Shown here: in pieces, positions 1 through 64,000 of the stretch | Layout of the letters: the number at the start of each line of letters is the position of its first letter | Position numbering within the stretch: position 1 is the stretch's first letter | Origin: Candidatus Bathyarchaeota archaeon | GTDB taxonomy: Archaea > Thermoproteota > Bathyarchaeia > Bathyarchaeales > DTEX01 | Direction of reading: 5' to 3' | Length of the DNA stretch: 64,000 nucleotides | NCBI GenBank assembly: GCA_963714275.1 | Contig: CAVQNT010000002.1 | Coordinates: 384,001 to 448,000 of the forward strand | The notes under the pieces: generated by a model | What the model was told of the DNA's origin: nothing | The model's database searches: none | The model's input: only the letters and a program-made list of their open reading frames with translations | Position numbers and translations under genes: made by a program

Positions 1-194
1 GAAGTTGGTACCTTGCTTTTGCAACTCGGACATATTTTTAACACAAGTTCAGGATGTAACAAGGTTCCGCAAAAATTGCAGTAGTTGGAAATTGAGTAGA
101 CCTGCAACCTACATTTTGGGCAGATCAAGCAATGCGTATATAGAGGAAGGGGGATCAGAATCAATGCTCCAAGAACCAATTCATCCACACCCAT
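1..194 (-). CDS. Double zinc-ribbon protein (runs off window start)
   Basis: Manual translation from ATG at 194: MGVDELVLGALILIPLPLYTHCLICPKCRLQVYSISNYCNFCGTLLHPELVLKICPSCKSKVPT; CxxC repeats in DZR spacing. Not in ORF track. Confidence 0.6.
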   Translation of the reverse strand, partial: MGVDELVLGALILIPLPLYTHCLICPKCRLQVYSISNYCNFCGTLLHPELVLKICPSCKSKVPT

Positions 195-497
195 GGAGAT
201 ATATCCGTTCTACTTGTTCTTTTTATTTCTTCATCATTCTAGTTAAGTTAAGTAACTGATAACTATTAGTAATAGATAGCATCGTTTTACGTGTTCTTCG
301 CAATAACTTTGTCCGCAGATTTCTTGGAGAGAATTGTAAAGACTGCCAATTTATGTTGTTCTTCTCACTTGAGTGGTTCTACAACTGGCTACCATAACTG
401 GATGTTGGCAAACTGCATCGGAGATAGAAAATTCGCATTTACTTTTTTTAGCTAGGCTGACTTATTTTCTCAGATCAATGTCTATAATTGAAGCCAA

Positions 498-1776
498 TTG
501 ATAAACTTAGCCATCATAGGCGCTGGTGTTGGAGGATGCTCGGCGGCTTATTTTGCCAGCAAATATCTCCCAGATTCAAAGATAACTATCTACGAAGCTA
601 GTGATAGGGTAGGCGGAAGAGTGCTAACCCTCGAGGAAGGACCTCTGAAGTCTGGAGATGGGAGCCGAATTCTTCAACCCCACGAATAAGACAATCTTAG
701 GACTCGTTAAGGATAGGGGCTTAAGGGTGAGGAAAATCGAGGAAAGCATGGACTTCGCAATATGGAATGGTTCCGAGATCATCTTCAAGTCAAACCAAGT
801 GGCTACTCTTACGATGCTAAAACTCTTCATGAGATACAAACTGAACATGTCCAAAATGTTCTTCATCCTCAAAGAGGCAAGACGCCTGGTTAAGTACTTA
901 TACGAAGGAAACTGGGAGAATCCAAGCGCTGTTGATGAACTCTTCGAGTCTATAGGCCTAGACAAATGGTACAGGAAGCAATTCAATAGTATCCTCAATG
1001 AACGAGGCGTGGACGAAGCATTCATAGACGACGTTGTAACGCCTATCACGAGGATAATCTACTCTCAGAATGCAGACCTAGGAGGATTCGCAGGGCTTAC
1101 ATCAATAATAGGTGTTTACGTTGGACCGTTATACAACCTAGCTGACGGTAACAGCGTTCTTCCAAGGAGTCTCGCAGAGGCATCAAATTCAGAGCTTAGG
1201 CTGGGGCAGAAGGTAGAAAACATCGAAAAAACACCCGACAGTTCTTACAGGGTTTCAGTTGGAGAGAAGACTTCCATTTTTGATGGTGTGATTATTGCGG
1301 TTCCGCTGGAGTTAGCTGGATTTGAGTTCGACGGTGTCTCAATGCGTAAGTGGAAGCCACAGCAGTACAAAAGAGTCTACACGAGGGTTATGCGTGGCTT
1401 CGTTGACTCAGGTTACTTTGGTCTTGAAGAATCAAGAAAATTGCCTCCCATGATACTAACCACTGCGGAGGCAAATCAAATAATTCGCTTCACCATAAAG
1501 CAATCGGCTAATAGCGAGTCCTTGCTGACAATTTCCTCAACTGAGCCGCTCTCCGATGATGTGCTCTACGGGGTTCTCAAGAATGGGAAGACAGTTCTAG
1601 AACACAGTTGGGAAGCAGCATACCCTGCCTTCAAGCCGATGGATAAACTTCCGCCTTCTCGCCTCGATGAAAGGCTCATGTACCTCAACTCCATCGAATC
1701 CGCAGCCTCATCCATGGAGACATCGGCCTTTTCGGCCCTCAATGCCATAAAAATGATGAAACGCGAATTTAGATAA
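498..1776 (+). CDS. Prenylcysteine oxidase/lyase-like FAD oxidoreductase (one frameshift near 655)
   Basis: GAGVGG Rossmann motif and YEASDRVGGR (ORF 498) join ORF 658; C-terminal W-AYP...YLNSIESAASSMETSA resembles the prenylcysteine lyase family. Confidence 0.7.
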
Positions 1777-1902
1777 TCTGATTCATCGAAAGTTCACATT
1801 TGTTCTTAGTTAGCCAGACTGAAGCTCAGCTCACTCGATTGATGAGTTAGTACCACACATTATAGATGTAGTAGTAGTAATTAAGAAAAAAGGAGTGGTG
1901 GT

Positions 1903-2438
1903 TTATTTCCATTTGACGGTGCAGCCGACGGGTTCTGTATTTTGTACCGGGACTTCCTGTCCTTTAAGTATGGCGTCTAAGGCGTCTCTCAAATAATGTC
2001 AGCTGTACATTGTTTGGTTCGTAAACGTTGTCGTCGATTCTGCCGTGATAACGAAGCGTCCGTTTCTTGTCAAAGACGAAGACTTCAGGTGTTCGTTCAG
2101 CTCCGTATGATCTGGCTATGCTTTGGCTTTCGTCTCTTAGATAGGGAAAATTGAAGCCTTTTTCTTTCAGCTCGAACTTTCATGTTCTTGAAACTGTCTT
2201 CAGGATAATTCTTGTCATCGTTGGAGTTAATTGCAACGAGTGCAACTCCTTTGTCTTTGTAGTCTCTCTGCAACTCAACAAACCTTTCCTCGTATGCCTG
2301 AACAGTTGGGCAATGGTTGCAGCTGAACATGACTATGATGATTTTCTTTTCCTTGAAATCTTCCAAGCTGTACGTGTTGCTGTCAACCCCAGGCAACTTG
2401 AAGCCGGGTGCAAGATCTCCAATTTTCAGATCTGCCAT
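1903..2438 (-). CDS. AhpC/TSA thioredoxin-family protein (frameshifted)
   Basis: LKIGDLAPGFKL...SCNHCPTV; C-terminal PVGCTVKWK* read manually, ending at 1903. Confidence 0.85.
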
Positions 2439-2545
2439 AATTCATTCTCCACTAAAGAAAAACAGGAAACAGTTAATTAACTTTTTTCTCAATAGTTGAA
2501 GCGAAGGGTTAATTAGGCTTCGTGATGTGCAAGAAGTGACTTTAA

Positions 2546-2973
2546 ATGGAAACCGAAAGTGATGACTATAGACGGATTCGAGCCTCAGTTGAGAAATCGG
2601 TAACAAAATATGCTGAAAGAAGCCTTTTTTTCTGAATCCTGACGACATAGTCGTCAAGAACGTCATTTCAGGACTAGCTAGAAACAAACTGAAATATGGG
2701 TACAACTATTGTCCATGCCGAGAAGTGAAAGGAATCCTAAAAGAGGACGCAAAAAACATCTGCCCATGCCAAACACATAAAGAAGAAATCATACGTCACG
2801 GAACCTGCGAATGCGGACTCTTCGTCAATAAAGTCTTACTTCGAAGCAAAAAAGATTCTCTTTCAAGTTTAGGCAGATTGTTCCCTTCATTAATTGAGGA
2901 TGCAAAAACTCTTCCCTTAGCGAGGTTGTGCCCAACAAATAACTGGTTCTATTGCTTTCTCTTCCTTCAATAG
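2546..2973 (+). CDS. Ferredoxin:thioredoxin reductase catalytic subunit (frameshifted; 3' end uncertain)
   Basis: LNPD...GLARNKLKYGYNYCPCR...NICPCQ...GTCECGLFV gives the CPC/CPC/CxC signature. Confidence 0.85.
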
Positions 2974-3338
2974 TAGTGCAGCGAAGAATGGTGTTCATTA
3001 ATAAGTCTGTTTCATCTTGCTTTTATAAAACAGGGTTTAAATTTGGCTTATCTCACGTATACAGAAGGCTACATAAGGTGTTAGAAGTATAAGGAAGGCT
3101 GGTTGAAGCATGCCTGTAAATGAAACTGTTATGTTTCTAGCTCAGCTAATTCTTTTTGGATTTCTTCCATATGTTTTTCCATTAATTTTATTTAAGCAGT
3201 CTGGCTCAACTCTTTTGCCCAATATAAACTAGCTAGTCATATACATGTATTTTTGGAGAAAGAGTGTGTTTTTATGTAAAAGTTAGATGAGGGAAAGAAG
3301 AAAAAGTTTATAATCTCATCTCGAAATCCACACAAGTA

Positions 3339-4051
3339 CTAATAACGTTTTGCATTCTTTCTTCCGTAAGGGCAGACATAGACGCAAAGACCGCAGATGC
3401 CTTCTCCCATGGTTTGGGCTCTTTTATCCGTATAATCCTTGCATAAATGAGCTCTAAACCTTAAATCTCTAGGTTCTGAAGGGTCGAAGGGTCTACCGGT
3501 GAACGCTTTTACGGGGCATATTTCAACGCATTCTAGGCAGTTCCCACAACGATTATCCATAGGTCTTCCAGTTCCCAATGGTGCGTCTGTCAACACTGTT
3601 GCCCATCTTACCCTAGGTCCATATTCAGGAGTAATCAGTAGACAGACTTTTACCTATCCAGCCTAGACCAGCAAGGTGAGCTGCAGTTTATGAGAGAATG
3701 CTCCCATCAACCTATTCTGGTTAACCGTTTGAGAAGCTGGGATTTGATAGTCTCTAAAATTGGATTCCTGTATCTTCTTTGCTACTGCAAGAGATGCCCT
3801 GTCAAGGCTGCTATTCACAGAGTTGTACAACCCTCGATACGTGTATATTGCTGATGGCTCTTCATGGCGATAAAGTTCATCCACCACTGCGTCCAACAGT
3901 CTAATACCTATTGAGACAGCCTTAGGAAACGCTACAATATGTTCTCCACCTTGCGCCAAAACGAAATTGCGAGCTTGAATAATGTCTGCTGCCCAAAAAA
4001 GTCTGCTCCCAAAGCCTTAGCAGTGTTTTCTAAATCATTCCGCAGATTCAT
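3339..4051 (-). CDS. Epoxyqueuosine reductase (QueG)-like 4Fe-4S protein (frameshifted)
   Basis: ORFs 3663-3959 and 3339-3596 plus the intervening LLITPEYGPRVRWATVLTD; CGNCLECVEICP and CGLCVYVCP. Confidence 0.8.
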
Positions 4052-4336
4052 AAAACCATCCTGAACTCTCCCGCTGCATCTGGAAGATAAGCTTATCGCC
4101 CACAGCTACTACTGGAAGAAGCCAAAGCTTGTTTTTCCAGTAAACATGATTCTTTTAAGGCGTTTGCAGGGCGAGTGGTTGACCGATAACCTTGAGGAGA
4201 CTTCTGGGTATTCTTCCACCTTTCTATGCAGAGCAAGACCGACTTTAAATGTTAATTACAAATTCTATGTAACCTTTTTCAAGATCTATTGGAAGAACAT
4301 TCTCGTCAAGCATGCCCCAGGCTCTAGCTGTTTGCT

Positions 4337-5194
4337 TCAACTTTTAAGGAAAGCCAAGATGTCTGTTTGAAACTGGCGTTTGTTGTCGTCAAAGGCGTTG
4401 TGTCCAAATCCTTTATAGAGGATCAACTTGGCATTCGGGATCCCCTCAGCTGATTCACGATTCAGATAGAACTTGTCTTCTTCTCCTCCGATGACAAGAG
4501 TGGGCACCTTGATCTCAATCAGTTGCTCCGAAGTGAAGTCATGATTTACCTCCGCCTCGGCTTCTACCAACCCATCCGAGGGGTCGCCAGAGGCGCCAAA
4601 CATGCTCTTTCCAAAGAGCCACATTAACAACTTAAAAACGTACTTTTTTAGTCCCTTGGGATATATCGAGGTAACCATAAAGACAGCTGCCTTTCTCCAT
4701 TTACCCTGACGCGCCAAGTCACCTACGTGCCTTGTCCATTCCTTACCTTCTTCACTCAGGCGATAACCAGTCTCGGCAAGGACTAAGTGGCGAATCAAGT
4801 CGGGATGATCAACAGCAAAGTGATGGGCAATCGGTCCCCCTGACGAAAGTCCTATTATGTCAACCGGCCATGCTAACTCTTCCTTTATCATGGCTGCGTA
4901 GTCGTCGGACATGTCCCGTGTAGAGTACCCAGCAGGTAAACCTCCCCTTCGGCTTACATAATATACCGTGTATTCTTTCGCAAGTTCCTTGAAGCTACCT
5001 GAAACCATTCGAAGTTGGAAGCCAGATGGAGGTTTATGTTCAAAGTCAGGCCCTCCCCCAAAGATGACTACAACTCGTTGCCCGCTTCCCATACGGAAGA
5101 ATGGAAGTCCATTCTTGGAATATCCTGTTGCTGCTTCCGGCTTTGTGCCATGTTCTTTAGTCATGAATCCACCCACTAATTGCATTATCAACAA
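4337..5194 (-). CDS. Alpha/beta-fold hydrolase
   Basis: GLSSGG nucleophile elbow, PTLVIGGEED, GFGH. Confidence 0.9.
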   Translation of the reverse strand: MLIMQLVGGFMTKEHGTKPEAATGYSKNGLPFFRMGSGQRVVVIFGGGPDFEHKPPSGFQLRMVSGSFKELAKEYTVYYVSRRGGLPAGYSTRDMSDDYAAMIKEELAWPVDIIGLSSGGPIAHHFAVDHPDLIRHLVLAETGYRLSEEGKEWTRHVGDLARQGKWRKAAVFMVTSIYPKGLKKYVFKLLMWLFGKSMFGASGDPSDGLVEAEAEVNHDFTSEQLIEIKVPTLVIGGEEDKFYLNRESAEGIPNAKLILYKGFGHNAFDDNKRQFQTDILAFLKS

Positions 5195-5350
5195 TCGAGA
5201 AGGTTATCCAAAACATATTTAGACAAAGATACATTTATCTTTTTAAATGTTTAGTCAAGTTTTTATTTTTAGTAATTGTCTAGTTTGTGTGTATTTTGTT
5301 TTTCGTGTGAGTAGAGTAGAGAGTATACTGAACAGAAGAGAACGGAACGC

Positions 5351-5389
5351 GAGAGAGAAAGATTAAATTTTAACCCCAACCCAAACCCC
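5351..5389. repeat. TTAAAWTTTAA-core site A
   Basis: gagagagaaagattaaattttaaccccaacccaaacccc; left part 21/23 identical to 7407-7429, right part matches 6547-6577. Confidence 0.7.
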
Positions 5390-5393
5390 TCGT

Positions 5394-6266
5394 CTAAATA
5401 GGCCGCCACTGCCACACTTCTCCCTTCTGGATGACATGGCCTAGGCCAGGGAAGGGGAAGTGAAAGGCAAGCACTAGAGCCTTCTCCGCCGCGGCTCTGC
5501 TGAGAAGTCGGCGCCTAGTGTTGGCGACTTGTTCGGGTGCAAAGTCGACGGCCGCGCACCAATCTGGCGACTCCAGGTGGATGGGATGGAGCCAAGCGTC
5601 GGAGATGCACAGCAGTTGCTCACCCCCTGAGGAGATGGCCAGCGCCATGTGACCAAGTGTGTGGCCGGGCGCCGCAACGGCTCGGATGCCTGGCACGATC
5701 TCCGTTTCACGGTCAACGAGGTCAAGTCGATCCTGAATCGGCGGAAGGTTTTTGCGTGCGAACGCTATCTGACGCTTTCTGACATGCTCATCGAGCTTCT
5801 GTTCCGCCTGTTCTGAGGTCCAGAAATCCCACTCATCCTTCCACATAATGAAACGGGCCTTAGGGAAAGCCGGCTTGCCCTCGCTGTTGAGGTTCCCGCC
5901 GATGTGGTCTGGATGTCCGTGTGTGAGGATGACCCTGTCGATGTCCTCGGGCGCGACTCCTTCGGCCTTTAGGTTGGGGATGAGTTTACCTGTGGTCTGT
6001 GCAAGGCCATCTGCTCCCGTGTCTACCAGCACCCGATGCCTACCAGTGTTGATCAATAGGCAGATATACGGACTTATCCACTCCACCCACTTTTCTGGCT
6101 GGAGGTTGTGTTCGCGAAGCTTTTGCACTAGACGTTCTTTTGGCGCGTTGACGAAAAGAAGGATTGCAGGCGGTGGGAACATGGGCGGTGTGTACGTCAT
6201 TGTGCCATCGCTGACGGCCATACATTCGAAGGTCCCTACCTTGAACCGATAACTCTCAGAGCTCAT
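5394..6266 (-). CDS. MBL-fold metallo-hydrolase (visibly GC-rich)
   Basis: LVDTG, THGHPDHIGG, PGHTLGH, D and FH metal ligands. Confidence 0.92.
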   Translation of the reverse strand: MSSESYRFKVGTFECMAVSDGTMTYTPPMFPPPAILLFVNAPKERLVQKLREHNLQPEKWVEWISPYICLLINTGRHRVLVDTGADGLAQTTGKLIPNLKAEGVAPEDIDRVILTHGHPDHIGGNLNSEGKPAFPKARFIMWKDEWDFWTSEQAEQKLDEHVRKRQIAFARKNLPPIQDRLDLVDRETEIVPGIRAVAAPGHTLGHMALAISSGGEQLLCISDAWLHPIHLESPDWCAAVDFAPEQVANTRRRLLSRAAAEKALVLAFHFPFPGLGHVIQKGEVWQWRPI

Positions 6267-6470
6267 AGTTTTCCCCTCGCTTCCAGATTCATCGTTACTA
6301 TAGTATAAAGAGTTCAGAACTTTTAATGTTATTGATGTCGAAAAAACAAAGAAAGATTTTCGTGAAGGTCGATTTGGTGAGAACGCTAGGATTGTTTGAA
6401 ATTCAAATCTAGCACGCGCAAGTTTGTTGTCTGATATACATGATACTTGTATAGTTTAGTACACAAGTAC

Positions 6471-6514
6471 GTTAGTTAGTCAGTTAGTCAAAGAGTTAGT
6501 TAGTATAGTCAGTC
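6471..6514. repeat. Period-4 TTAG/TCAG tandem array
   Basis: gttagttagtcagttagtcaaagagttagttagtatagtcagtc. Confidence 0.7.
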
Positions 6515-6542
6515 GTTCCGTCCCGTCAAAAAAGTGTGTGTG

Positions 6543-6577
6543 GGGGTTAAATTTTAACCCCAAACCCAAACCCAAAC
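6543..6577. repeat. TTAAAWTTTAA-core site B (inverted repeat plus CCCAAA repeats)
   Basis: ggggttaa-att-ttaacccc followed by aaacccaaacccaaac, directly 3' of the AbiV-like stop. Confidence 0.7.
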
Positions 6578-6578
6578 A

Positions 6579-7115
6579 CTAGATGTCAGTATTTATAGCA
6601 AACGCAATCTCACGTAGTTTGCTTAGCGCATCCTTGAGGAGTTTTCTATCTACGGTGGGAATAGGTTTGATACTATCTCCAGAATTTGAGAAGTCACAAT
6701 AGAATACTGCCATCCTTGCTTCCCAATCCGCAACACTTTTTACGTCAAAAAATTCTGGGTCGAACACAGTCTCATCAAATGCACCTTCATGAAGTGTTGT
6801 ACACTCGCTAGGAAGAGTCTTAATTGCAATCTCGAATTTTTTTGTGTGGTTTCGGAATTCTTTCTTATATTTAACTTGGACTTTTCCCTTTGAGGGGGTG
6901 TACTGTTTCAATAATAGAATTTTCCCGTACTCTTCTACTGCGTAAGTATAAAGCCCTGTGCATATCGCTTCGTTACCTCCATTATCCAAGAGTTTTTCTG
7001 CGGATTCCAACAATTCTAACACTCCCTGAAGCGTCTCTTGAATGCACTTCTTCCAAACTTCTTCTGTAATCTCTAGAATCTCAACCCAATCTCCTTTATC
7101 ATCCTTTAACATCAT
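6579..7115 (-). CDS. AbiV-family (HEPN) abortive-infection-like protein
   Basis: LLESAEKLL...YAVEEYGKILLL...FRNHTKKF matches the AbiV A-EE-GK / F-x-H-x-x-K pattern. Confidence 0.7.
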   Translation of the reverse strand: MMLKDDKGDWVEILEITEEVWKKCIQETLQGVLELLESAEKLLDNGGNEAICTGLYTYAVEEYGKILLLKQYTPSKGKVQVKYKKEFRNHTKKFEIAIKTLPSECTTLHEGAFDETVFDPEFFDVKSVADWEARMAVFYCDFSNSGDSIKPIPTVDRKLLKDALSKLREIAFAINTDI

Positions 7116-7131
7116 AGACCCAGCCCTTTAT

Positions 7132-7239
7132 TCATATCATAGATTTCGCTATTCTAAGTTGCCACTCTTTAGTTTCATTTCTTAAATATCTGGCAAATAG
7201 TAACGCTTCCTCATCTATCAAAGATTCTATGGTCTGCTT
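7132..7239 (-). pseudogene. Orphan 3' end of a probable Cas1-solo gene (copy 1)
   Basis: KQTIESLIDEEALLFARYLRNETKEWQLRIAKSMI*; no start codon; 16/22 aa identical to the copy at 19.3 kb. Cas1 assignment is from recall of archaeal solo-Cas1 C-termini. Confidence 0.6.
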
Positions 7240-7288
7240 TTAGCGCGCGCGCTAACTTTACTGCGTACGTATCCGTTTACGTTAATTC

Positions 7289-7756
7289 TCAGTTAGTTTC
7301 TCTCACGGGAGGGGTATATGTAATAATAAGTAATAGTAAGAGAGAAGAAAGAAAGAGAGGGGGAAGGTTGTAAGAATGAGAGAAATAGGGTAGTCGTAGG
7401 TATGCTGAGAGAAAAAGATTAAAATTTAATAGGGTTAGTACCTGATATTTTAATTTAATCTTTGGGTGATAGTGAACCAGTGGCACCATTTTGTTCAGTG
7501 AGCTAATCATTTTGTTCACAGTTCTTCTAACGACTGGGATTACTATGAGACTCGTTGGGAACCCAACTATAAACCCTATTAGAAACCCTCCTGAAAATCT
7601 CAAAGGAAATCCAGAGTCGAATCCAGTCATCAAAATGGTCATCGTAAGAGTCATCGTAAAATCCATTGCCAGTGTCATGAACAACGCGAACAATACTGTT
7701 GAGTATTTCTCATTAATCTTCATAAGGCTCACCCGAGCGTGCCATAATCTATTCAT
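7289..7756 (-). CDS. DUF2798-like small membrane protein (C-terminus probably read-through)
   Basis: LFALFMTLAMDFTMT...GFPLRF...GFPTSLIVIPVVRR; the tail after about 7500 translates repeat DNA. Confidence 0.65.
   Translation of the reverse strand: MNRLWHARVSLMKINEKYSTVLFALFMTLAMDFTMTLTMTILMTGFDSGFPLRFSGGFLIGFIVGFPTSLIVIPVVRRTVNKMISSLNKMVPLVHYHPKIKLKYQVLTLLNFNLFLSAYLRLPYFSHSYNLPPLFLSSLLLLLIITYTPPVRETN
7407..7429. repeat. TTAAAWTTTAA-core site C
   Basis: gagagaaaaagattaaaatttaa, 21/23 identical to 5351-5373. Confidence 0.65.
7450..7487 (+). repeat. About 38-40 bp imperfect direct repeat, copy 1
   Basis: ttaatttaat-N11-agtgaaccagtggcacc; copy 2 at 10543-10582. Confidence 0.6.
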
Positions 7757-8073
7757 CCTTGCCCTAACTCTCTTTTATATTTTGATAATATGTAATGTTA
7801 AACTTGAGATTAGTGAAAATTGAATGAGTGGGGCTTAGTGTGCTCCCTATGCACACAAAAAAAACACAATTATTAAATGTCAAAAAGGGAACTAGGATTA
7901 AATCATGGAAGATGTGATTAAAATCAATAGGGATAGTAGATGATAAATCAATTTAATCTTAGTTCGGGAGATATCTGGGTCAATCAATCAATTTAATGTG
8001 TTTCCTGTTATTGATATATTGATTTATATGTAAATTCGATTAAAAAATAAAAAATTGAGAGTCGGGTGATTTT

Positions 8074-8514
8074 TTGGGTAGAATGGAAAGGTCAATTGAA
8101 ATTGGGGGACCGCCTGAAAAAATTTGGTCGATGGTTTTTTGGGACAGAGTTCAAGAATGGTTTGACGTAATCAAGAAGGTTGAACGTACTTCTAAAGGTA
8201 AGGATGGGTTAGGTGCAACTGCCCATGTCGTCGGTGAGGCTATGGGAATAAAAGTCGAGTGGGATGCTGAGACCGTAGAATGGAAAGAAAATGAGAAGGT
8301 TGCATGGCGCTCTACTTCTGGAAACTTTTCAATGTCGAGTTCAATGACTTTCAGTCCCATCAAAGACGGAACCAAAGTAACATTTATGATGAACTATGAT
8401 TTGCCCTACTCGGTTCTTGGCAAGATAATCGACAAATTGGGGGTTAGCAGAGAAGTCGGTAAGAGCATTGATAGAGGCATGAAAAAAATAAAAGAAACTG
8501 GTGAGAAAGAATGA
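8074..8514 (+). CDS. SRPBCC (polyketide cyclase-like) family protein
   Basis: SIEIGGPPEKIW...EWKENEKVAWRS...GTKVTFMMNYDLP. Confidence 0.85.
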   Translation: MGRMERSIEIGGPPEKIWSMVFWDRVQEWFDVIKKVERTSKGKDGLGATAHVVGEAMGIKVEWDAETVEWKENEKVAWRSTSGNFSMSSSMTFSPIKDGTKVTFMMNYDLPYSVLGKIIDKLGVSREVGKSIDRGMKKIKETGEKE

Positions 8515-8554
8515 ATTACAGCCTGCGGTTGCTTTCTTTGAATATATGTTTGTG

Positions 8555-9010
8555 TTAATGGAATCCTTTTTCCCATCGATTCACAATGGTGCCCACTATC
8601 GTTTTTTCGAACCATCCCTTTGCTACCTGTTTAGCCATCGATAGCCTATCGTAATACTCCCTATATTGCTGGATTTTTTCTCCGCTGAACTCGTACACGG
8701 TTATCCCAGGTATTTCACGAAATCTTCTACCATCAGACGTAGAGCCCTCATAAACCCATTCGTAGACAGCCCTATTTCCCTTTACCAAAATCCCAATGCC
8801 GGCGTCTCTAATTCTTAACTCCGGAGTTTTCTGAGTCATATAAGTAAAAGTGTGCTTCACCTCCTCCTTGCCTTTGAGTGCTCCCTCAGGTTGAACCCAG
8901 ACCACATCTTCTGTAAGAAAGGATAACACTTTATCCACGTCCCTTCTCGTATAGGCTTCAACAAAATCACGGACTACCCTTGCAATCTTTTCCTCAGACA
9001 TTCTATTCAC
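8555..9010 (-). CDS. SnoaL/NTF2-like protein
   Basis: VVRDFVEAY..RDVD...LTEDVVW...KGKEEV...GEKIQQYREYYD. Confidence 0.85.
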   Translation of the reverse strand: MNRMSEEKIARVVRDFVEAYTRRDVDKVLSFLTEDVVWVQPEGALKGKEEVKHTFTYMTQKTPELRIRDAGIGILVKGNRAVYEWVYEGSTSDGRRFREIPGITVYEFSGEKIQQYREYYDRLSMAKQVAKGWFEKTIVGTIVNRWEKGFH

Positions 9011-9169
9011 CTCCTAAAACCTTACTGCTAAGCTAATGCATAATTCGTTTTTCTTACTTTTATTGGTTGAGCTATGTTTGTGTGCGGTAAGTTTGTTGAC
9101 CAAACGTCAAATCTTTAATACGACTTGAAATCATGCATGTAATAAAGAAAAAGGGAGGCGAGTTCCATT

Positions 9170-9454
9170 ATGGCAAGCCAATTGGAAAATCAACCTTTCA
9201 AGAACCGAGAACACATAAAAGCTGAGATTAGAAGATGTGCGTGGGCTAATAGCGTTTTTCAGTATTTTAGTTTTCTATTCGCTGCGTTAGGAGTCATTGG
9301 TGAAGCTTTTAACACAACTATTGGTCTACAATCAATTATTTGGCTGCTGCTGGCAATCTTTACAAGTCTGCATGCTATAGTTCCCGCTATGCATCTAGTG
9401 GTGGCTAAGCATTTACTTGGTATAGAAACTGAAAGTAAAAAAAGTAGCGATTGA
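9170..9454 (+). CDS. Hypothetical membrane protein
   Basis: Two hydrophobic segments; GGAGG upstream. Confidence 0.6.
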   Translation: MASQLENQPFKNREHIKAEIRRCAWANSVFQYFSFLFAALGVIGEAFNTTIGLQSIIWLLLAIFTSLHAIVPAMHLVVAKHLLGIETESKKSSD

Positions 9455-9582
9455 CAAATTTCTTCATATTACATATGGATAAGTCGTTATCCTGCTCCCT
9501 TGGGAATAGCAAGGCTTCTTCGTTAATTACTAGTGAGCTACTTGCTAGCTAGTAGAGAAAAATTAATTATTTATGGAGTCTT

Positions 9583-9810
9583 TCATCTAATGGTCGATGA
9601 ATGGAGTTTCTTCTTTTCTTTTCGTTTTTTAGACAGTTCTTTGAATAAAGTAAATGCAATGGCAAAAGCAAAAAGTCCCCCGAAAAAAACAACGAGCATT
9701 AATTTGATGTCCCTAACTCCCAAAAACCAGCAGACAATAGCATAAATAGCCAAAATTGTATATGCAACAATCGATTTTCCAATAGCCACTAAACGTTCCT
9801 TTATGTCCAT
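9583..9810 (-). CDS. Hypothetical membrane protein
   Basis: Two hydrophobic segments and a basic tail. Confidence 0.55.
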   Translation of the reverse strand: MDIKERLVAIGKSIVAYTILAIYAIVCWFLGVRDIKLMLVVFFGGLFAFAIAFTLFKELSKKRKEKKKLHSSTIR

Positions 9811-9903
9811 TATTTACCAATCTCTCGTTTCTTTTATTATATTTGGCTTGATTCTCATGTTAGAACATATATTATGAAAATGTTGGGTCAATCAATTTAA
9901 GGT

Positions 9904-10389
9904 TCATGAGGTTCCATATTTTAGGTTTGACCTCCATCCTAAGAACGATTTACCCAATCCTAGTCGCTCTGCATCTCTAGAGAGCTCCTGCGCGCCAGAC
10001 GAGTTCACACCGTACAAGTATTTCAACTCGTTAAAAGCCTTCTCAAAGTTCTCAGCCTCAGACACCTTCAACTGTAACCTTGATTTCAACTCGTGAGAGT
10101 CAAGAGCCTCATCCAGATTCTCTTCGAGTATCTTCATAATCTCCCCTTTAATCTCCCACATATACCTTCCTGCCTTAAAGAAAGGACATTTTGCCCCATA
10201 CCCCTTCAACTCCTCTACACTCTTCAAGAGTTTCTTATAGTCTATGACACTCTTCATTTTCTGTGAGTGCTGAGTAACGTAGGGAACTACACATTCCAAT
10301 TTCTCGTAATTCAAGTGAGTGCACTCAAAACAGTTCTTATCCTTTTCCCCTCCTAGCCTCGCGAAATGTTCCTTAAGATTGCTCTGCAC
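9904..10389 (-). CDS. Hypothetical Cys-containing protein
   Basis: CFECTH...C...KCPFF; GGTGA RBS upstream. Confidence 0.6.
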   Translation of the reverse strand: MQSNLKEHFARLGGEKDKNCFECTHLNYEKLECVVPYVTQHSQKMKSVIDYKKLLKSVEELKGYGAKCPFFKAGRYMWEIKGEIMKILEENLDEALDSHELKSRLQLKVSEAENFEKAFNELKYLYGVNSSGAQELSRDAERLGLGKSFLGWRSNLKYGTS

Positions 10390-10542
10390 ATAATCACCTT
10401 GAACGTCGACTCATTTTTTCTCCAACTCCTTAATCCTCTTTTCCTTCAACTCCACCCTCAAAAGAGTTTCTATAAGCTCCTTCATAGTCATTATATTCTT
10501 TATGGCACATATTTTTCCTTTCGTCCACAGGTCTTCACTAGC

Positions 10543-10582
10543 TTAATTTAATATAAAAGGCGATTAGTAAACCAGTGGCACC
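10543..10582 (+). repeat. About 38-40 bp imperfect direct repeat, copy 2
   Basis: ttaatttaat-N13-agtaaaccagtggcacc. Confidence 0.6.
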
Positions 10583-10659
10583 CAGTAGACGGTCCTTTCG
10601 CACGCGCTATACAAAGAGCCAGTTATGGTTATTTTATCCCTATTTTTTTAAATAGCTGG

Positions 10660-11808
10660 CTAATTATTGAGGAACCTCCGAAGGCTGCCTGCGACAAACT
10701 CAATTAGAGTCTTGGGAAGTTCGTATATAGTTCTTGCCATAAAGGTCTTATAGTCTTGTTCACTTTTGGAAATGTCGTAAAGCAATCGGGAATAAGTGCT
10801 GCTTCGAGAAGCGAGAATAACTGAGAGTTCGATCATTAGGGGGTTGTAAAACATGTCTCTCTGTTTGCAGCCTTCCATTAGGTCATTACCATATTCTCGT
10901 CTCCAAAGATCATCATAGGATAATATGTTATTTCTAATTATTGTCTCAGCAGCTAACTTTCCCGACCATAATGCATATAAAACGCCCTCACCAGTTATTG
11001 GGTCAACATGCCCTGCGGCGTCTCCAATCAGAATCCAATTTTCTCCAGCACATGGGAGCTTGAAGAAGTTTGGGTCTTTTGCCGAAGGGAGCATGGCAGC
11101 AAATTGCGAGATAACTTTTATTTTTAGACCATAAGAGCGAATAAAATCATCAAGAATTCCCTTCAGAATACTTCCATATCTTAGCTCGCTACCTATACCT
11201 ATACTTGAATGATCGTCTCTTGGGAAGATCCAGATGTAACCAGGTATTCCATCCAAAAACTTCATTGTCGCATATTCTTTTTCAGCGCCTATCGCAAAGT
11301 ATCCATAACCTATTCCGAGATTTTCCCGCGATATGGATCCAACTGTTTTCTTGCGAACAATGCTGTTAACTCCGTCAGCTCCCACAAGTATTTTTGCCTT
11401 CATCAGCCTCTTCTCAGTCTTAATTTCCCAAAAACCTTGTTTCTTTTCGATTTCTGTAACTTTCTCTTTGATCAGTTTTGCACCATTTCCTATCGCCATG
11501 TTCAAAATGCCTTCATCCAAATAGCGTCTCGAAATAATGAATCCTTTTCTTTTACCCTTTGCAATGACTTCTCTGTTCTTTGGAGAGATTATTTTAAAAT
11601 CAGCAGAAATACTTCCCTTTGAAGGAAATTGTTCGATGAACGGAAACTTCTCTATAACCAAAGGCGAAATTCCACCGCCGCAAGGCTTCTCCCTTGGATG
11701 AGAATTGTCAAAAATTATGGAATTAACCCCTTTTGTTGCTAGCTCATAAGCACAATTAGCACCTGCAAGCCCGCCACCAATAATAGCAACAGCCTCGATA
11801 TTTTCCAC
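10660..11808 (-). CDS. Geranylgeranyl reductase-family FAD oxidoreductase
   Basis: GGGLAG, KPCGGG, GADG, YIWIFP, GDAAGHVDPITGEG. Confidence 0.88.
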   Translation of the reverse strand: MENIEAVAIIGGGLAGANCAYELATKGVNSIIFDNSHPREKPCGGGISPLVIEKFPFIEQFPSKGSISADFKIISPKNREVIAKGKRKGFIISRRYLDEGILNMAIGNGAKLIKEKVTEIEKKQGFWEIKTEKRLMKAKILVGADGVNSIVRKKTVGSISRENLGIGYGYFAIGAEKEYATMKFLDGIPGYIWIFPRDDHSSIGIGSELRYGSILKGILDDFIRSYGLKIKVISQFAAMLPSAKDPNFFKLPCAGENWILIGDAAGHVDPITGEGVLYALWSGKLAAETIIRNNILSYDDLWRREYGNDLMEGCKQRDMFYNPLMIELSVILASRSSTYSRLLYDISKSEQDYKTFMARTIYELPKTLIEFVAGSLRRFLNN

Positions 11809-11941
11809 AAATCTAACTCACGTTCTAAATATTTAAAATAATCAAATGTGCAAGAACGCTAGAATCGCTATGATAAAATATTCTCCATCAACTATCACGT
11901 CAGCAAGAAAAACATGTCTTCGATGAGCTCAGCTAGCTGAC

Positions 11942-12289
11942 TTCCTGGGGGGAGATAAATTAACTGGCGTAAGACTCGAATCCGTTGATGGGAAGGATCG
12001 ATATGATCTAAATGTTGACGGAGTTTTTTTGGAGATTGGTCTAACACCAAACTCTGATCCATTAAAGAGTCTGGTTGAGCTTAATCAGGTAGGTGAAGTT
12101 CCTGTTAAAAAAGACCAGTCTACAAGCGTGAAAGGTTTGTTTGCTGCAGGGGATGTTACTGACGTTGAAGAGAAGCAGATATCTATTGCTGTTGGTCAAG
12201 GCGCTTTGGCTGCCCTCACAGCACACAAATATCTTGTTCAGAATAAATTTTCAAAGAGTGAAAATGGTTTAAGAGAGTCTTGGCAGTAG
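11942..12289 (+). pseudogene. trxB: C-terminal fragment of thioredoxin reductase
   Basis: FLGGDKLTGVRL...VDGVFLEIGLTPNS...TSVKGLFAAGDVT..KQISIAVGQG; 5' two-thirds absent, in-frame stop at 11924. Confidence 0.85.
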
Positions 12290-12506
12290 TTAACAACTTC
12301 ATCCAGAAAATAATCAATCGATTCAAAAAAGGCAGAAGCCTAATTTCATTATGTAACAAAGAGAAGGAAAAATGGAGAAAAGACTGAAAATAGGGTTTTT
12401 ATTAGGATCTTGAGAAAGTCTAGTTTTGGAGTCATAAGCTGATACAATTATCCGAATGAAAATTTATATATGAATCCAAGGCAAATTATGGGCTGAGAAA
12501 AAAGAA

Positions 12507-12872
12507 ATGGCTCTTTTCGATAGTAAAGAACTTAAATATGCTTGGAAAGCGAAGTATCTTAGCGGTCATTCTTCTTTTCCCAAATCCATGAATGTTCATA
12601 TAATTATGATGCCTGATTTCCTAGAGATTCCAGAATTTCCCTTACAGATTCCTTATGAGATGGTTCATAATGTTCAGTCATTGAGTCAAGAAAAAATCGC
12701 ATCTTTAGGTCTTTTACATGGGGGACTAGCTTCTTTATTGAAAAGGAAAAAGGTATATATGGTTTTGACTTTTGATGATGATACAGCTATTGAACAAAAT
12801 CTTGTCTTTGATGTGGAAAAAATTGAGGAAATACAACCATTATTGTATCACAAAATAATGAAGCATGAATAA
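12507..12872 (+). CDS. Hypothetical protein
   Basis: 121-aa ORF with upstream TTTATATA. Confidence 0.6.
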   Translation: MALFDSKELKYAWKAKYLSGHSSFPKSMNVHIIMMPDFLEIPEFPLQIPYEMVHNVQSLSQEKIASLGLLHGGLASLLKRKKVYMVLTFDDDTAIEQNLVFDVEKIEEIQPLLYHKIMKHE

Positions 12873-12925
12873 AATCTTGTATACCTTTTTTGAAGAAGCT
12901 CAGCTAGAGAAGTCAAAGTTGCTAG

Positions 12926-13432
12926 CTAATGAGCTAATGTTTTTATTATTTGCGAGATTGTTTCAGCGATCCTTGAGAATGTCTTTGAACTCGTATTAAT
13001 TGTAAAATCGTAGTTTATTATATTAAGGCAGTCTGTATTAAGTAATCTTTGGATTAGATGATTTCTTTCTATATCGCTCTTTATGACATCTTCCCTTGCT
13101 TTTTCAGCAGATACTCCTCTTCTTTGGGCTACATGTTTGATTCTTTCTTCAAGTGGGGCAGAAAGAAAGATTTTTATCACATCTTTTTTATCAAGAAGCA
13201 TGAAGGCCGATCTGCCTTCGATTATAACATTGTCTCTCTTGAGGATCTCTTCAAGTTTACTTTTTATAACAGTGTCTAAGTCGATTTCACCAGATATGCC
13301 AAAAGATTTGAGATCCTTTATACTCTCAATAATAACACTTGTATTGAAAGTGTCCAATCCGAATTTGGAAGCAAGTATCTCAGCTACCTCAGTACAACCT
13401 GAGCCAAGATATCCACATAATGCTATTCTCAC
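12926..13432 (-). CDS. Cytidylate kinase-like protein
   Basis: GYLGSGCT P-loop variant, IIEGR, KIFLSAPLEERI, YDFTINTS. Confidence 0.8.
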   Translation of the reverse strand: MRIALCGYLGSGCTEVAEILASKFGLDTFNTSVIIESIKDLKSFGISGEIDLDTVIKSKLEEILKRDNVIIEGRSAFMLLDKKDVIKIFLSAPLEERIKHVAQRRGVSAEKAREDVIKSDIERNHLIQRLLNTDCLNIINYDFTINTSSKTFSRIAETISQIIKTLAH

Positions 13433-13558
13433 GAAATCACCATTCTTCTGATATGTTCAATTTTGAATATAAGTTTGTTTGATCTTAACTGTACCAGTCA
13501 ATCTTCAAAAATAACAGAAGTATAAGCTATTACAATAATATGTCTAAAAGAATCCATG

Positions 13559-13822
13559 TTATCGCTTAAACTCTTCTACGAATTTCTGAGCTAAGTATTC
13601 GTGTTCTCTGCTTTCTACTATAACTTCAAAGGCATCATCTTCTTGAGAGAGGGATACCATGACATAGTCTGTATACATCTCGCCAAAGATTACACAACAA
13701 GAACCACGATCAGTCCTTTTCAAACCCGTGTTCTTTTCGAAGAATTGAACAGCCTTATCCAAAATCTCCTTCTGACCTTTCTTAGTCTTGAATGAAAGTT
13801 TTATCATAATCCACACAATCAC
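13559..13822 (-). CDS. Hypothetical protein
   Basis: 87-aa ORF with plausible composition. Confidence 0.55.
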   Translation of the reverse strand: MIVWIMIKLSFKTKKGQKEILDKAVQFFEKNTGLKRTDRGSCCVIFGEMYTDYVMVSLSQEDDAFEVIVESREHEYLAQKFVEEFKR

Positions 13823-13980
13823 ATAAAAAATACATAGACTTCCATATAAAAGTCTGCTAAGAGAATAGTGTAAATAATGTTTCTTGGTCGAAAGCCATAT
13901 TATAAAATGAAAAAAAGTTAAAAATAATCAGGCACACAGTAATATTTTAAGGTAAATCGCTTCGTTTCCCTCTCTCTAGC

Positions 13981-14568
13981 TTACTTCTTGCCATGAAATA
14001 ATTCGCTGCCTGCACCAGGATAGATTACTCTCTTCGATTTAGGAGTAGGTTTAGTGACTTTTGGCCACTTGTCCAGAAGCGGTTCTGATCCTTCAAGGGT
14101 TACCTTTGAGGGACTGACGTCTGCAATTGTAGGAGTTCTTCGCACATCTTTGTCTTCAACATTGGCACTGAACTCAATAGGGATTCCATTGGGATCAAAG
14201 GCATAAATTGAATGAATGAATCCATGGTCAATAACGTCTGAAACATCAAAACCAGCTGCTTCAAGCCTGTCTTTCAATTCCCACAGTTCGTTTTCAGTTT
14301 CCACCCCAAATGAAACGTGATCAAAGATAAAAGGTCCTTTCACAGGTCTTCCATGGTCCTTTTTTGGCACGGGCGTCACTCCTGGCCACTCAAAAAAGGC
14401 TACTAGATCTTTCTCCGAGAGCTGGAAAAAGTAGTGTCTGTAGCCAGGTCCACCTAGACCTGCCACCAGCCTCATACCTAAGAGATCTCTCCAGAAACGA
14501 ATAGTGCTGTCCATGTTGCCTGTTGCCATAGCAAGGTGATTAACGCCGTTAAATTTTACCACGGTCAT
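13981..14568 (-). CDS. VOC/glyoxalase family protein
   Basis: GVNHLAM..., FDHVSFGV, SIYAFDPNGIPIEF. Confidence 0.9.
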   Translation of the reverse strand: MTVVKFNGVNHLAMATGNMDSTIRFWRDLLGMRLVAGLGGPGYRHYFFQLSEKDLVAFFEWPGVTPVPKKDHGRPVKGPFIFDHVSFGVETENELWELKDRLEAAGFDVSDVIDHGFIHSIYAFDPNGIPIEFSANVEDKDVRRTPTIADVSPSKVTLEGSEPLLDKWPKVTKPTPKSKRVIYPGAGSELFHGKK

Positions 14569-14673
14569 ACCTCATTACCTATAGGTCTCAATAGACTATT
14601 AAGAGATTTTTTTCAGTCATGATACCAAATATTCATCGAAAGCTCACTCAGCTTTGGTTACACTAAATTCACA

Positions 14674-15563
<890 letters not shown>

Positions 15564-15689
15564 ACCTGATTCCTCTTTAAAGATGTTTTATTTGGATTAT
15601 GTTTTTTTATGGGGTAACATGATAATATATTTTGTCTTTAAGAAAAAATGTTTAGGAAATAATTCTTTACCATTTCCCTGTTGATTAGA

Positions 15690-16151
15690 TTAAAGAGTTT
15701 TCAGTTCATCAAGCGCTTTTAGAACTTCTTTAGAGTGTCGTTTCACATCGACCTTCGGAAAAATATGCGTTATCTTCCCATCTTTGTTGATGATGAAGGT
15801 AAATCTTTTTGCGAGAACCCCTCCAACTCCAAGCACATTATAGGCTTTAGCAACTTCCTTTTTATTATCGCTGAGAATTGTAAATGGTAAATTGTATTTT
15901 TCAGAAAATTTTAAATGCGATTCGACACTGTCAAGACTAACTCCTATTACAACTGCACCTTTATCTTGATAGGGCTTGTAATTATCCCTGAAACTACACG
16001 CCTCTGCAGTGCAACCTGACGTGAAGTCTTTCGGATAAAAGTATAGAACCACGACTTTTTTTCCAAGATAGTCTTTCAGACTTGCCGGTAGGCCATGTTC
16101 GTCCAACAGTGAGAAATCGGGTGCTTTATCTCCGACCTTAAGCTCAACCAT
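15690..16151 (-). CDS. bcp: Peroxiredoxin, BCP/PrxQ type
   Basis: YFYPKDFTSGCTAEACSFRD. Confidence 0.92.
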   Translation of the reverse strand: MVELKVGDKAPDFSLLDEHGLPASLKDYLGKKVVVLYFYPKDFTSGCTAEACSFRDNYKPYQDKGAVVIGVSLDSVESHLKFSEKYNLPFTILSDNKKEVAKAYNVLGVGGVLAKRFTFIINKDGKITHIFPKVDVKRHSKEVLKALDELKTL

Positions 16152-16497
16152 AATATTCGACCCGACAGAGAATAATTTCTAATATGCATTTAGGTGTTTC
16201 GATTGCCATTGGTAATGTATGATCTTATTATGTCAGGTTTGGTTTGATTAAAAATTAAAAAACCTAGACCGTTTTTACAAGCATTTTTCTAATCTCTTAT
16301 GATTATTCTAGGCGAACTTTCCTGAGACTTTTTGCTGCAATCCAGTTAGCAGCGAGGTGAGTCAGATGCACCAAAAGAGAATCTTGTAAGAGTTGCATGT
16401 AGGGGAAGAAAGAGCAAGTTATAGAAGCTTGCGCCATCACAGATGAAGCCTTAGAGAATATAAGAACTTGATTTTTTCCATAGTGCGCTATTGATGT

Positions 16498-16827
16498 TTA
16501 TTTAAGCATATTTCCTTCTTCGCGCAATGTTGTGCAGAGTCTGCAGAAGTTAATCATAACTTCATTGGTATCTATTTTCTCAGTTGCTATTCGTTTAGCT
16601 ATCTCGTTTGCTAACGATTGAATTCTTGGTAGAAAAAGCTCGAATTGCTCTATGCCTTTATATCCGCGTTTCAAATGAAGATACTGGCTTATGGCAGCTT
16701 GAGTTGTACCAAGCCTCTCTGCAGCCTCTACCTGCGTGAAACCGTACTTTTCAATAAGGTCCTTTGCGACCAGAGATCTAAAAATGGGCAGAACATATCG
16801 CGCAATAATTTCGCATGCAAAATTCAT
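16498..16827 (-). CDS. Archaeal HTH transcriptional regulator (COG2522-like)
   Basis: CEIIARYVLP..R...GFTQVEAAERLGTTQAAISQY...KRG; C-terminal CxxC. Confidence 0.85.
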   Translation of the reverse strand: MNFACEIIARYVLPIFRSLVAKDLIEKYGFTQVEAAERLGTTQAAISQYLHLKRGYKGIEQFELFLPRIQSLANEIAKRIATEKIDTNEVMINFCRLCTTLREEGNMLK

Positions 16828-17306
16828 CTTTCATCCAAAAAATATAACGTACTTATACTTATAAATGTGAGTAGGGTAGCCCACTTTGCGATGTCAGGTT
16901 TACGGAAGACTCATATATAGAAAACATGTGACTGGGAAGACCTGCTGTGCAAACAAACTTTATATCTTCTTTTCCGAGGACTGCAGGAGATGATGGAATC
17001 AACGCTTGCCTAGAAAGCAGATGTAAATTAGATATTCAATTAATTATCGAACAAAGAGACATCAACATTTTCTCCTAATGTCCTTAATTAGTCTGCGATA
17101 TCGCAGATAATTCTGAATTCCGTCATGATCGTATTTCCATTTACACGCCTAATACTCCTTGGCTTCGCAACATCTGCACTTGAAATCGTATTTACCTTTA
17201 ATAGCATCCATAGCCCAAACCCAATCCCGTAAAGCTTTTCACACCTAGAAATAGGTATTATTAGTCTTTTAGAAAAAATGGGGAATAAGAAGGGCGTGTC
17301 TTCGTT

Positions 17307-17462
17307 TTACTTTTTGGCTTTGGGTTTTGCTTCTTTTTTGACTTCTTTCATTGGAGTGTCACAGCACACTAAATCACATTCAGAACATCCGCATGTTTCG
17401 TCAACTAATACGACGATTCCACATTCTTCACACTCATATCTGGCGCCTTTGTTTTTTGCCAT
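17307..17462 (-). CDS. Desulforedoxin-like small Cys-rich protein (51 aa)
   Basis: MAKNKGARYECEECGIVVLVDETCGCSECDLVCCDTPMKEV...; CxxC...CC-x-x-PM. Not in ORF track. Confidence 0.75.
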   Translation of the reverse strand: MAKNKGARYECEECGIVVLVDETCGCSECDLVCCDTPMKEVKKEAKPKAKK

Positions 17463-17787
17463 ATTTATCCCTCTAATAATAATATTGATGATGTGAGCTT
17501 AATATGTGTGCCTAGAATTGATGTATCACAAGGGTGAATCTCAAAGAAATAGTGAGCTGACTGATGTAGTCATCGATCGAGGCCTCAGAACATGGCGTTA
17601 TATGCTTGGGCAGTTTTGAAACATTTAATGGTTGTGGAATATGCGGGAAAAAATTAACAAATGAATGAAATAGATTTTTATTGAAAAAAATATTATAAAT
17701 AATTATGAATTTAATGCCCCGTTTAAGAATACCTCTTAGAATAATTCCTATTTCTGAACAATCACCAGAATTCTGGAAGTCATTCTT

Positions 17788-19162
17788 ATGAAAATCAAAA
17801 CCATCAAGTCCGAGGGCCTTGCACACAACAGTTACTATATCTCAGACGAAAACGAAGTAGCCATAATTGACCCACGTCGTGACAGCCTCATTTATCACAC
17901 TATGGCACAGCAAGAATGCACAAAAATAAATTACATCTTTGAAACCCACAGAAACGAAGACTACATAACAGGCTCACTCGAGTGACAAAATACAACAGGC
18001 GCCGAGATTTGCCACAGTAAAGAGTCTGTCATTCAAATATGGCGAACACAACCTATCTGACGCTGAAATCCTTCACATCGGCAAATTGAAAATCGAAGCG
18101 CTTTACACTCCAGGCCACACCAACGAATCAATGTGCTATGCAGTCTATGCCCCTGAAAGTCGCAAAGAGCCCCTGTTTATTTTCACAGGTGACACTTTGT
18201 TCGTCGGCTCAGTCGGACGTACAGACCTCTATGGTAAAACTAAACAGCCAGTCCAAGCTGAAAAACTGTATCACAGCATACACGAAAAACTCCTATCGCT
18301 AGGTGATGGTTCAATTATCTATCCTAGCCACGGCGCCGGCAGCATTTGTGGAAACATAATCAGCGATCGAGAATATAGCACGATAGGCTACGAAAGAAAA
18401 TTCAACTCTTACTTGCGGCTAAATAAGGACGAGTTCATTAAAAAGGCAGAAAACGAAGAGTTCCTTATACCACCATACTTCAAGAAAATGGAAGAATATA
18501 ACCTGAATGGTCCTCCTCTCTTAAAGAATCTTAAAGCTCCGAGAGCATTGAATTTAAAAGATTTCGAGTTGGAAGCAAACCAAGCCAACACTATCATCGT
18601 AGATACACGAATGCCTTACGCCTTTGCAGGCTCTTTTATTCCAGGCTCACTCAACCTCTGGCTAGATGGAACCAGCATATACCCAGGTTGGATACTCAAC
18701 TACGGGCAACGTCTCCTGTTTATACACGAACGACAAAAAGACATGAAGTTGACAGCCACACACTTCTGGAGACTAGGATTTGACTGCATGATAGGCTTTC
18801 TTTGTTCTGGCATAAACGAATGGCAAGAAGAAGGAAAAACCATAAGTAGCTTGGGCACTTTGTCCGCTTCCGAACTCAGAACCAAGTTGATAACAAAAGA
18901 ATTGACTGTACTAGATGTCCGAGAACCAAGTGAATGGAAAGAAGGGTACATAGAAGGTTCGAACCGCATATACTTCGGTCACTTGGCAAACAAAACTAAT
19001 TCACTTACAAAAAATAAGCCTATAGCAATAGTTTGCTCGGTAGGAAATAGGGCCAGCGTAGCCGCAAGTATATTAATTAGACAAGGTTTTAAAAACGTCC
19101 AAAACGTATTAGGAGGAATGACCTCCTGGAACAGTTTAGGCTACCCAATAAAGACAGACTAA
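17788..19162 (+). CDS. MBL-fold hydrolase fused to two rhodanese domains (in-frame TGA and frameshift)
   Basis: ETHRNEDY, TPGHT, TGDTLF, HGAGS, LDVREPSEW, CSVGNRAS. Confidence 0.88.
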
Positions 19163-19289
19163 TTCTCTTGTTCGACGACTTTTAGCTCAGCTCAGCTAAG
19201 CCTCAATGATGATCTATGAAAAAGAGTCAAGTAAAGTTCATGAATATGATTAAATACAATTATCACTAAAAAAATTAATATTATCCTTA

Positions 19290-19375
19290 GCTTTGGCTTA
19301 TTGTCCCGTTCATGCCTAAGGTACTTGGCGAACAGCAGGGCTTCCTCATTAATCAAAGTTTCAAGAGTCTGTCTA
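19290..19375 (-). pseudogene. Orphan 3' end of a probable Cas1-solo gene (copy 2)
   Basis: RQTLETLINEEALLFAKYLRHER, homologous to 7132-7239. Confidence 0.6.
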
Positions 19376-19450
19376 GACTTCAAGTTGAACAACACTTTTA
19401 TACTAAATTAGCGAAAAAGGCACGAGACAACCCATAGGATACTGATATTC

Positions 19451-20114
19451 ATGGCCAAGAATGCTAAGATAAAGGTAACTAAGGATGGTCCATACCTCGT
19501 CACAGGTGGCATTCCTCTATTACGAATGATCATAGAGACCGATAGCTACGGTGACCCCTGTATATGGCGAGAGGTTCAGAGATATCCTCAGCGAGAAAGC
19601 TATGCCCTCTGCCGCTGTGGAAAATCCAATAAACAAGCCATATTGCGATGGTGCTCACACAATGCAACGGTTCAATGGCACTGAAACAGCCAGTAGTGAA
19701 CTCTACCTCGAAAACGTGAAGGAGTACCTTGGCCCAGAGCTTAAGCTTACGGATAAACCGGAGCTTTGCGTCGGTGCAGGTTTCTGCGTCCGTGACGCAG
19801 GTATCTGGAATCTCACAGTTCACAGTGATAGACCCGGTTTCAAGGAGATTGCCATAGAGGAAGCAGCTAACTGCCCATCCGGACGGCTCGTTGTCTGGGA
19901 TAAACAGGGTAACCCGATAGAACCAGATTATGAGCCTAGCATTGTTGTCACTGAGCACGAGGACGGTTCACCCGGTCCTCTCTGGATTCGCGGAGAAGTC
20001 GAGATCGAATCCGTGGATGGCATAATATATGAGAAGCGAAACCGCGTTACTCTATGCAGATGCGGTAAGTCCCTAAACAAGCCCCTTTGCGACGGCTCCC
20101 ATTTCGACATATGA
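19451..20114 (+). CDS. CDGSH iron-sulfur domain protein (frameshifted)
   Basis: LCRCGKS...PYCDGAH; central CVGAGFC...CPSG; LCRCGKSLNKPLCDGSH. Confidence 0.9.
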
Positions 20115-20164
20115 TAGCACGCGCGCGCCTTTCATGTTCAATTAGTTCCAGCTGCTTGCAAAAC

Positions 20165-20368
20165 CTATGCGTCCTTTATCGTCTTCTTCATATCTTCCTT
20201 GCTATGCTTTAGGAACTCAGGATGATGGTTTTTTGCATGAAGCATAATATGGTCTAATACGTCGTTCTCTCCCCAGGGCGACTTCACAGTCCAACCGCAA
20301 TCAGGGCAGGTCGTCGTCTTCATCTTACCTTTATTCATAAGATCACCTCCATTCCGAACTACAACCAA
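20165..20368 (-). CDS. DUF1059-like small metal-binding protein
   Basis: CPDCGW...HAKNHH...IKD; likely start at 20338. Confidence 0.7.
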   Translation of the reverse strand: MVVVRNGGDLMNKGKMKTTTCPDCGWTVKSPWGENDVLDHIMLHAKNHHPEFLKHSKEDMKKTIKDA

Positions 20369-20395
20369 TCAGCGCGCGCACAGTTTTCATCGCGT

Positions 20396-20683
20396 CTACT
20401 TTTGAATTCCTATTTTCTTGGCCCAGGCAACAAGTTCTGAGAACTTCAGTACTGGAGTTATCGTTACTTCTCCTACAAGCCTTAATGGCTCAACCGCATT
20501 GTTGAGAGCTGTATTATCGTCTGTTTCTAGAACAAAATAGTAAACATGACCTGGTGCATCCGTATATCCTGCTATTTCTTTAACTCCAGATTTTTTCATG
20601 CTCTCTTCGATTTTTACTGTGAATTCTTTATCGGGTCGTACAACTCCTCCAGGACACAACTCAGACTGAATGTCTAGCAACAA
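20396..20683 (-). CDS. Hypothetical protein (dimeric alpha/beta barrel-like)
   Basis: SELCP...PGHVYYFVLETDD...ITPV; the start region may be frameshifted. Confidence 0.6.
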   Translation of the reverse strand: MLLDIQSELCPGGVVRPDKEFTVKIEESMKKSGVKEIAGYTDAPGHVYYFVLETDDNTALNNAVEPLRLVGEVTITPVLKFSELVAWAKKIGIQK

Positions 20684-20894
20684 TCATGAACAGCAAACCA
20701 AATCACCTCATAGTGAAATAATATACCCGTCATTTAAGTTTTTGTGATTGCACTGGCACAGTTACATGCGTTCTTATAATCGAGTCCCGATTGTGTGATA
20801 AAGGGCTAGGAAATTTTAAGACTAATATTAGGAAATATCGTTATTTTTATATGGAGTTGTTTAGTAAGACTAGAGCAAACAAGCCGGTGAAGTT

Positions 20895-21424
20895 ATGGTG
20901 AATTCTATTCTTGAGGTAATAAGAAAGAGAAGAAGCGTGATAAGATTCGAAAGTACAACCGTGTCTGATGAACAGATTCAAGAAATTTTAGAGGCTGGAA
21001 GATGGGCTCCATCTTGGCTTAACAGTCAACCTTGGAGGTTCATATTAATAAAAGACAAAGAGACTAAAGAAAAAATCAGTGACCTTGCCCCAACAATTTA
21101 TAAATTAGGAATGATGGACGCACCTGTTTGCATTGCAATATACGTCGATCCTAAAGAAGATCCATACCATTTTGTGGAAGACGGTGCAGCCGCCACACAA
21201 AACATGGCACTAGCTGCATACAGTCTAGGATTGGGATCAGCTGGATAGGAATCTTCAACCTAAAAAACGAAAAAAATTCAGCTGAAAATAAAATAAAAGA
21301 AATCCTAAATATACCTAAAAGTTGCAGAATAATTTCGATTATGCCTATCGGAGTTCCTAAATACTCTAAAGAAAAGGAAAGAAAGAAGATTTCAGATCTT
21401 GTTTTTCATAATAATGTCAAGTAA
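20895..21424 (+). CDS. Nitroreductase family protein (frameshifted)
   Basis: RRSVIRF, APSWLNSQPWRF, ATQNMALAAYSLGLGS; continues to PIGVP in another frame. Confidence 0.9.
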
Positions 21425-21541
21425 TTGATTCAACATTTTCCTTCAGATCGAGTTTTAAACCAGTACTTCCCAAGTATGTCTACGAGAACTCCACTGTTTC
21501 AGAGAGTATTAGGCTTTGCACTTGCTACGCCTATTCTCTCA

Positions 21542-23521
21542 TCATAAGATCAGAGAAAGTAGTCTGAAAGCTATTCCTCCAACAAGTATGGCAGTGGCGA
21601 AGTTTGCTATTGCTATGACCGCGGCGGTTTTCCACCCATAATCCTTTGCCAGTACTGTTACTGTAGATATGCATGGAATAAAGATGATGCTAACTAGGGC
21701 GAGCGTTATCAGCTGGACCGGAGTTGAAAAAGAGAGCAAGGTTTGTTGAGCCAAATATGGCCACTGCTCCCAGCAGTGTTAGTTCTTTCCGGACCAAACC
21801 GAGTATTAAGAGTATTCCAGCTATGGCGGGAAGCCCAAGCCAACCGACAGTGAGTGGCGAGATTGCATTACTCAAATGTTGCAGGATGCCGACCGCGTAC
21901 AAAACTTGAATGAGGGCACTTCCACCAATGTACAGTGGAAATACGAAGTATATTAAAGATTTGGTTCGTACCCAAGTCTGCTTACCCACGACGGACAATG
22001 AAGGAACCTTGAGAGAATGCATTTCCATTATGAGACCTGTTGATTGACCTGGAACAACTTTGAGAGCCACTCTTCCCAAGACGAAGATGAGCGCGATGTC
22101 CACTGCGTAGAGTGATAATGCCCACATAGGACCCACGAAGGCTGCTACCAACCCAAGAATCACGATTGTTCTTGCTGTACATGGGGCGAAGGTAATGGCG
22201 TAGGATGCAAGTAGTCGTTCACGTTTCGTTTCCATGATTCTACAGGCACGAATTGCAGGGACGTTGCATCCGTAGCCTAAGATCATTGGAATCAATGCTT
22301 TTCCATGTAATCCTATCTTGTGCATTGCGCTGTCCATCATGAATGCAACTCTTGTGAGGATGCCGGAGTCTTCAATCATGGCTAACATGAGATAAGAACG
22401 GTACAACATAGGGCATAACCAACGTTATCGCCGGCAACCAAGCCGCCGTAATACGCCGTTCCAGATAATGCCCTGAATCGACCCACTGAAACTTGGATTC
22501 ACTGGTGAAAATAATGATAATGCGTTTGAAAATAAATTGGACAGCAGGTTCCCAATACTGAATGTCCAGAGAAGCAAGCCTGCTATTACACCTGTAGACG
22601 TAATGTAGCCAAATATTTTGTGTGTAGTGATCCAATCCAACTTTTCTGAAGTTGTGGTTTTAATTTCACTCTGTCTGTTGAACCTCATTTGCAATCTTGC
22701 TTGCAAGAGAATACCTTTCGGAAGCGATAACTGCGAAACACGGTTCATTGTGAATAGAAGAGATTTCCGCTGCCAGAACCTCGGATGTTTTTATCACAAC
22801 TTCAGATTTGGAACCTACCAGTTTCTTAATTTCAGGATCATTTTCCATAAGTTTGATGGCAACCCATCTGGAGGGGTACTTCAGTCCAAGGTTTCCTGTT
22901 TGGATCGCTTGATCGAGTTTGGTTATTCGTTCTTCTATTTCAGCTCCATACCTGACGGGTGTCTTTTTCTTGTTGCTGGCAGTTTCTGCAACTCAACGGC
23001 AGTTTTTGTTAGCTCGTATATTCCCTCTCCTCTGATGCCACTGTTGGAACAACAGGTACGCCTAGAGCTTGCTCCAACTTTCTTTGTGTTGATTGTCAAT
23101 TCCTTTTTTCTTGGCAACATCAACTTGGTTAAGGCAAATTACCAGAGGGGCTTCCATCTCGATGAGTTGTAGAGTGAAGAATAGGTTGCGTTCAAGAACA
23201 GCGGCATCGACCACGTTTATGACAACATCTGGATTCTCCAGGGCCACGTATTCTCTCGACACGAATTCCTCCATTCCGAAGGTGGAAAATGAATAGATGC
23301 CGGGCAGGTCAACGACAGTTATTTTTTGTCCTTCAAAATTGATGTTGCCTTCGGCTTTTTCCACTGTTTTTCCTGGCCAGTTGCCGATTATTTGACTTGA
23401 ACCTGTGAGCTGGTTGAATAATACGCTTTTTCCAACATTAGCATTGCCAGCTAGGGCAATGGTTATGCCGTTGATTATTTTGGGACTTTTTCAAATTTGA
23501 AGATTTAGAATGGCATGACAT
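21542..23521 (-). CDS. feoB: Ferrous iron transporter FeoB (several frameshifts)
   Basis: [36 protein letters not shown]. Confidence 0.92.
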
Positions 23522-23540
23522 GACGAATCATCTTTTTTGA

Positions 23541-24273
23541 TCATTTTTTTCTGTGGATTCAACAAAGACGTTTGCAGCGATATCTTGTCCTAGTGCCACC
23601 TTGGAGCCTCTCACGCACACTTCTACTGGGCCTTTTAATGGTGCGACCCTTTCCACTTTTATAGAGGTTCCAGGGAGTTAATCCCATGTCCAAAAGTCTT
23701 TGGAGGATCTGTGTTCACCTCTGATGAAAGAGATCTTTGCCGAGATGCCCGCTTTGAGATTGCATATTGAAACCAGATTCTGTTGCCGTTTTCCCACTTC
23801 CTCTAGGCCTTTCTTGTGCATTTCTACGCATTCTTCGCATGTTGAGAACGGCAGGTTGCAGGCTGGGATAATCTTGCTATCGTCTGGACATTTGTCAGGA
23901 TGTTTCAGAAAGCGGCAGAGGGATTCTTCAGCTTCATCGGACAACGAGTGTTCCATTTCGCATGCTTGTAAGTGAACTTTATCTTTCCGAATATGCAGAA
24001 TGTCTGCAGAAACCTTTCGAGCAATCGTGTTTTCGAGTTGTTTTTTCGGCGATCTTTAAGGCCTTTTGCGGTGAGAGTTGCTCCTCGGTACGGGAAATAT
24101 TTCACATAGCCATTGTCATCTAATTTTTTCAGCATCTCAGTGACGCTGGCTGGAGCGATTTTCAAGCGTTCGGAGACTTCCGTGGTACTGGCCGTTTGCC
24201 CATTCAGCGTAAGGCTGTAAAGGGTCTCCAGATATTCCTCCATGTTGCTGCTTATTACGACTTCATCAGACAT
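23541..24273 (-). CDS. DtxR/MntR-family metal regulator with C-terminal FeoA domain (frameshifted)
   Basis: EEYLETLY...[11 protein letters not shown]...[37 protein letters not shown]. Confidence 0.9.
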
Positions 24274-24332
24274 TTAGGCGCACCTAAATTCTATTGGCGC
24301 CCCTACCATATAAACATTTAGGCAAACCTAAA
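24273..24332 (-). promoter_or_regulatory. Two DtxR-type operators flanking a TATA box
   Basis: TTTAGGcgcaCCTAAA (24273-24288) and TTTAGGcaaaCCTAAA (24317-24332); minus-strand TTTATATG at 24307-24314. Confidence 0.75.
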
Positions 24333-24773
24333 AAATTATGTCGTGACATCCATAATGACGTATGTGACGACATTTTCGCTAAAGTAAACACCAAAATAAG
24401 CCTATTTATGGTGTGGCGTTGCGCCGTACGCTCATCTAATACTGCCCTTGGAAGAATGACCCTAGGAATCTAGAGCCAAGAAAAATCCATGGCTTATTCT
24501 TTATCACACTCTGATATTTGGCGAGTTGGTCGTCGCTTACCCCTTAGCTATCTAAAGACTCAGCTACTAGTAGGAACTTCAAAACAGAGAATAGAAAATT
24601 TCAAGATCGTGTCCTCATCCTTAAGAAAACCCGCTAGCCTTAATCCATAGTTACGAATTATATAACTGCTCTGAAAGCTCCAAATGACTGATAACCAATG
24701 GCATTAAATAAATTAAAACAATGTAAATAAATTAAAACTGAAGAAAAAGAAGTATAGAGGGGTTGATTAAGAA

Positions 24774-25025
24774 ATGAATATATGTCAAAGCTGTGGAATG
24801 CCTTTACAAAAGAAAGAAGATTTCGGAAAGAATGCAGATGGAAGTAAAAGCGAAGAGTATTGTTGTTACTGCTTTCAGAATGGCAAATTCCTAGATGAAG
24901 GTATAACTCTGCAAGAGAAAATGGAAAAAAATGTGAAAATTGCAGTTCAGATGGGAATGCCCGAAGATGAAGCGAGGAAAATGGCGTCTAATGTTTTACC
25001 AAAACTAAAAAGATGGAGAAAATAA
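24774..25025 (+). CDS. Putative zinc-ribbon domain protein
   Basis: CQSCGMP...DGSKSEEYCCYCFQNG...LPKLKRW. Confidence 0.85.
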   Translation: MNICQSCGMPLQKKEDFGKNADGSKSEEYCCYCFQNGKFLDEGITLQEKMEKNVKIAVQMGMPEDEARKMASNVLPKLKRWRK

Positions 25026-25223
25026 GCCGAATCTGTCGAAGAAGTCGAAATGCTAAAAGAGGGCTGATGATTTTTGTAGAGGAGAGGGGATAAGATTCCT
25101 CATTTAAATTTAATAAATTACTATAAACTATAGCTAAATTTTGCCTAGTTTATTCTTAGTTAATGCCCTTTTTCTTCTTTCCCTTATTATTTAAATTATA
25201 ATTCGTTTTTGTATGTTATAACC

Positions 25224-25664
25224 TCACGAAACTCTGTTATTGTGCAAGTTAGCTAGGCACTGATCACAGTATCTATATATATCCAAGCGTTGCCCAATAG
25301 GTTTGAATCCGAGATCCCCAATTATTTGAGACCAAAGTTTTTTAATACTTTCCGCTTGGTAATCTTGGATCTTTCCACAGTTCCTACAGATAATGTTGAT
25401 GTGAGGTGAAGTATCAGGATCATATCTGGAGATCCCATCAGTAAATCCCAGTTCTTGCAGCATCCCGATTTCTGTGAGAAGACCCAATGTCTGATATACA
25501 GTTGCCAAACTCAGCGTTGGATACTTCTTCTTCACCACTTGATATACTTGGTCAGCTGTTGGGTGGTCCTTGCTTGAGAGGATAAACTCGCAAATTGCTA
25601 TTCGTTGAGGTGTAACCCTGAAACCTTTCTCTCGAAGCTTGGCAATGAGTTGCTGATTTTTCAT
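25224..25664 (-). CDS. Fur-family regulator (PerR-like)
   Basis: TPQR, HPTAD, LATVY, HINIICRNCG, C-terminal CDQC; divergent from catalase. Confidence 0.9.
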   Translation of the reverse strand: MKNQQLIAKLREKGFRVTPQRIAICEFILSSKDHPTADQVYQVVKKKYPTLSLATVYQTLGLLTEIGMLQELGFTDGISRYDPDTSPHINIICRNCGKIQDYQAESIKKLWSQIIGDLGFKPIGQRLDIYRYCDQCLANLHNNRVS

Positions 25665-25723
25665 AGCTATGAATTACTTATGTAGTTACCTAAAACGTTT
25701 TCTAAAAAATAACAAGACTTAAA

Positions 25724-25738
25724 TAATAATGATTACAA
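25724..25738. promoter_or_regulatory. Per/Fur-box-like 7-1-7 site
   Basis: TAATAAT-G-ATTACAA, two mismatches from TTATAAT-N-ATTATAA, between the Fur-family gene and catalase. Confidence 0.5.
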
Positions 25739-25781
25739 TCTATTCCTGACACAAATTACTATAATTGGAGATAATAAGATA

Positions 25782-27230
25782 ATGGAAAAAAAGAAATACT
25801 TGACAACAAACCAAGGCGTACCAATCACTGACAATCAAAACTCATTAACTGTCGGCGAACGAGGTCCTGTTTTGCTGCAGGATGTACAGTTCATTGAGAA
25901 GATGGCACACTTTGACAGAGAACGCATCCCCGAGAGAGTTGTCCATGCGAAGGGAGCAGGAGCACATGGCTACTTTCAGGTCTACAAGAGCATGGCACCA
26001 TACACAAAGGCGAAATTCCTCCAAGACCCAGAGAAAAAAACTCCTGTGTTCTTAAGATTTTCAACTGTAACCGGAGGAAGAGGATCCGCTGACACGGTGC
26101 GAGATCCACGTGGATTTGCCGTAAAGTTCTACACTGAAGAAGGCAACTACGACCTTGTTGGAAACAATCTTCCCGTGTTTTTCATCAGAGACGCCATCAA
26201 ATTTCCAGATATGGTTCATGCATTTAAGGGCGCACCTGACAACAACATGCCATCGTCTTCTTCCTCACACAACAGCTTCTGGGATTTCATATCTTTAACC
26301 CCTGAATCGACCCACATGATCATATGGCTCTTCTCAGACCGTGGGACACCAAAAAGTTACAGGATGACTGAGGGCTTTGGAGTTAACACTTATGTCTGGG
26401 TGAACTCAGAAGGAAAACGGCAGTATGTGAAATACCACTGGAAACCAAAATTGGGAGTTCACAATCTTGACCGTCATGAAGCAACTCGGCTGGCAGGCGT
26501 CGATCCAGACTACCTCACCCGCGATCTCTGGGATACCATAGCCAAGGGTGAAGAGGTTGAGTATGAACTCTGCGTCCAGCTGATGAAAATCGAGGATGAG
26601 TTGAAACAAGATTTTGATCCACTTGATCCAACAAAGACTTGGCCTGAAGACAAATTTCCGCTGATGCCAGTTGGGAAGATGGTGTTGAATCGCAATCCCA
26701 AGAACTTCTTCGCTGAAGTTGAGCAAGCAGCTTTCTGTCCAGCAAGCATTGTTCCGGGAATAGAATTCTCAGCCGACAAGTTGCTTCAGGGCAGAACATT
26801 CTCATATGCGGATACCCAGCGTCATCGATTGGGACCAAACTACCTACAAATTCCAGTAAACCGTCCCACTGTGGAGGTCAACAACAGCCAGCGCGATGGG
26901 TCAATGCAAATGGGAGAATACAGTGGTCCTGTGAATTATGAACCAGCAAGCATTGCTGGAGGCTCGCCCGTGGAGGCTCTGTCAGGAACACCATCCACAT
27001 TTCGCGTTGAGGGAGATGTCACCAAAAAGAAGATTAGCAAAACCAACGACTTCCAACAAGCTGGAGAGAAGTATCGTTCCTTAAGCAAGATAGACCAAGA
27101 ACATCTAGTAGATAATCTCATTGCAGATCTTACACCCATAGATAAACAGATCCAGCAACGAGTGATAGCAAATCTGACTAAAGCTGACCCGGAGTTAGGT
27201 AAATCCGTAGCTAAAGGCCTTAAACTCTAA
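25782..27230 (+). CDS. katE: Monofunctional heme catalase
   Basis: FDRERIPERVVHAKG, RDPRGFAVKFY, QGRTFSYADTQRHRLG. Confidence 0.97.
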   Translation: MEKKKYLTTNQGVPITDNQNSLTVGERGPVLLQDVQFIEKMAHFDRERIPERVVHAKGAGAHGYFQVYKSMAPYTKAKFLQDPEKKTPVFLRFSTVTGGRGSADTVRDPRGFAVKFYTEEGNYDLVGNNLPVFFIRDAIKFPDMVHAFKGAPDNNMPSSSSSHNSFWDFISLTPESTHMIIWLFSDRGTPKSYRMTEGFGVNTYVWVNSEGKRQYVKYHWKPKLGVHNLDRHEATRLAGVDPDYLTRDLWDTIAKGEEVEYELCVQLMKIEDELKQDFDPLDPTKTWPEDKFPLMPVGKMVLNRNPKNFFAEVEQAAFCPASIVPGIEFSADKLLQGRTFSYADTQRHRLGPNYLQIPVNRPTVEVNNSQRDGSMQMGEYSGPVNYEPASIAGGSPVEALSGTPSTFRVEGDVTKKKISKTNDFQQAGEKYRSLSKIDQEHLVDNLIADLTPIDKQIQQRVIANLTKADPELGKSVAKGLKL

Positions 27231-27400
27231 AACTAGATAGCTATCGAGCTTTCCCTTCGGCTAACTGACTTTTCTCATTTTTTAAATAACCTCACTGGAA
27301 TTAACAAGAATTACTTCATCGCCCTCTTCGGCTCCCATTTTATGTGCTGTATTATAACATGGGAACCCTTTTTTAAGTTTCAATATTTTGGGCAGACTAG

Positions 27401-27497
27401 CTAGCAGCATATTACTTCACCGCATTTTGGGCACTGCCATTTTTTCTCTTATATCTTCAGGAAATTCGTTATCACAATTTCCACTTCAAAAACAACA
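27401..27497 (-). pseudogene. Zinc-ribbon micro-ORF fragment
   Basis: ...GNCDNEFPEDIREK-(fs)-WQCPKCGEVICC*, between two CTAG/AGCT motifs. Confidence 0.4.
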
Positions 27498-27562
27498 GTC
27501 AGCTAGCTTAATTATAGATAAGAGAATGATAAATACAGGATTTCGAGTCAGCTGAAATAAAC

Positions 27563-30211
27563 TTATTGTAACGTGCGCTTACTAGGACCTAGTCGCATCA
27601 ACCTCGGAGCTTCGAGCCAAAATGTTGAGGCGAAAACGACAGACAAAATTTCCAACCATATTAGAAGAGTAAGTGTTGTCGTCTTTATATACGCGAAAAT
27701 GGGGGACACATTGGTTATTAGAAGAGTTAACGTAACCATGCTGATGAGCCAAAAAGTGCCAAAGCGGTTGGAGAAAAATCCCTGCTTTAGAAACGATACC
27801 TTTTCTTGTTTTAAATTAAGCGCCAGAAAGATATGTCCCAGAAGCCACGTTACGAAAGCAGCTGTTTGTGCTAAAACAGCATTACTGGTTTGAAAATAGA
27901 GTGAAATGTATATTGCCAAAATCCCCAGTGTAAGGCCGATTCCATTCTGAAGAATCTTCAGCAAAATGGGATCGCTGAGGTACTCTCTTATTCTCTTGGC
28001 GGATGCTTCATAATATCTGGTTCAGCGACCTCGGTAACGAATATTGTTGATGAGGCTAAATCCATCAAAAGTTCAATTAAAATAATATGAATCGGCGCAA
28101 ATGGGAATGGAATACCTAGAACAAGGGGAACAACGAAGACAGAGAGGAGAATTGCTTTTGCTGAAAGGTAGTACGTTAAACCTTTGCGGAAATTGTCAAT
28201 CGCTTTCCTTCCAATAGCAACTCCATCACGGATGTGGGCGTAGTTGTCATCAGTCAGAATAAGATCCGCAGTCTCTTTAGCAAGATCAGTCCCAATCTCG
28301 CCCATTGCTACGCCCACGTTAGCGGATTTGATTGCGGGAGCGTCGTTGACGCCGTCTCCTATCACCGCCACCTCTTCTCCATGCGATTGAAGAGCCCTGA
28401 CTAGGCGGAGTTTCTGTAAAGGTGATATACGGGCAAAAAGATGAACTGACTTGACTATGTTATCGAGTTCCGTATCATCGATTTTCTCTACCTGATCACC
28501 GGTAATAATTTCGCCGCTTAGTCCTATTTTCTCTGCTACGGCTTTTGTAGTCGCTGGATGATCTCCTGTTACAATAAAGGTCTTAACGCCTGCATCTATA
28601 AGAGATGCAACTGCCTCTCCCGTTCCTTCCCGAATAGGATCTTCAAGAACAGCTAATGCTAAGAAATTTATTCCTTCAAGTTTGTCTTTTTTGGGCGTGT
28701 CTGATTCAAATATGGCATATGCGACAACCCTCTTCCCCAAATTGCCTTCAAGTGCAACGATTTTTTTCAGTCGTTCTTTTTCTTTAAAGTTAAGCGTTGA
28801 GGATTCTATGAGGGATTCCGGCTTTCCAGCAATGGCGTGGAGATAGCCCTCCCTTCCTTTGTAGATTAGTGTACGCCATGGATGCCCTTCCGAAAACCCT
28901 TCATAGGAGAATGGGATTTGCTTCGCTCTAGCGAAGTCTCTTTCAAATATTTGCGCTATCGCTTTATCAGTGGGATCATTAAGATATTCCGGAAGAGCGT
29001 ACGAAATTTTTTCTTGAAGTTCTTGAGGTATTTTTTGTGGGATTATCTTCTTCATATGGAAGAATGAATTTTTCTACTTGCATTTTGTTTTCAGTTAACG
29101 TCCCGGTTTTGTCAGTAACAATTGATGTCACGGACCCAAGCGTCTCAGCACCACGTAAACGCTTCACGACAACATTTTTTTTGGCCAGCTCAAAAGAAGC
29201 GAGTGCTAGTGCCATCGTTATAATAACTGGGGGTTGACCAGGCACCATAAGAAACGTGAGTGCTAGCCACGTTAATACCATTTGTTGAGGGTCAAGCCCG
29301 CGAAGAAAACCAATTAGAGGAATTATGAAACTGACAATAACCACAACCAGTGCTAGGTTTTTCACAAGTTTTGTCATCGCTTGCTGTAATGGAGTCTGTT
29401 CTCTTTGGGCGGTCACTACTTCCTTTGCGATTTTCCCGAATTCACTTTTCTCTCCAATAGCTAAGACTATTGCCTTTCCTTCACCGTCGAGTACAGTTGT
29501 GCCAGAGAAGATGGAGTTGACCCTTTCAGCAATATTCGTTTTTTCTGCAACTTCCGCCCCAGCTTCTTTTCTTACCGAAAGCGATTCACCTGTTAGCGAG
29601 GCTTCATTCACAAGGAGACCGCTTGATTCAATTAATCGGGCATCGACTGCTATGCGAACCCCTGTGGAGAGGATTATCAGATCGCCGACAACTACATCTG
29701 TTGTGGAAATTTCTTGCTCTTTTCCTTCTCTGATTACTTTGGTAGTAGGTTGTGTGAGTTCTCTGAGACGAGCCATTGTGCGATCAGATCGAAATTTGTT
29801 TATGAACTCGATCGAGATGTATGCAGCGACAACAAAGATCATTACCACTCCTTCAACGAGTTCTCTGAAAATAAATGAAATAGCAGCGATCGATAGTAGC
29901 AGAACCATCATCGGCTGTCTAATGCCTTCAAGTACTAGTCTCCAAATACTCGTAGGTTTCAGTTCCTTTAGGACATTAATACCAAAAATCACTCGGTGAT
30001 CTTGAACTTGCTCGATTGACAGACCATTCTTAGGATCGACATTTAAAGTTTCCAGAATTTTTTGTTTTGGTAATGCCCACCAATAAAATAGAGTTGACAA
30101 ATTAATTTTAGAAGATCCTAATTGATTTTTTACTCTATTATTCATCTCTTTCATTTTGATCTTCCTTTTCATCTTGCTTACTTTAAAATAGCTCTTCTCT
30201 TTTAATAACAA
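27563..30211 (-). CDS. Cation-transporting P-type ATPase (frameshifted)
   Basis: TGES, DKTGTLT, TGDH, GDGVNDAPA; the M4 motif is PGQPP. Confidence 0.92.
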
Positions 30212-30395
30212 TTTCTAGTTTTGATTAATTTTTACTAGCCAGCCTTTAATAAAAAACTCCTCAAGAAAATTGATGAAGAAAGCAAAAAAGCTCGCAGATC
30301 ACGATCAGACTACATACAATTAATTCTTGAAAAACACCTCAATCAACTATACTCATCTGAAGTCGAAAATGCTAGCTGTCACTTGCTAAGGTTAG

Positions 30396-31427
30396 TTAGC
30401 TAGGTATTTTGACGTGAAGGTTTATTGCGATCTCCGCTATGTCAGTCCCGTATTCTGCGATCCTTCTTATGCTCTCAAGGATCAGCCTTATGCCTACAAC
30501 TGTTCTTGCATTAATCTGGAGTTTGAGAAGATTCTCGATTATTGATTCTTCTAATTCGGCTACATTTCTTATCTTGGCTATCGTCTCGTGAACCTGTTCC
30601 GCATCGTACTTGTAAAGTGCTTTTATGGAGTTCTCTTGGATTACTGTTGCAAGATCACTCACAGCTATAAGGTTTTCTATTGTTTGTTCCTCTATTGGAG
30701 TTTCAAGTGTCGAGAGTACCTTAGCGATTCTGGCAGCGTGGTCAGCGCTTCTTTCGATGCTTTTCACTATTAGGCGGTAGCCTAGGCAGTCCCGCGGGTG
30801 TGATAGACCTATCTCCTCTATGAGAAGTCTATTTTCAACTGCAGCCTTTAACTGTCGAACTATGAAAAGGTAGAGTCTATCAACTTCGTCGTCTCTAAGA
30901 ACAATTTCTTGGGCCAAGGCTTTATCGTTGGTTCTTAAGGCTTCGATTGCGTCTTTGAACATGAATGTCATCAATATGTGCATGCGTCTTAGAGCCCTAT
31001 CGAGCGGGAGCTCTACGATTCCAAGAAGACACTGGACAATCATCTCATTTGCTGTTTCCTCCATTATTTCAACACCAATCAGTTTCTGGTGGATGGAGTT
31101 TCTAAGAAAGCCTCTGGTTCTCGCGTCTTTTAGCTTAACCCTGATAATATCGTAACCTGCGAGATAATGTGCAATGAACTCTGTAACAACGGCTTCAGGG
31201 CGGCTTATTTGAGAAGCGTCGAAGATTGACTCTGAAGACTCTTTAGGTTTCAATTCTCCTCGAGGAACTAGAAGCAACGACAAGTCAGGTTGCGAAATTA
31301 GAGCAATTTGGTCTTTAGGTTTCAAGTCAACTGCTTCTATCCATTTCTTGGGAAGTGAAACGACGTAAGTTGAGCCTCCTGTAACTTGAACTTTCCTGAT
31401 CTCGACTGATCGTTCCATGGGTCTCAC
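30396..31427 (-). CDS. AbrB-PhoU phosphate uptake regulator
   Basis: RKVQVTGGSTYVVSLPKKW plus PhoU repeats (DDEVDR, ERSADHA). Confidence 0.92.
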   Translation of the reverse strand: MRPMERSVEIRKVQVTGGSTYVVSLPKKWIEAVDLKPKDQIALISQPDLSLLLVPRGELKPKESSESIFDASQISRPEAVVTEFIAHYLAGYDIIRVKLKDARTRGFLRNSIHQKLIGVEIMEETANEMIVQCLLGIVELPLDRALRRMHILMTFMFKDAIEALRTNDKALAQEIVLRDDEVDRLYLFIVRQLKAAVENRLLIEEIGLSHPRDCLGYRLIVKSIERSADHAARIAKVLSTLETPIEEQTIENLIAVSDLATVIQENSIKALYKYDAEQVHETIAKIRNVAELEESIIENLLKLQINARTVVGIRLILESIRRIAEYGTDIAEIAINLHVKIPS

Positions 31428-31557
31428 ATCATAGACTACATTCTAATCTATAGAGGCTAAATATAAACTTTGGTCATATATAGTTTATGTCCAAAATGTA
31501 TATGTAATTCTTCTCCTTCTCAATAGCAATGAAATACGAAAAAAGGAGGAAAGAAGA

Positions 31558-32689
31558 ATGAATTACAAGAATCTTGCCATGATAGAAACAGTTGCTTTGA
31601 TTGCCGTTATCGCTGGTTCTGGATGGGAAATATACACTCTCAACAGTGCAGTCCAGAATTTCTCTGCGACAGCAACGCTGAGTGGAGCTGGAGCAACATT
31701 TCCTGCACCATTGATTCAAAATTGGACTGAGGAGTACTATGTTTTGACCGGCGTGCAAGTAAACTATAACCCCATCGGCAGTGGCGGAGGCATCCAGCAG
31801 CACACAGCTAAGACTGTGGACTTTGGTGCAACCGACCCTCCAATGACCGACTCAGAGTTCACCGCAGCTTCTGGGACCTTACAAATACCAGACACAATTG
31901 GCGGCGTCGTAATCATATACAATATACTAGGAATATCAACGGAACTCAACTTTACTGGCGAAATAATTGCGGACATTTTCCGACTTGACATAACAAGGTG
32001 GAACGACCCACGTCTTGCGACACTTAATCCAGGCGTAACCTTACCAAATCAACAGATCATCGTTTGCCACAGATCAGACTCAAGTGGAACAACTGCTGTA
32101 TTCACTAGTTTTCTTTCGGATGAAAACGTAGCATGGAAGAACAACTTCGGAGCAAGCAAGGTCATCACATGGTCTGGCGGAACGCTGGGAGGAAGCGGGA
32201 ACACGGGCGTAGCTGCATTAGTACAACAAAATCAGTACTCAATCGGTTATGTCGAACTCACCTACGCGCTGCAAAATGACATGCCATACGGAAAGGTGCA
32301 GAATCCCGCAGGCATATTTGTTGAACCCAGTATTCAAACTCTCGCAACCGCAGTTGCTGTATCATCTTTATCTCTACCTCAAGGGGACCAAAGACTGGGC
32401 ATCTGTAGGAAACTACTTCAACCTACACAAAGTTGCAGATCCAAAAAACAGCTATCCGATAACCAGTTTTTCATACATCATTGTCTACAAAGAGCTAAAT
32501 GTTGTACCAAAAATGACGAAAGAAAAAGCAACGGCGCTAGTGAAGTTCTTATGGTATGCGACTCATGAAGGACAATTCTACGCTTCAGGACTCTCATATG
32601 TTCCACTACCACAACAAGTTATATCGCACAACGAGGCAACAATTCGAATGATAACCTTTAACGGACAGCAAATAGCCACATGGTCATAG
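31558..32689 (+). CDS. pstS: Phosphate-binding protein (frameshifted)
   Basis: GAGATFPAP, GSGGG, RSDSSGTT, YPIT. Confidence 0.93.
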
Positions 32690-32702
32690 AGCAAGACGAA
32701 AA

Positions 32703-33708
32703 ATGAAAAAAATCAAAAAAATCTCCGATTTTTTCTCAAATTCAGATCAAAAACCTAAAATGGGTTTTAAGAAGAAAATTACGGGTGACGTATTATTCAG
32801 GATATTCACTGCTTTAGTGATGTGCAACATTTTTATCATAATCGGTCTCATGCTCTACAAGATTACTGAAGGATCCAGATTGTCTATCGAGACATATGGA
32901 TTGGGATTTTTAGGGGGAACAAAGTGGCAACCTTTTCCCCCAATACCTAGTATGACACCATCTTTTGGAGCTCTTCCTGCAATTTGGGGCACTCTTGTTA
33001 CTTCTGCGATAGCCCTCCTTCTGGGGGTTCCTATAAGTCTAGGCATAGGTTTAGCCCTCTCCGAATTCACTCCAAAACGTTTTAACTATATTATCTCATT
33101 TCTCGTAGAGTTATTAGCAGCAATTCCAAGCGTCATATATGGACTTTGGGGAATTTTTATTCTAATTCCATATCTACAGCAAAACATATATCCCCCCTTA
33201 CAAGGAGTGTTTGGCTTCCTTCCTATTTTTCAAGGACATGTATTTGGACCATCCGTCTTGACAGCTGGAATTGTTCTTGCCATAATGGTTATTCCTACAA
33301 TTTCAGCTATTTCGAGAGACGTTTTTTCGAGCTACCCCCAGCAATCAGCGAGAAGCCATCATTGCCTTAGGCGCTACAAGATGGGAAACAGCGAAGATTG
33401 TTATCAGTTATGGGCGTTCCGGAGTGATCGGAGCAATAATTCTTGGTTTAGGCAGAGCTATAGGCGAAACAATGGCTGTAACAATGGTTATTGGAAACTC
33501 GTTTAATATGTTCAGTTCGCTTTTTGAACCTGGCTATACTTTGCCGTCAATTATAGCTAATGAGTTTACAGAAGCCAGTTCGCCTCCTGTGTACATCTCA
33601 GCCTTAATTGAGGTAGGTCTTGTTTTGTTTGTTCTTGCGTTAGTTATCAACACTTTAGCCAGATTGATAATTTGGCGCAGTACCAAGATTGCAAGAGGGG
33701 CAGTCTAG
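32703..33708 (+). CDS. pstC: Phosphate ABC permease (frameshifted)
   Basis: ELLAAIPSVIYGLWG, RAIGETMAV. Confidence 0.93.
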
Positions 33709-33709
33709 A

Positions 33710-34552
33710 ATGAAGAGACGTACTATAAGAAAAATTAAAGACCGAATAATGGTCTCTCTCGCTTACTTGGCTCTAGTAATCGCCCTCATTCCGCTAATAA
33801 GCATCCTAATAGAGACCATGTTGAGAGGCGCTCCAGCAATAAACCTACAATTTATTACTGACCGAATACCACCTCTAGGTCAATCTGGCGGCGGAATCGG
33901 ACCTGCAATTCAAGGCACATTAATCGTGGTAGGAATCGCATCCTTGATAGGAGTTCCAATTGGAGTATTTTCTGGAATATCTTTAGCAGAACATCCCGAT
34001 ACTAGACTAGCCTTGGTAGCAAGATTTCTAAACGATGTCTTAACTAACATGCCTTCAATCGTCATAGGAATTTTAGGCTGGACCCTGATAGTAGTCGTGA
34101 TCGGATGGTCAGTAATTGCGGGAGCTCTTGCATTAGCCATAATGATGATTCCGATAGTCACGAGAACAACAGAAGAGGCCATAAAACTTGTTCCCGCCTC
34201 AATAAAAGAAGCCGCAATAGCTTTAGGGGTGCCACGATGGAAAACCACAATAACAGTCGTCTTAAGTAGCGCCAAAAAAGGCATAATCACAGGAATACTG
34301 CTTTCAATCGCAAGGGTCTCTGGTGAAACCGCACCACTCCTTCTAACCATACTAGGTAGCAGATTCTGGTTCAGTGGATTCACTGAACCGACGGCAGCTT
34401 TACCATTAACAGTCTTCAATTTTTCAAAATCTCCCTACAGCACTGTGGATTGGCCTAGAGCTTGGGGCGCATCTCTGATTTTAATACTCATGATTCTCGG
34501 GATCAGCGTCGTCGTAAGGTATTTCACAAGGGAAAAATATGCAGAAGTGTGA
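33710..34552 (+). CDS. pstA: Phosphate ABC permease
   Basis: [21 protein letters not shown]. Confidence 0.93.
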
Positions 34553-35357
34553 AACAAGTTTACCTATAGAAGCAAAAGAAAAACTGGTAAGTGAACTAAT
34601 GAGTTACAAAATTGAAATTGAAGGATTGAATGCGTGGTTCGAAAAAAATCAAGTCTTAAAAGATATCAATATGAAGATACACGAAAATGCGGTGACGGCA
34701 ATAATTGGACCCTCTGGATGCGGAAAGACCACGCTCATTAGATGTCTTAATAGGATGCATGAACTAGTTGCTGGAGCACGAGTTTCTGGAAAGGTACGAT
34801 TAGACGGAGAGGATGTCTATGGCGATAATGTCGACCCGGTTACAGTCAGAAGAAGAGTAGGCATGGTTTTCCAAAAACCAAATCCGTTCCCAATGATGTC
34901 AATCTACGATAACGTGGCTGCTGGACTAAAGCTAAATGGAGTAAACGATAAACGCAGACTTGATGAGGCTGTCAAAAAAAGCCTGGAGTCAGCAGACCTT
35001 TGGGATGAAGTCAAAGATAAACTGGATAAATCAGGTGCAAGTCTGTCTGGAGGGCAGCAACAAAGGCTATGCATGGCAAGAGCCCTGGCAGTGGAACCTG
35101 AGGTAATTCTGATGGATGAGCCGTGTTCAGCTCTAGATCCAGTTGCGACTGCAAAGATTGAGAGTTTAATGCGGAATTTTTCAGAAGATTACACAGTTGT
35201 GATCGTCACGCACAATATGCAGCAGGCTGCAAGAGTCTCAGATTACACAGCTTTTCTTTATCTTGGACAACTGATTGAGTACGGATTAACTAAAGATATC
35301 TTTGAGAACCCGAAGAATGAACTGACAGAGAAGTACATGACTGGAAAGTTTGGTTAG
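34539..35357 (+). CDS. pstB: Phosphate ABC ATPase
   Basis: [32 protein letters not shown]. Confidence 0.95.
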
Positions 35358-35368
35358 GTGAATACGTT

Positions 35369-36007
35369 TTGAGTAGATTGCTTGATAAAGGTTTAGAGGA
35401 ATTGACGGCAATTATAGTTAGAATGGGAGAAATAGCGGAAGAAACAGTGGAAGTCTCGATTGATGGGTTTCTTAAGGGTACAGACGTTACCGACCGAGTA
35501 CATTCTCTATCAGAAATTCTAGTTAGCATGAGCGTGGATGCCGAGGACAAGGCATTTGAACTGATAGCCAAATATCAGCCCGTGGCATCCGATCTCAGAA
35601 TCATAAAATCATACATAAAAATCACTCATGACCTCGAAAGATATGGCAGATATGCTTGGGACATTTCTTTCATCCACAAAAGACTTGCCCAGATAGAAAG
35701 ATGTGAAGATCCATGGGCGCTCATAGAAGGGATGACCGAAAAAGTAATAGATATGGTTCATGCCAGCGTAGAAGCTTTAAGAAACCATGATGCAGAACTG
35801 GCTAAGGCATTGGCTAGAACCGAGAATGAAGTCGACGAAATATACTTCAAGTATCTAGACCTTTCGGCAGAAGCCTCAATTTCAACTAGGTGCTTAATCA
35901 CCAATGTTCTGGTTGTTAGATATTTGGAGAGAATTGCTGATCATGCGACATATATGGGCGAATCAATTGTCTATATTGTCACAGGAGAGAAGGTGATTCT
36001 TAGATAA
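35369..36007 (+). CDS. phoU: Phosphate signalling protein PhoU
   Basis: YQPVASDLR, ERIADHA. Confidence 0.92.
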   Translation: MSRLLDKGLEELTAIIVRMGEIAEETVEVSIDGFLKGTDVTDRVHSLSEILVSMSVDAEDKAFELIAKYQPVASDLRIIKSYIKITHDLERYGRYAWDISFIHKRLAQIERCEDPWALIEGMTEKVIDMVHASVEALRNHDAELAKALARTENEVDEIYFKYLDLSAEASISTRCLITNVLVVRYLERIADHATYMGESIVYIVTGEKVILR

Positions 36008-36077
36008 CCATTCGTGACAATCATGGTTTAAGTTAAATCATGGTAGTAAAATAGTGTGGGAGGAGATATAGAGAAAA

Positions 36078-36746
36078 ATGGAAAAAAGAAGCTACAGTTG
36101 GTTTGAAAAACGACGCAGAACAGAAGCTTTGGACATGGCCCAAAACCAAATAACAAAAGCCCTCGAAACAACAACTCTGCTTCATAAGGCGATGCAATAC
36201 CTTTCAAAAGGAAAGAAAAAAGAGGCAACACAGTGCATCGAGGACCTTTTCAAGACAGAAGAAGAAGTGGATAACCTAAGAAGGGAAATTTTTAAAGAAT
36301 TGTCAAAGGGCGCAGCTTTACTCGCAGAATACCGTGAAGACTTAATGCACCTTGTGAAACGCCTTGATACACTCGCAGATTACGTTAAAGATGCTGCGAG
36401 ATGCGTAAAAATGCTTGGAGACTCCCAAATCCCACAAGAACTGTTGGAGAGCACGTCTCACATAACTTCTTCTTTGGTAGAATGTGCCAGCGCCTTACGT
36501 GGAAGTATCGAAAAGATTTCAGCGAATCCGACAGAAGCCTTACAGGACGCCAAGAAAGTTGAGCAAATCGAACATGAGATTGACCAAGACTACCTTGATA
36601 TCAAGCCTTTATTCATTAAATATGCTGAAAAGATCAATTGTGGCTCCATGGTTATATTCGATGATCTAGTCGAATTCATAGAGCAAGCTGCAGACATGTG
36701 TGCGGACACCGCCGACTACATTGTGATACTTGCAAGCAGAGAATAA
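36078..36746 (+). CDS. DUF47 (PhoU-like) protein
   Basis: EEEVD..RR..., REDL..LV..LD..AD, EHEID. Confidence 0.85.
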   Translation: MEKRSYSWFEKRRRTEALDMAQNQITKALETTTLLHKAMQYLSKGKKKEATQCIEDLFKTEEEVDNLRREIFKELSKGAALLAEYREDLMHLVKRLDTLADYVKDAARCVKMLGDSQIPQELLESTSHITSSLVECASALRGSIEKISANPTEALQDAKKVEQIEHEIDQDYLDIKPLFIKYAEKINCGSMVIFDDLVEFIEQAADMCADTADYIVILASRE

Positions 36747-36752
36747 GAGTAA

Positions 36753-37289
36753 TTGAAGAATAGAGAACATTACAGATTCAAAAAACTTGGGATGAAAAGC
36801 ATGAAGAAAGTCCTTTTTCTATGTACACACAATTCGGCACGGTCACAAATGGCTGAAGGGTTGCTTAGGCATTTTTATGGTGAAAAATACGAAGTCTTCA
36901 GCGCAGGTTCAAGCCCGACGCAGGTTCATCCCCTCGCCATTAAGGTTATGGCTGAGATAGGGATAGATATTTCAAAGCAGACTTCCAAGAGCATTGAAGA
37001 GTTCCAAAATAAGGATATTGACATAGTTGCATCAGTGTGCAGCAGCAGCCCGAAAATCATCTGTCCATTTTGCTCCTCACCGATGCTTCGAGGCAGACCT
37101 GAGATAATTGACACGACATTACCTAGAGCAAAACATTATCTCCACCATGGTTTCAGTGATCCTTCCGAAGTGGATGGAAGTGATGAGGAAAAGATTGCTG
37201 CCTTCCGACGCACAAGAGATGACATCAAAGAGTGGATATTCGGTTATTTTGCCGATCTAAAGACAGACAGCTCGAATAGTCGTGCATAA
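36753..37289 (+). CDS. arsC: Arsenate reductase, LMW-PTPase type
   Basis: FLCTHNSARSQMAE, SAG, DPS, FRRTRD; likely start near 36792-36801. Confidence 0.88.
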   Translation: MKNREHYRFKKLGMKSMKKVLFLCTHNSARSQMAEGLLRHFYGEKYEVFSAGSSPTQVHPLAIKVMAEIGIDISKQTSKSIEEFQNKDIDIVASVCSSSPKIICPFCSSPMLRGRPEIIDTTLPRAKHYLHHGFSDPSEVDGSDEEKIAAFRRTRDDIKEWIFGYFADLKTDSSNSRA

Positions 37290-37522
37290 AACATTTTGAG
37301 TCTAGCTGAGAAACACTGGTCGCGAGTTCAACGGAGCCAAAAAATTTCAAAAACGTAAGTGATGTACCATTATAATGTCCAAATATTAGTAATATGATCT
37401 ATTTGAACTATCCAAGTCAGATTTCAATAAGTCTTTCAGCAAGTCGCAAACTCCTCTCCCTTTTTATATATAACATTAAATAACAAGTTAATCTGCAGAA
37501 ATTTTTTGGTCGGGATTAAAGC

Positions 37523-37699
37523 ATGTATTATCGAAAAGAAGGCAAAATGTTTTTACAGAAAGAAGTAACAATTGGAAAAATGGAGAAAGGTTACATAATA
37601 ATTTTAAGAACCAAAAAAAATCCGGAGTTTCCAGATGAAGATGTGTACGTTACTCTCGATGAGGTACTAAAAAGAGCCAAAGAGTTTTTAGAAGAATAA
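37523..37699 (+). CDS. Small hypothetical protein (58 aa)
   Basis: MYYRKEGKMFLQKEVTIGKMEKGYII...TLDEVLKRAKEFLEE*, read manually. Confidence 0.5.
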   Translation: MYYRKEGKMFLQKEVTIGKMEKGYIIILRTKKNPEFPDEDVYVTLDEVLKRAKEFLEE

Positions 37700-37943
37700 A
37701 CCCTCTAGGGGTCTTTGATAATTTAGACATAACATTTGCTTAAATGAAACGATATGTGTCATAATGTTGCAGATTGTTTAACTAGCTGTATGGAATCAAG
37801 CAGAGAAAACGTAGTGTCTGTTTCCCAATGTTTCTGAATTGGTGCACAGCGTTAGGTGGCACGAAAACTACATATCCTGGTGTTAACTGTTTCTCAGACA
37901 ATATTGGTAGAAGAGGAAGAGCAGTTATCGGCGGGTTTAAGGT

Positions 37944-38963
37944 ATGAATAGACTCTCCATTCCAGAACCCGTATCTGCGGGAATCTTACTTACGTACAAA
38001 TGTAGCAGCACATGCAAACATTGCATGTATGCTTGTTCTCCAAGCTGGAAAAGCGATTGGATCTCTGAGGAAGACCTAAAAAAGGTTCTGGCACAACTGT
38101 CAGGCAAGATTAAAGAAAATGTTTATGGACCAAAAAGTGTTGGAGTAAACTCTGGGCTCCATTTTACCGGCGGTGAGCCTTTTCTCAATTTTAACCTTCT
38201 TCTGCAGGCGGTGCAGATGGCTGTTAAACATAGGATTCCTTCTGTTTTCGTAGAAACCGATTGCTTCTGGTGTGTCAACGAAGAAACTGCAAGAGAAAAA
38301 CTCAGACAACTAAAAGATGAGGGATTGAACGGCATATTGATCAGTGTAAACCCGTTCATACTTGAACAAGTACCATTTGAAAAAACCCAAAGAGCAATAC
38401 GGGTGGCTAGAGAAGTCTTTGGAAGAAACCTGATGGTTTACCAAGAGGTTTTCTATCGCCAATTTGAAAGATTTAGACTGAAAAGTGCTTTGCGTTTTGA
38501 AGAATATTTGAAATTGTATGCTGACAGTCTGAGCTTTGCGGAGCTTATCCCGATGGGCAGGGTTCCATATAAGCTTGGGTTCCTATACAGGAAACATCCT
38601 GCAGGACAGTTTCTAGCAGAATCCTGCAGAAACGAGTTAACAAGAGAATGGCATGTTCATGTTGACAACTACTGTAATTACATGACTGGCTATTGTGGAG
38701 GCATTTCTCTAGGAGACGCGAGACGCTTGAACACTATTTGCAGTGAAGGAGTAGACTTGGAAGAGCATCCGGTTCTTAAGGCTCTAGCGAACAATCTTGG
38801 AGAACTGTACGAGTTAGGCGTTGAAGAATTTGGCTACAAGGAAACAAGCGAAGGTTACATCTCTAAATGCCATTTGTGTGTAGATGTTAGGAAACATATT
38901 GTGCAGGAAACCGATGAGTTCTCGGAACTGAGCCCAAGAGAATTCTATCAAGGTTTATGCTGA
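37944..38963 (+). CDS. Radical SAM protein
   Basis: CSSTCKHC, FTGGEPF, C-terminal CHLC. Confidence 0.9.
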   Translation: MNRLSIPEPVSAGILLTYKCSSTCKHCMYACSPSWKSDWISEEDLKKVLAQLSGKIKENVYGPKSVGVNSGLHFTGGEPFLNFNLLLQAVQMAVKHRIPSVFVETDCFWCVNEETAREKLRQLKDEGLNGILISVNPFILEQVPFEKTQRAIRVAREVFGRNLMVYQEVFYRQFERFRLKSALRFEEYLKLYADSLSFAELIPMGRVPYKLGFLYRKHPAGQFLAESCRNELTREWHVHVDNYCNYMTGYCGGISLGDARRLNTICSEGVDLEEHPVLKALANNLGELYELGVEEFGYKETSEGYISKCHLCVDVRKHIVQETDEFSELSPREFYQGLC

Positions 38964-39839
38964 AAAAAGGTTCTTCAGAACAGCAGATAGCAAGTCACTA
39001 GATAGCATCTTGACAGGATGGCTTAAAAAAGGGAAGCTGAAAAATGGCATAAATCTTACGGGGAAGAATAATGACAAGCGCGCACGGAAATCCTGATGTT
39101 CTTTCAAGGGAGCTTCTACATTCAACACTTGATTATAGCTAAGCTGGCTTTGGGATAGTGTCTTGACTATTCTTCTTGACCCACTACTTTCAATGTATAA
39201 CATGATTACTTCGGGTTCTTTGGGGATTTCTTCTCTTATTCTTCTTAAGAATTCGTCACTGTGAATCCAGTCGCGTACAAAGAATAATAGGTAGCCATAT
39301 TTTACTTCGTTACTTACCTTCTTCTTTGGATCCTTAGTTTGTTCAAGCGCTGCATAGTCACTTAGTTTTAGTCTGTCCCACTTCATGTGGTGGATTGCAT
39401 CCCCAAGGTTAGAATTGTGCTCGACTAGGTTGAATTCAATGGCGATGAACGTTTGTTGTTCTTTCTTAATGTCTTCAGTTTTACTGGCACGAAACAACCT
39501 TTCATTGACTAATGTTGGATTCCAAATGCACAGGTCGAAATGGCCACGCGACCCTTCCGGCTCGATTTTTAGATGTTTCCTGCTGTATCTTTCTTTCGTT
39601 GGGTACTCCTTATGCAATAGAATGCTCTTCTTCTGGTCACATGTTTCAAATATGCCATCCAAACCAGATTGAACCAATTTACCATAAAGTTGGTTGTAGA
39701 GAAAGCAGTGCAGATCACTCTCGATATAAAACAAAAATGGATTCGAAAGGAACGTCTCTACCGTTTTACTAATGCATTCTTTTACAATGTCCACTAATAC
39801 TTTATCCTTAGATGGCACATTCGCTTCCGATTGCTTCAA
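38955..39839 (-). CDS. Putative PD-(D/E)XK nuclease-like protein
   Basis: ESDLHCFLY...EYP...GHFDLCIW...AIEF pattern; K is not conserved; the C-terminus may be read-through. Confidence 0.5.
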   Translation of the reverse strand: MKQSEANVPSKDKVLVDIVKECISKTVETFLSNPFLFYIESDLHCFLYNQLYGKLVQSGLDGIFETCDQKKSILLHKEYPTKERYSRKHLKIEPEGSRGHFDLCIWNPTLVNERLFRASKTEDIKKEQQTFIAIEFNLVEHNSNLGDAIHHMKWDRLKLSDYAALEQTKDPKKKVSNEVKYGYLLFFVRDWIHSDEFLRRIREEIPKEPEVIMLYIESSGSRRIVKTLSQSQLSYNQVLNVEAPLKEHQDFRARLSLFFPVRFMPFFSFPFLSHPVKMLSSDLLSAVLKNLFSA

Positions 39840-39894
39840 TTCAGACCCTCAGTATTTATAATTATTTTAATGATATCTTATTGGTGGTTATAAA

Positions 39895-40488
39895 TTGTGG
39901 ATGGAATATCGAATCGCAGTAAATTTTGAGAGACAAAAAGAAATTATAAAACAACTTAGAAAACACATACAAGATTTTGAAGAGCATGGGCTTATACAAG
40001 GATACGCATTTAATCATTATTACAATTTGTCTAGTGAACCAGACACACTACGCATAAGATTCGATTATCAAAATGAAGATGGACAGAATATAGTTGAGAA
40101 AGAGTTTGAAAAGGAGGTTAACCAACTAGTTCCACATTATACTTTGCAGAAATGCCCTTGGGATAGTGATGAGGAAGTTTTAAAGGCTTATGAGTTGGGT
40201 TCAAGATGCGCCTTTCTCTTTTGGGAGTTGATGGAAAAGGGAAGATTTTCAGTAAATTACCTTTATGATTTCCTGCCTTCATTGGGACAGCAGTCTCAGA
40301 TAAGCCTTAATTTTCAACGGCATTTTAATCACGGCATCATGAACTCACTTGGTGTTCCAAAGATACCGCAAGAACAAATAATCCACTTTATGGCTTTATT
40401 GGAAACTACAGGATCTTTAAACTGCTCAGAATTATGTAGTAACATTCAGAAAAATCCATTACTATCAAGCCTTATCATAATTCGTTAG
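39895..40488 (+). CDS. Hypothetical protein
   Basis: 197-aa ORF; LRIR and H-x-x-x-N-x-LG motifs. Confidence 0.6.
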   Translation: MWMEYRIAVNFERQKEIIKQLRKHIQDFEEHGLIQGYAFNHYYNLSSEPDTLRIRFDYQNEDGQNIVEKEFEKEVNQLVPHYTLQKCPWDSDEEVLKAYELGSRCAFLFWELMEKGRFSVNYLYDFLPSLGQQSQISLNFQRHFNHGIMNSLGVPKIPQEQIIHFMALLETTGSLNCSELCSNIQKNPLLSSLIIIR

Positions 40489-40567
40489 TTTAGGTAATGC
40501 AACCCTTAATGATTTCAAGTCCTTGAATTCTGCTTGGATCTATTCCGGCTTATAAATTTGTTATAGT

Positions 40568-40778
40568 GAGCTAGAAGGAAGTTGCAAAACACACATTCCT
40601 TCTTCTTCTGGTTTAGAAGTAGTAGTTCCCGCAACTCACGGGACTACTACAACTAGATTAAACATTCCAGATAATCTTCTAAGTGTTGAATAATCTCTCA
40701 GGATTTTGTGTGTTGCGTTGAATGCTTTCTAACAGTAAAGTCTTAACCAAGCTGAAGTTTTGAGGCTGAGAACAATCA
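40568..40778 (+). pseudogene. Decayed copy of the hairpin-containing reading frame (hairpins U1, U2)
   Basis: ELEGSCKTHIPSSS-GLEVVVPATHGTTTT-RLNIPDNLLSVE*SLRILCVALNAF*Q*SLNQAEVLRLRTI; homologous to segments at 42460-42990. Confidence 0.65.
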
Positions 40779-40898
40779 GAAGTTGTTGCCCACTCTGTTT
40801 CTGTAAGATCAACATCTTCTAGTTTTAATATTCAACAGAATTTGCATCTGTAGACCTTTTAAATGATAGAAATCAAATAATTGTATCGAATAATGATC

Positions 40899-41856
40899 AT
40901 GAAGAAAAGGAAAAAAATCGCCACTGCATGTGCTTTCATGACTATTGTAATAGTTTTTGTTATCTTCTGCGTACCTATGGGTTTCCACCTATTCAATGTT
41001 TTTTGGGCAAAGAGACATTATAAACACTGTCAAGGAAATTACCGCGAACGAGACTAACTCGGTCGCCATTCTAAACAAAATTGCAAATTGGCTTAACAAT
41101 CACATTACGTATGATGCGCATGGATTCTATTTTTATCCGGTGCCTCCGTTATTTCTAGGCAGAAAGGTTCCGGCAGATCCTGCCTGGACAATGACCATTA
41201 GATGTGGAGCATGTGAAGAAGAAGCTGTCCTATGCACAGAAATGGTCCGCTCAATAGGGATGCAGGCCAGAGTAGTGTATAATCCCGCTGAGGATCACAC
41301 TTGGTGTGAAGGCCTGATTAATGGGTCATGGGTTCATTTTGATCCGGGACTCTCGGAAGATAAGAGATTTAATAACCCCGGCTTTTCTGAGTGCCCTAAA
41401 CCGAATGGATGGTGTAAAGAACTGTCCTATGTTTACTTTATGAATGCTGACGGTAAGCAGAATGATATCACCAAGACATATACCGACATTGGAAGACTTA
41501 TTGTTCAAGTCGAGAAAGATGGTCAGCCGGTAAAGAACGCTAGAGTTAAAATAGAAAGCAGATTCCTGATGCTAAACTACCCATCTTCCTACAGTCAACC
41601 CCAATTCTGCTTAGAAAATCGGACTGACGACAAGGGTCAATGCATATTCGATTTGGGAGGTAACAATTACACTGTTAGTGCTGAATTAGGGACTATCCTT
41701 GGATATAGAAATGAAAGCATCATAAGCCTCAAAGAGAACAGCAAGACATCCGTGACCTTAACTCTGTCCAATTTCTCTCCCCTCATGCCGATTGATTATG
41801 TCGTGGCAACATTGGTTGTAGCACTCGCTGTTACCTTGTTACTATTGAAACCATAA
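40899..41856 (+). CDS. Membrane-anchored transglutaminase-like / peptide:N-glycanase-like protein (frameshift near 5' end)
   Basis: RCGACEE, DHTWCE and WVHFDP triad; GWCKELSYV...DITKTY; hydrophobic N- and C-termini. Confidence 0.75.
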
Positions 41857-42119
41857 TGATCTACAAGAAATTAAAGATGCATACTCCCAACAAAAGAGGA
41901 GACAGAAATCCCAATAGCCATGATATCAGGATTTCAAGAGACTCTTAGGGAAAATGAATTCATACTCAATACAGAAAATTAGCCTATATTAACCCACCAT
42001 CTGTAAAGTATCATTTTATTTGTCCGACTCCATCCCACAAATTTTAGACTTGATGAACGGGGCAGTTATGGGTTCTATTCTTATCGACTTATCTAGCGTA
42101 GAATCTAGCTGAGAGCTGA

Positions 42120-42380
42120 CTAGCGTATGTTTCTCAAAAAATCGAAAAGGATGTTATTGAAGGCATAGAAAAATTCTGTTCAGAAGACTTAGATTATACC
42201 TCATGGGGTAACTTTTTGGTTTTATACATACTTTCAGTAATAACATTCTGTCATGAAAGATTCACTCGTTACCCCGACCGTGAATTTGGTCCTTCAGACT
42301 ATCAAATAAGTTTGGGAATTGTCGATGATATTCAATCCATCTGGAGCGAACTTGAACAATTATTTTCACTAATCGAATAG
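42120..42380 (+). pseudogene. Start-less 86-codon fragment, HEPN-like C-terminus
   Basis: Open frame LAYVSQK...LYILSVITFCHERFTRYPD...DY..SLGIV...LIE*, bounded by CTAG motifs. Confidence 0.55.
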
Positions 42381-42459
42381 CTAGCAAAAATTATTGAAAT
42401 CGACTAAATAGATGATTCCGTCTTTAAACTCAATGATTTAACCGATAAAGTCAACATCA

Positions 42460-42990
42460 TCAAAAATATCATTTCAGAAGTAGTCCCCGCAACTTACAGG
42501 ACTACTACTTTTAAACCAAACCTCTAAAGAGATGTTCAAACCAAAAGAAGTTGACCACACGAAAACAGCGTGGTCAACAACTACTGTTCCAATACGCAAC
42601 TTTTTTGTGAGTATGTTTTCTCTTTTTTCCAAGAATTCTTCAATAAGATTAATAAACTTACGTTCATGTACAGAATTTTAAGTGGTTCCTCATCTCTTGG
42701 TAGTTCATCTGGAATAACAAAATTAGAAGAAGAAGAAACATCCGAATCCGCATTTTCTTCTTCTACTATTCCTAACCGTCTATTTTTATGATTAACATTA
42801 TCAACCGTTTTTCCGAGAGCTGACAGTAACGACCTCATTAAATTTATATTCAAACAAAAATCTATAAAGCCTACTCTGTGTTCGGAAGATCAGAAGGGAT
42901 ACTTAAATCAGAAGTAGTAGGATTCTATGTTTTGCTATGTCCTACTACTTCTAAACCATGCTTCATTTTCTGATAAACAGTCATGTCCGA
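42460..42990 (-). repeat. Tandem array of four decayed copies of a hairpin-containing reading frame (U3-U6)
   Basis: Inverted repeats at 42479/42499 (8 bp), 42550/42570 (9 bp), 42728/42754 (11 bp) and 42910/42940 (13 bp), each within a G-x-x-(VVV/EEE)...(TTS/SSS/STS) frame. Confidence 0.75.
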
Positions 42991-43037
42991 AGTGATGATC
43001 AAGGGTTGGAAGTAAGATCAACGGTTCAGAGGATTGA

Positions 43038-43391
43038 TCATGCCTGGTTTGACTGTTTCAGGTTTCTTTGCTGCCAGAAAGAGCAAGATGGCTCCAGCAG
43101 ATGAGTCCAGGTATGCTCCCGTTGACAGTACATTTTCTCTTTGCCAAGTCGTTCGCAGAGGGCTAAAACGTTAATCACCGGCTCAGGCTTGACGAGGGGA
43201 TCAAGAGATTTGGCGGAAAGGATCTCTTTGCAGAATGTTTTTAACTTCTCCATGTCCTCAGCAATAATGTAGATCCCGTTTCGACCGCAGAACCTGCAGT
43301 TTCCGCATCGTTTTGCCTCTTTTTCAAGGTTTATTTTTGGAAAACGACCTTCAGCAGGCTTCATAATAATAACTAAATATGCGTAAAACAT
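43038..43391 (-). CDS. Hypothetical Cys-rich protein
   Basis: RCGNCRFC...YC...CSFW; divergent from the element's operon. Confidence 0.55.
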   Translation of the reverse strand: MFYAYLVIIMKPAEGRFPKINLEKEAKRCGNCRFCGRNGIYIIAEDMEKLKTFCKEILSAKSLDPLVKPEPVINVLALCERLGKEKMYCQREHTWTHLLEPSCSFWQQRNLKQSNQA

Positions 43392-43645
43392 AAAAACTTA
43401 ATCCTCCCCCCTCACATCCCGATAGTTTTTGTATTAAATATAGAGTTTAAAAATAATAAAAACTTCAAAATTTGTCATTATTAAAAAAATAATTCTACCT
43501 TGTGACTATTTTCTTTACGAAGATAAAAAAATGAACTAATTTTAATTTTTAACTTTTATTTAAGTATTTAAATCATACCTAATAGTTTTTCTATAATTGT
43601 AGATTTATATACTACTAGTTCACGAGTATTTGACCGTGGTTAATC

Positions 43646-43822
43646 ATGAGTCAAAAGCAAGCCATGTTATGGGCTAGAGTTGACATAAACATCAAAGAAA
43701 TAGTTCACAAACTAGTGGACTGCAAGGGTATCACTATTAGTGAATATGTCCGAAGCCTAGTCATTGATGACCTTGACAGAAGAAATGTTTTCACAACAAA
43801 ACTAAAAGAGGAATTACGATGA
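43646..43822 (+). CDS. Ribbon-helix-helix (CopG-like) protein, 58 aa
   Basis: MSQKQAMLWARVDINIKEIVHKLVDCKGITISEYVRSLVIDDL...; not in ORF track. Confidence 0.75.
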   Translation: MSQKQAMLWARVDINIKEIVHKLVDCKGITISEYVRSLVIDDLDRRNVFTTKLKEELR

Positions 43823-43945
43823 GTGAAAAGACCGTTACAACTGGAAAAATGGATCTTAGAAAGCTTATTCGTAGAGCTTGATGAGATTCTCCGAATTTTG
43901 AAAGGCAAGGCTCCAGAACCAAGCAGGCAGAAGAGTTTAGAATGA
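43823..43945 (+). CDS. Small hypothetical protein (40 aa)
   Basis: GTG directly after the RHH stop; its TGA overlaps the next ATG (ATGA). Confidence 0.45.
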   Translation: MKRPLQLEKWILESLFVELDEILRILKGKAPEPSRQKSLE

Positions 43946-44286
43946 GTAAAATAGAAGGCTCCTTTGATGTAATTCTTGCAAGACTTAGGGATTGGCTTCA
44001 AGGCGCCGAGGAGCTGAAGAACCTTCTTGACGAGTATCTTTCAGTAAAGGTTGAAACTGAAGAAAGGGCTAGAAAACACAACTGGGATCCTGAGAGGATT
44101 AGTTGGATTCAGAAAGAGGGACCTTCAGGAACCTATTTTCTAGCTGAGAAACAGGATTCACAGGATTTTAAGGCTGCGGTTCAAGACCTAGAGAATCATA
44201 AAGGAAAGATGAACCTGGGTGAGTATTTCTATTGGAAATTCGATTCAGGCGCTGTTGGAAGGAAACCAAGCAAAAAAGGAAAGTAA
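43942..44286 (+). CDS. Hypothetical element protein
   Basis: 114 aa, in operon with RHH and Rep. Confidence 0.7.
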   Translation: MSKIEGSFDVILARLRDWLQGAEELKNLLDEYLSVKVETEERARKHNWDPERISWIQKEGPSGTYFLAEKQDSQDFKAAVQDLENHKGKMNLGEYFYWKFDSGAVGRKPSKKGK

Positions 44287-44292
44287 ACTCTA

Positions 44293-46236
44293 ATGAGTTC
44301 TCAAGAACCACGAAGCGACATTAAATACAGCATTCTAGATTCAGGAACCAAAGGAATAGCAATAGGACTGGAAGAACGCTTCTTAATTGTTGAGAAACTT
44401 AAAGGTGCATGGAAGACTCAAACTAATCAATATTCAAACAGACGAAACGCTAACAGCATGGAACTATGTTAAAAACCTAGCAGACCTGAGAACAGCATCG
44501 AAATATAAGGAGCTAAGGGAAGCTATCGGATTTGAAAACCTAGAAAAAACATTGATAGCCATCGAAAACAATGCTGACGAGTTTGACGAAAACAGAGAAT
44601 CAGAGACACAAACAACAGAAGAAACACAGGCATCAGGAACATGTAACGAAGGATATTTTGAACTCATAATAAACGAAGAATTTAATCCTTGCTTTCTTGT
44701 CTGTAATAAAGGGCATTTTACAGTTATGGATTCTGTGGGCTTAAACAGTCACATTTTTGTTCCTAAAACCTTGAGACAGATTCCTTATTTACCTTATAGT
44801 TTTTACGAGGATTCCTTACCAAACATGGAAGATATTTTCAGCAAGGTTTTTGACGAATTTGACGCATATTGCGATGTTGAACCAATCTGGAAGCATGTTC
44901 TAACTGCAAGTGTTTTGCTTTCATACCAACAGGAAAAGATTCAGACAGTTCCTTACCTCTACCTGTATGGAGATAATGAGTCTGGGAAAACCACAGTTCT
45001 GAATGTTCTCAATGAATTGTGTTATCGTCCTATGTTCGGTGTAACTGTTCCTTCAGTGACATCTACGGGTACCTTGAGGATTCGGACTGTATCCCAACAA
45101 TTCTAGAAGACGAGATACAGGGTATTGAGAAAGACGAGAATAAAGTTAAAATCTATAAGTCAGGCTACAAAAAAGGTGCATGTGTCCCTAGAACCGTGTT
45201 GCTTGAACATGGGAGAGAAATCCAGTATTTTCGCACATTCAACTTTAAAGCTGTTGCTGCTGAAAGAATTTCAACAGTAAAAGGCTTCGTTGAACGGTTC
45301 ATTTTTCTTCCAATGGTTCAAGGCTTTCCAAAGAAGGAATGGGCTGACAACAGTGTCAGCGATTCTGCAAGGTTCCATGATCTTAGAAACATGTTGCTTA
45401 AGTGGAGACTGTTAACAAGAGATGAACCTTTACTTAACTTGGAATTACCGTTTAAAGGACGCATTAAGGAACTATGGAAGCCACTGTTACAGTCCGTTTA
45501 TGGACTTAAAGCGTTTCAGACTTTACTAGACTTCGTAGAATCCCAGATTAAGGAACGGTTAGAAACAAGACAGGGAACCCTAGAAGGAAAAATCGTTAAA
45601 GTTGTTGGAGAACTTTTCGACGATAAACCTATCCCATTCACTGATATTTGGGAACAGTTAAAGAATGACCTTGAGGGAACAATTGACAACAAAAAGAACT
45701 ATGTGATGCTGACCTCGGAATTTGACGAAGTTACTAAGTCGAAGGTAGGATATCGGTTAAGAGAAATTCTTAGCGGTGAACGGGAAACCGTTCGTATCGA
45801 AGGTACACCTACTAAGGCTTGGATGTTCGACCGTTTTAAACTTGTGCGGATATTGAAGAAATATGGCTATGATGAGCTTGTTACCAAGTTACCAAGTGTA
45901 CCGAGTTCCGAGGGTATAGAGGACATTATTCATAATAACGACTTATCCAAAATGGGCTTTAATTCCGAAAAAAACCACGATTTACAAGATGCGAATGTGG
46001 ATAAAAAGCCTTCTATACCTCAGGAAGTCGGTAACGTCGGTAACTCGGTAACAGAAGAAATCAAAGCTGTTTTTCGTTGGAAACATGTGAAACCTAGCGA
46101 AAAATGTCCATTATGCGGAACATTGGCAGTTGAATATGAAGTAACCCTTGACGATGAAACATTACTGAGACGATGTTCAAACTGCTTCGATGACTTAAGA
46201 AAAAAATTCATGAACGTTGAATGGAGCGAATATTAA
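44293..46236 (+). CDS. Putative replication protein: P-loop NTPase/helicase-like with C-terminal Zn ribbon (two frameshifts)
   Basis: YLYGDNESGKTT Walker A, ILEDE Walker B, SGYKKG, ER; C-terminal CPLCG...CSNC. Confidence 0.7.
45880..46052. repeat. Long imperfect inverted repeat with 8-9 bp iterated units inside the rep gene
   Basis: gttaccaa-gttaccaa-gtgtaccga-gttccgagggtatagagg (45880-45922) pairs with ccttctatacctcaggaa-gtcggtaac-gtcggtaac-tcggtaac (46009-46052). Confidence 0.75.
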
Positions 46237-46412
46237 AAATGCGTCCAAGAAGCCAATTTTTTAAGGGTAGAGAAATTAGGCTAAGAACTGTGACTAGTGT
46301 GGTGATGAATTTTAATTTGGAGACCCAGTTTTTGGTAGGTTAGCTAGGGCTATTGGGGGGATCGCAGGACAGTTGAACACCTATTTCCTAATAAACGACG
46401 TCCTCACAATGG

Positions 46413-47672
46413 TTGTTTTTTACTTTAACAGTCGTCAAACAGTGTGGTAAAATAGTGATTTGCCCTAATTGTAGTTCAATAGATTCCCAGCGGAATGGAC
46501 ATCGAGAAGGCAGGCAGAGGTGGCGATGTAAAAACTGCGGCAGAGAATACTTGGAACCTATAAATGATGATGATTTGAAGTATTCTGAACATGACCCAAT
46601 AGTTCAGACTAGGTCTTTAAGTGACACCATGCCTACTGGTCTCTTGAGCCAGAGCTGTACTCGCAGGAGTAGTCCGCAGTCAGCGGGTCTCCTCGGGCTG
46701 GATAGCCTGGCACAAGAGAAGGAAGAAGGAGAAGTGCAGATATGCGAACAACTACAGAACAGCGACCTGCTGAAAAACTTTCCTGACCAGATAAAACCCA
46801 AACTACTGCAATACGCAACAAAAGAATGGAGTAAGGGACGATCAGTTAAAAGCGTTGAAACATACATCCGCAACCTTAAGCAACTAGTGAAACATGGCGC
46901 TGACTTATTCGACCCAAACTCTGTTGCAGAAACCATCGCTCAAAATTCCGAATGGGCTAATGCGACCAAAGTCAACAAAACTGAAGCATACGACTCATTC
47001 CTAAAATTTCAGGGCGGCTTTTGGCAAAAACCAAAGTACAGGGCTGAACGGAAGTTGCCTTTCCTGCCACTTGAAACCGAGATTGATCAGCTAATCGCAG
47101 GGACAAGTAAGACCGTTGCAGCAGCACTTCAGGTTGCGAAGGAAACCGCGGCTAGACTAGGAGAAATAGGAAGGCTGAAATGGACAGACGTAGATTTCGA
47201 GCGAAGGCTCATTGCGGTAAATGAGCCTGAAAAAGGCAGCAACCCCAGAATAATACCGGTCACAGCAAAATGCGTTGAGATGCTCAATCACCTTCCAAGG
47301 AAGGGCGAACGAATCTTTAAAAACATCAAATGCGCAAGTGCGACGCTGATTCAACAACGAAATCACCTCGCGTATAAACTGGGCAACCCTCGCCTTAGGC
47401 AAATTCACTTCCACACACTGCGGCATTGGAAGGCTACCATGGAATACCACAAACGGCCAGACCCGTTTTACCTCAGAGATTTCTTGGGCCACAAGAACCT
47501 AAAGAACACCGAGATCTACGTGACTGTTGAGCGGACAATCTTTCAGACGCAATCAAGCGACTTCACCGTAAAAGTGGCTTCGACTCTTGACGAGTTCACA
47601 AAGCTGCTTGAGGTCGGCTTCGAGTACGTCTGCGACTACGGCGACAGGAAGGTCCTGCGGAAACGCAAGTGA
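46413..47672 (+). CDS. Tyrosine recombinase/integrase with N-terminal zinc ribbon
   Basis: R (TAARLGE), K (PEKG), HTLRH, LGHK, TEIY; N-terminal CPNC...QRWRCKNC. Confidence 0.93.
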   Translation: MFFTLTVVKQCGKIVICPNCSSIDSQRNGHREGRQRWRCKNCGREYLEPINDDDLKYSEHDPIVQTRSLSDTMPTGLLSQSCTRRSSPQSAGLLGLDSLAQEKEEGEVQICEQLQNSDLLKNFPDQIKPKLLQYATKEWSKGRSVKSVETYIRNLKQLVKHGADLFDPNSVAETIAQNSEWANATKVNKTEAYDSFLKFQGGFWQKPKYRAERKLPFLPLETEIDQLIAGTSKTVAAALQVAKETAARLGEIGRLKWTDVDFERRLIAVNEPEKGSNPRIIPVTAKCVEMLNHLPRKGERIFKNIKCASATLIQQRNHLAYKLGNPRLRQIHFHTLRHWKATMEYHKRPDPFYLRDFLGHKNLKNTEIYVTVERTIFQTQSSDFTVKVASTLDEFTKLLEVGFEYVCDYGDRKVLRKRK

Positions 47673-47781
47673 AACCGAAAAAATATAACTAAAAACCCAA
47701 AAACTAAACAAAAAGGTTTTTTAGTGTCGTTTATATCCTTTTGTGAGAAGATGATTGAAAACTTGGATTAAAGAAAGGTGA

Positions 47782-48522
47782 ATGTGCTTGTCAGTGTTTG
47801 CTGTTCCGGGAGCCTATGACCGCGCAATCACGGTGTTCTCCCCAGATGGGCGGCTGTTTCAGGTTGAATATGCGCTTGCAGCCGTAGACAGAGGTCCAAC
47901 GATTATGGGTGTTTCATGCCCAGAAGGGGTCGTAATTGGGGCAGAAGAAAAGGTCGAATCGAAGCTTCAGGACCCAAACTTCAGCCAAAAAATCTATGCG
48001 GTTGATGAACACCTCGGTGCAGCGGTTGTGGGTATAAGTTCGGACGCGCGGATATTGATTGACGAGTCGCGGGTTTACTCCCAAAGCAACAGGCTAATGT
48101 ATGACGAGCCAATTGACGTTGAGATAGTTACCAAAAGAATTGGGGACTTAATGCAGATCTATACGCAGCACGCAGGGGTCAGACCGTTCGGCGTCTCACT
48201 AATTTTCGGAGGCGTCGACAAGGCTGGAGCAAAACTGTACGCAACGGACCCGATCGGCTCTTACAAGTCATACAAAGCCTTAGCCATCGGCATAGGAAGG
48301 GAGACCGTAGAAAACATCCTACGAGAAGAATACCGAGACGATTTGAAGCTAGAACAAGCAATAAGCTTGGCAGTAAAGTGTCTCGTAAAGTCGTTACAGG
48401 CAAGAGACGAACAATCACGAATCAGAATGGCGGTTGTCCCGACATCCACGAAAACGTTCACGGTTTTGCCCAACGACGAGGTTGAAAAACTCCAAGCCGG
48501 TGTGCTGGGCAGTGGAAAGTGA
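47782..48522 (+). CDS. psmA: Proteasome alpha subunit
   Basis: YDRAITVFSPDGRLFQVEYA, RPFGVSL. Confidence 0.97.
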   Translation: MCLSVFAVPGAYDRAITVFSPDGRLFQVEYALAAVDRGPTIMGVSCPEGVVIGAEEKVESKLQDPNFSQKIYAVDEHLGAAVVGISSDARILIDESRVYSQSNRLMYDEPIDVEIVTKRIGDLMQIYTQHAGVRPFGVSLIFGGVDKAGAKLYATDPIGSYKSYKALAIGIGRETVENILREEYRDDLKLEQAISLAVKCLVKSLQARDEQSRIRMAVVPTSTKTFTVLPNDEVEKLQAGVLGSGK

Positions 48523-49212
48523 TGAGCAAGCCTTACACGATTGCACGAATCAGCATTGAAGGAAAAGACTACGAGCTCCTCGTGAAACCCGAACCTGCCT
48601 TGGAATACCGGGAAGGAAAACCCGTAGGCTTGTCGAACATTCTGGTCACGGAAACAGTCTTCAGCGACGCAAACAAGGGCTTAAAAGTCTCCGAAAAAGA
48701 CCTTCAGGCAGCCTTCGCGACGATGGATATACTGAAAATCGCGGACACAATCTTGAAAAAGGGGTTCTTGCAGCTGACCGCTGAGCAGAGAAAACGGATG
48801 GTCGAGGAGAAGAGGAGACAAATCATCACCTTCATTTCTAGGCAGGCTGTCGACCCGAGAACTGAGCTCCCGCATCCTCCGACACGGGTAGAGCAAGCCT
48901 TGGAGCAGGCACGCTTCTCTGTTGACCCGTTCGATAGCGTTGAGGAACAGGCAAACGCCGCCATCAAAGCCATACGCATAATTCTGCCCATAAGCATCGA
49001 AAAGGTTTCGGTGAAAGTCCGAATCCCAGCTCAACACATTGGCAGGGCATACGGGTCCGTGAAATCTTTCGGAATCATAAAAAACGAGTCTTGGCAACCT
49101 GACGGTTCATGGTCAGACTATCGTGGAGATGCCGGCAGGAATGTATGGTCCTCTACTCGAGAAACTTGGAGACTTGACGAAAGGAAACGCAGAGGCTGAA
49201 ATTGTAAAATAG
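48519..49212 (+). CDS. sbdS: Ribosome maturation factor SBDS/Sdo1 (frameshift near 3' end)
   Basis: LQLTAEQR, DPRTELPHPPTR. Confidence 0.95.
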
Positions 49213-49238
49213 GATATAAAAATGGAGGTTGTTGAATT

Positions 49239-49937
49239 TTGCCGTTTTTGTACGAAAACAGACAGATTGTGACACCGGGCGATTTACTCGCCGAAGGAGA
49301 TTTCCTAGCTGGATTCAACACGTATAGGCATGACGAAAAAATCTTCGCAAGCAGGCTTGGGCTAGTCGAGTTCAGAGGAAAAAAAATCGACGTAGTCGCT
49401 CTTAACACATTTTATATTCCCTCAGTCGGGGATTTGGTCATCGGAAAAATCGTCGAAGTGAACCTGCACGGGTGGACAGTTGACATAAATTCGCCTTATC
49501 CTGCAATTTTAAGGACACCGGAAGCCTTGAACAGGCCATTCAGGCCACAACAGGATGAGCTTACGGAGTTCCTCAGCGTGGGCGACATGATTCTAGCGAA
49601 GGTCATATCTTTCGACCGAACCCGCGACCCGAACCTCACAATTCATGAACAGGACCTAGGCAAGATTAGATTCGGCCAGATTGTAAGAGTTTCACCAGCA
49701 AAAATTCCTCGAATTATAGGAAGAAAGGGCTCTATGATAAGCATGTTAAAAAAAGAAACGAGAAGTAACATTATAGTCGGTCAGAATGGTCTTGTCTACA
49801 TTTCCAGCAGAAACCGCGAAGACGAAAAAATAGCCATAATGGCAATCAAAAAAATTGAAGAGGAAGCCCACACTTCAGGGCTCACCGACAGAGTAACTGA
49901 CATGATAAGAAAAGAAAGAGGCAAAGTTACACAATGA
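49239..49937 (+). CDS. rrp4: Exosome RNA-binding subunit Rrp4
   Basis: [26 protein letters not shown]. Confidence 0.95.
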
Positions 49938-50680
49938 CAAACAAAATAGTTTTAGTGAATGAAGAAGGGATCAGAACCGATGGAAGAAAAATTACTGATC
50001 TCAGACCCATAAAGTTGGAAGTCGGCATATTAGGTAACGCCGATGGGTCAGCGTACATTGAACAGGGCAAAAACAAGATACTTGCAGCTGTCTATGGACC
50101 GAGGGAGGCGCATCCAAGACACTTGGCGCTTCCAGACAAAGCCCTACTCCGTTGCAGGTACCACATGGCTCCGTTTTCAGTGGAAGAACGAAAATCGCCA
50201 GCACCATCCAGACGTGAAATTGAACTGTCCAAAGTCATACGTGAATCACTTGAACCTGCGATTTTCTTGGAAAAGTTTCCGAGAACCTCGATTGACATTT
50301 TCATTGAGGTGTTGCAGGCTGATGGTGGAACGAGATGCGCAGGGGTAACCGTGGCTTCTCTGGCTTTAGCTGACGCAGGCATACCGATGAGGGATTTGAT
50401 TGTGGCTTGCGCTGCGGGCAAAGTAGGAGACCAAATTGTTGTCGATTTGAACGATGTAGAAGACAAGGAAGGAGAAGCGGACGTGCCAGTCGCTTACATG
50501 CCAAGTTTCGACGCCATCTCGTTGCTTCAGATGGACGGACAGTTAACCACCGAAGAGTTCCAGCAAGCAGTAACCCTCGCATTGGATGGATGCAAACAAA
50601 TATATGCACTTCAAAAGGAAGCCTTAAAGGCAAAATACCAATCAATCAAAGAAGCAGCGGAGGTGTCTGAAGAAGAATGA
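49934..50680 (+). CDS. rrp41: Exosome exonuclease Rrp41
   Basis: RTDGR, YGPRE, QADGGTR, DKEGEAD. Confidence 0.96.
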
Positions 50681-51479
50681 CATCAATAATGGTTTCACGC
50701 ATAAGACAACAACAAATCGCACCAGCTGAGTTGCTGACGGAACAAGGCTCGACGGAAGAGGCCTAAAAGACTACAGACCTATACAGATAGAGCCCGGAAT
50801 CATCGAAAAAGCAGAAGGCTCAGCTCGAGTTCGACTAGGCAAGACCGAAGTGATGGTCGGAATCAAAATAGGCTTGGGCGAACCTTTTTCAGACAGACCC
50901 AACGACGGCGTATTAGCGACCAACGCGGAGTTCGTGCCATTAGCCTCTCCAGAATTCGAGGCTGGTCCCCCAGGCGAGGAGGCTATAGAGCTCGCAAGGG
51001 TCGTGGACAGAGGCATCCGCGAATCTAAAGCTATTAACCTTGAAAAGTTATGCATCATTCCAGGAAAGAAGGTGCTAGTGGTTTTCGTGGATGTCTACGT
51101 TCTCAACCACGACGGAAACCTCGTAGACGCCTCAACCTTAGCCGCAATCGCAGCGCTGATGAACACTAAAATCTTCAAATACGACGTCAAGAACGAAGAA
51201 GTTGTGAAGAAACCTGGCTTCACACCGCTACCGTTGAAGAACATTCCGGTGTCCGTAACATTTGCATCAATAAGCGGGAAGCTCGTTGTTGACCCTTGGC
51301 TGGACGAGGAAGAAGTCATGGACGCTCGGTTGACAATGACCTACATTAAGGAAGGAAGAATCTGCGCAATACAGAAGGGCGGAGCTGGAACACTTTCGCC
51401 GCAACAAATCACTGAAGCTGCGGTCATAGCTAAAGAAAAAACTGAGGAAATCAGGAAAATTCTGGGGAAGAGCCGATGA
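50677..51479 (+). CDS. rrp42: Exosome subunit Rrp42 (frameshift near 5' end)
   Basis: [27 protein letters not shown]. Confidence 0.95.
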
Positions 51480-51741
51480 GCCGCCAAAAAAGGGCAAAAA
51501 AGATGGGGCCAGCTGGAGGGCTTGGCGTAAGATATGGAGTCAAACCACGAAGAAGATTCAGCGTAATTCTAACTGAAATGAAAAGAAAACACGTTTGCCC
51601 CCAGTGCACTCCAATTCCGTTAAACGGGAAAGCGTCGGAATATGGGTCTGCAGTAAATGCGGGGTAAAGTTTACTGGGGGAGCCTACACTCCAACGACGA
51701 AGATAGGAGAAACAGCTGAACGTTCAGCTCGAATCAGTTAG
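51476..51741 (+). CDS. rpl37ae: 50S ribosomal protein L37Ae (frameshifted)
   Basis: GVRYG, CPQC, then GIWVCSKCGVKFTGGAY in a shifted frame. Confidence 0.93.
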
Positions 51742-51892
51742 AATGCTGGATACATCCTTAATAATAGCATAAGCTACGGTCAGCATTAATGATTGTGAAT
51801 TATTTTACGCGACCTAGGCTCACGAAACATTAAGGTTAACAAGAGTAAACAGAGGACAGATAAGTCTATATTTCGTTGAAAAGCATTTCTGT

Positions 51893-52213
51893 GTGTTGCA
51901 TGTAAAGATTGATTTAGGTTTTCATGCTTCAATTTCATGTGTTGTGTGTGGAAACTTGACCAAAAGAACTTCTGCCGCGGTGCGAGTGAACCTGTCTTCG
52001 AAGAAAATGTCCCGAACCATTCATGAGGCTTTGGAACCTGAAACGAAGACTACGACCACGTACCGTTCGAGGGTGAAGCTTGGTCGTGAAGGAAACATCG
52101 TGACTTTGTTTTTCGAGGCGGATGACACAACGGCTCTTAGAGCTTCAATGAACTCGTACCTCAGCTGGTTAAAGCTCCTGAAGGACCTTTGTGGTTCATT
52201 CGAAAGTCAGTAG
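51893..52213 (+). CDS. pcc1: KEOPS subunit Pcc1
   Basis: ALEPE...RSRV...ADDTTALRASMNSYLSW; likely start near 51957. Confidence 0.88.
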   Translation: MLHVKIDLGFHASISCVVCGNLTKRTSAAVRVNLSSKKMSRTIHEALEPETKTTTTYRSRVKLGREGNIVTLFFEADDTTALRASMNSYLSWLKLLKDLCGSFESQ

Positions 52214-52216
52214 TTC

Positions 52217-54082
52217 CTACGGGAACCCTCCGAAGGACATTCTTGGAATTGCACGTGTAGTTTCTGCCTTCTCTACCTCTGGTTCCTTAAACTGCATTTC
52301 GTACAGGTGACGATATATGCCCTTTTTCTTCATGAGCTGCTTGTGGTTTCCTTCCTCGACGATTCTTCCGTTGTCGATGACAAAGATTCGGTCAGCGTTC
52401 CTCACGGTTGAAAGCCTGTGCGCAATAATTATGGACGTTCGATCCTTCAGTAATACCTTCATCGCCTTCCGAATCAAAAGGTCCGTGTAAGGGTCGATGC
52501 TTGAGGTTGCTTCGTCCAAAATCATAATTGCTGGATTCCTCAGCAAAGCACGAGCAAACGAAATAAGCTGTTTTTGTCCAACCGAAAGTCCTGCTCCCCT
52601 TTCACCTATTTCCGTGTTGTAGCCGTTAGTCGTCTTGGAGACGAATTCGTGAGCCCCCACAGTTTTCGCAGCGTTCATAACCTCTTCGTCTGAGGCTTCT
52701 AGGTGGCCGTATCTTATGTTCTCCATTATTGTGCCTGTGAAAAGAAACGATTCCTGAAGAACGATGCCCATCTGTTTTCGCAGTGATTCCTGAGTAATCT
52801 GTTTGACATCTTGCCCGTCAATCGTCACCGACCCGGACCGTGTCTCGTAAAACCTGCTGATAAGTTTGATGATGGTGCTTTTTCCGGCGCCAGTCGACCC
52901 AACGAGCGCAACTGTTTCTTTGGGTCTAATGCGGAAACTGACGTTGTGCAGGACTGGGTGATCCTGAACGTAAGCGAAGGTCACATCCTTAAACTCGATC
53001 TCGCCTTTTATCGCTGGTATCTGAGTTGCGTTTTCGGTGTCCTTTATTTCAGGCTGTCTGTCAATGAGGTTGAAAATTCTTTCTGCAGCTGCCAGTGCAG
53101 ATTGGATAGCGTTATAAAAGTTAGTCAGGTCAAATATTGGACCGAAGAACCTGCCAACATACAGTGTGAACGTTATTAAGGTTCCAATAGCGGTTGCAGA
53201 GGTTCCCAGAGAACCACTGAAAGCCAATATCCCTCCGTAAAGGATGACTATGCTGGTGCCTATCGCTTGGATGAGTTGCACAGTCGGGAAGAAGGCTCCC
53301 CAAACTATGTTTGCCTGAAGGTTAGCTTGAAATTCCTGCTGGTTTACTTTCGTGAAATCTTTTATTGTTTCAGCCTCTCTCGTGAAGGACTTAATCTCTC
53401 TTATGCCTGAAATTCCCTCTTGGAGCTTGGATGTTACTCCCGATATTGTCTGTCTTGTCACTCGGTAGGTGCTTCTGAATCTAGAGCTAAAAGCAAGCGC
53501 CGCCCCAATCAAAAGCGGGACAACAAGCATCGAAACAAGGGTCAGTTGAATGTTTATTGTAAACATGACAACTATCGTCAACGCCAAGCTCAGAACATCG
53601 CTCAACACCATAACGACGCCTGAGGTGAAGGCTTGTCCAATGCTGTCGGTGTCGTTCGTCACTATGGATATGGTGTCTCCGCTGTCTGCTCTATCAAAGA
53701 AACTGAATGACAATTCTTGAAGATGAGCGAACAAGTCTGAACGTAATTTGAAAAGCATGCTTTCGCCAATCTTGCCAATCGAAAAAGTTCGGACGGAATC
53801 TGAAGCCCAACTAACCAGCAAGACCAAGATGTAAGCCAAAACCATCAGCTGTAACCCAGAATAATCAGACGTCAGAATAAAGCGTCCAATGATTTCAAGA
53901 CCAAGCAAGTATGGACCGATGACGCCAGCAACAGCAGAGACAACTGTCGTCAAAATGACGATCAATAAAAGTTTCCTGTAAGGCAAGAGGTATTTAATTA
54001 ATCTTGAAAGCAAAACTTTCGTTGAAGTTTTCCTTTCCGTCGGTCCGTCTTCAAACCCGTGCCAATGAGGATGGAAACCCAT
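52217..54082 (-). CDS. ABC exporter, permease plus ATPase
   Basis: TM domain, GSTGAGKS, LSVGQKQ, DEATS. Confidence 0.93.
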   Translation of the reverse strand: MGFHPHWHGFEDGPTERKTSTKVLLSRLIKYLLPYRKLLLIVILTTVVSAVAGVIGPYLLGLEIIGRFILTSDYSGLQLMVLAYILVLLVSWASDSVRTFSIGKIGESMLFKLRSDLFAHLQELSFSFFDRADSGDTISIVTNDTDSIGQAFTSGVVMVLSDVLSLALTIVVMFTINIQLTLVSMLVVPLLIGAALAFSSRFRSTYRVTRQTISGVTSKLQEGISGIREIKSFTREAETIKDFTKVNQQEFQANLQANIVWGAFFPTVQLIQAIGTSIVILYGGILAFSGSLGTSATAIGTLITFTLYVGRFFGPIFDLTNFYNAIQSALAAAERIFNLIDRQPEIKDTENATQIPAIKGEIEFKDVTFAYVQDHPVLHNVSFRIRPKETVALVGSTGAGKSTIIKLISRFYETRSGSVTIDGQDVKQITQESLRKQMGIVLQESFLFTGTIMENIRYGHLEASDEEVMNAAKTVGAHEFVSKTTNGYNTEIGERGAGLSVGQKQLISFARALLRNPAIMILDEATSSIDPYTDLLIRKAMKVLLKDRTSIIIAHRLSTVRNADRIFVIDNGRIVEEGNHKQLMKKKGIYRHLYEMQFKEPEVEKAETTRAIPRMSFGGFP

Positions 54083-55870
54083 CTAAGATGCCTCCTTTTT
54101 TTCGTTTCGGGAGTTTGACCGCGTTGTTTTTGGTTCAAGCGCTTCTTTCTGTGCCTCATACAATGTTTCGTAAATTCTGTAATAGGCTCCCTTCTTAGCT
54201 ATGAGCGACGTGTGGTCTCCTTCTTCAACGATTTTCCCATCATCCAACACAACGATTTTGTCCGCGTTTCTGATCGTGGACAACCGCTGCGTGACAACGA
54301 AGGTCGTTCGGTTCTTTAACAAAGCGCTTAACGCCTGCTGAATCTCGAACTCAGTGTCCACATCAACGCTCGAGGTTGAATCGTCCAAAATCAGTATCCG
54401 CGGATTCATAAGCAACGCCCGAGCTATGGCGACCCTTTGTTGTTGCCCGCCTGACAAGGTTACACCTCTTTCTCCGATTATTGTGTCGTATCCGTTTGGA
54501 AGCTGAGTTATGAATTCGTGGGCTTTACTATCTTGGCGACCACTTCGATGTCTTCCATCGTGGCATTCGGCATACCATAAGCAATGTTTTGCTTAACAGT
54601 CATGTTGAACAGGAAAGTTTCCTGAGATACTATGCCCATTTGTTTTCTAAGGCTTTCAGCTTTAACGTCTCTAACATCGAATCCGTCGACAAGTATCCTG
54701 CCTGAAGTCACGTCGTAAAATCTTGGAAGCAATCTGATGATGGTGCTCTTGCCTGACCCAGTGGGTCCTAAGAGCGCTATTGTTTCTCCGGGTTTTGCCT
54801 CGATGACTATGTTTTTCAGAATAGGTTTGTCTTTGTCATAACCAAACGAAACGTCCTCAAAAACTACTTGACCTTTGATTGCAGGTAAAGTTATTGCGTC
54901 AGGTTTATCACGGACTTCGGGAACGGCGTCAATTATTTCGAACACTCTCTCAGCTGCTGCTGCCATGGTTTGGTAGCTAGAAATTATCATCCCCAACATC
55001 CCGATTGGCCTAATCAACATTGAAATGTAAATACTGAAAACGAACAATTGGTCAATCGTAAAGCGATTTCCAATTATCTGAATCCCACCTAACCAGAAAA
55101 TCACGACTGTAACTAACCCAAAAAATAGTCCCTGTAGAGGTTGAAAAATCGCTTGGAGTTTTACAGACTGCAGCATCATGCTGAAGTAGTCGGTGTTCGG
55201 CTTTCGGAACTTCTGTTTTTCATAATCCTCTCTCGCGAAAGAACGCACCACCCTGATTCCCGTCATGTTTTCCCAAAGAACAGAAGTCAACACGCCAAAA
55301 TGTTCTCTCGCAGTGTGCATAACTGGTCTAATCTTTTTCCCAAACCAAATGTTGACGAAAAAAAGAACGGGAACAGTGGAGAATGCTAATAATGAAAGAT
55401 CCATATTTATGATAACCATTGACGTTATGACGGCTCCGAGCAGAAAAAGGGAGTCGATAAGCATTCGAAGTCTGAAATCCCACAAAACCCCTTATCCTCT
55501 CAACGTCTGTTGTTGCTCTGGACATGAGCTGACCAGTCTTCATCTTGTCGAAGAAGCCGAACGACTGTCTCTGAATTGACCTAAAAACGTCATTACGAAC
55601 GTCAAAAACAACTTTTTGAGTAAAATAGCCATAAGCACTGGAGCGGATAAGCGAAAATAGGCATAAACCACCTGTTAGGACCAGTATCTGAATCACAAGT
55701 CCCTTGAGCATCTCAAAATCGCCAATACTCAGAATGTCTTTAACAGCTTGCCCAGACAATGTCGGGATGTAAATGTTGATGAACGTTGTCACAATCGTTA
55801 TGGCTGTGCTCAACGCAAACCAGTGAATGTTTCTAAGGATGTATTTTGACATTTCCTTTAGCAAAGACAC
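54083..55870 (-). CDS. ABC exporter, permease plus ATPase (frameshifted), heterodimer partner
   Basis: [29 protein letters not shown]. Confidence 0.92.
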
Positions 55871-55884
55871 CCTAAATGTCCTCC

Positions 55885-56508
55885 TTAAACTCCGTCTTTC
55901 TCTGTCTTCAGCTCAATGAAGATCCTATTCAGCAATTTTGTGAATTCAGGACTTTCATGCAGACGGATATTCATCAAAAGTTGCAACAGAAGCCTTTGAG
56001 ACGGACGGCTTGCTTGAATGGGCATCTTCTGTTCAGAGATCAATCCTTCAAAAGTAACGCTTTCCAAGTTAGCATACTTCTCTATGAGCTTGAGGAGTCT
56101 TTCCTCTTTTTCCTTGGAGACAGCGTAACCAAAAACTTCTAGGCTCTTTACTACACTAAGGCAAATCTCCTTTGACCATTTGGCGATGTCTTCAGACCCG
56201 GGAACAAGTCCTTCACTTAAAGTATAGGAAATGATGAAATCCTTCGCTGTTGCTTGATAAAATTTTTCAATCAGATTGCCCTTAACAGCAGTTCTGTTCT
56301 GTTCGACCAAGCCAGCTTGTTCTAAGGCATTAAGATGGTATGAGATTGATGAGACATTTTTATCAAGCGCCTTCGCCAGCTGACATGCCGTCATCTCTCT
56401 GAATCTTAGATTGTGCAGTATGTCCCTTCGAACCGGGTCAGCGAACAGCTTCGCAACGTCGGGGTCTTTGATTATTGTGAAGTCTTTCATGGCACCATTT
56501 CCCGCCAA
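55885..56508 (-). CDS. ArsR-family HTH regulator
   Basis: ADPVRRDIL...QLA...SYHL..LE.AGLV...EKFY. Confidence 0.88.
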   Translation of the reverse strand: MAGNGAMKDFTIIKDPDVAKLFADPVRRDILHNLRFREMTACQLAKALDKNVSSISYHLNALEQAGLVEQNRTAVKGNLIEKFYQATAKDFIISYTLSEGLVPGSEDIAKWSKEICLSVVKSLEVFGYAVSKEKEERLLKLIEKYANLESVTFEGLISEQKMPIQASRPSQRLLLQLLMNIRLHESPEFTKLLNRIFIELKTEKDGV

Positions 56509-56660
56509 CTAATGAATTAGAGCGGTACATAAAAATGTCACGGTAGAATTTTATATAAAAATTTTTAAGAATTCTGAGGTATACCATTCTTTCCGTGAAA
56601 TCCAGGTCTGAAAAAAGGTAAATAATATGAAAGATAATTAATAATATAAGTTTCAAGGGG

Positions 56661-58122
56661 TTGAAAGTGTTGACTGGGAAAAATTTTAAACTAATCTCAA
56701 CTGCCACAATTTTCTTGACTTTATTGGCGTCATTTTGTGTCCCCCAGATTCCCTCTGTTGCATCCGTCGACGAGTACACTTACTACGGTGCCATTCCATC
56801 AAAAATCTACCAATATGTAGATGTTGACACGTCAAATCTTTCCCGTGGGTATGGGCTTGATGCTCTAACAGTAAGAACAAGAGTCTTGATTGCCATCACT
56901 GCGACAAAAAACGATACGCATGTGCGTGTTTACAGCTTAAACAATGGCAGACTTAGTCTCCGAGGTCAATTTGGATGCCATGCAGAAGCATTTTGTGTTT
57001 TTTCCTAACGCGTCCATATTCAAAGTGGTAACAGACAAATATGCTTCTGTCATGCTTCTTAGTTACCAAGAAATACCTGTTCCAGGTCCAGACGCGTTAG
57101 GTCCAGTGCCGACCACCTTTCACGCTGGCACAGACGGCGCGTACGTTGGAAAAGAATTCATTTTTATGGCTTCGTGGAATGCACGGTCTAATTCGTGGCA
57201 ATCCTACAGAATATTCGCTTTAGAAAAAGCGGATGTCACAGTAACCAGAGAAGATAGTATCCGGGAAGACTACTCGCTTGAGATCAATTCGTTCAAGGAC
57301 CTTTCGTTATCAACCTTTATGTCCTACAGGATTGAGTCAACAGGCAACATCATGATTGAATCGAAGGGCAGACAAGCCCGAGGCGATCCGCGACGTTACT
57401 ATTTCGTGCCCTCTGCTGAGGGAGGGTTCGTGGGCAAAGTCTTCTACGCAGCCTCGACAACAGACTGGGACGCTGAAGAGGACTACGGATTCCGAGTTTC
57501 CGCCGCGCAAGACATTACGGTAACAATTTGGAACCTGCAGACCAAGGAAAAACTCATGGAATTTGCTGTTAAGGGAGGAGAGGGAGTAGGCGTCATGCCG
57601 AAGGCGGATGCAATTCTGGTGCAAAGCATCGAGCCGGTCACGCTGGCGTACGTTCATAATGGCAGTTTATTGAGAACAATTTATCCGGGACGTGCCTATG
57701 GCTCAGGAATCGCATATATCGGAGTAAAGCCGAACGAGGAAACAGTGTTTTTTCTCCCCACAAACTCCACTTGCGAGGCTTATGTCTTCGCTGATGAACG
57801 GGCAGCGGTCACTTTGGATGATGCTCCAGTCACGATTGAAGCTGGCTCATACCACTTAATTACGACTGCAGGAACGCACAGAATCATGTCTGACACGAAC
57901 GTTGTTGTCGAAGTGATCCATTGGCCACTGAATCCTCCGTATCAAGGTCTCAATTTCGAGGGAGTGGAGATACCATGTGTTCAAACTGTCGGTGTAGTGC
58001 CAGATGTGACTTTGACTCCCTTAGGTGAAGCCTTACCTTTCACCTACATAGTTATTGCAGGAGCTGCTGGCGTTGCTGCCGCGATTATAGGATTATTTTT
58101 ATTGAAACATCGCAGAAAGTAA
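56661..58122 (+). CDS. Secreted, C-terminally anchored beta-rich protein (IgGFc-binding-like; frameshifted)
   Basis: N-terminal signal, repeated GKEF/GKVF...I-A...T-V units, C-terminal TM plus KHRRK. Confidence 0.6.
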
Positions 58123-58285
58123 TCACGTAAAAGTCTCGTTACGAGGTTCACATCATAAAAAAGGTATTCGGTGGACTAAATTGCACAAAAACGTTTCTTT
58201 TGTTGATGAGAGGGAGGAAAAAGGGAAGGCTTTTTGTTCGTAGTTTATTATATTATCGGGATGATTTATTACAATCGTTGATTTA

Positions 58286-58651
58286 TTGCACAAAAGGCTT
58301 CGGAACATGGACAACGAAACAAAAAAAATTGCACTTGACCGAGTAAAGATTCTTTTTCAACTAGCCCATGCGAACATGCACGATAGACCCGACCTTGCCC
58401 AAAGATACGTTGACATAGCCAGAAAAATTTCCATGAGGACGAGGCTTCATCTCCCCCCAGAATACCGTACCCAAATCTGTAAGCACTGCAAAAAGTTTAT
58501 TTTACCCGGTACTAACTCTCGAGTTCGTATCCAAACCCGAAAAGAACCTCACGTCGTAGTAACTTGTCTCTGTTGTGGAGGAAAAATGAGAATTCCGATA
58601 AAAGGAAAGAAGCAAGATGAACAAACGATTTGCCGCCAAAATGAGTCATAA
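58286..58651 (+). CDS. rnp4: RNase P subunit Rpp21
   Basis: IALDRV..LF, CKHC, CLCCG. Confidence 0.93.
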   Translation: MHKRLRNMDNETKKIALDRVKILFQLAHANMHDRPDLAQRYVDIARKISMRTRLHLPPEYRTQICKHCKKFILPGTNSRVRIQTRKEPHVVVTCLCCGGKMRIPIKGKKQDEQTICRQNES

Positions 58652-58937
58652 CAAACAAAGCTCCGAGAAGCCTGTCGTAATAATCGGAAAAAAGGGTCCG
58701 ACAGACCTTTCGATAAACGAAATTTTAAAGAACCTTAACCGAAGAAAGGTTGTGAAGGTCAAGATTCTCAAGTCAGCCCTCTCGGACACCAGCACAAGCG
58801 ACATAGCTCACAAGATTTCGGACGCAACAGGCGCCAGAATAGTGGAGATACGCGGGCACACTTTCACGCTTTATTTGCCGAAGAAAAACCGAAAAGGTAT
58901 TTATAATACGCCTTTAAAATACTCAGAGGAACATTAG
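58617..58937 (+). CDS. YhbY/CRM RNA-binding protein
   Basis: PVVIIGKKG...VKVKILK...RGHTFTLY. Confidence 0.9.
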   Translation: MNKRFAAKMSHNKQSSEKPVVIIGKKGPTDLSINEILKNLNRRKVVKVKILKSALSDTSTSDIAHKISDATGARIVEIRGHTFTLYLPKKNRKGIYNTPLKYSEEH

Positions 58938-58954
58938 AACAGGAAAGGAAAGAA

Positions 58955-59410
58955 ATGCCGACACCTTACGATGTTCCATCCTCTTCGCTGATTGCGAAGC
59001 TCGCCCAACACTTAAAGAACAACGTGGACAGCGTTAAGCCTCCAAGCTGGGCGCCATTCACGAAAACCGGGGCACACGTGCAAAGGGTCCCTGACAATCC
59101 AGACTGGTGGTTTGTCCGGAGCGCTTCGCTTCTAAGAAAAGTTTACTTGAAAGGACCGATAGGGTTGGAGCATCTCAAGTCCGATTATGGCGGTAGGAAA
59201 GACCGCGGTTCCAGACCTGAACATACGAGGAAAGGCAGCGGAGCGATTGTTCGGAATGCTCTGAAGCAGCTTGAGGAAGCAGGGCTTGTTTCGACAATGA
59301 AGGCAAAAGGACGAGTCGTTACTCCTGAAGGTAGAAAGATGCTTGACTTGCTTTCCACCGAAATAAAAAAGGAAATGGAGAAAGCGAATCCTGAACTGAA
59401 AAAGTATTGA
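58955..59410 (+). CDS. rps19e: 30S ribosomal protein S19e
   Basis: PPSWA..KTG, WWFVRSAS.LRK, YGGRK. Confidence 0.97.
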   Translation: MPTPYDVPSSSLIAKLAQHLKNNVDSVKPPSWAPFTKTGAHVQRVPDNPDWWFVRSASLLRKVYLKGPIGLEHLKSDYGGRKDRGSRPEHTRKGSGAIVRNALKQLEEAGLVSTMKAKGRVVTPEGRKMLDLLSTEIKKEMEKANPELKKY

Positions 59411-59424
59411 GTCGGAGACCGTTT

Positions 59425-59758
59425 ATGAGCGAAGATGATGAGCTTGAGGAGCTGCGTAGACGCAGAGCCTTGGAACTTCAAAAAAATTTGGCTCAGGACC
59501 AGCAGCAATCTGACGCTGAAAAAAGGCTTGAGGCTCAGAAACAGGTTTTAATGCGTAGGATTTTGACTCAGGAAGCTCAGGCAGAGACTCACAAACCTTA
59601 AGATGGTTAAGCCTGAGTTTGCCTCGCAGCTTGAGCTCCAGTTGATTCAGATCGCTCAGCAGGGAAAAATTGGGCTACCAATTGACGACGAACAACTCAA
59701 AGAAATCCTTCAGAAGCTCCAAAGTGACCGAAAGGAAATAAAAATCAGGAGAGTTTGA
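59425..59758 (+). CDS. PDCD5/TFAR19 DNA-binding protein (frameshifted)
   Basis: [11 protein letters not shown]...[20 protein letters not shown]. Confidence 0.92.
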
Positions 59759-59760
59759 AC

Positions 59761-59916
59761 TTGGCAAGATACAAACCTACAGCGAAGAAGCGGAGACTGA
59801 TAAAGGCTGGAAAAGAAAGCAAACCCGTCCCATCATGGGTTGTGGTAAAAACCAAAGGGAAGGTTAAGTTTAACCCAAGGAGAAGGCACTGGCGTCGAAC
59901 CAGACTGAAAGCGTGA
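59761..59916 (+). CDS. rpl39e: 50S ribosomal protein L39e
   Basis: TTG start; [13 protein letters not shown]...PVPSWV...[12 protein letters not shown]; not in ORF track. Confidence 0.93.
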
Positions 59917-59921
59917 GGTGA

Positions 59922-60387
59922 ATGTCATTGAATGCTCAAGAAAGCGAAGTTGTATTGAAAGAAGAAACTGTTGACGAAGAAAACATCGAAAAAACAACTG
60001 AAGTTGCTGTTGAAGAAGAGAAAGCCGAAGAGGTTACTGAAGAGGTCGTTAAGGAAAAAGAGCAAGCTGAAAGAGGAGAAGCCATCTCTAAAGAAGAAAG
60101 AGAAAAAAGAAAAGGAAGAAGAGGATATAGTTGAGGAACGCATCTACACGGTTCCGCTTAGCAAAGCGTGGATTTCGCCGCGGACAAGGCATTCCCCAAG
60201 AGCCATAAGGATTCTTAAAAGCTTCGTCATGAAGCACATGAAAATTGACGATGACTCAATAAAGATCACGAATGAGGTTAATGAGAAAATCTGGGCCAGG
60301 GGCATTCAGAAACCGCCCAGAAAAATTAAGGTTCGCGTTACGAAGGATTCTGAAGGCATCGTGACTGTTCATCTTGCAGGAGACTGA
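59922..60387 (+). CDS. rpl31e: 50S ribosomal protein L31e with acidic N-terminal extension (frameshifted)
   Basis: ERIYTVPL, NEKIWARGIQKPPRKIKV. Confidence 0.93.
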
Positions 60388-60389
60388 GC

Positions 60390-61061
60390 TTGCCCATTTA
60401 CCTTTTTGACACCTTCGGCAGTCCATGCATAGGCATCTTTATGCGTGTTACAGAGGAGTTTTTGATTGTGCCAAACCAGATTCCTGAAATCAAGGTGAAG
60501 AAGCTGGAAGACTGGTTCAAAATTAGGATTGCCAAGGTAAACATTGGCGGTTCGGTTCTACTCGGTCCCTTGATTTGTGCTAACTCGAACGGGCTTATTC
60601 TTCCCAAGTATGTTTTGGATGAGGAAGTTGAGTCTCTGAAGACTTTAGGAGACATAAACATAACAATTGCCCAAACGAAAAAAACTGCTTACGGAAACCT
60701 CGTATTAACCAATGATCATGGCGCAATCGCTGATCCGCGGTTGAGAAAAGAAGAGTTGAACATGGTCTCAGACACGCTGGGGGTCGAAGTCGTACAGGGA
60801 CAGGTCGCAGAGTTGCCTTACGTTGGTTCATTGAATACTGTGACGAATAAAGGGGTCATGACTCATCCGTTGATTAAGCCCGAGGAAGAAGCATTGTTGG
60901 AGGAAGTACTCAAGGTTCCAGTTGAAGCTGGCACGATTAACTGCGGTATACCTTATATAGCCACTGGGCTTATAGGAAACAGCAAAGTTGCGGTTGCTGG
61001 TTCTGGAACCACGGGACCGGAGCTTTTCATGATTGGTCAAGCTTTAGGTGTGGCTGATTAA
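60390..61061 (+). CDS. eif6: Translation initiation factor 6
   Basis: ANSNG, GNLVLTND.GA, GTINCG, TTGPEL. Confidence 0.95.
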   Translation: MPIYLFDTFGSPCIGIFMRVTEEFLIVPNQIPEIKVKKLEDWFKIRIAKVNIGGSVLLGPLICANSNGLILPKYVLDEEVESLKTLGDINITIAQTKKTAYGNLVLTNDHGAIADPRLRKEELNMVSDTLGVEVVQGQVAELPYVGSLNTVTNKGVMTHPLIKPEEEALLEEVLKVPVEAGTINCGIPYIATGLIGNSKVAVAGSGTTGPELFMIGQALGVAD

Positions 61062-61062
61062 G

Positions 61063-61266
61063 ATGAGTGAAGTGAAGACATTCAGAGTGTCTGGAAGAAT
61101 TACGAAGCCAAACTTTAGAACCAACTTCAGCAAAGAGCTCAGAGCCATGAAGCCTGAGGACGCTGTTGAAGAAGTCTACAAAACCTTGGGAAGCAAACAC
61201 AGGGTTAAACGCTTCTACATCAAGGTCGAAAAGGTCGAGGAAGTCAGTTCCGAGGAGCCAACATAA
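61063..61266 (+). CDS. rplX: 50S ribosomal protein LX (L18a)
   Basis: FSKELRA...YKTLGSKHRVKR. Confidence 0.92.
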   Translation: MSEVKTFRVSGRITKPNFRTNFSKELRAMKPEDAVEEVYKTLGSKHRVKRFYIKVEKVEEVSSEEPT

Positions 61267-61268
61267 GA

Positions 61269-61738
61269 ATGAGTATCAGAGAACAGGCGAAAGACGCCGA
61301 ACCGCTGTCTTCAGACGAAGAAATGAGGAAGCTCGCTGTTGAACTAAGACTCTTAGAAAGCACAGACTGAATCATTGCAGTCAAGAATAAACTTCCTGAA
61401 CGCCGCTTGGGCTGAATTAAGTCTTTCCAAGAATACTCTAGAGGGATTAGAAAAGGAAAAGACTAACGCTCCCCTTTTTGTCCCAATAGGCGGCGGATCT
61501 TACGTTAAAGCAAAGCTGGGCGCAGTCGACAACGTGGTTTATGGCGTCGGTGCAGGCGTAGTCTATCGAAAAGACGTTGAAGGAAGCAAAGCAAGGCGTG
61601 GAAAACCGTCTGTCCGACCTTGAGAAGGCTAGGCTGTCCATGGAGCAGCAGCTTTCGCAGGTTCTAAACAGAATTCAGGAGGACCAAGACAGGTTCCAGG
61701 AGCTCTCAGCTGACCTTAGAAAGCGCGAGAGAAGCTAG
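61269..61738 (+). CDS. pfdA: Prefoldin alpha (frameshifted)
   Basis: FVPIGGGSYVKA...VGAGV; synteny. Confidence 0.92.
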
Positions 61739-61739
61739 A

Positions 61740-62651
61740 ATGTTCGAGAAGCTCAAGAAAAGCGTCAGTGGACTGGTTAACAAGATTTCGGAGACTGAGC
61801 TTAAACCCGAAAGCCTTCGTTCTATACTGTGGGATTTTAAGTTAAACCTCGTCGAGAACGATGTCGCCATGGTTGTTGCTGACCACATCTGCGAAGAAAT
61901 AGAGAAAAGGCTCACTGGACTGAAAGTGAACAGGCTTGGTGACAAGAAAAACGTTGTGAAGGAAACGTTGCAGGCTGTTTTACGCGAGACTCTTGAGCCA
62001 CAGCAACAAGCTGACCTTTTGCAGGTCCTTGAAAACAAACGCAAGTCGAAGGAGCCATGCGCCATAGTCTTTGTCGGCATAAACGGCACGGGAAAGACGA
62101 CGACAATCGCCAAGGTTGCCCAGCTTCTTCAGAAAAAAAAGTACTCGGTGGTTCTGGCAGGCGCTGACACCTTCAGGGCAGGCGCCATTGAGCAGCTAGA
62201 AATCCACGCGAAACGTTTGGGAATCCACCTCATCAAACACCAGTATGGAGCAGACGCAGCCGCTGTTGCCTTTGACGCTGTCCAGTATGCTAAGGCTCAC
62301 GGCGTGAACGCGGTCCTGATTGACACTGCGGGGAGGATGCAGACCAACAAGAACCTTCTCGCCGAGATGGAGAAAATTATTCGCGTTGTTAAGCCGGACT
62401 TGGTCTTGTTTGTGGGGGATGCTTTGGCTGGGAACGACGCGGTTTCTCAAGCTGAAGAGTTCAACAAGTCGGTGCGGATTGACGGTTCAGTCTTGACCAA
62501 GATTGACGCTGACGCGAAGGGCGGCGCAGCGGTGTCCATAACGTACGTGACGAAGAAGCCAATACTTTACGTTGGAACCGGGCAAACGTATGATGACTTG
62601 GAACCCTTTAAACCAGAAGCCATTGTTGACCGCATTTTAGCCACATCCTAG
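61740..62651 (+). CDS. ftsY: SRP receptor FtsY
   Basis: GINGTGKTTTIAK, DTFRAGA, DTAGR, TKID. Confidence 0.97.
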   Translation: MFEKLKKSVSGLVNKISETELKPESLRSILWDFKLNLVENDVAMVVADHICEEIEKRLTGLKVNRLGDKKNVVKETLQAVLRETLEPQQQADLLQVLENKRKSKEPCAIVFVGINGTGKTTTIAKVAQLLQKKKYSVVLAGADTFRAGAIEQLEIHAKRLGIHLIKHQYGADAAAVAFDAVQYAKAHGVNAVLIDTAGRMQTNKNLLAEMEKIIRVVKPDLVLFVGDALAGNDAVSQAEEFNKSVRIDGSVLTKIDADAKGGAAVSITYVTKKPILYVGTGQTYDDLEPFKPEAIVDRILATS

Positions 62652-62781
62652 AAACAAAGTCGGAGCTTACACTTTTCTTTTCGATTACTAATTCTTCTTA
62701 AATCGGGAAGTATGTTTTTTACATTAGGTTTAAGAATTAAACTTCATAATTCAATACTGCAATTCATGGAAAACTGGTCAG

Positions 62782-63222
62782 GTGTGTCTCATGTGTCCGG
62801 AGCTGACTTTAAGTGACGAGATCGTTCGGCTTGTGGAGCATCGCATGAAAAGTACTCTTGATGGTATAGAAGAAACGCTTGAACGAATATTTGCCAGCCA
62901 TGAGATAAGCTGGGACGAACTGAAGGAAGCCGTGCATGAGCTTGAGGAAAGCTTCAGCATGCTTTCGGAGAAGTGGAACCTTCAAATACTTTTCATACTA
63001 TTCCTCAGAACACGGCGGGTTTTAGCAACCTAAAAAAAGTTCTCAACGTAAACTCGCGCACGCTTTCTGACAAACTAAAAAGCCTACAAGAAAGCAGGCT
63101 ATATCAAAAGAACAATAGACGAAGGACCACCACTGAGGGTCAAATACTCGCTTACGGCGCAGGGACGAAACGTAATCCTGCTTGCGCTACCCTTATTATA
63201 TTATAACAAAACCCATCAATGA
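62782..63222 (+). CDS. HxlR-family winged-helix regulator (frameshifted)
   Basis: KW..IL, FSNLKK..NSRTLSDKLK.L, PPLRVKYSLT. Confidence 0.85.
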
Positions 63223-63637
63223 GCATGTCACAGGTCATGTATAAAAAACTAAAATTATAAAATGATAAAGGTCACGCATTAAAAACGAATAAATTCAAGT
63301 AGACTACGGTTTGTTTCACAGAAAGGAAAAACTTCGCACTTCACCGAAAAGACGGGGGTTGCGCCCCAAAACAACAGAACAGGTGCGCCGCAAAATAGAA
63401 CAGGTCTTCACAGACGACGGTTATTATTATGCAAACGGAAAATTCTAATGCCACACAAAACAGATAGCCTTCAGAAAATAGCGTTGGTCGTTCAAACAGC
63501 AAAACCTGATGATGAACAAAACAGAGCCCCTATTTTTTCTGTGAGCTTTTCAAGAAGACATAAATAAGCTGAGACTTCCCATTTCAATGTGTCCAACAAA
63601 ACATTAAGTCACAGCAATGGCGAGGAGCCACAAAAAA

Positions 63638-64000
63638 ATGAAACTTCAAAAGGGCAAGATTCCGCCTGAAACCCTAAAAAAAGCCGTATTTCGGTATCTC
63701 GGCGCAAAAAATTCAGATGTAATCTTAGGACCAGCTCTAGGAGTAGATGGCGCATTAGTAAAAGTAGGCGACAAGGTTCTCATTTCCTCCATGGACCCCA
63801 TAACAGGCGCTGAACAAAAAATAGGCTGGCTCGCAGTAAATGTAAACGCCAACGATGTCGCAACCTTCGGCGTTCAACCCGCATTCTTCACATCGTGCCT
63901 TCTAATGCCCGAAAAATCGTCTGAAAAGACAGTTGAAAAGATCTGCCGGCAAATCGATTCAGCAGCAAAAAAGTCTCGGAATAGCCATCATAGGCGGACA
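63638..64000 (+). CDS. AIR synthase-related (HypE/ThiL-like) protein, partial
   Basis: GKIPPE...GVDGA...DPITGA...NANDVATFG, read manually. Confidence 0.85.
   Translation, partial: MKLQKGKIPPETLKKAVFRYLGAKNSDVILGPALGVDGALVKVGDKVLISSMDPITGAEQKIGWLAVNVNANDVATFGVQPAFFTSCLLMPEKSSEKTVEKICRQIDSAAKKSRNSHHRRT

Follow-up and report, generated by a model that had tools for sequence, protein, structure and literature searches.

The filler that known end joining leaves is as a rule random or a copy of sequence close by. Ig class-switch regions are rich in AGCT, with tandem pentamers containing it at places where double-strand breaks are introduced and the ends joined non-homologously; they are kilobases long and cytidine deaminase dependent. 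REPs are linked to Y1 (RAYT) transposases. REPs are described as palindromes of 20 to 40 bp, and REP/BIME elements as tagged by GTAG or CGTC (PMC3733652). The account of integrons in PMC9668308, which includes archaeal ones, presents attC sites as imperfect inverted repeats that fold single-stranded and separate cassettes of the same orientation, with a partner, IntI, carrying a specific additional domain.

Here, we examine short AGCT/CTAG tracts in a 64,000-nucleotide stretch (the window) of a Candidatus Bathyarchaeota archaeon (GCA_963714275.1 CAVQNT010000002.1:384001-448000). The Bathyarchaeia MAG containing it, G000 (completeness, 91%; contamination, 3.7%), is the biggest of the seven genomes compared in its genus. 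A first-pass annotation had listed 26 sites with such runs between genes and proposed that they mark module junctions. The quoted strings are present at all 26 coordinates, and 22 sites do lie outside ORFs of at least 100 aa. We define a strict tract as at least three chained AGCT/CTAG hits and a regex (two-core) locus as AGCT-N0-1-AGCT, CTAG-N0-1-CTAG, or their one-mismatch variants. By these definitions the listed sites are uneven: 14 overlap a two-core locus and 9 are strict tracts, but the 12 that overlap no two-core locus hold only 0 to 3 single tetramers. The features of the window to which we refer are as follows; the tracts at 3229, 27397, and 42105 are included on their sequence and tract count.

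1806..1835, no strand: TTAG/CCAG/CTGA run, then AGCTCAGCTCACT; regex locus from 1823, with a paralogue-homology end at 1878, 42 nt off.
3137..3149, no strand: strict tract CTAGCTCAGCTAA; homology to C3:55967-56191 stops at 3133, 5 nt away.
3229..3239, no strand: strict tract CTAGCTAGTCA.
6471..6514, no strand: TTAG/TCAG run, the C-poor arm of a low-complexity element centred at 6547-6557; rejected as an AGCT tract since it contains no AGCT or CTAG.
9530..9557, no strand: compound tract CTAGTGAGCTAC..CTAGCTAGTAG; a module of 881 nt begins at 9569 and matches C5:15139-16018 at 96% identity.
11924..11941, no strand: strict tract TGAGCTCAGCTAGCTGAC; a truncated gene fragment, FAD/thioredoxin-reductase-like, has its 5' break here.
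12897..12907, no strand: strict tract AGCTCAGCTAG; base 12901 is absent from the metagenome contigs of all four runs compared, giving the 4-nt form.
12922..12939, no strand: CTAGCTAATGAGCTAATG run adjoining the stop of ORF 12926-13432 (minus strand); not a regex locus.
14641..14653, no strand: AGCTCACTCAGCT, at the end of a 1155-nt glyoxalase module.
19182..19199, no strand: strict tract TTAGCTCAGCTCAGCTAA with a 5-nt period, 20 nt past the stop of a rhodanese ORF.
27397..27408, no strand: strict tract CTAGCTAGCAGC.
27498..27511, no strand: strict tract GTCAGCTAGCTTAA; a split P-type ATPase module starts 30 nt away.
30372..30404, no strand: CTAGCTG..TTAGTTAGCTAGG run, flanked by a 109-nt repeat (end 30361) and by the stop of ORF 30396-31427 (minus strand).
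40565..40574, no strand: AGTGAGCTAG, a regex locus.
42105..42123, no strand: strict tract CTAGCTGAGAGCTGACTAG.
46413..47672, plus strand: tyrosine recombinase of 419 aa (Pfam Phage_integrase, E=1.1e-17) at the island's inner right edge.
47706..47722, no strand: attR-like direct repeat of 17 nt where island meets core, with a partner at about C4:82516-82535.

Synteny with six relatives breaks at the 17-nt repeat, and in the closest relative, L002, one copy alone joins both flanks. Relatives of the recombinase, at 34 to 43% identity, are found chiefly at IMG/VR contig ends.

The enrichment over a Markov null that the first-pass annotation had proposed to look for is present genome-wide. With non-coding DNA crudely masked as everything outside ORFs of at least 100 aa, and with an order-3 Markov null (20 simulations), G000 holds 261 non-coding strict tracts of 8 to 25 nt against 36.4±4.9 (simulation maximum, 45) and 452 non-coding regex loci against 124.1±8.8. 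The 8-mers GCTAGCTA, CTAGCTAG, and AGCTAGCT exceed expectation 13.3-, 12.4-, and 10.7-fold. CTAG and AGCT themselves occur genome-wide at 0.91 and 0.95 of expectation; they are not avoided, which gives no hint that a restriction enzyme targets them. The 4-nt period noted earlier is real, but a 5-nt period is about as frequent: AGCT-to-AGCT spacings number 142 at 4 nt and 151 at 5 nt, compared with 9 to 23 at distances 6 to 7. No other palindromic tetramer recurs in this way, and TCGA, TGCA, ACGT, GATC, and CATG reach counts of only 0 to 10 at the 4- and 5-nt spacings. Chains genome-wide number 302 for AGCT/CTAG and 72, 102, and 31 for control palindromes. C or G supplies the extra base of the 5-nt unit in 127 of 154 cases, and about half of adjacent AGCT pairs are AGCT-S-AGCT, a stop-poor form. 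Tracts are heterogeneous, self-complementary chains of 2 to 6 units of mixed 4- and 5-nt length. Their core unit is AGCT, not stop codons. Overlap with stop codons, which had also been pointed out, does occur but is trivial, because any frame entering a tract terminates there.

The tract excess is lineage-specific: it is strong in G000, weaker in its sister G002, and near background in 29 other relatives. The 10-mer AGCTAGCTAG and its reversed control occur 80 versus 7 times in G000, 23 versus 1 in G002, and 5 versus 0 in G004; in the other 28 genomes AGCTAGCTAG occurs at most 7 times each. Across 80 other Bathyarchaeia loci (1.09 Mb) we counted 38 tracts, with control counts of 83, 39, and 8. 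Within G000, the claim that tracts are scarce in the core is supported genome-wide by GC (0.515 per non-coding kb where bin GC is below 0.43 and 0.227 where it is at or above 0.43), but the window alone, with 12 regex loci in 17,573 non-coding bp of island and none in 3,974 non-coding bp of core, does not reach significance (Fisher p=0.14). Tract density correlates negatively with GC (Spearman rho, -0.51) and with coding density (-0.59). Tracts are also restricted to young DNA. G002-alignable non-coding DNA (about 1.0 Mb of G002) is 15.5 to 17.3% of the total and holds 10 of 268 tracts (p of about 1e-9 to 1e-11), a 4- to 5-fold depletion in non-coding DNA common to both genomes. Five non-coding G000 tracts fall within aligned blocks, and three of them are absent from G002.

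Tracts coincide with rearrangement breakpoints. Counting a homology end as at a tract when it lies within 15 nt, and drawing controls from random non-coding positions within 5 kb, we found 81 of 634 intragenomic repeat ends at a tract (12.8%) versus 28.8±5.0 (maximum of 200 trials, 42) and 15 of 222 G000-G002 homology ends (6.8%) versus 6.0±2.4 (maximum of 300 trials, 15); a sample selected for G002 tracts gave 8 of 92 versus 3.1±1.8. The coincidence with breakpoints anticipated in the first-pass annotation is an excess of 2.5- to 2.8-fold over local non-coding positions, with many distances of 0 to 5 nt. As markers of module junctions, the tracts hold up statistically (a paralogue-homology end is no more than 30 nt away from 5 of the 12 island loci of the window), but they mark a minority of junctions only. 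Likewise, the suggestion that tracts sit where genes are cut is borne out at 11924-11941, where a module (11942-12395; 89% identical to C5:179604-180057) begins one base past the tract and one alignment of an X1 metagenome contig also stops at 11941, but no tract occurs at any other of 15 further gene ends inspected, nearly all of them truncated or split genes in the window and islands. The split P-type ATPase module (27470-30232) is 83.5% identical to C4:115671-118443. Homology of the glyoxalase module (13487-14641) to C5:174906-176059, at 95% identity, ends at 14641, and the C5 copy carries no tract at the matching end. More generally, among paired repeat ends a tract is present in both copies in 17 cases, in one copy in 82, and in neither in 321. 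Tracts are junction-specific, not carried along with modules.

Two deletions and one insertion could be polarised by outgroups, and both deletion junctions contain filler. G000 lacks a 772-nt segment that G002, G004, G005, and G001 possess; in its place exactly 8 new bases, AGCTAGTT, lie between the flanks and adjoin a retained AGCT. A 953-nt segment present in G002, G004, G005, G001, and G003 is likewise missing, and the G000 junction, CCA-GCTCA-CTAA, has about 5 new bases as read by eye. A segment replacement at C2:894976 has AGCTCACT on its junction. In 411 kb of alignment, AGCT/CTAG is present in 11 of the 64 insertions of at least 4 nt that are specific to G000, compared with 0 of 32 in G002; control tetramer pairs give 2, 6, and 2 among the same 64.

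Tracts are also unstable in natural populations. Among 12 small indels listed over 20 kb, three fall inside tracts: the one at 12901 and one-base deletions at 14641 and 14649 in metagenome contigs. An orthologous tract differs between G000 and G002 by one 5-nt unit. In one X2 metagenome contig (at depth 3.3, with one side of 30 nt), window positions 12406-12642 (237 nt) are swapped for a 9-nt tract, CTAGCTAGC.

Among five mechanisms put forward in the first-pass annotation, end-joining fill-in or scars fits best, given the AGCT-type filler at the two polarised deletion junctions. We consider the chances about even that the tracts are a lineage-specific joining and slippage signature, that is, scars of a mutational process and not designed signals. 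Non-homologous rejoining during deletion, insertion, or replacement would sometimes add a few self-complementary AGCT-type units at the junction, each of 4 nt, or of 5 nt with an extra C or G. Once formed, a tract would be prone to gain or lose single bases or whole units, and tracts would build up where rearrangement is frequent and selection weak, as may be the case in the low-GC, gene-poor, integrase-bounded accessory DNA to which G000 owes its size rank within the genus. The chemistry is a guess: two resected ends might pair in a self-complementary tetramer, in either orientation, each being extended on the other, and slipped re-pairing could add units, which would amount to reiterative synthesis during microhomology-type joining; another candidate is a nuclease that leaves AGCT/CTAG overhangs, to be filled in and ligated. 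Several observations count against joining. Conversely to the breakpoint counts, only about a tenth of loci sit at a detectable breakpoint; in the 641-nt G000 insertion the tract lies about 20 to 25 nt inside the inserted end, off the junction; Ku was not found in any of the seven genus genomes, and no end-joining gene was identified; and the model gives no reason why AGCT is the sole expander among 16 palindromic tetramers.

That most tracts lie away from detectable breakpoints fits a reading as plain microsatellites, produced by slippage anywhere in unconstrained young DNA with no causal tie to rearrangement, their proximity to breakpoints arising only from the kind of DNA in which both occur. 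The variation in unit number and single bases agrees with this, as do the lack of bias toward gene starts or ends and the enrichment of other simple repeats in the same non-coding DNA (GCGCGCGC, 48-fold; TGTGTGTG, 6-fold; CTCTCTCT, 3.9-fold; CCCAAACC, 4.9-fold). However, young DNA flanks a breakpoint on one side only, so an even spread predicts no excess over local non-coding positions, against the excess and the short distances observed. Slippage also requires a seed, whereas the deletion junctions gained their 8 and about 5 new bases exactly between old flanks. We regard this reading as unlikely.

Dedicated recombination sites, at which one of the tyrosine recombinases, say, or some nuclease captures and shuffles modules in an integron-like manner, would account for the breakpoint association, and G000 has at least 14 tyrosine-recombinase genes above the Pfam cut-off. 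Modules of 0.1 to 3 kb reappear in differing contexts in G000 and G002, and for some of them a tract is seen at the same module end in both (for example, C2:576101/L107:7796 and C4:152310/L111:2015). Yet tracts occur at pure deletion junctions, and 82 of the 99 tract-bearing junction pairs are one-sided, which weakens the idea of gene-capture crossover sites raised at the outset. Nor do these short, heterogeneous tracts have conserved flanking sequence, flank complementarity (3.25/12 versus 3.15/12 in controls, with no hairpin), or direct repeats beside them (3.3/12). The window has no Rfam family at gathering score, the island integrase uses a different repeat, of 17 nt, and the IMG/VR contigs with related integrases (L093-L099) hold 0 tracts. 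This explanation strikes us as quite improbable.

Functional signals are a very doubtful reading still: regulator or nucleoid binding, methylation clusters, transcription boundaries, or multi-frame stops insulating cassettes. The strong exclusion from coding DNA, where GCTAGCTA, CTAGCTAG, and AGCTAGCT are 43- to 54-fold less dense than in non-coding DNA, is in its favour but follows automatically from the stop codons in tracts. Every tract has at least one stop per strand, and within 50 nt of gene ends we find 75 loci at 3' and 53 at 5' ends. N4/N6 methyltransferases occur in all seven genus genomes, and the genus yielded no C5 methyltransferase. Against such signals, tract-to-gene-end distances spread from 0 to more than 1,000 nt with no favoured position, and no spacer type is preferred (convergent, 0.80 loci per kb; divergent, 0.76; tandem, 0.58). 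Stops in all six frames occur in just 32 of 268 tracts, which speaks against a multi-frame design, and with stop-poor AGCT-S-AGCT equally common and gene-relative position not fixed, translational insulators are unsupported. Spacers conserved with the sister are almost tract-free. Transposon traces, meaning repeated 4- to 5-nt target-site duplications or excision footprints at CTAG/YTAR or CTNAG, are scarcely credible: units of 4 and 5 nt do have the form CT(N)AG and IS5-group elements duplicate YTAR, but G000 has no match to Pfam DDE_Tnp_1, TnpB zinc-ribbon, Y1_Tnp, rve, or Resolvase and no serine-recombinase transposase gene was found in it, its repeats reach at most 5 copies with no family sharing termini, and inserts in the empty-versus-filled sites compared have no duplicated CTAG-type units on their flanks, any short direct repeat beside an insert being of unrelated sequence, which leaves the YTAR duplications suggested earlier without support.

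An interpretation of the tracts as insulators, as footprints of IS elements, or as a cassette system is one we do not share. The resemblance to class-switch regions is an analogy only, nothing comparable to switch regions or their deaminase having been identified here. Like REP/BIME elements, the tracts are extragenic repeats, very short and built around a fixed tetranucleotide, and they abound in certain genomes only, but they form no hairpin and G000 has no Y1_Tnp gene. With attC sites they have in common that they are short, non-coding, and placed between small genes, often unrelated to one another, in accessory DNA associated with a recombinase; unlike attC sites as that account presents them, they lack flank complementarity, separate genes of mixed orientation, and are present at deletions. 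Prokaryotic contingency-type simple repeats are likewise short tandem units polymorphic in unit number and single bases, whereas the G000 tracts have 2 to 6 self-complementary units of mixed length, are tied to breakpoints, and lie outside genes and promoters at no fixed position. Compared with alternative end-joining filler, the G000 tracts are stereotyped as AGCT/CTAG, lineage-specific, and later repeat-like, in a genome where Ku was not found. What they share with such filler is a short stretch of added bases placed exactly where two flanks meet that are unrelated or were once far apart, as at the two G000 deletion junctions, and this whether the event was a deletion, an insertion, or a replacement.

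The island and the core genes occupy the window as follows.

1-47.7 kb: island, with small redox and stress genes, a pst-phoU cluster, gene fragments and a tyrosine recombinase
46413-47672: the tyrosine recombinase, with Pfam Phage_integrase as its sole match
47.8-64 kb: core archaeal genes (proteasome, exosome, ribosomal proteins, SRP receptor)

The source genome (G000) is a metagenome-assembled genome of 2.64 Mb in 10 contigs (C1 to C10; completeness 91%, contamination 3.7%), and the window corresponds to C2:384001-448000. Relatives found with the proteasome alpha subunit as a query are Bathyarchaeia or Bathyarchaeota MAGs except for two distant ones, from Njordarchaeota and Thermoproteota. 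The sequence preceding the proteasome gene in six relatives corresponds to C4:69-82.5 kb and not to the window, and synteny with these genomes is broken at window ~47,700 and at C4:82,536. Each break point carries one copy of a 17-nt direct repeat (window 47706-47722; C4:82516-82535), of which the closest relative has a single copy. Because synteny breaks at two points, both carrying this repeat, the island named in the first-pass annotation is a genuine integrase-type insertion that splits DNA contiguous in the six relatives. The repeat sits in the spacer upstream of the proteasome alpha gene rather than in a tRNA gene, and a tRNA scan of the window returned none, so a tRNA target was rejected. 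The insertion takes in the 74-kb tail of C4 as a minimum and probably much of C2:240-431.7 kb, which has low GC and low coding density in common with it; overall it spans no less than 74 kb and possibly more than 250 kb.

Relatives of the island integrase are found mainly at the ends of viral contigs (IMG/VR). The first 20 kb of the island have no counterpart in six same-genus genomes, while many paralogous pieces occur elsewhere in G000. A Pfam scan of 110 island open reading frames (ORFs) identified ordinary accessory content (restriction-modification, defence, ParB- and SMC-like proteins, Cas1, transporters and many fragments) and no candidate for making the tracts. A second integrase (~420 aa, C2:242597-243833) lies at the left edge of the low-GC region, and the Cas1 gene (Pfam E=3.2e-41) lies at C4:100201-101235, within the accessory tail of C4. 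A multi-kb element, parts of which occur in up to five copies (C2:299.9-308 kb, C6:363-370 kb, C4:11.8-15.4 kb, C10:2.6-14 kb), carries a tyrosine recombinase, with a ParB-N-domain protein also in the C2 copy; it is probably a family of integrative mobile elements. Within the window, a P-type cation ATPase (27470-30232) is split into three ORFs (27563-27964, 27988-29055, 28979-30211) and is 83.5% identical to C4:115671-118443, where the copy is fragmented too. A repeat of ~170 nt in the core part (63359-63537) has at least seven further copies on C2, C3 and C6 at 77-83% identity and no Rfam match.

The first-pass annotation had listed 26 CTAG- and AGCT-containing runs, described as stop-rich micro-arrays lying between genes. 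All 26 quoted strings were found where they had been placed, and 22 lie outside ORFs of at least 100 aa. Of the 26, 14 satisfy a two-core rule and nine a strict rule of three or more chained AGCT/CTAG hits (here, strict tracts). Genome-wide, we defined non-coding DNA as the 696 kb left after masking ORFs of at least 100 aa, a crude mask that leaves small genes in the "non-coding" fraction. The k-mer excess is nonetheless large, with 261 strict tracts observed against 36.4±4.9 simulated under a Markov null. The top 8-mers of this DNA are the four phases of (AGCT)n, which exceed an order-3 expectation 10.7-13.3x and whose density is 43-54x that in coding DNA; the next-ranked 8-mers, AGCTCAGC, AGCTCACT and AGTCAGCT, are 4-7x over the same expectation. 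Among 3,383 non-coding AGCT sites, the next AGCT follows at 4 nt in 142 cases and at 5 nt in 151, against 9-23 at 6-7 nt, while TCGA, TGCA, ACGT, GATC and CATG at the same spacings give counts of 0-10. The 8-mer, spacing and simulation excesses rule out chance or composition as the cause of the tracts, and their presence in a second MAG, the sister genome G002, and among the short-read contigs of four further studies rules out an assembly artefact.

Strict tracts number 302 in total, 268 of them non-coding, and are 8-25 nt long. Of 154 extra bases in 5-nt units, 127 are C or G. The repeat unit is built on AGCT rather than on stop codons, and only 32 of the 268 tracts place stops in all six frames; for annotation purposes, the stop-rich look is incidental. 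Restriction avoidance of CTAG or AGCT was rejected, as neither is avoided genome-wide (observed/expected 0.91 and 0.95, respectively). Avoidance in G000 is strong for GGCC (0.34) and weaker for GATC (0.66) and CCGG (0.65). In non-coding DNA, (GC)n 8-mers exceed expectation 48x, and TG, CT and CCCAAA repeats 4-6x. Genome-wide, tract flanks have no conserved bases. Over 12 nt on each side of the 268 tracts, complementarity amounts to 3.25 matches against 3.15 in controls, perfect pairing runs of at least 4 nt number two against 1.45 expected, and direct identity is 3.3 of 12 with no direct repeats.

We next consider the claim that the arrays mark module junctions, which holds as a statistical excess for a minority of breakpoints. 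In a megablast self-comparison of G000 (at least 85% identity), 81 of 634 alignment ends have a tract locus no more than 15 nt away, compared with 28.8±5.0 (maximum 42 in 200 trials) for random non-coding positions within 5 kb. When G000 was compared with G002 contigs sampled without bias (777 kb; the 29 largest of those not picked for tracts), 15 of 222 homology ends on the G000 side lie within 15 nt of a tract versus 6.0±2.4, and 28 of the same 222 within 60 nt versus 18.0±3.9; a first sample picked for G002 tracts gave 8 of 92 versus 3.1±1.8. The association is genuine and limited to 7-13% of breakpoints. Modules of the window end at or beside tracts at 3133, 9569, 11942, 14641, 27230, 30361 and 39149, and five of the 12 island loci have a module end no more than 30 nt away. 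The clearest case is a glyoxalase module (13487-14641), 95% identical to C5:174906-176059, whose homology ends on a tract that the C5 copy lacks at that end. Among paired repeat ends, a tract is present in both copies in 17 cases, in one copy in 82 and in neither in 321. Tracts had also been said to sit where a gene is cut; this is so at 11942, but none of the other 14 gene ends inspected has one (0/14), and we reject it as a general feature of truncated genes.

The distribution of tracts follows base composition and lineage. In 20-kb bins, tract density declines as GC (rho -0.51) or coding density (rho -0.59) rises, with 0.515 tracts per non-coding kb in bins of GC <0.43 and 0.227 in the others. 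The scarcity in core DNA is supported by this genome-wide contrast; in the window alone, 12 versus 0 loci is not significant (p=0.14). No preference was found for convergent, divergent or tandem spacers or for a set distance to gene ends. The 10-mer AGCTAGCTAG occurs 80 times in G000 versus 7 for its reversed control, 23 times in G002, of the same genus (control 1), 5 times in G004 (control 0) and between 0 and 7 times per genome in the 28 remaining relatives. Eighty other Bathyarchaeia loci (1.09 Mb) hold 38 tracts, no excess over control palindromes, and the IMG/VR viral contigs with relatives of the island integrase (L093-L099) hold none, which rules out tracts as a trait of the element family of that integrase. 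G002 and G000 are 87-90% identical in common DNA. For the ~1.0 of 2.1 Mb of G002 covered, only 10 of the 268 tracts of G000 fall in alignable non-coding DNA, although this makes up 15.5-17.3% of all non-coding DNA. Five non-coding tracts of G000 lie within aligned blocks: G002 lacks three of them, has one unchanged and has another that differs by a 5-nt unit.

A second low-complexity family, with 60 non-coding and 8 coding copies in G000, has centres at these positions, among others.

Window 5363-5373: TTAAA[AT]TTTAA centre
Window 6547-6557: TTAAA[AT]TTTAA centre
C4:99116 and C2:357415: TTAAA[AT]TTTAA centres

These elements carry a G-rich simple repeat (GAGA.., GGGTTT.., GTGT.., GGAA..) on one side and a C-rich one on the other, in free combination. 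Both window copies lie 31-32 nt beyond the 3' end of a minus-strand gene, and in four metagenomes the depth of the core at 6546-6576 sums to 390-1040, while the sequences flanking it on either side are unrelated. Our guess is a bidirectional promoter or terminator. A link to the tracts was rejected: 14 of 60 lie within 100 nt of one, against 13.0±3.2 from regional density.

Natural populations indicate that the tracts are unstable. We compared window 4001-24000 with contigs, not reads, from four sediment and wetland metagenomes (runs X1-X4), interpreting only the covered parts. In one X2 contig (depth 3.3), window 12406-12642 is replaced by the 9-nt CTAGCTAGC, and one X1 contig alignment stops on the final base of a tract (11941). 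Among the 12 small indels listed, of 32, three fall in tracts (12901, 14641 and 14649). Each is the loss of one base, at 12901 in all four runs and at 14641 and 14649 in three; at 12901, loss of the extra base turns a 5-nt unit into a 4-nt unit. Like simple-sequence repeats, the tracts thus have head-to-tail units and length polymorphism in close relatives. X1 and X4 contigs also skip 98 nt (window 14841-14940) where two modules overlap that are neighbours on C5 as well. Up to 20 nt can be assigned to either flank, which makes the event a deletion or insertion between short direct repeats.

Three events, two deletions and one insertion, were polarised with outgroups; complex events at C4:47804-49338 were left out. 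A 772-nt segment of G002 is also present in the outgroup genomes G004, G005 and G001, while in G000 the flanks are joined through AGCTAGTT, followed by an AGCT common to both genomes. Because these three outgroups keep the segment, G000 must have lost it and gained the eight new bases at the joint. Likewise, a 953-nt segment of G002 is kept in G004, G005, G001 and G003, and the G000 flanks are joined via ~5 new bases (~GCTCA), giving AGCTCACT. At both deletions, new bases thus lie exactly between anciently separate flanks, as judged by three and four outgroup genomes, respectively. G002 and G004 both lack a 641-nt segment of G000, which is therefore an insertion in G000; its tract lies ~20-25 nt inside one end. 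At C2:894976, the local sequence has given way to a segment with a relative at another place in G004, and the joint carries AGCTCACT. In 411 kb aligned, private insertions of at least 4 nt number 64 in G000 and 32 in G002; AGCT or CTAG occurs in 11 of the 64 and none of the 32, with 2, 6 and 2 of 64 for control tetramer pairs. A 1.3-kb insertion in G002 (contig L109:3142-4463 versus C1:75338-75359), ~22 nt from a tract and with a ~15-nt direct target repeat, is a different kind of event from these filler junctions.

Several readings fit these results poorly. Tracts have no set position, are not conserved and include a stop-poor 5-nt form, all of which is at odds with translational insulators or binding sites. 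Transposon duplication fails because enzyme and flanking repeats are both absent. IS5-type elements duplicate a YTAR target; G000 has no DDE_Tnp_1 (PF01609) match at 91% completeness, versus 9 of 14 control genomes, empty and filled sites have no CTAG-type duplication at both ends, and flank identity is the 3.3 of 12 found here. Elements of the TnpB, IS200, retroviral and serine-recombinase types are likewise rejected, with no TnpB zinc ribbon, Y1_Tnp (PF01797), rve or Resolvase match in G000. REP elements go with Y1 (RAYT) transposases. REP units are 20-40-bp palindromes (PMC3733652), and the tracts lack hairpin potential. Tracts at pure deletions, and tracts that mostly occur in just one of two copies, are difficult to square with site-specific cassette capture. 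Phage_integrase matches cover 18 stretches of G000, 14 above the cut-off. PMC9668308 describes attC sites as imperfect inverted repeats that fold as single strands, with cassettes in the same orientation and an IntI with a specific extra domain. The tract flanks do not pair, with no attC-like hairpins, fold-back palindromes or flanking direct repeats around them, and the window has no Rfam family at gathering score. Nor does the island have the tandem short ORFs of one orientation of an integron; its ORFs occupy both strands in a mixed arrangement, and many are fragments or belong to multi-gene operons such as pst-phoU. As to the clustered methylation sites suggested in the first-pass annotation, N4/N6 methyltransferases are present in all seven genus genomes, no C5 methyltransferase was found in the genus, and no methyltransferase specific to the lineage was seen.

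We favor, with confidence evenly balanced between acceptance and doubt, a lineage-specific joining signature: AGCT-type filler placed at some non-homologous junctions that then becomes an unstable repeat. A junction formed in non-homologous rearrangement would sometimes receive such filler, which would afterwards act as an unstable short repeat and last only in weakly selected, recently rearranged DNA. Self-complementary ends might pair and undergo slipped re-synthesis; cutting, fill-in and ligation could also serve as the chemistry. Ku-dependent end joining was rejected, as Ku (PF02735) was found in none of the seven genus genomes searched. Plain slippage accounts for the instability of the tracts but leaves the new bases at joints and the breakpoint excess unaccounted for. 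We found no description of such tracts in the literature on Bathyarchaeia integrons, Bathyarchaeia mobile elements, palindromic synthesis or an intergenic AGCT-type 8-mer. If the joining signature is real, the tracts would be a readable DNA-joining scar in an uncultured archaeal lineage without Ku or the five classical transposase and recombinase families searched, and rearrangements could be counted and dated straight from genome sequence. It would also point to a joining activity favoring a self-complementary tetramer, and help account for a gene-poor, fragment-rich genome of 2.6 Mb in a genus of 1.2-2.1 Mb genomes.

A bolder reading makes the tracts the working sites of an unrecognised, enzyme-driven system for breaking and joining DNA in this Bathyarchaeia lineage. 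The model is the switch regions of vertebrate B cells, where breaks are made and then joined without homology. By analogy, an AGCT-directed nuclease or base-modifying enzyme might make breaks at the tracts that non-homologous joining would close, so that modules in the accessory islands are assembled, deleted and reshuffled without a classical transposase; we consider this reading improbable.

What the first reader, a model, noticed from the sequence alone, without database searches (positions are those of the whole stretch)
40568..42990. Array of structure-conserved, sequence-variable hairpins embedded in one decayed reading frame beside an integrase element
Six inverted repeats are seen directly. 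U1: agaaggaa-N15-ttccttct (40573-40603). U2: gtagtag(t)tcccg-N7-cgggactactac (40619-40650). U3: agtagtcc-N12-ggactact (42479-42506). U4: gttgaccac-N11-gtggtcaac (42550-42578). U5: agaagaagaaa-N15-tttcttcttct (42728-42764). U6: agaagtagtagga-N17-tcctactacttct (42910-42952). U2-U6 occupy the same position in homologous peptides: GLE-VVV..TTTT-RLNIPDNLLSVE, FGLK-VVV..TTS, LRIGT-VVV..STS-FGLNI, RRLGIV-EEE..SSSS-NFVIPDELPRDEEPLKIL and HGLE-VV..TTS-DLSIPSDLPNTE. The amino acids change (VVV/TTT versus EEE/SSS) but the arms stay complementary, which points to selection on DNA/RNA structure. Only the segment around the hairpin is repeated. Inference: a structure-recognised recombination site, analogous to integron attC but unrelated in sequence, inside a small element gene and accumulated by successive integrations. 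The recombinase at 46.4 kb is the candidate enzyme.
Basis: partly seen in the sequence, partly recalled or inferred. Interest (0 to 1): 0.9.

Follow-up and report, generated by a model that had tools for sequence, protein, structure and literature searches.

The report
Conserved hairpin inside archaeal virus packaging gene
The hairpins are real and are broken copies of a small DNA-binding gene of Bathyarchaeia tailed viruses, in which a hairpin is kept while its sequence and the encoded amino acids change; its role is unknown, most likely a packaging signal, and it is not the insertion site of the neighbouring integrase.

Summary
All six inverted repeats exist at the stated coordinates, plus a seventh degenerate one, and their density is far above chance. 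They are fragments on both strands of a ~150-aa virus gene with an N-terminal GcrA/Myb-like HTH, a disordered linker and a helical C-domain. This gene lies directly upstream of the large terminase in 71 of 74 related loci, so it is a candidate small terminase. The linker-coding DNA holds a perfect 7-15 bp hairpin in 55 of 60 distinct homologues, mostly from viral contigs, and in 15 of 29 further genomes. There are four main arm classes. Both the encoded residues (V/T, E/S, Q/C) and the synonymous codons are complementary, and the class switches at least 15 times on the gene tree. Selection on nucleic-acid structure is therefore well supported. The attC-like interpretation is not. The integrase's att core (window 47706-47722) was mapped against empty sites in three relatives. 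The hairpins lie inside a ~10.9-kb strain-specific island. The integrase scores far below the integron-integrase cut-off. My best guess is a pac-like cis element inherited together with the HTH domain (about 0.4). Pieces containing the hairpin are scattered and arrayed in this genome without any terminase-large pieces, and a similar array occurs in another Bathyarchaeia genome.

The parts
40573..40603 (+). U1 hairpin. 8-bp arms of the GAA class, 15-nt loop. It directly abuts U2.
   Evidence: z -2.25; 86% identical to the hairpin of the G000:C7:34965-35008 copy
40610..40786 (+). Decayed fragment of the candidate small-terminase gene (HMM positions 47-106, 3 stop codons). It begins at the base of hairpin U2 (40619-40650, GTA class).
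   Evidence: U2 fold z -4.88; 77% identical to G000:C6:505740-505897
40778..40822 (+). Seventh, degenerate hairpin unit (GTT class, one mismatch). It is an inverted copy of the U4 region.
   Evidence: I1: 55 nt, 76% complementary to 42532-42586; z -2.06
40957..41856 (+). Transglutaminase-like ORF lying between the two hairpin clusters, which face each other as an imperfect inverted repeat.
   Evidence: Pfam Transglut_core 1.2e-14; inverted repeats I1, I2, I8, I9
42479..42506 (.). U3 hairpin (GTA class). Homology to the paralogous array at G000:C1:27081-27473 starts exactly at its left arm.
   Evidence: z -4.30
42550..42578 (-). U4 hairpin, 9-bp arms. The arms are identical in the C1 array; the loop differs.
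   Evidence: z -4.59
42668..42838 (-). Gene fragment (HMM positions 25-81: end of the HTH, the linker, and the start of the C-domain). It holds hairpin U5 (42724-42765, GAA class, 11 bp, two registers).
   Evidence: z -4.94
42856..42954 (-). Gene fragment holding hairpin U6 (42910-42952, GTA class, 13 bp). There is a stop codon in the loop.
   Evidence: z -6.12
44387..46236 (+). Two overlapping ORFs (239 and 405 aa) with a Walker-A-like motif. They have no confident family and may be a replication protein of the island.
   Evidence: only sub-threshold hits
46413..47672 (+). Tyrosine integrase with an N-terminal zinc ribbon. It is not an integron integrase.
   Evidence: Pfam Phage_integrase 1.1e-17; NCBIfam XerA_Arch 81.5 bits, integron integrase 42.7 bits against cut-off 265
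47706..47722 (+). 17-nt att core at the integrase end of the island. The same 17 nt lie at G000:C4:82520-82536, and relatives have one uninterrupted site.

Best explanation
Shown:
- The hairpins are decayed, rearranged pieces of a ~150-aa gene of Bathyarchaeia tailed viruses. The gene has an N-terminal GcrA/Myb-like helix-turn-helix, a disordered linker and a helical C-domain. It lies directly upstream of, and usually overlaps, the large-terminase gene.
- The DNA encoding the linker carries a hairpin whose arms are strictly Watson-Crick complementary. The arm sequence, the encoded residues (V/T, E/S, Q/C) and the loop all change.
- The pieces lie inside a ~10.9-kb strain-specific island. The island's integrase uses a different 17-nt att core.

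Inferred:
- The hairpin is a cis-acting nucleic-acid element inherited together with the DNA-binding domain. Most likely it is a pac-like site where the small terminase marks viral DNA for the first terminase cut. I think it is read as a fold-back in single-stranded or unwound DNA, because the 10-29-nt loops vary too much for a fixed dimer site on duplex DNA.
- Segments of about 150-250 nt centred on the hairpin persist and multiply on other elements and on the chromosome because they still carry this site. They could act as hitch-hiking signals or as decoys.
- The tandem and head-to-head arrays arose by recombination at the GAA-rich arms and motifs, not by integrase action.

The confidence given (0.4) is for the inferred pac-like mechanism; the points listed as shown I hold at about 0.9.
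For: Gene identity:
- TerL (Terminase_6N, 2.2e-13) follows the gene in 71 of 74 loci.
- The AlphaFold2 model shows a three-helix HTH (residues 9-46), a disordered linker (pLDDT <50 at 50-60) and helices at 72-86 and 93-142. This matches the TerS layout described in PMC9611059 (passages).

Hairpin:
- The longest perfect hairpin of the whole ORF lies in the linker in 59 of 67 distinct genes.
- 70 of the 87 perfect hairpins of >=9 bp in 409,530 nt of related loci lie in this ORF.

Covariation:
- Arm classes are GTA 15, GAA 15, CAA 12, GTT 11, other 2, none 5.
- A sequence's own partner arm gives a median stem of 11 bp. Partner arms swapped between classes give a mean of 5.1 bp and reach >=9 bp in 2.8% of pairs.
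- At least 15 class changes occur on the tree, including well-supported sister pairs with different classes.

Synonymous sites:
- GTA pairs with ACT, GTT with ACA, GAA with TCT and CAA with TGT. These codons make up only 10-46% of their amino acid's codons elsewhere in the gene.
- Synonymous recodings reach the observed stem length in at most 5 of 100 trials for 45 of 64 genes.

Leaning towards DNA rather than mRNA:
- There is no excess of G:T over A:C at the stem ends: 25 against 19.
- Stems allowing G:U average 11.69 bp and stems allowing A:C average 11.60 bp.

The site survives without the gene:
- Between the window array and the G000:C1 array, 1 of 56 arm bases differs against 15.5% elsewhere (P about 0.0009).

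Specific spread:
- Pieces of this gene occur at 8 extra loci in the genome, all including or abutting the hairpin.
- TerL and the other genes of the conserved left half of the provirus have essentially no pieces elsewhere; the only pieces are from the ORF just upstream of the gene and one other ORF. Small ORFs and the integrase near the right end do have copies elsewhere.
- Another genome (G420:C47) has five hairpin units in 900 nt.

Precedent:
- P22's pac site lies in its TerS gene (PMC9611059).
- A satellite mimics its helper's pac site (PMC11417361, abstract).

Not the integrase site.
Against: - No packaging data exist. No read termini, virion ends or binding data could be obtained.
- The protein matches no TerS profile. 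Pfam and PHROGs hits are GcrA-like or 'transcriptional regulator, D5-like' only. It matches no solved TerS fold (0 hits at E <=0.001).
- A whole lineage of homologues that is still followed by TerL lacks the hairpin: 5 of 60, and at most 15 of 29 in the replication set have one. The hairpin is therefore not needed for the gene's function.
- No known pac site is defined by structure. T4 terminase cutting did not need cruciform regions (PMC3074133, passage).
- Loops of 10-29 nt disfavour cruciform extrusion from duplex DNA (my own knowledge), which fits RNA or single-stranded DNA better.
- The MFE of the 108-nt linker region is not exceptional against synonymous recodings (median z -0.40; 0 of 64 genes beat all recodings).
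- Across the class, pieces containing only the N-terminal or only the C-terminal part also occur. The hairpin-centred pattern is clear only in this genome and a few others.
- The arm-conservation test chose the best register for each arm, which biases it slightly.
Confidence: 0.4

Rival explanations
1. The hairpin acts in the mRNA. A stable stem between the HTH-coding and C-domain-coding parts would slow ribosomes, set the ratio of the small and large terminase proteins, or serve as a processing or protein-binding site on the transcript. Under this reading the genomic arrays are functionless relics.
For: - The hairpin always lies on the sense strand of a coding region that overlaps the next gene.
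- Loops of 10-29 nt are ordinary for RNA hairpins and awkward for duplex DNA (own knowledge).
- The encoded segment is disordered, so it tolerates whatever residues the stem requires.
Against: - G:U pairs are no more frequent than A:C pairs. Stems are strictly Watson-Crick over 9-15 bp.
- The arms stay intact in non-coding, frame-broken array copies, where an mRNA role for this gene is gone.
- There is no Rfam match.
- No slippery site or U-tract was seen next to the stems (reading output).
Confidence: 0.2
2. The hairpin is a structure-recognised recombination site. It would be used by some recombinase or resolvase-like nuclease other than the neighbouring integrase. The heterogeneous arrays would record successive strand exchanges at the hairpins.
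For: - Arrays mix arm classes from different sources.
- U1 abuts U2 directly.
- Homology between the window and C1 arrays begins exactly at an arm of U3, and U3 has pre-hairpin flanks on both sides.
- N- and C-domain types are shuffled across the linker.
- Integrase genes lie within 3 kb of pieces in 3 of the 11 fragment loci examined without TerL (L149, L152, L160), and also in the window.
- TerL nucleases share the RNase H fold of resolvases and integrases (PMC3074133, passage).
Against: - This integrase's att core lies elsewhere.
- Island boundaries are not at the hairpins.
- The gene is interior to the proviruses.
- Viral contigs carry one hairpin each and no arrays.
- There are no ORF cassettes and orientation is mixed.
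- The integron-integrase model is far below its cut-off.
- No Y1/HUH transposase is present in the genome.
- HMM matches break at the variable linker for technical reasons, so the clustering of fragment ends there is weak evidence.
- Several array junctions lie at GAA-rich motifs outside the hairpin.
Confidence: 0.12
3. The gene is a transcription regulator of the virus late operon, not a terminase subunit, and the palindrome is its own operator. The dispersed pieces would be regulator-plus-operator modules shared among mobile elements.
For: - The only profile matches are GcrA-like or Myb-like HTH families and PHROG 323, 'transcriptional regulator, D5-like', in 46 of 60 members.
- Intact orphan copies exist without TerL, for example G000:C7:215246-215734.
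Against: - Its position overlapping terL in 71 of 74 loci and its size and layout are those of a small terminase.
- Operators usually sit in promoters and have fixed half-site spacing. Here the spacing varies by about 20 nt and the arm sequence changes between close relatives with similar recognition helices.
Confidence: 0.1
4. Whatever the hairpin does in the virus, the chromosomal arrays are only scars. The palindromes would be fragile and provoke breaks or template switches, and repair through the GAA-rich microhomologies would join pieces of different copies.
For: - Junctions lie at 'LPSVEE|EKQL' in the G420 array.
- One unit has a head-to-head arrangement.
- The two window clusters are inverted copies of each other.
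- U5 shows triplet slippage relative to its C1 copy.
Against: - Scars should start or end at the hairpin. Most pieces in this genome instead span it with about 25-30 codons on each side.
- The arms are conserved far better than their surroundings.
- The nearby, much longer terL left no pieces at all.
Confidence: 0.15

Closest known systems
pac sites located inside small-terminase genes of headful-packaging phages (P22 gene 3; SPP1 and related phages)
   Same: - It is a cis-acting site embedded in the coding sequence of the small DNA-binding protein encoded just upstream of the large terminase, so site and specificity domain are inherited together.
- The protein has an HTH, a flexible linker and a helical core (PMC9611059 passages).
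   Different: - Known pac sites are defined by sequence (22 bp in P22). This element is defined by complementarity, with at least four interchangeable arm sequences and variable loops.
- No packaging evidence exists here.
- The protein matches no TerS profile or fold.
Integron attC sites with IntI
   Same: Inverted repeats whose structure is conserved while the sequence varies, found in arrays near a tyrosine recombinase.
   Different: - The recombinase has its own mapped att core and fails the integron-integrase model.
- There are no gene cassettes. Units are 46-180 nt apart and on both strands.
- The element sits inside a conserved virus gene at a fixed position.
Phage satellites that carry their own terS or a mimic of the helper's pac site (SaPI/PICI; PLE of Vibrio cholerae)
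   Same: An island with an integrase and possible replication genes but no capsid genes, carrying pieces of a helper-type small-terminase gene that include its putative site (PMC11417361 abstract).
   Different: - The pieces in the window are broken by stop codons.
- Some arrays (G000:C1) have no mobile-element genes nearby.
- No helper dependence, excision or packaging is shown.
- I know of no described satellite of an archaeal tailed virus (recalled, not searched specifically).
Palindromic elements tolerated inside coding sequences (Rickettsia palindromic elements) and REP/RAYT repeats
   Same: Hairpin-forming repeats that can be read through as extra peptide segments and are dispersed in a genome.
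   Different: - This hairpin is at one homologous position in a gene family, with compensatory change, not independently inserted.
- No Y1 transposase is present in the genome.
- The comparison with RPEs is recalled, not tested.

Membership tests
Integron (attC / IntI) | Adjacent integron-type integrase (IntI subfamily) | tested here: not met
   NCBIfam integron integrase model scores 42.7 bits against cut-off 265; the best model is archaeal XerA-like at 81.5 bits, also below its cut-off
Integron (attC / IntI) | Array of ORF cassettes, each followed by one attC, all in one orientation | tested here: not met
   Hairpins are 46-180 nt apart within each cluster, on both strands, with no ORF between them apart from one transglutaminase-like gene between the two clusters
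Integron (attC / IntI) | Recombination occurs at the site (junctions and synteny breaks map to it) | tested here: not met
   The att core lies at 47706-47722 and at C4:82520-82536. Island limits are at about 36.75 kb and 47.70 kb. The only junction at a hairpin is the start of homology with the C1 array
Small terminase subunit (TerS) | Gene immediately upstream of the large terminase gene | tested here: met
   71 of 74 loci; the other 3 loci end too soon to tell. TerL identified by Pfam Terminase_6N 2.2e-13 and PHROG 2 4.5e-33
Small terminase subunit (TerS) | N-terminal HTH, flexible linker, helical oligomerisation core | tested here: met
   AlphaFold2 with 60 sequences, mean pLDDT 70: HTH at 9-46, disordered 47-71, helices at 72-86 and 93-142. 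The GcrA DNA-binding domain is matched at 8.1e-5. The layout is as described in PMC9611059
Small terminase subunit (TerS) | Match to a TerS sequence family or a solved TerS fold | tested here: not met
   No terminase-small family in Pfam, PHROGs or NCBIfam. Foldseek against PDB and BFVD gave 0 hits at E <=0.001, and the top hits are HTH domains
Small terminase subunit (TerS) | Ring oligomer that binds TerL and viral DNA | not tested
   No complex prediction or experiment was done
pac site | Packaging series starts at or near the site (virion DNA ends, read pile-ups) | not testable with these tools
REP/RAYT or IS200/IS605 hairpin ends | Y1 (HUH) transposase encoded in the genome | tested here: not met
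   PF01797: 0 matches in G000, which is 91% complete; the controls matched in 6 of 14 genomes
Described RNA families (Rfam 15) | Covariance-model match | tested here: not met
   Window 39500-44000, E <=1: one sub-threshold H/ACA hit at 41125-41184 and none at the hairpins
Phage satellite (PICI/SaPI-like) | Integrase, replication module and packaging-redirection module, without capsid genes | tested here: inconclusive
   An integrase is present. The replication ORFs have no confident family. The terS pieces are broken. There is no TerL or structural gene in the island

The most novel reading that the evidence does not exclude
Bathyarchaeia tailed viruses mark their DNA for packaging with a structure-defined signal: a fold-back hairpin encoded in the linker of the small-terminase gene. 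Its arm sequence is free to change as long as both arms change together. Chromosomal islands and satellite-like elements collect arrays of such signals from several viruses, either to be packaged by them or to draw their terminases away. This would be the first structure-defined pac site, and the first pac mimicry or satellite-like parasitism described for archaeal tailed viruses.
Probability: 0.12. Interest if true: 0.85.

Novelty: new variant of a known kind. Interest (0 to 1): 0.62.

Why it matters
How small terminases recognise viral DNA is still unclear even in model phages. The review PMC9611059 (passages) says binding to pac DNA in vitro has been weak or sequence-independent. Here a virus family shows unusually clean compensatory evolution in the DNA next to the terminase's DNA-binding domain, visible even as paired amino-acid runs. 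That gives a concrete, testable candidate for a recognition signal read as structure.

It also gives a simple sequence marker for this group of Bathyarchaeia viruses and their remnants: an HTH, a hairpin and the LPSVEE motif. The family is present in 127 of 401 sampled genomes of the class.

It raises the question of why hairpin-centred pieces, but not the neighbouring genes, spread and form arrays in host chromosomes.

I found no description of this in the papers searched. Searches turned up none, and the Bathyarchaeia virus paper PMC10848311 has 0 occurrences of 'hairpin' in its main text. Supplements were closed and could hold relevant annotation.

Tried and rejected
- RNAalifold on a MAFFT alignment of 64 linker segments gave no consensus structure. 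Arms of different length and offset were not in register. Covariation was therefore measured with my own partner-swap and codon counts and not with the count of structure pairs.
- MFE of the 108-nt segments against synonymous recodings was not exceptional. Only perfect-stem length was.
- A first column-wise count of arm differences between the two arrays was spoiled by gap placement in the GAA repeats (7 of 60). It was redone with ungapped arms.
- I looked for direct repeats flanking the integrase inside the window and found nothing convincing. The att core came from comparison with relatives.
- Fold searches gave no terminase hit.
- PADLOC on nine island ORFs gave only a viperin-like hit for the radical-SAM gene.
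- A pattern scan of viral contigs for the 11-bp GTA-class hairpin gave 9 contigs. Four carry the family (three already known plus L112). Five are unrelated AT-rich phage hairpins. No arrays were found.
- No RNA holder was listed and no sequencing run was listed for window 40300-43300.
A closer alignment, A2, worked.
- Considered and dropped: tRNA-derived att (no tRNA in the window); CRISPR repeats (no regular spacing); intrinsic terminators (no T-run after the stems); frameshift stimulators (no slippery site seen); a protein beta-hairpin as the cause of the V/T runs (it does not explain E/S and Q/C or the synonymous matching, and the model is disordered there).
- Not done: the search for homologous proteins, the search of protein representatives, complex prediction, build_rna_model.
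Full report
**The observation**

U5 can pair in two registers (42724-42765 or 42728-42764). A seventh, one-mismatch unit lies at about 40778-40822.

Seven of the window's 25 perfect hairpins (stem >=8, loop 3-25) fall in 2.4 kb. Genome-wide the rate is 0.37 per kb, and only 4 of 5292 sliding 2.5-kb windows reach seven. Folded as DNA, the seven units have z-scores from -2.1 to -6.1, and five are matched by none of 200 dinucleotide shuffles.

The units are not in one frame. U1, U2 and the seventh unit read on the + strand and U4-U6 on the - strand. The two clusters face each other as an imperfect inverted repeat around a transglutaminase-like ORF.

**What the units are**

The same kind of hairpin occurs elsewhere in the genome (G000: 2.64 Mb, 10 contigs, a Bathyarchaeia archaeon by the titles of related records). 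The sites are C1:26913, C1:27326, C1:113453, C2:284230, C4:127190 and C7:34960.

Translation around them shows a common protein. It has an N-terminal 'KPWTxxEEKQL...KIxRLGL' domain, a short variable linker, then 'LxIPxELPSVEEALKxL...GLDxxEVxRL...YKELLADYxNYRxIE'. An intact 162-aa copy is at C7:215246-215734.

At C6:348920-349327 the gene lies directly upstream of an ORF with Terminase_6N (2.2e-13) and PHROG 2 'terminase large subunit' (4.5e-33). The protein itself gives only weak GcrA or Myb-like HTH hits and PHROG 323 'transcriptional regulator, D5-like'.

An AlphaFold2 model built on 60 homologues (mean pLDDT 70) shows a three-helix HTH at residues 9-46. It shows a disordered stretch at 47-71 (pLDDT <50 at 50-60) and helices at 72-86 and 93-142. 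That is the layout given for small terminases in the review PMC9611059 (passages read). Foldseek found no terminase.

I therefore call it a candidate small terminase, on the basis of position and architecture and not of family membership.

**The family elsewhere**

Scans with a protein alignment gave 21 loci in Bathyarchaeia MAGs and 53 in IMG/VR viral contigs. A large-terminase homologue follows or overlaps the gene in 71 of these 74 loci, and the other three loci end too early to tell. No integrase lies within the 3 kb held upstream.

In a sample of 401 genomes of the class, 127 have a match, some with up to 11.

**The hairpin in intact genes**

- In 67 distinct full-length genes, the longest perfect hairpin of the whole ORF lies in the linker in 59, with stems of 7-15 bp.
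- In all 409,530 nt of the 74 loci there are 87 perfect hairpins of >=9 bp. Seventy of them are inside this ORF.
- The arms fall into classes: GTA (15 of 60 distinct sequences; residues E-V-V ... T-T-S), GTT (11; V-V-V ... T-T-T), GAA (15; E-E-E ... S-S-S), CAA (12; Q-Q-Q ... C-C-C), two others, and five sequences with no hairpin.
- The paired residues are what a one-base frame offset between complementary triplet runs must give.
- Each sequence's own arms pair over a median of 11 bp. Arms exchanged between classes pair over 5.1 bp on average and reach 9 bp in 2.8% of pairs.
- On a tree of the protein with the linker removed, the class changes at least 15 times. Well-supported branches alone force 5 changes for GTA, 4 for GAA and 5 for GTT. 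Examples include sisters L055 (GTA) and L058 (GTT) at 99/94 support.
- The change could be stepwise or by swapping the whole hairpin as a unit. Either way complementarity is kept.

Synonymous sites are tied as well.
- GTA (10% of Val codons elsewhere in the gene) goes with ACT.
- GTT goes with ACA.
- Glu in the paired runs is always GAA (45% elsewhere) and goes with TCT (16% of Ser codons).
- In the paired part of the stem, Gln is CAA and goes with TGT.
- Random synonymous recodings reach the observed stem in at most 5 of 100 trials for 45 of 64 genes and in 0 of 100 for 16. The nine genes above 10 of 100 include the five hairpin-less ones.

Results against, or limiting, this picture:
- The MFE of the whole 108-nt segment is not unusual (median z -0.40).
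- RNAalifold on a plain MAFFT alignment found nothing, because the arms were out of register.
- In an independent set of 29 further genes from other genomes, only 15 have a linker hairpin of >=8 bp. About a dozen, many from the same hairpin-less lineage, have none.
- The hairpin is therefore old, widespread and actively maintained, but dispensable.

**DNA or RNA**

G:T appositions (G:U in the mRNA) are no commoner than A:C at the stem ends: 25 against 19. Allowing G:U lengthens stems no more than allowing A:C does: 11.69 against 11.60 bp, n=55. This leans towards a constraint on both strands, that is on DNA, but only weakly.

The long, variable loops argue against a fixed dimer site or easy cruciform extrusion from duplex DNA. 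They fit a fold-back in single-stranded or unwound nucleic acid (own knowledge).

**Is it the integrase's site?**

No.
- In three same-genus genomes the DNA left of the proteasome-alpha gene is collinear with G000 contig C4 up to C4:82536. It then continues straight into what is window 47698 onward.
- The two G000 junctions share a 17-nt core, at C4:82520-82536 and window 47706-47722, immediately after the integrase stop.
- To the left, synteny with relatives ends at window ~36745, next to an IS-like repeat. Nothing from 38.95 to 47.1 kb is found in relatives.
- The hairpin clusters therefore lie 3.8-7 kb inside a ~10.9-kb strain-specific island, not at its edges.
- The other end of the integrase's insertion is on another contig, so the island has been rearranged. 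I did not resolve how.
- In the two proviruses of G000 (C6:340-370 kb and C2:276-308 kb) the gene is interior, with homologous genes on both sides.
- The integrase is XerA-like below cut-off, and scores 42.7 bits against 265 for the integron-integrase model.

**The arrays**

An HMM of the family run on the six-frame genome finds the two proviral copies, the intact orphan and eight further loci holding partial copies. Every piece includes or abuts HMM positions 48-63, the hairpin.

By contrast, TerL and the other ORFs of the conserved left half of the C6 provirus have no pieces anywhere else. The only exceptions are a piece of the ORF just upstream of terS, which lies at the C6:505-506 kb fragment, and short pieces of one further ORF (C6:351679-352530) at two loci. 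Small ORFs and the integrase near the provirus's right end do have copies elsewhere (Pfam finds a single TerL). So this is not ordinary provirus decay.

The window segment 42479-42871 (U3-U5) has a paralogue at C1:27081-27473 (86% identity). That copy lies between ordinary host genes with no mobile-element gene nearby. Homology starts exactly at U3's left arm. Between the two copies 1 of 56 arm bases differs, against 15.5% of the rest (P about 0.0009). The best-register choice for each arm biases this test slightly. The loop of U5 has changed by an indel and several substitutions.

Arrays mix arm classes, so they were assembled from different sources.

Another genome (G420:C47) has five units with 11-13-bp stems in 900 nt, next to an integrase-like ORF. 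Some of these units are read through as tandem HTH-hairpin repeats joined at 'LPSVEE|EKQL'.

Integrase homologues lie within 3 kb in 3 of the 11 fragment loci I fetched that lack TerL. I chose those loci because they looked hairpin-centred, so this count is not unbiased.

Across the class, pieces with only the N-terminal or only the C-terminal part also occur. HMM matches tend to break at the variable linker for technical reasons. I therefore do not use the clustering of fragment ends there as evidence.

**Most likely mechanism**

The best-supported reading is a cis-acting element tied to the DNA-binding domain of the packaging protein. This parallels pac sites that lie in small-terminase genes (P22; PMC9611059), but it is read as structure. 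I put this at about 0.4.

- The persistence, spread and arm conservation of ~150-250-nt hairpin-centred segments without the rest of the gene fit a site that still works in trans. An example is the pac mimicry used by the PLE satellite (PMC11417361, abstract only).
- The island's content (integrase, possible replication ORFs, no capsid genes) is satellite-like, but this is unproven.

Rival readings:
- An mRNA structure (0.2).
- Break-and-repair scars at a fragile palindrome, as an account of the arrays only (0.15).
- A structure-specific recombination site for some other enzyme (0.12).
- An autoregulatory operator of a transcription factor (0.1).

No packaging, binding or expression data could be obtained. 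No sequencing run was listed.

**Novelty**

Searches of the held library found no description of a conserved hairpin in a small-terminase gene or in Bathyarchaeia viruses. The founding Bathyarchaeia virus paper mentions the large terminase once and 'hairpin' never in its main text (passages only; supplements closed).

I rate it a new variant of a known kind (a cis site inside terS), with a genuinely unusual and clean covariation signature. The attC analogy and the choice of enzyme were not.

Noticed in passing
window 47698-47722 and G000:C4:82512-82536: The integrase's insertion site was mapped. Relatives G002, G004 and G001 have C4-like DNA running straight into the proteasome-alpha upstream region. 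G000 has a shared 17-nt core at both junctions, but on two different contigs. The island or chromosome was therefore rearranged after integration, or the assembly is chimeric there.
   Followed up: partly
window 37944-38963 (+): A radical-SAM ORF at the left of the strain-specific island matches PADLOC prokaryotic viperin models (pVip, 7.5e-8). It is a possible antiviral gene and has only ~64% identical, non-syntenic relatives in the genus.
   Followed up: no
window 36807-37898: A repeat with 91% identical copies at G000:C4:114367-115463, partial copies at C6:542222-542857 and fragments in relatives. It lies exactly where synteny with relatives ends and is probably an insertion sequence.
   Followed up: no
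G000:C6:368717-368748 and G000:C2:304207-304238: The same 11-bp-arm palindrome with a 10-nt spacer lies upstream of the integrase genes of the two related proviruses. It may be their attP core or an operator.
   Followed up: no
L149 (G420:C47) 3706-5047, minus strand: Open reading frames encode two or more HTH-hairpin units in tandem. One unit is fused to the C-terminal half of an ABC-type ATPase (ABC_tran 3.4e-5), and part of that ATPase is duplicated in inverted orientation nearby.
   Followed up: partly
G000:C7:215246-215734 (L001:7247-7735): An intact 162-aa copy of the gene stands alone beside a glutamate dehydrogenase gene, with no large terminase. An ~89-aa winged-helix-like ORF that also accompanies other copies lies 2 kb away.
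   Followed up: partly
loops of the hairpins in loci L027, L047, L048, L056, L057, L060, L067 and others: Many loops of the GTA, GTT and some GAA classes hold a small central palindrome of the CCTAGG or CTATAG kind, encoding K-G-Y or P-R. The dyad symmetry therefore extends into the loop in one large clade but not in the CAA class.
   Followed up: no
loci L028, L029, L031-L033, L127 and about ten more: A well-supported lineage of the gene, still followed by the large terminase, has a shorter linker and no hairpin. It is a natural control for any functional test.
   Followed up: partly
window 44387-45106 and 45019-46236: Two overlapping ORFs, the first ending just after a Walker-A-like motif, look like one replication gene split by a frameshift. 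No family was matched with confidence.
   Followed up: no
G000:C2:284080-284611 and G000:C6:348920-349327: Both proviral copies of the gene are frameshifted at or just after the hairpin. In the C2 copy the shift lies just after the hairpin. I read both as decay and not as programmed recoding, but did not test this.
   Followed up: no

Follow-up and report, generated by a model that had tools for sequence, protein, structure and literature searches.

Hairpins of a Bathyarchaeota provirus remnant lie in decayed small-terminase-like genes and probably record an old recombination

Sites of the loxP, FRT and dif type carry inverted arms around an asymmetric spacer that sets their direction. Spacers lying opposite to their flanks are also documented as template-switch products, including inversions with unchanged perfect arms in yeast coding DNA, where the arms exceed 9 bp (PMC8604942), and inverted loops of 7–8 nt in the hairpins of RNA genes (PMC8794818); arm homogenisation through template switching is likewise documented (PMC8604942; PMC8794818). 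Viral packaging sites, too, can be cis elements embedded in genes: according to the available part of one source, the P22 pac site is a 22-bp asymmetric sequence inside the small-terminase gene, the pac sites of Sf6 and SPP1 lie near or in terS, and small terminase subunits (TerS), of about 15–21 kDa, have an HTH at the N-terminus, followed by a flexible linker and then a helical core for oligomerisation (PMC9611059).

The locus compared here with these systems lies in a 64,000-nt stretch of Candidatus Bathyarchaeota archaeon DNA (hereafter the window), in which an initial annotation had singled out two hairpins, U2 and U3, as sites bracketing a possibly excisable or invertible segment. They are not autonomous sites but the linker segment of decayed small-terminase-like genes, and their flank TGGTTTAGAAG encodes GLE/GLK, a conserved motif located where the HTH domain ends. 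Six palindromes, U2 and U3 included, occur within 40.57–42.96 kb, each of them where a viral gene family present in multiple copies encodes its linker. Six-frame reading and an HMM from 29 homologues located partial, decayed copies of the gene, at least five in number (one on the plus strand, four on the minus strand). None of the small-terminase-like copies in the window is intact; all are fragments of dead genes. The features of the region are:

40573..40603, plus strand: palindrome hpA, AGAAGGAA...TTCCTTCT, encoding EE..SSS; first member of a tandem pair with U2; weak DNA fold (z −1.27)
40609..40651, plus strand: U2, canonical linker palindrome reading GLE-VVV-PATHG-TTTT; DNA fold z −4.3
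40610..40830, plus strand: decayed small-terminase-like segment contiguous with U2, spanning the linker and the first part of the C-terminal domain; three TAA stops
40881..41856, plus strand: transglutaminase-core gene (Pfam Transglut_core, E 1.2e-14), cargo of the bracketed interval
42120..42380, plus strand: stop-free stretch of 86 codons; 0 Pfam families
42476..42518, no strand assigned: U3, chimeric palindrome; core plus-oriented like that of U2, right flank a minus-strand RFGLK-VVV coding flank; inner stem degraded
42550..42578, minus strand: palindrome Z, GTTGACCAC...GTGGTCAAC, encoding VVDH..VWST; DNA fold z −4.8; arms identical in contig C1
42671..42835, minus strand: gene fragment Y, from the HTH end to the start of the C-terminal domain; HMM positions 26–78, E 6.5e-7
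42853..42978, minus strand: gene fragment U4, with a palindrome at 42910–42952; HMM positions 39–79, E 8e-4
46413..47672, plus strand: tyrosine integrase (Pfam Phage_integrase, E 1.1e-17; phrog_1)

The third hairpin at 42910–42952 and the palindromes at 40573–40603, 42550–42578 and 42724–42768 were absent from the initial annotation. The plus-strand segment matches HMM positions 47–102 over 40610–40780 (E 6e-12) and C6:505740-505897 at 77% identity. Palindrome Z belongs to a further minus-strand fragment at 42564–42662, whose HMM match is weak (positions 22–55, E 2.6), and fragment Y holds the palindrome at 42724–42768 (EEE..SSSS, DNA fold z −4.7). In U4 the palindrome has 13-bp arms and a stop codon in its loop (DNA fold z −5.0), and the U4 flank is complementary to that of U2 at 17/17 positions (inverted repeat I4). 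Homologues of hpA occur at C1:27039-27080 and C7:34965-35008.

The gene annotated as PNGase-like, which lies between U2 and U3, has a Transglut_core domain. This gene may be frameshifted between 40881–41057 and 40957–41856, and a relative's contig has one base fewer at 40967. For the supposed HEPN-like fragment, no Pfam family was found at E values up to 1 for either 42120–42377 or 41993–42109. The tyrosine integrase, the sole recombinase nearby, is 3.9 kb from the hairpins at the right edge of a low-GC island, beside the host proteasome/exosome operon, with host genes from 47782; a search for att repeats of this island gave no convincing direct repeat. A 405-aa ORF at 45019–46236 is unrelated to the 405-aa ORF beside another copy of the family. 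RNA families and tRNAs were searched for in the window and none was found.

The geometry first described for U2 and U3 was borne out. Recomputation showed the inner 16 nt of U2 to match the reverse complement of those of U3 at 13/16 positions, as against only 6/16 in the same orientation, while the cores form a direct repeat on the plus strand (27/30) and the outer 18-nt flanks, TGGTTTAGAAGTAGTAGT and TGGTTTAAAAGTAGTAGT, agree at 17/18 positions on opposite strands. The same relations came out of a repeat search, as D1 (direct, 46 nt, 78%, spacing 1858) and I5 (inverted, 18 nt, 94%). U2 has arms of 8 + 4 bp and a 7-nt loop, CAACTCA; in U3 the inner stem is degraded from CGGG to CAGG, and one of the three core differences falls inside the loop. 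With up to 3 mismatches allowed, three matches to the 17-nt flank lie in the window against 0.19 expected (at least three in 0/100 shuffles), and the 12-nt core is present twice against 0.25 expected (two reached in 1/100 shuffles). A chance origin of these repeat relations is excluded. U3 folds as DNA with z −3.6, and for both hairpins none of 200 shuffles folded equally well.

The gene family is a candidate TerS of tailed (pro)viruses of Bathyarchaeia, a label that rests on synteny and architecture because no solved or curated TerS family matches it. The candidacy derives from gene order: in most relatives the large terminase gene comes next, a Terminase_6N ORF following immediately downstream in 20/29 related loci and in two defective proviruses of this genome, and none was found downstream of the window's own gene fragments. 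The proteins, about 150 aa in typical length (range 140–185 aa), begin with a GcrA-like HTH, which a linker separates from long helices. An AF2 model (pLDDT 75) places the HTH at residues 9–46 and helices at 70–85 and 91–158, with an unstructured, low-confidence linker at 47–69 (pLDDT <50); size and architecture agree with those of TerS. The family was found in 33/151 genomes of the order, and tblastn located it at about ten places in this genome. Its N-terminus resembles the DNA-binding domain of GcrA (PDB 5yiu; Pfam PF07750; profile E 2.4e-4; Foldseek target TM 0.82 over 44 residues), with which it has a three-helix HTH in common, although the likeness is confined to the first ~50 residues, the rest of the protein and the gene context being unlike, and the Pfam GcrA score of 18.8 is under the cut-off of 26.9. 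Pfam and NCBIfam yielded just such sub-threshold GcrA matches and no described TerS family, Foldseek against the PDB gave nothing at E ≤ 0.001, and a profile search of the PDB retrieved HTH domains only. The Atlas neighbours of the family are "hypothetical protein" clusters from viruses and Bathyarchaeota.

Across this family the palindrome is maintained at the DNA level, with a complementarity at synonymous sites beyond that imposed by the peptide. Perfect stems of 9–14 bp occur at the linker in 14/29 genomic homologues, compared with a maximum of 5–8 bp elsewhere in the same genes, and synonymous resampling of the 29 gave p < 0.05 in 13 and p < 0.01 in 8. Stems of at least 9 bp also occurred in 16/21 scored members of an independent IMG/VR contig set chosen by C-terminal peptides, with p < 0.05 in 16/21 and p < 0.01 in 11/21 (6/27 were left unscored, as the motif regex missed them). 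The arms GTAGTAG and CTACTAC, which translate as Val-Val and Thr-Thr, are one type among several, others being GTTGTTG/CAACAAC, GTCGTCG/CGACGAC, CAACAACA/TGTTGTTG (QQQ..CCC) and GAAGAAG/CTTCTTC (EEE..SSS). The encoded arm peptides thus vary (VVV..TTT, EEE..SSS, QQQ..CCC, VVDH..VWST, SFDSQ..SFDSQ) while the pairing stays; the loops of the homologues measure 10–28 nt and are not conserved in sequence. Between the dead paralogous arrays of the window and contig C1, with arm coordinates set by hand, 62/63 arm positions are identical (98%) compared with 288/345 other positions (83%; Fisher p 6e-4).

Much of the pairing is nevertheless due to the Val..Thr peptide itself, and synonymous resampling with RNA energies, in which G-U pairs are allowed, gave a weak signal (mean z −0.69; below −2 in 4/29). 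Many loops encode a recurring K-G/A-Y-R after D-P, which would suit a protein beta-turn, and part of the pattern may have a reason at the protein level. As the two strands fold equally well, with the sense strand the more stable in 14/29 homologues (Wilcoxon p 0.26), an RNA structure of the sense strand was discarded as the main reading. A frameshift signal was also considered, and no X-XXY-YYZ slippery site was seen by eye. Nor does the element behave as a dispersed repeat of the REP or MITE type: AGAAGTAGTAG occurs 6 times in 2.64 Mb, as against 7 for the reversed control, and the strong hairpins of this type (C1:26913, C1:27079, C6:505858, C6:349071 and those of the window) are all inside fragments of the family gene. 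In an arm-pattern scan of IMG/VR, 71 of the 80 matches listed were unrelated, and those of them that were viewed were terminator-like hairpins in AT-rich phage contigs.

Contig C1 carries a paralogous locus that bears on the history of U3. C1:27081-27473 is 86% identical to window positions 42479–42871, with 95.7% identity to U3 over the 47 nt of C1:27081-27127, and C1:27039-27123 is 76% identical to 40576–40663. The three-way alignment presents C1 as an hpA-type left flank followed by the U3 core and the U3 right flank, the core being joined leftward to a canonical plus-oriented hpA unit at canonical spacing, without the 1,858 bp that separate U2 and U3. Because both flanks and the core are present in C1 without this interval, it was probably lost or gained at least once at the hairpin. 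Of the initial proposal that the interval is excisable or invertible, excision is consistent with the state of C1, whereas inversion is not favoured, since the cores are direct. U2 is taken as the unrearranged state because the canonical C-terminal domain follows it in the same reading frame, which is also the case for the copy at C6:505722-506024. C1 is not proven to be the empty site of the window locus: C7:34965-35008 is 86% identical to the window over 44 nt, the C1 left flank is no closer to it, and U2 could be an unrelated neighbouring copy.

Among the paralogues of this genome, U2 and probably the copy at C6:505 have the canonical loop orientation, while U3 and C1 are chimeric. A polymorphism of orientation, for which the initial annotation had suggested a search, did not emerge: the flip is common to two paralogues 14% diverged, and is therefore an old fixed event. 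Window DNA 40300–43000 had no match in the genomes of 40 relatives, and the core pattern had none in metagenome contigs or genome contigs. Two metagenome runs, each with 5% of the words, provided nine short contig pieces from relatives, with no joints and none spanning U2–U3. A recent fold-back (inverted) duplication at the hairpin was rejected, the C1 flanks not being reverse complements beyond ~18 nt (by eye).

The hairpins are palindrome copies inside dead TerS-like fragments, where a long-ago recombination at the palindrome probably left an old scar and not a working switch. The initial annotation had offered micro-inversion or recombination within the arms, and the latter fits best, U3 being a plus-oriented core joined to a minus-oriented gene flank. 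Since the arms read alike on either strand, gene copies in opposite orientations would present them as direct repeats, and recombination in the arms between convergent copies would leave a single palindrome with an N-terminal flank on each side, the two facing head to head. Such a product would correspond to U3, which would have kept the loop of the plus copy. The junction would then have been inherited by both the window and contig C1, so that the "flipped loop" would go back to a single old event. The window and C1 would be related by a further recombination, this time between directly oriented cores: either the C1 lineage would have lost 1,858 bp, or the window lineage would have taken up a circle that carried one hairpin together with the transglutaminase gene and the C-terminal part of the family gene.

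It is unlikely that U3 is instead a normal minus-oriented palindrome of the U2 type, its inner segment flipped in place, with the flanks kept, by an intermolecular template switch while the DNA was being replicated. Like the template-switch mutations of the Ripley model, as far as the available parts of the sources describe them, U3 combines perfect arms with an asymmetric spacer opposite to the flank, and the event altered several adjacent residues in coding DNA (PMC8604942; PMC8794818). On the minus strand the arms to either side in U3 are family-like (RFGLK-VVV ... TTSE), and an 11-nt string to its left, TCAGAAGTAGT, is common to the equivalent side of U4, although 9/11 of its letters are arm sequence. 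The inverted segment would also have to take in the 4-bp inner stem along with the loop, and, with no C-terminal gene part downstream of U3 on the minus strand, retention of both flanks cannot be demonstrated. Compared with the template-switch pattern, the arms agree and so does one of the flanks, the second flank is uninterpretable, and the sole sister, C1, has the same orientation. An HMM search found no detectable family signal in the U3 left flank, and inversion of the spacer in place is indistinguishable from recombination. Unlike the template-switch cases, however, U3 has also changed flank identity on one side, to give two head-to-head N-terminal flanks, and its state is common to two diverged paralogues, which resembles the outcome of recombination between copies and not that of a strictly local flip. 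A pure spacer flip would moreover leave unexplained why the C1 core is joined to hpA at canonical spacing.

Quite improbable is an active core site of a site-specific recombinase, possibly the integrase at 46413–47672, with 40651–42475 as a mobile cassette still excising as a circle. As with loxP, FRT, dif and integron attC sites, two direct sites (here with arms of 12 bp and an asymmetric 7-nt loop between them) flank a short segment that contains a gene and have a paralogous "empty" counterpart, C1 having the arrangement of an excision product; the nearby integrase and the several family copies of this genome broken at or beside the palindrome are also in keeping with it. In the junction comparison C1 does resemble an empty or deleted form, but it is a diverged paralogue. 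Tyrosine-recombinase core sites have a fixed asymmetric spacer of 6–8 bp, whereas the family's spacer varies, from 7 nt in U2 and U3 to unrelated 10–28 nt sequences in the homologues, and the sites are within a protein-coding gene; integrons differ further in their IntI-type integrase and cassette array, neither of which is present here. The degraded inner stem of U3 and the diverged cores tell against continuing activity, as do cassette genes that look damaged and an integrase that adjoins host genes like that of an ordinary island; the relatives' contig pieces from the two metagenome runs contained neither a circle nor an empty-site junction. That the assembler was misled, making the U3 junction or the 1.86-kb interval chimeric, is scarcely credible. 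The genome consists of 10 contigs with 3.7% contamination and the region is rich in short inverted and direct repeats, but these repeats are merely 30–45 nt, shorter than reads, the U3 junction occurs independently on contig C1 at 14% divergence, and a relative's contig (run X1) spans 42465–42604.

As for why the palindrome is kept, a recognition or packaging-initiation signal of the terminase, embedded in the gene as in P22, comes first, if only tentatively and by analogy. With P22-type pac, as described in the available part of the source, it would share the location of a cis element in an HTH-bearing small-subunit gene just 5′ of the large terminase gene, and DNA conservation beyond protein needs (PMC9611059); the element is within the candidate terS gene and kept as DNA at the same gene position in 14/29 and 16/21 homologues. 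It differs from the 22-bp P22 site in being a palindrome with 9–14 bp arms and a variable spacer of 10–28 nt, in an archaeal host and known here from sequence alone, and its gene family matches no known TerS family. Inspected for the position of the gene, 18 viral contigs included none that ends at the palindrome and no hint of a cos-type end, which says little. Next in order, and rather doubtful, is that the palindrome has no function of its own but arose from a linker rich in Val and Thr, as a neutral inverted repeat that perfects itself: strands rich in Val and Thr codons would give two thirds of the complementarity, template switching would homogenise the arms and keep them perfect, and the rearrangements would follow from the fragility of palindromes. 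Val (GTN) and Thr (ACN) codons are indeed reverse complements at two of three positions by the genetic code, the RNA-energy resampling is weak, arm homogenisation has precedent, and the D-P-K-G-Y-R often encoded by the loops is turn-like. Against this stand the loss of the arm peptide where pairing is kept, the low-confidence, unstructured linker of the AF2 model and the near-perfect arms of the dead copies, although homogenisation alone could also yield the last. A role as a recombination site is unlikely, and some other function is less likely still.

A wider proposal, which must be considered a long shot, is that the palindrome would be the packaging-start signal of the terminase of Bathyarchaeia tailed viruses, with the DNA dictating the peptide of the unstructured linker, that the integrase island would be a satellite-like element packaged by a helper virus, its array of dead gene fragments with perfect palindromes serving as mimics of this signal, and that terminase cuts or recombination at such signals would have produced the U2/U3 and C1 rearrangements as by-products. 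To our knowledge, the way in which tailed viruses of archaea single out their own DNA for packaging is poorly understood. In the available part of a paper on Bathyarchaeia viruses, the large terminase subunit is the only one named (10.1101/2023.08.24.554615). The family described here supplies a candidate for the small subunit, a GcrA-like HTH protein without a family entry, together with a candidate cis element inside its gene. The flipped loop, as found, is probably a fixed scar in provirus debris, with no evidence of a switch. The family also offers a clear natural case in which a DNA palindrome and its encoded peptide change together, and one in which a palindrome in a multicopy gene probably let copies in opposite orientations recombine like direct repeats, giving rise to head-to-head fusions and deletions.

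The loop of the U3 hairpin is flipped relative to its flanks when compared with that of U2, as the initial annotation had proposed: on recomputation, the inner 16 nt give 13/16 matches with one sequence reverse-complemented but 6/16 in the same sense, the cores agree at 27/30 on the plus strand, and the outer 18-nt flanks match at 17/18 on opposite strands. A repeat search of the window recovered both relations, as direct repeat D1 (spacing 1858) and inverted repeat I5, chance was ruled out using shuffled sequences, and U2 and U3 were both found to be DNA hairpins folding far better than shuffles. In six-frame reading, the flank TGGTTTAGAAG encodes G-L-E/K, and the arms GTAGTAG and CTACTAC translate to V-V and T-T. 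The family peptide, ...K-I-x-R-L-G-L-[EK]-V-V, 5–8 residues, then T-T-T-R-L-x-I-P-D-D-L-P-S-V-E-E-A-L..., is a pattern recurring at about ten places in the 2.64-Mb source genome. The hairpins and the segments placed with the family HMM are the following.

Palindromes and gene-family segments of the array (window positions)
40573-40603, hpA palindrome
40609-40651, U2 hairpin
40610-40780, plus strand, linker and C-terminal domain (family HMM, E 6e-12)
42476-42518, U3 hairpin
42550-42578, Z palindrome
42564-42662, minus strand, fragment Z (family HMM, weak match)
42671-42835, minus strand, fragment Y (family HMM)
42724-42768, Y palindrome
42853-42978, minus strand, fragment U4 (family HMM)
42910-42952, U4, third hairpin, carrying the identical 17-nt flank (inverted repeat I4)

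U2 is canonical, forming a tandem pair with hpA and reading in frame into the C-terminal domain, a continuation that mirrors the copy at C6:505722-506024 (77% over 158 nt). On the minus strand, four palindrome-centred partial units (U4, Y, Z and U3) succeed one another within 500 nt, with Z and U3 paired in tandem like hpA and U2. Stop codons break all the HMM-placed segments. The U2–U3 interval holds the remainder of the dead plus-strand gene, a transglutaminase-core gene and one stretch without assignment; Pfam domain searches gave no support for the label 'HEPN-like' previously attached to a fragment there. The transglutaminase-core gene (40881-41856) seems to be split: its main ORF (40957-41856) is overlapped, in a different frame, by a 58-codon ORF (40881-41057) whose N-terminus is membrane-like. 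A relative's contig in metagenome run X1 has one base fewer at 40967, which would fit either a frameshift in the window copy or an indel in the assembly.

The array lies inside a low-GC island (39000-47700; 0.35–0.40 versus 0.45–0.50), which ends in a tyrosine integrase with an InsA-like zinc ribbon, adjoining the host proteasome/exosome operon; a search for an att repeat of this island found none. Unassigned ORFs occupy 43038-43391, 43942-44286, 44387-45106 and 45019-46236. Two stretches, 36807-37898 and 39149-39845, are each 91% identical to a stretch on another contig (C4, 114367-115463, and C3, 26427-27123, respectively) and represent either segmental duplications of recent date or a different element, lying next to the island, of which there are several copies.

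Of 151 genomes of the order, 33 carry the gene family, often more than once, and its Atlas neighbours assign it to Bathyarchaeia and to tailed viruses of that class. At 20 of 29 loci the gene is followed immediately by a large-terminase ORF with a Terminase_6N domain, and a large terminase also follows in two related defective proviruses of the source genome. The only intact copy in that genome (C7:215255-215731) encodes a protein with sub-threshold GcrA matches and nothing else in Pfam and NCBIfam. In an AF2 model (mean pLDDT 75), a three-helix HTH (9-46) precedes a linker that is unstructured and of low confidence (47-69), and two long helices come after it, the small-terminase layout described in a review (PMC9611059). 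No sequence or fold match to known TerS was found, and resemblance to the GcrA DNA-binding domain is confined to the HTH; synteny and architecture alone thus make the family a small-terminase candidate. The intact copy, which may be orphan or domesticated, has no large terminase gene after it; genes for glutamate dehydrogenase and a DegT-type aminotransferase lie in its neighbourhood. The two defective tailed proviruses (C2:277385-287379 and C6:341001-352735) are 83–91% identical over >9 kb, and in both the small-terminase-like gene is broken at or beside the palindrome, by a frameshift just past the hairpin in one provirus and by six stop codons within the N-terminal portion in the other.

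Read on the plus strand, U3 has a U2-type core (E-V-V-P-A-T-Y-R-T-T-T), bordered on the right by the R-F-G-L-K-V-V-V flank that belongs to the Z/U3 unit of the minus strand. The same junction occurs at a paralogous locus on contig C1, where 27081-27473 is 86% identical to window 42479-42871 (95.7% against U3 for 27081-27127) and the left side is a canonical plus-oriented hpA unit at canonical spacing. This arrangement points to a head-to-head fusion of plus and minus N-terminal gene fragments on one palindrome, which keeps the plus copy's loop. Because the arms read identically on both strands, they act as direct repeats between copies of opposite orientation, and recombination of two convergent copies within the arms would be expected to yield such a fusion, in line with the arm recombination suggested earlier. 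Alternatively, though less probably, the spacer may have been inverted in place by template switching, a documented mechanism (PMC8604942, PMC8794818); the left flank of U3, with no detectable family signal, is uninformative on this point. The junction is old and fixed, being common to two paralogues differing at 14% of positions.

The window exceeds C1 by 1,858 bases, which lie between two directly oriented cores. Since U2 joins the C-terminal gene part in the canonical way, either recombination of one core with the other would have removed the interval in the C1 lineage, or a C1-like site would have taken up, by recombination, a circle bearing one hairpin, the C-terminal part and the cargo. 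These are one reaction in opposite directions, and both support the proposal that the interval was excisable; its companion, that it was invertible, gained nothing. The C1 left flank has family-level similarity only, another paralogue on C7 being equally close, so C1 may not be the true counterpart. The interpretation in the initial annotation was partly right, in the arm recombination and a single deletion or insertion between cores. It was mistaken about what the sites are, namely linkers of genes in provirus debris, with no sign of a live switch.

In coding DNA, a hairpin directly follows R-L-G-L in most of the 29 homologues; perfect Watson-Crick stems reach 9–14 bp in 14 of them (longest stem elsewhere in these genes, 5–8 bp), and synonymous-codon resampling for stem length gave p<0.05 in 13/29 and p<0.01 in 8/29. 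A second set of 27 IMG/VR contigs was picked via C-terminal peptides, hence independently of the hairpin: stems of at least 9 bp occurred in 16 of 21 scored contigs (p<0.05 in 16/21, p<0.01 in 11/21), the six missed by the motif regex showing the same peptide pattern. The arms vary by lineage and the peptide follows (VVV..TTT, EEE..SSS, QQQ..CCC, VVDH..VWST and a triple VVTT form), VVV..TTT arms using GTA/TAC, GTT/AAC, GTC/GAC or GTG/CAC wobble pairs. Sense and antisense strands fold equally well, which favours a palindrome in duplex DNA over an RNA structure of the sense strand. Counting against a strong DNA-level claim, the genetic code itself makes Val and Thr codons complementary at two positions out of three, RNA energies show a small excess over peptide-imposed pairing (mean z -0.69), and many loops encode a turn-like D-P-K-G-Y-R. 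One subfamily (L012, L013, L015, L017, L018, L020) is without the palindrome. In L136-L154 and L038, many loops share a DNA motif (approximately TAAGG..CTAT or CCTAGG, coding K-G/A-Y-R after D-P), which means that the loop is under some constraint in part of the family. An intact 173-aa member (L163, G136:C4:14101-15000) has a longer linker, VVVTTVVTT..VVTT, in which two tandem copies of arm GTTGTTACAAC share a single pairing partner, a natural multi-arm variant. Very large AT-rich phage contigs (L072/L073, L111/L118, L049 and other IMG/VR contigs of one metagenome) repeatedly carry hairpins beginning with AGAAGTAGT, some twice within 1–3 kb and flanked by A-runs and T-runs; these hairpins are terminator-like in appearance and unrelated to the gene family.

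As to function, our first guess is a putative packaging signal, the analogy being P22, where the small-terminase gene itself contains the pac site (PMC9611059); a neutral self-perfecting repeat and a putative recombination site are close rivals. Between the dead window and C1 arrays, arm positions, set by hand, are identical at 62/63, versus 288/345 at all other aligned positions (Fisher p 6e-4), an outcome that either selection on a DNA element or arm homogenisation would yield. Among the titles and abstracts listed for small terminases, pac sites and Bathyarchaeia viruses, none described a palindrome situated in the linker of an archaeal small terminase. Of greater interest than the flipped loop is a by-product of the analysis, a DNA palindrome that is conserved and co-varies within a candidate small-terminase gene of viruses of archaea.
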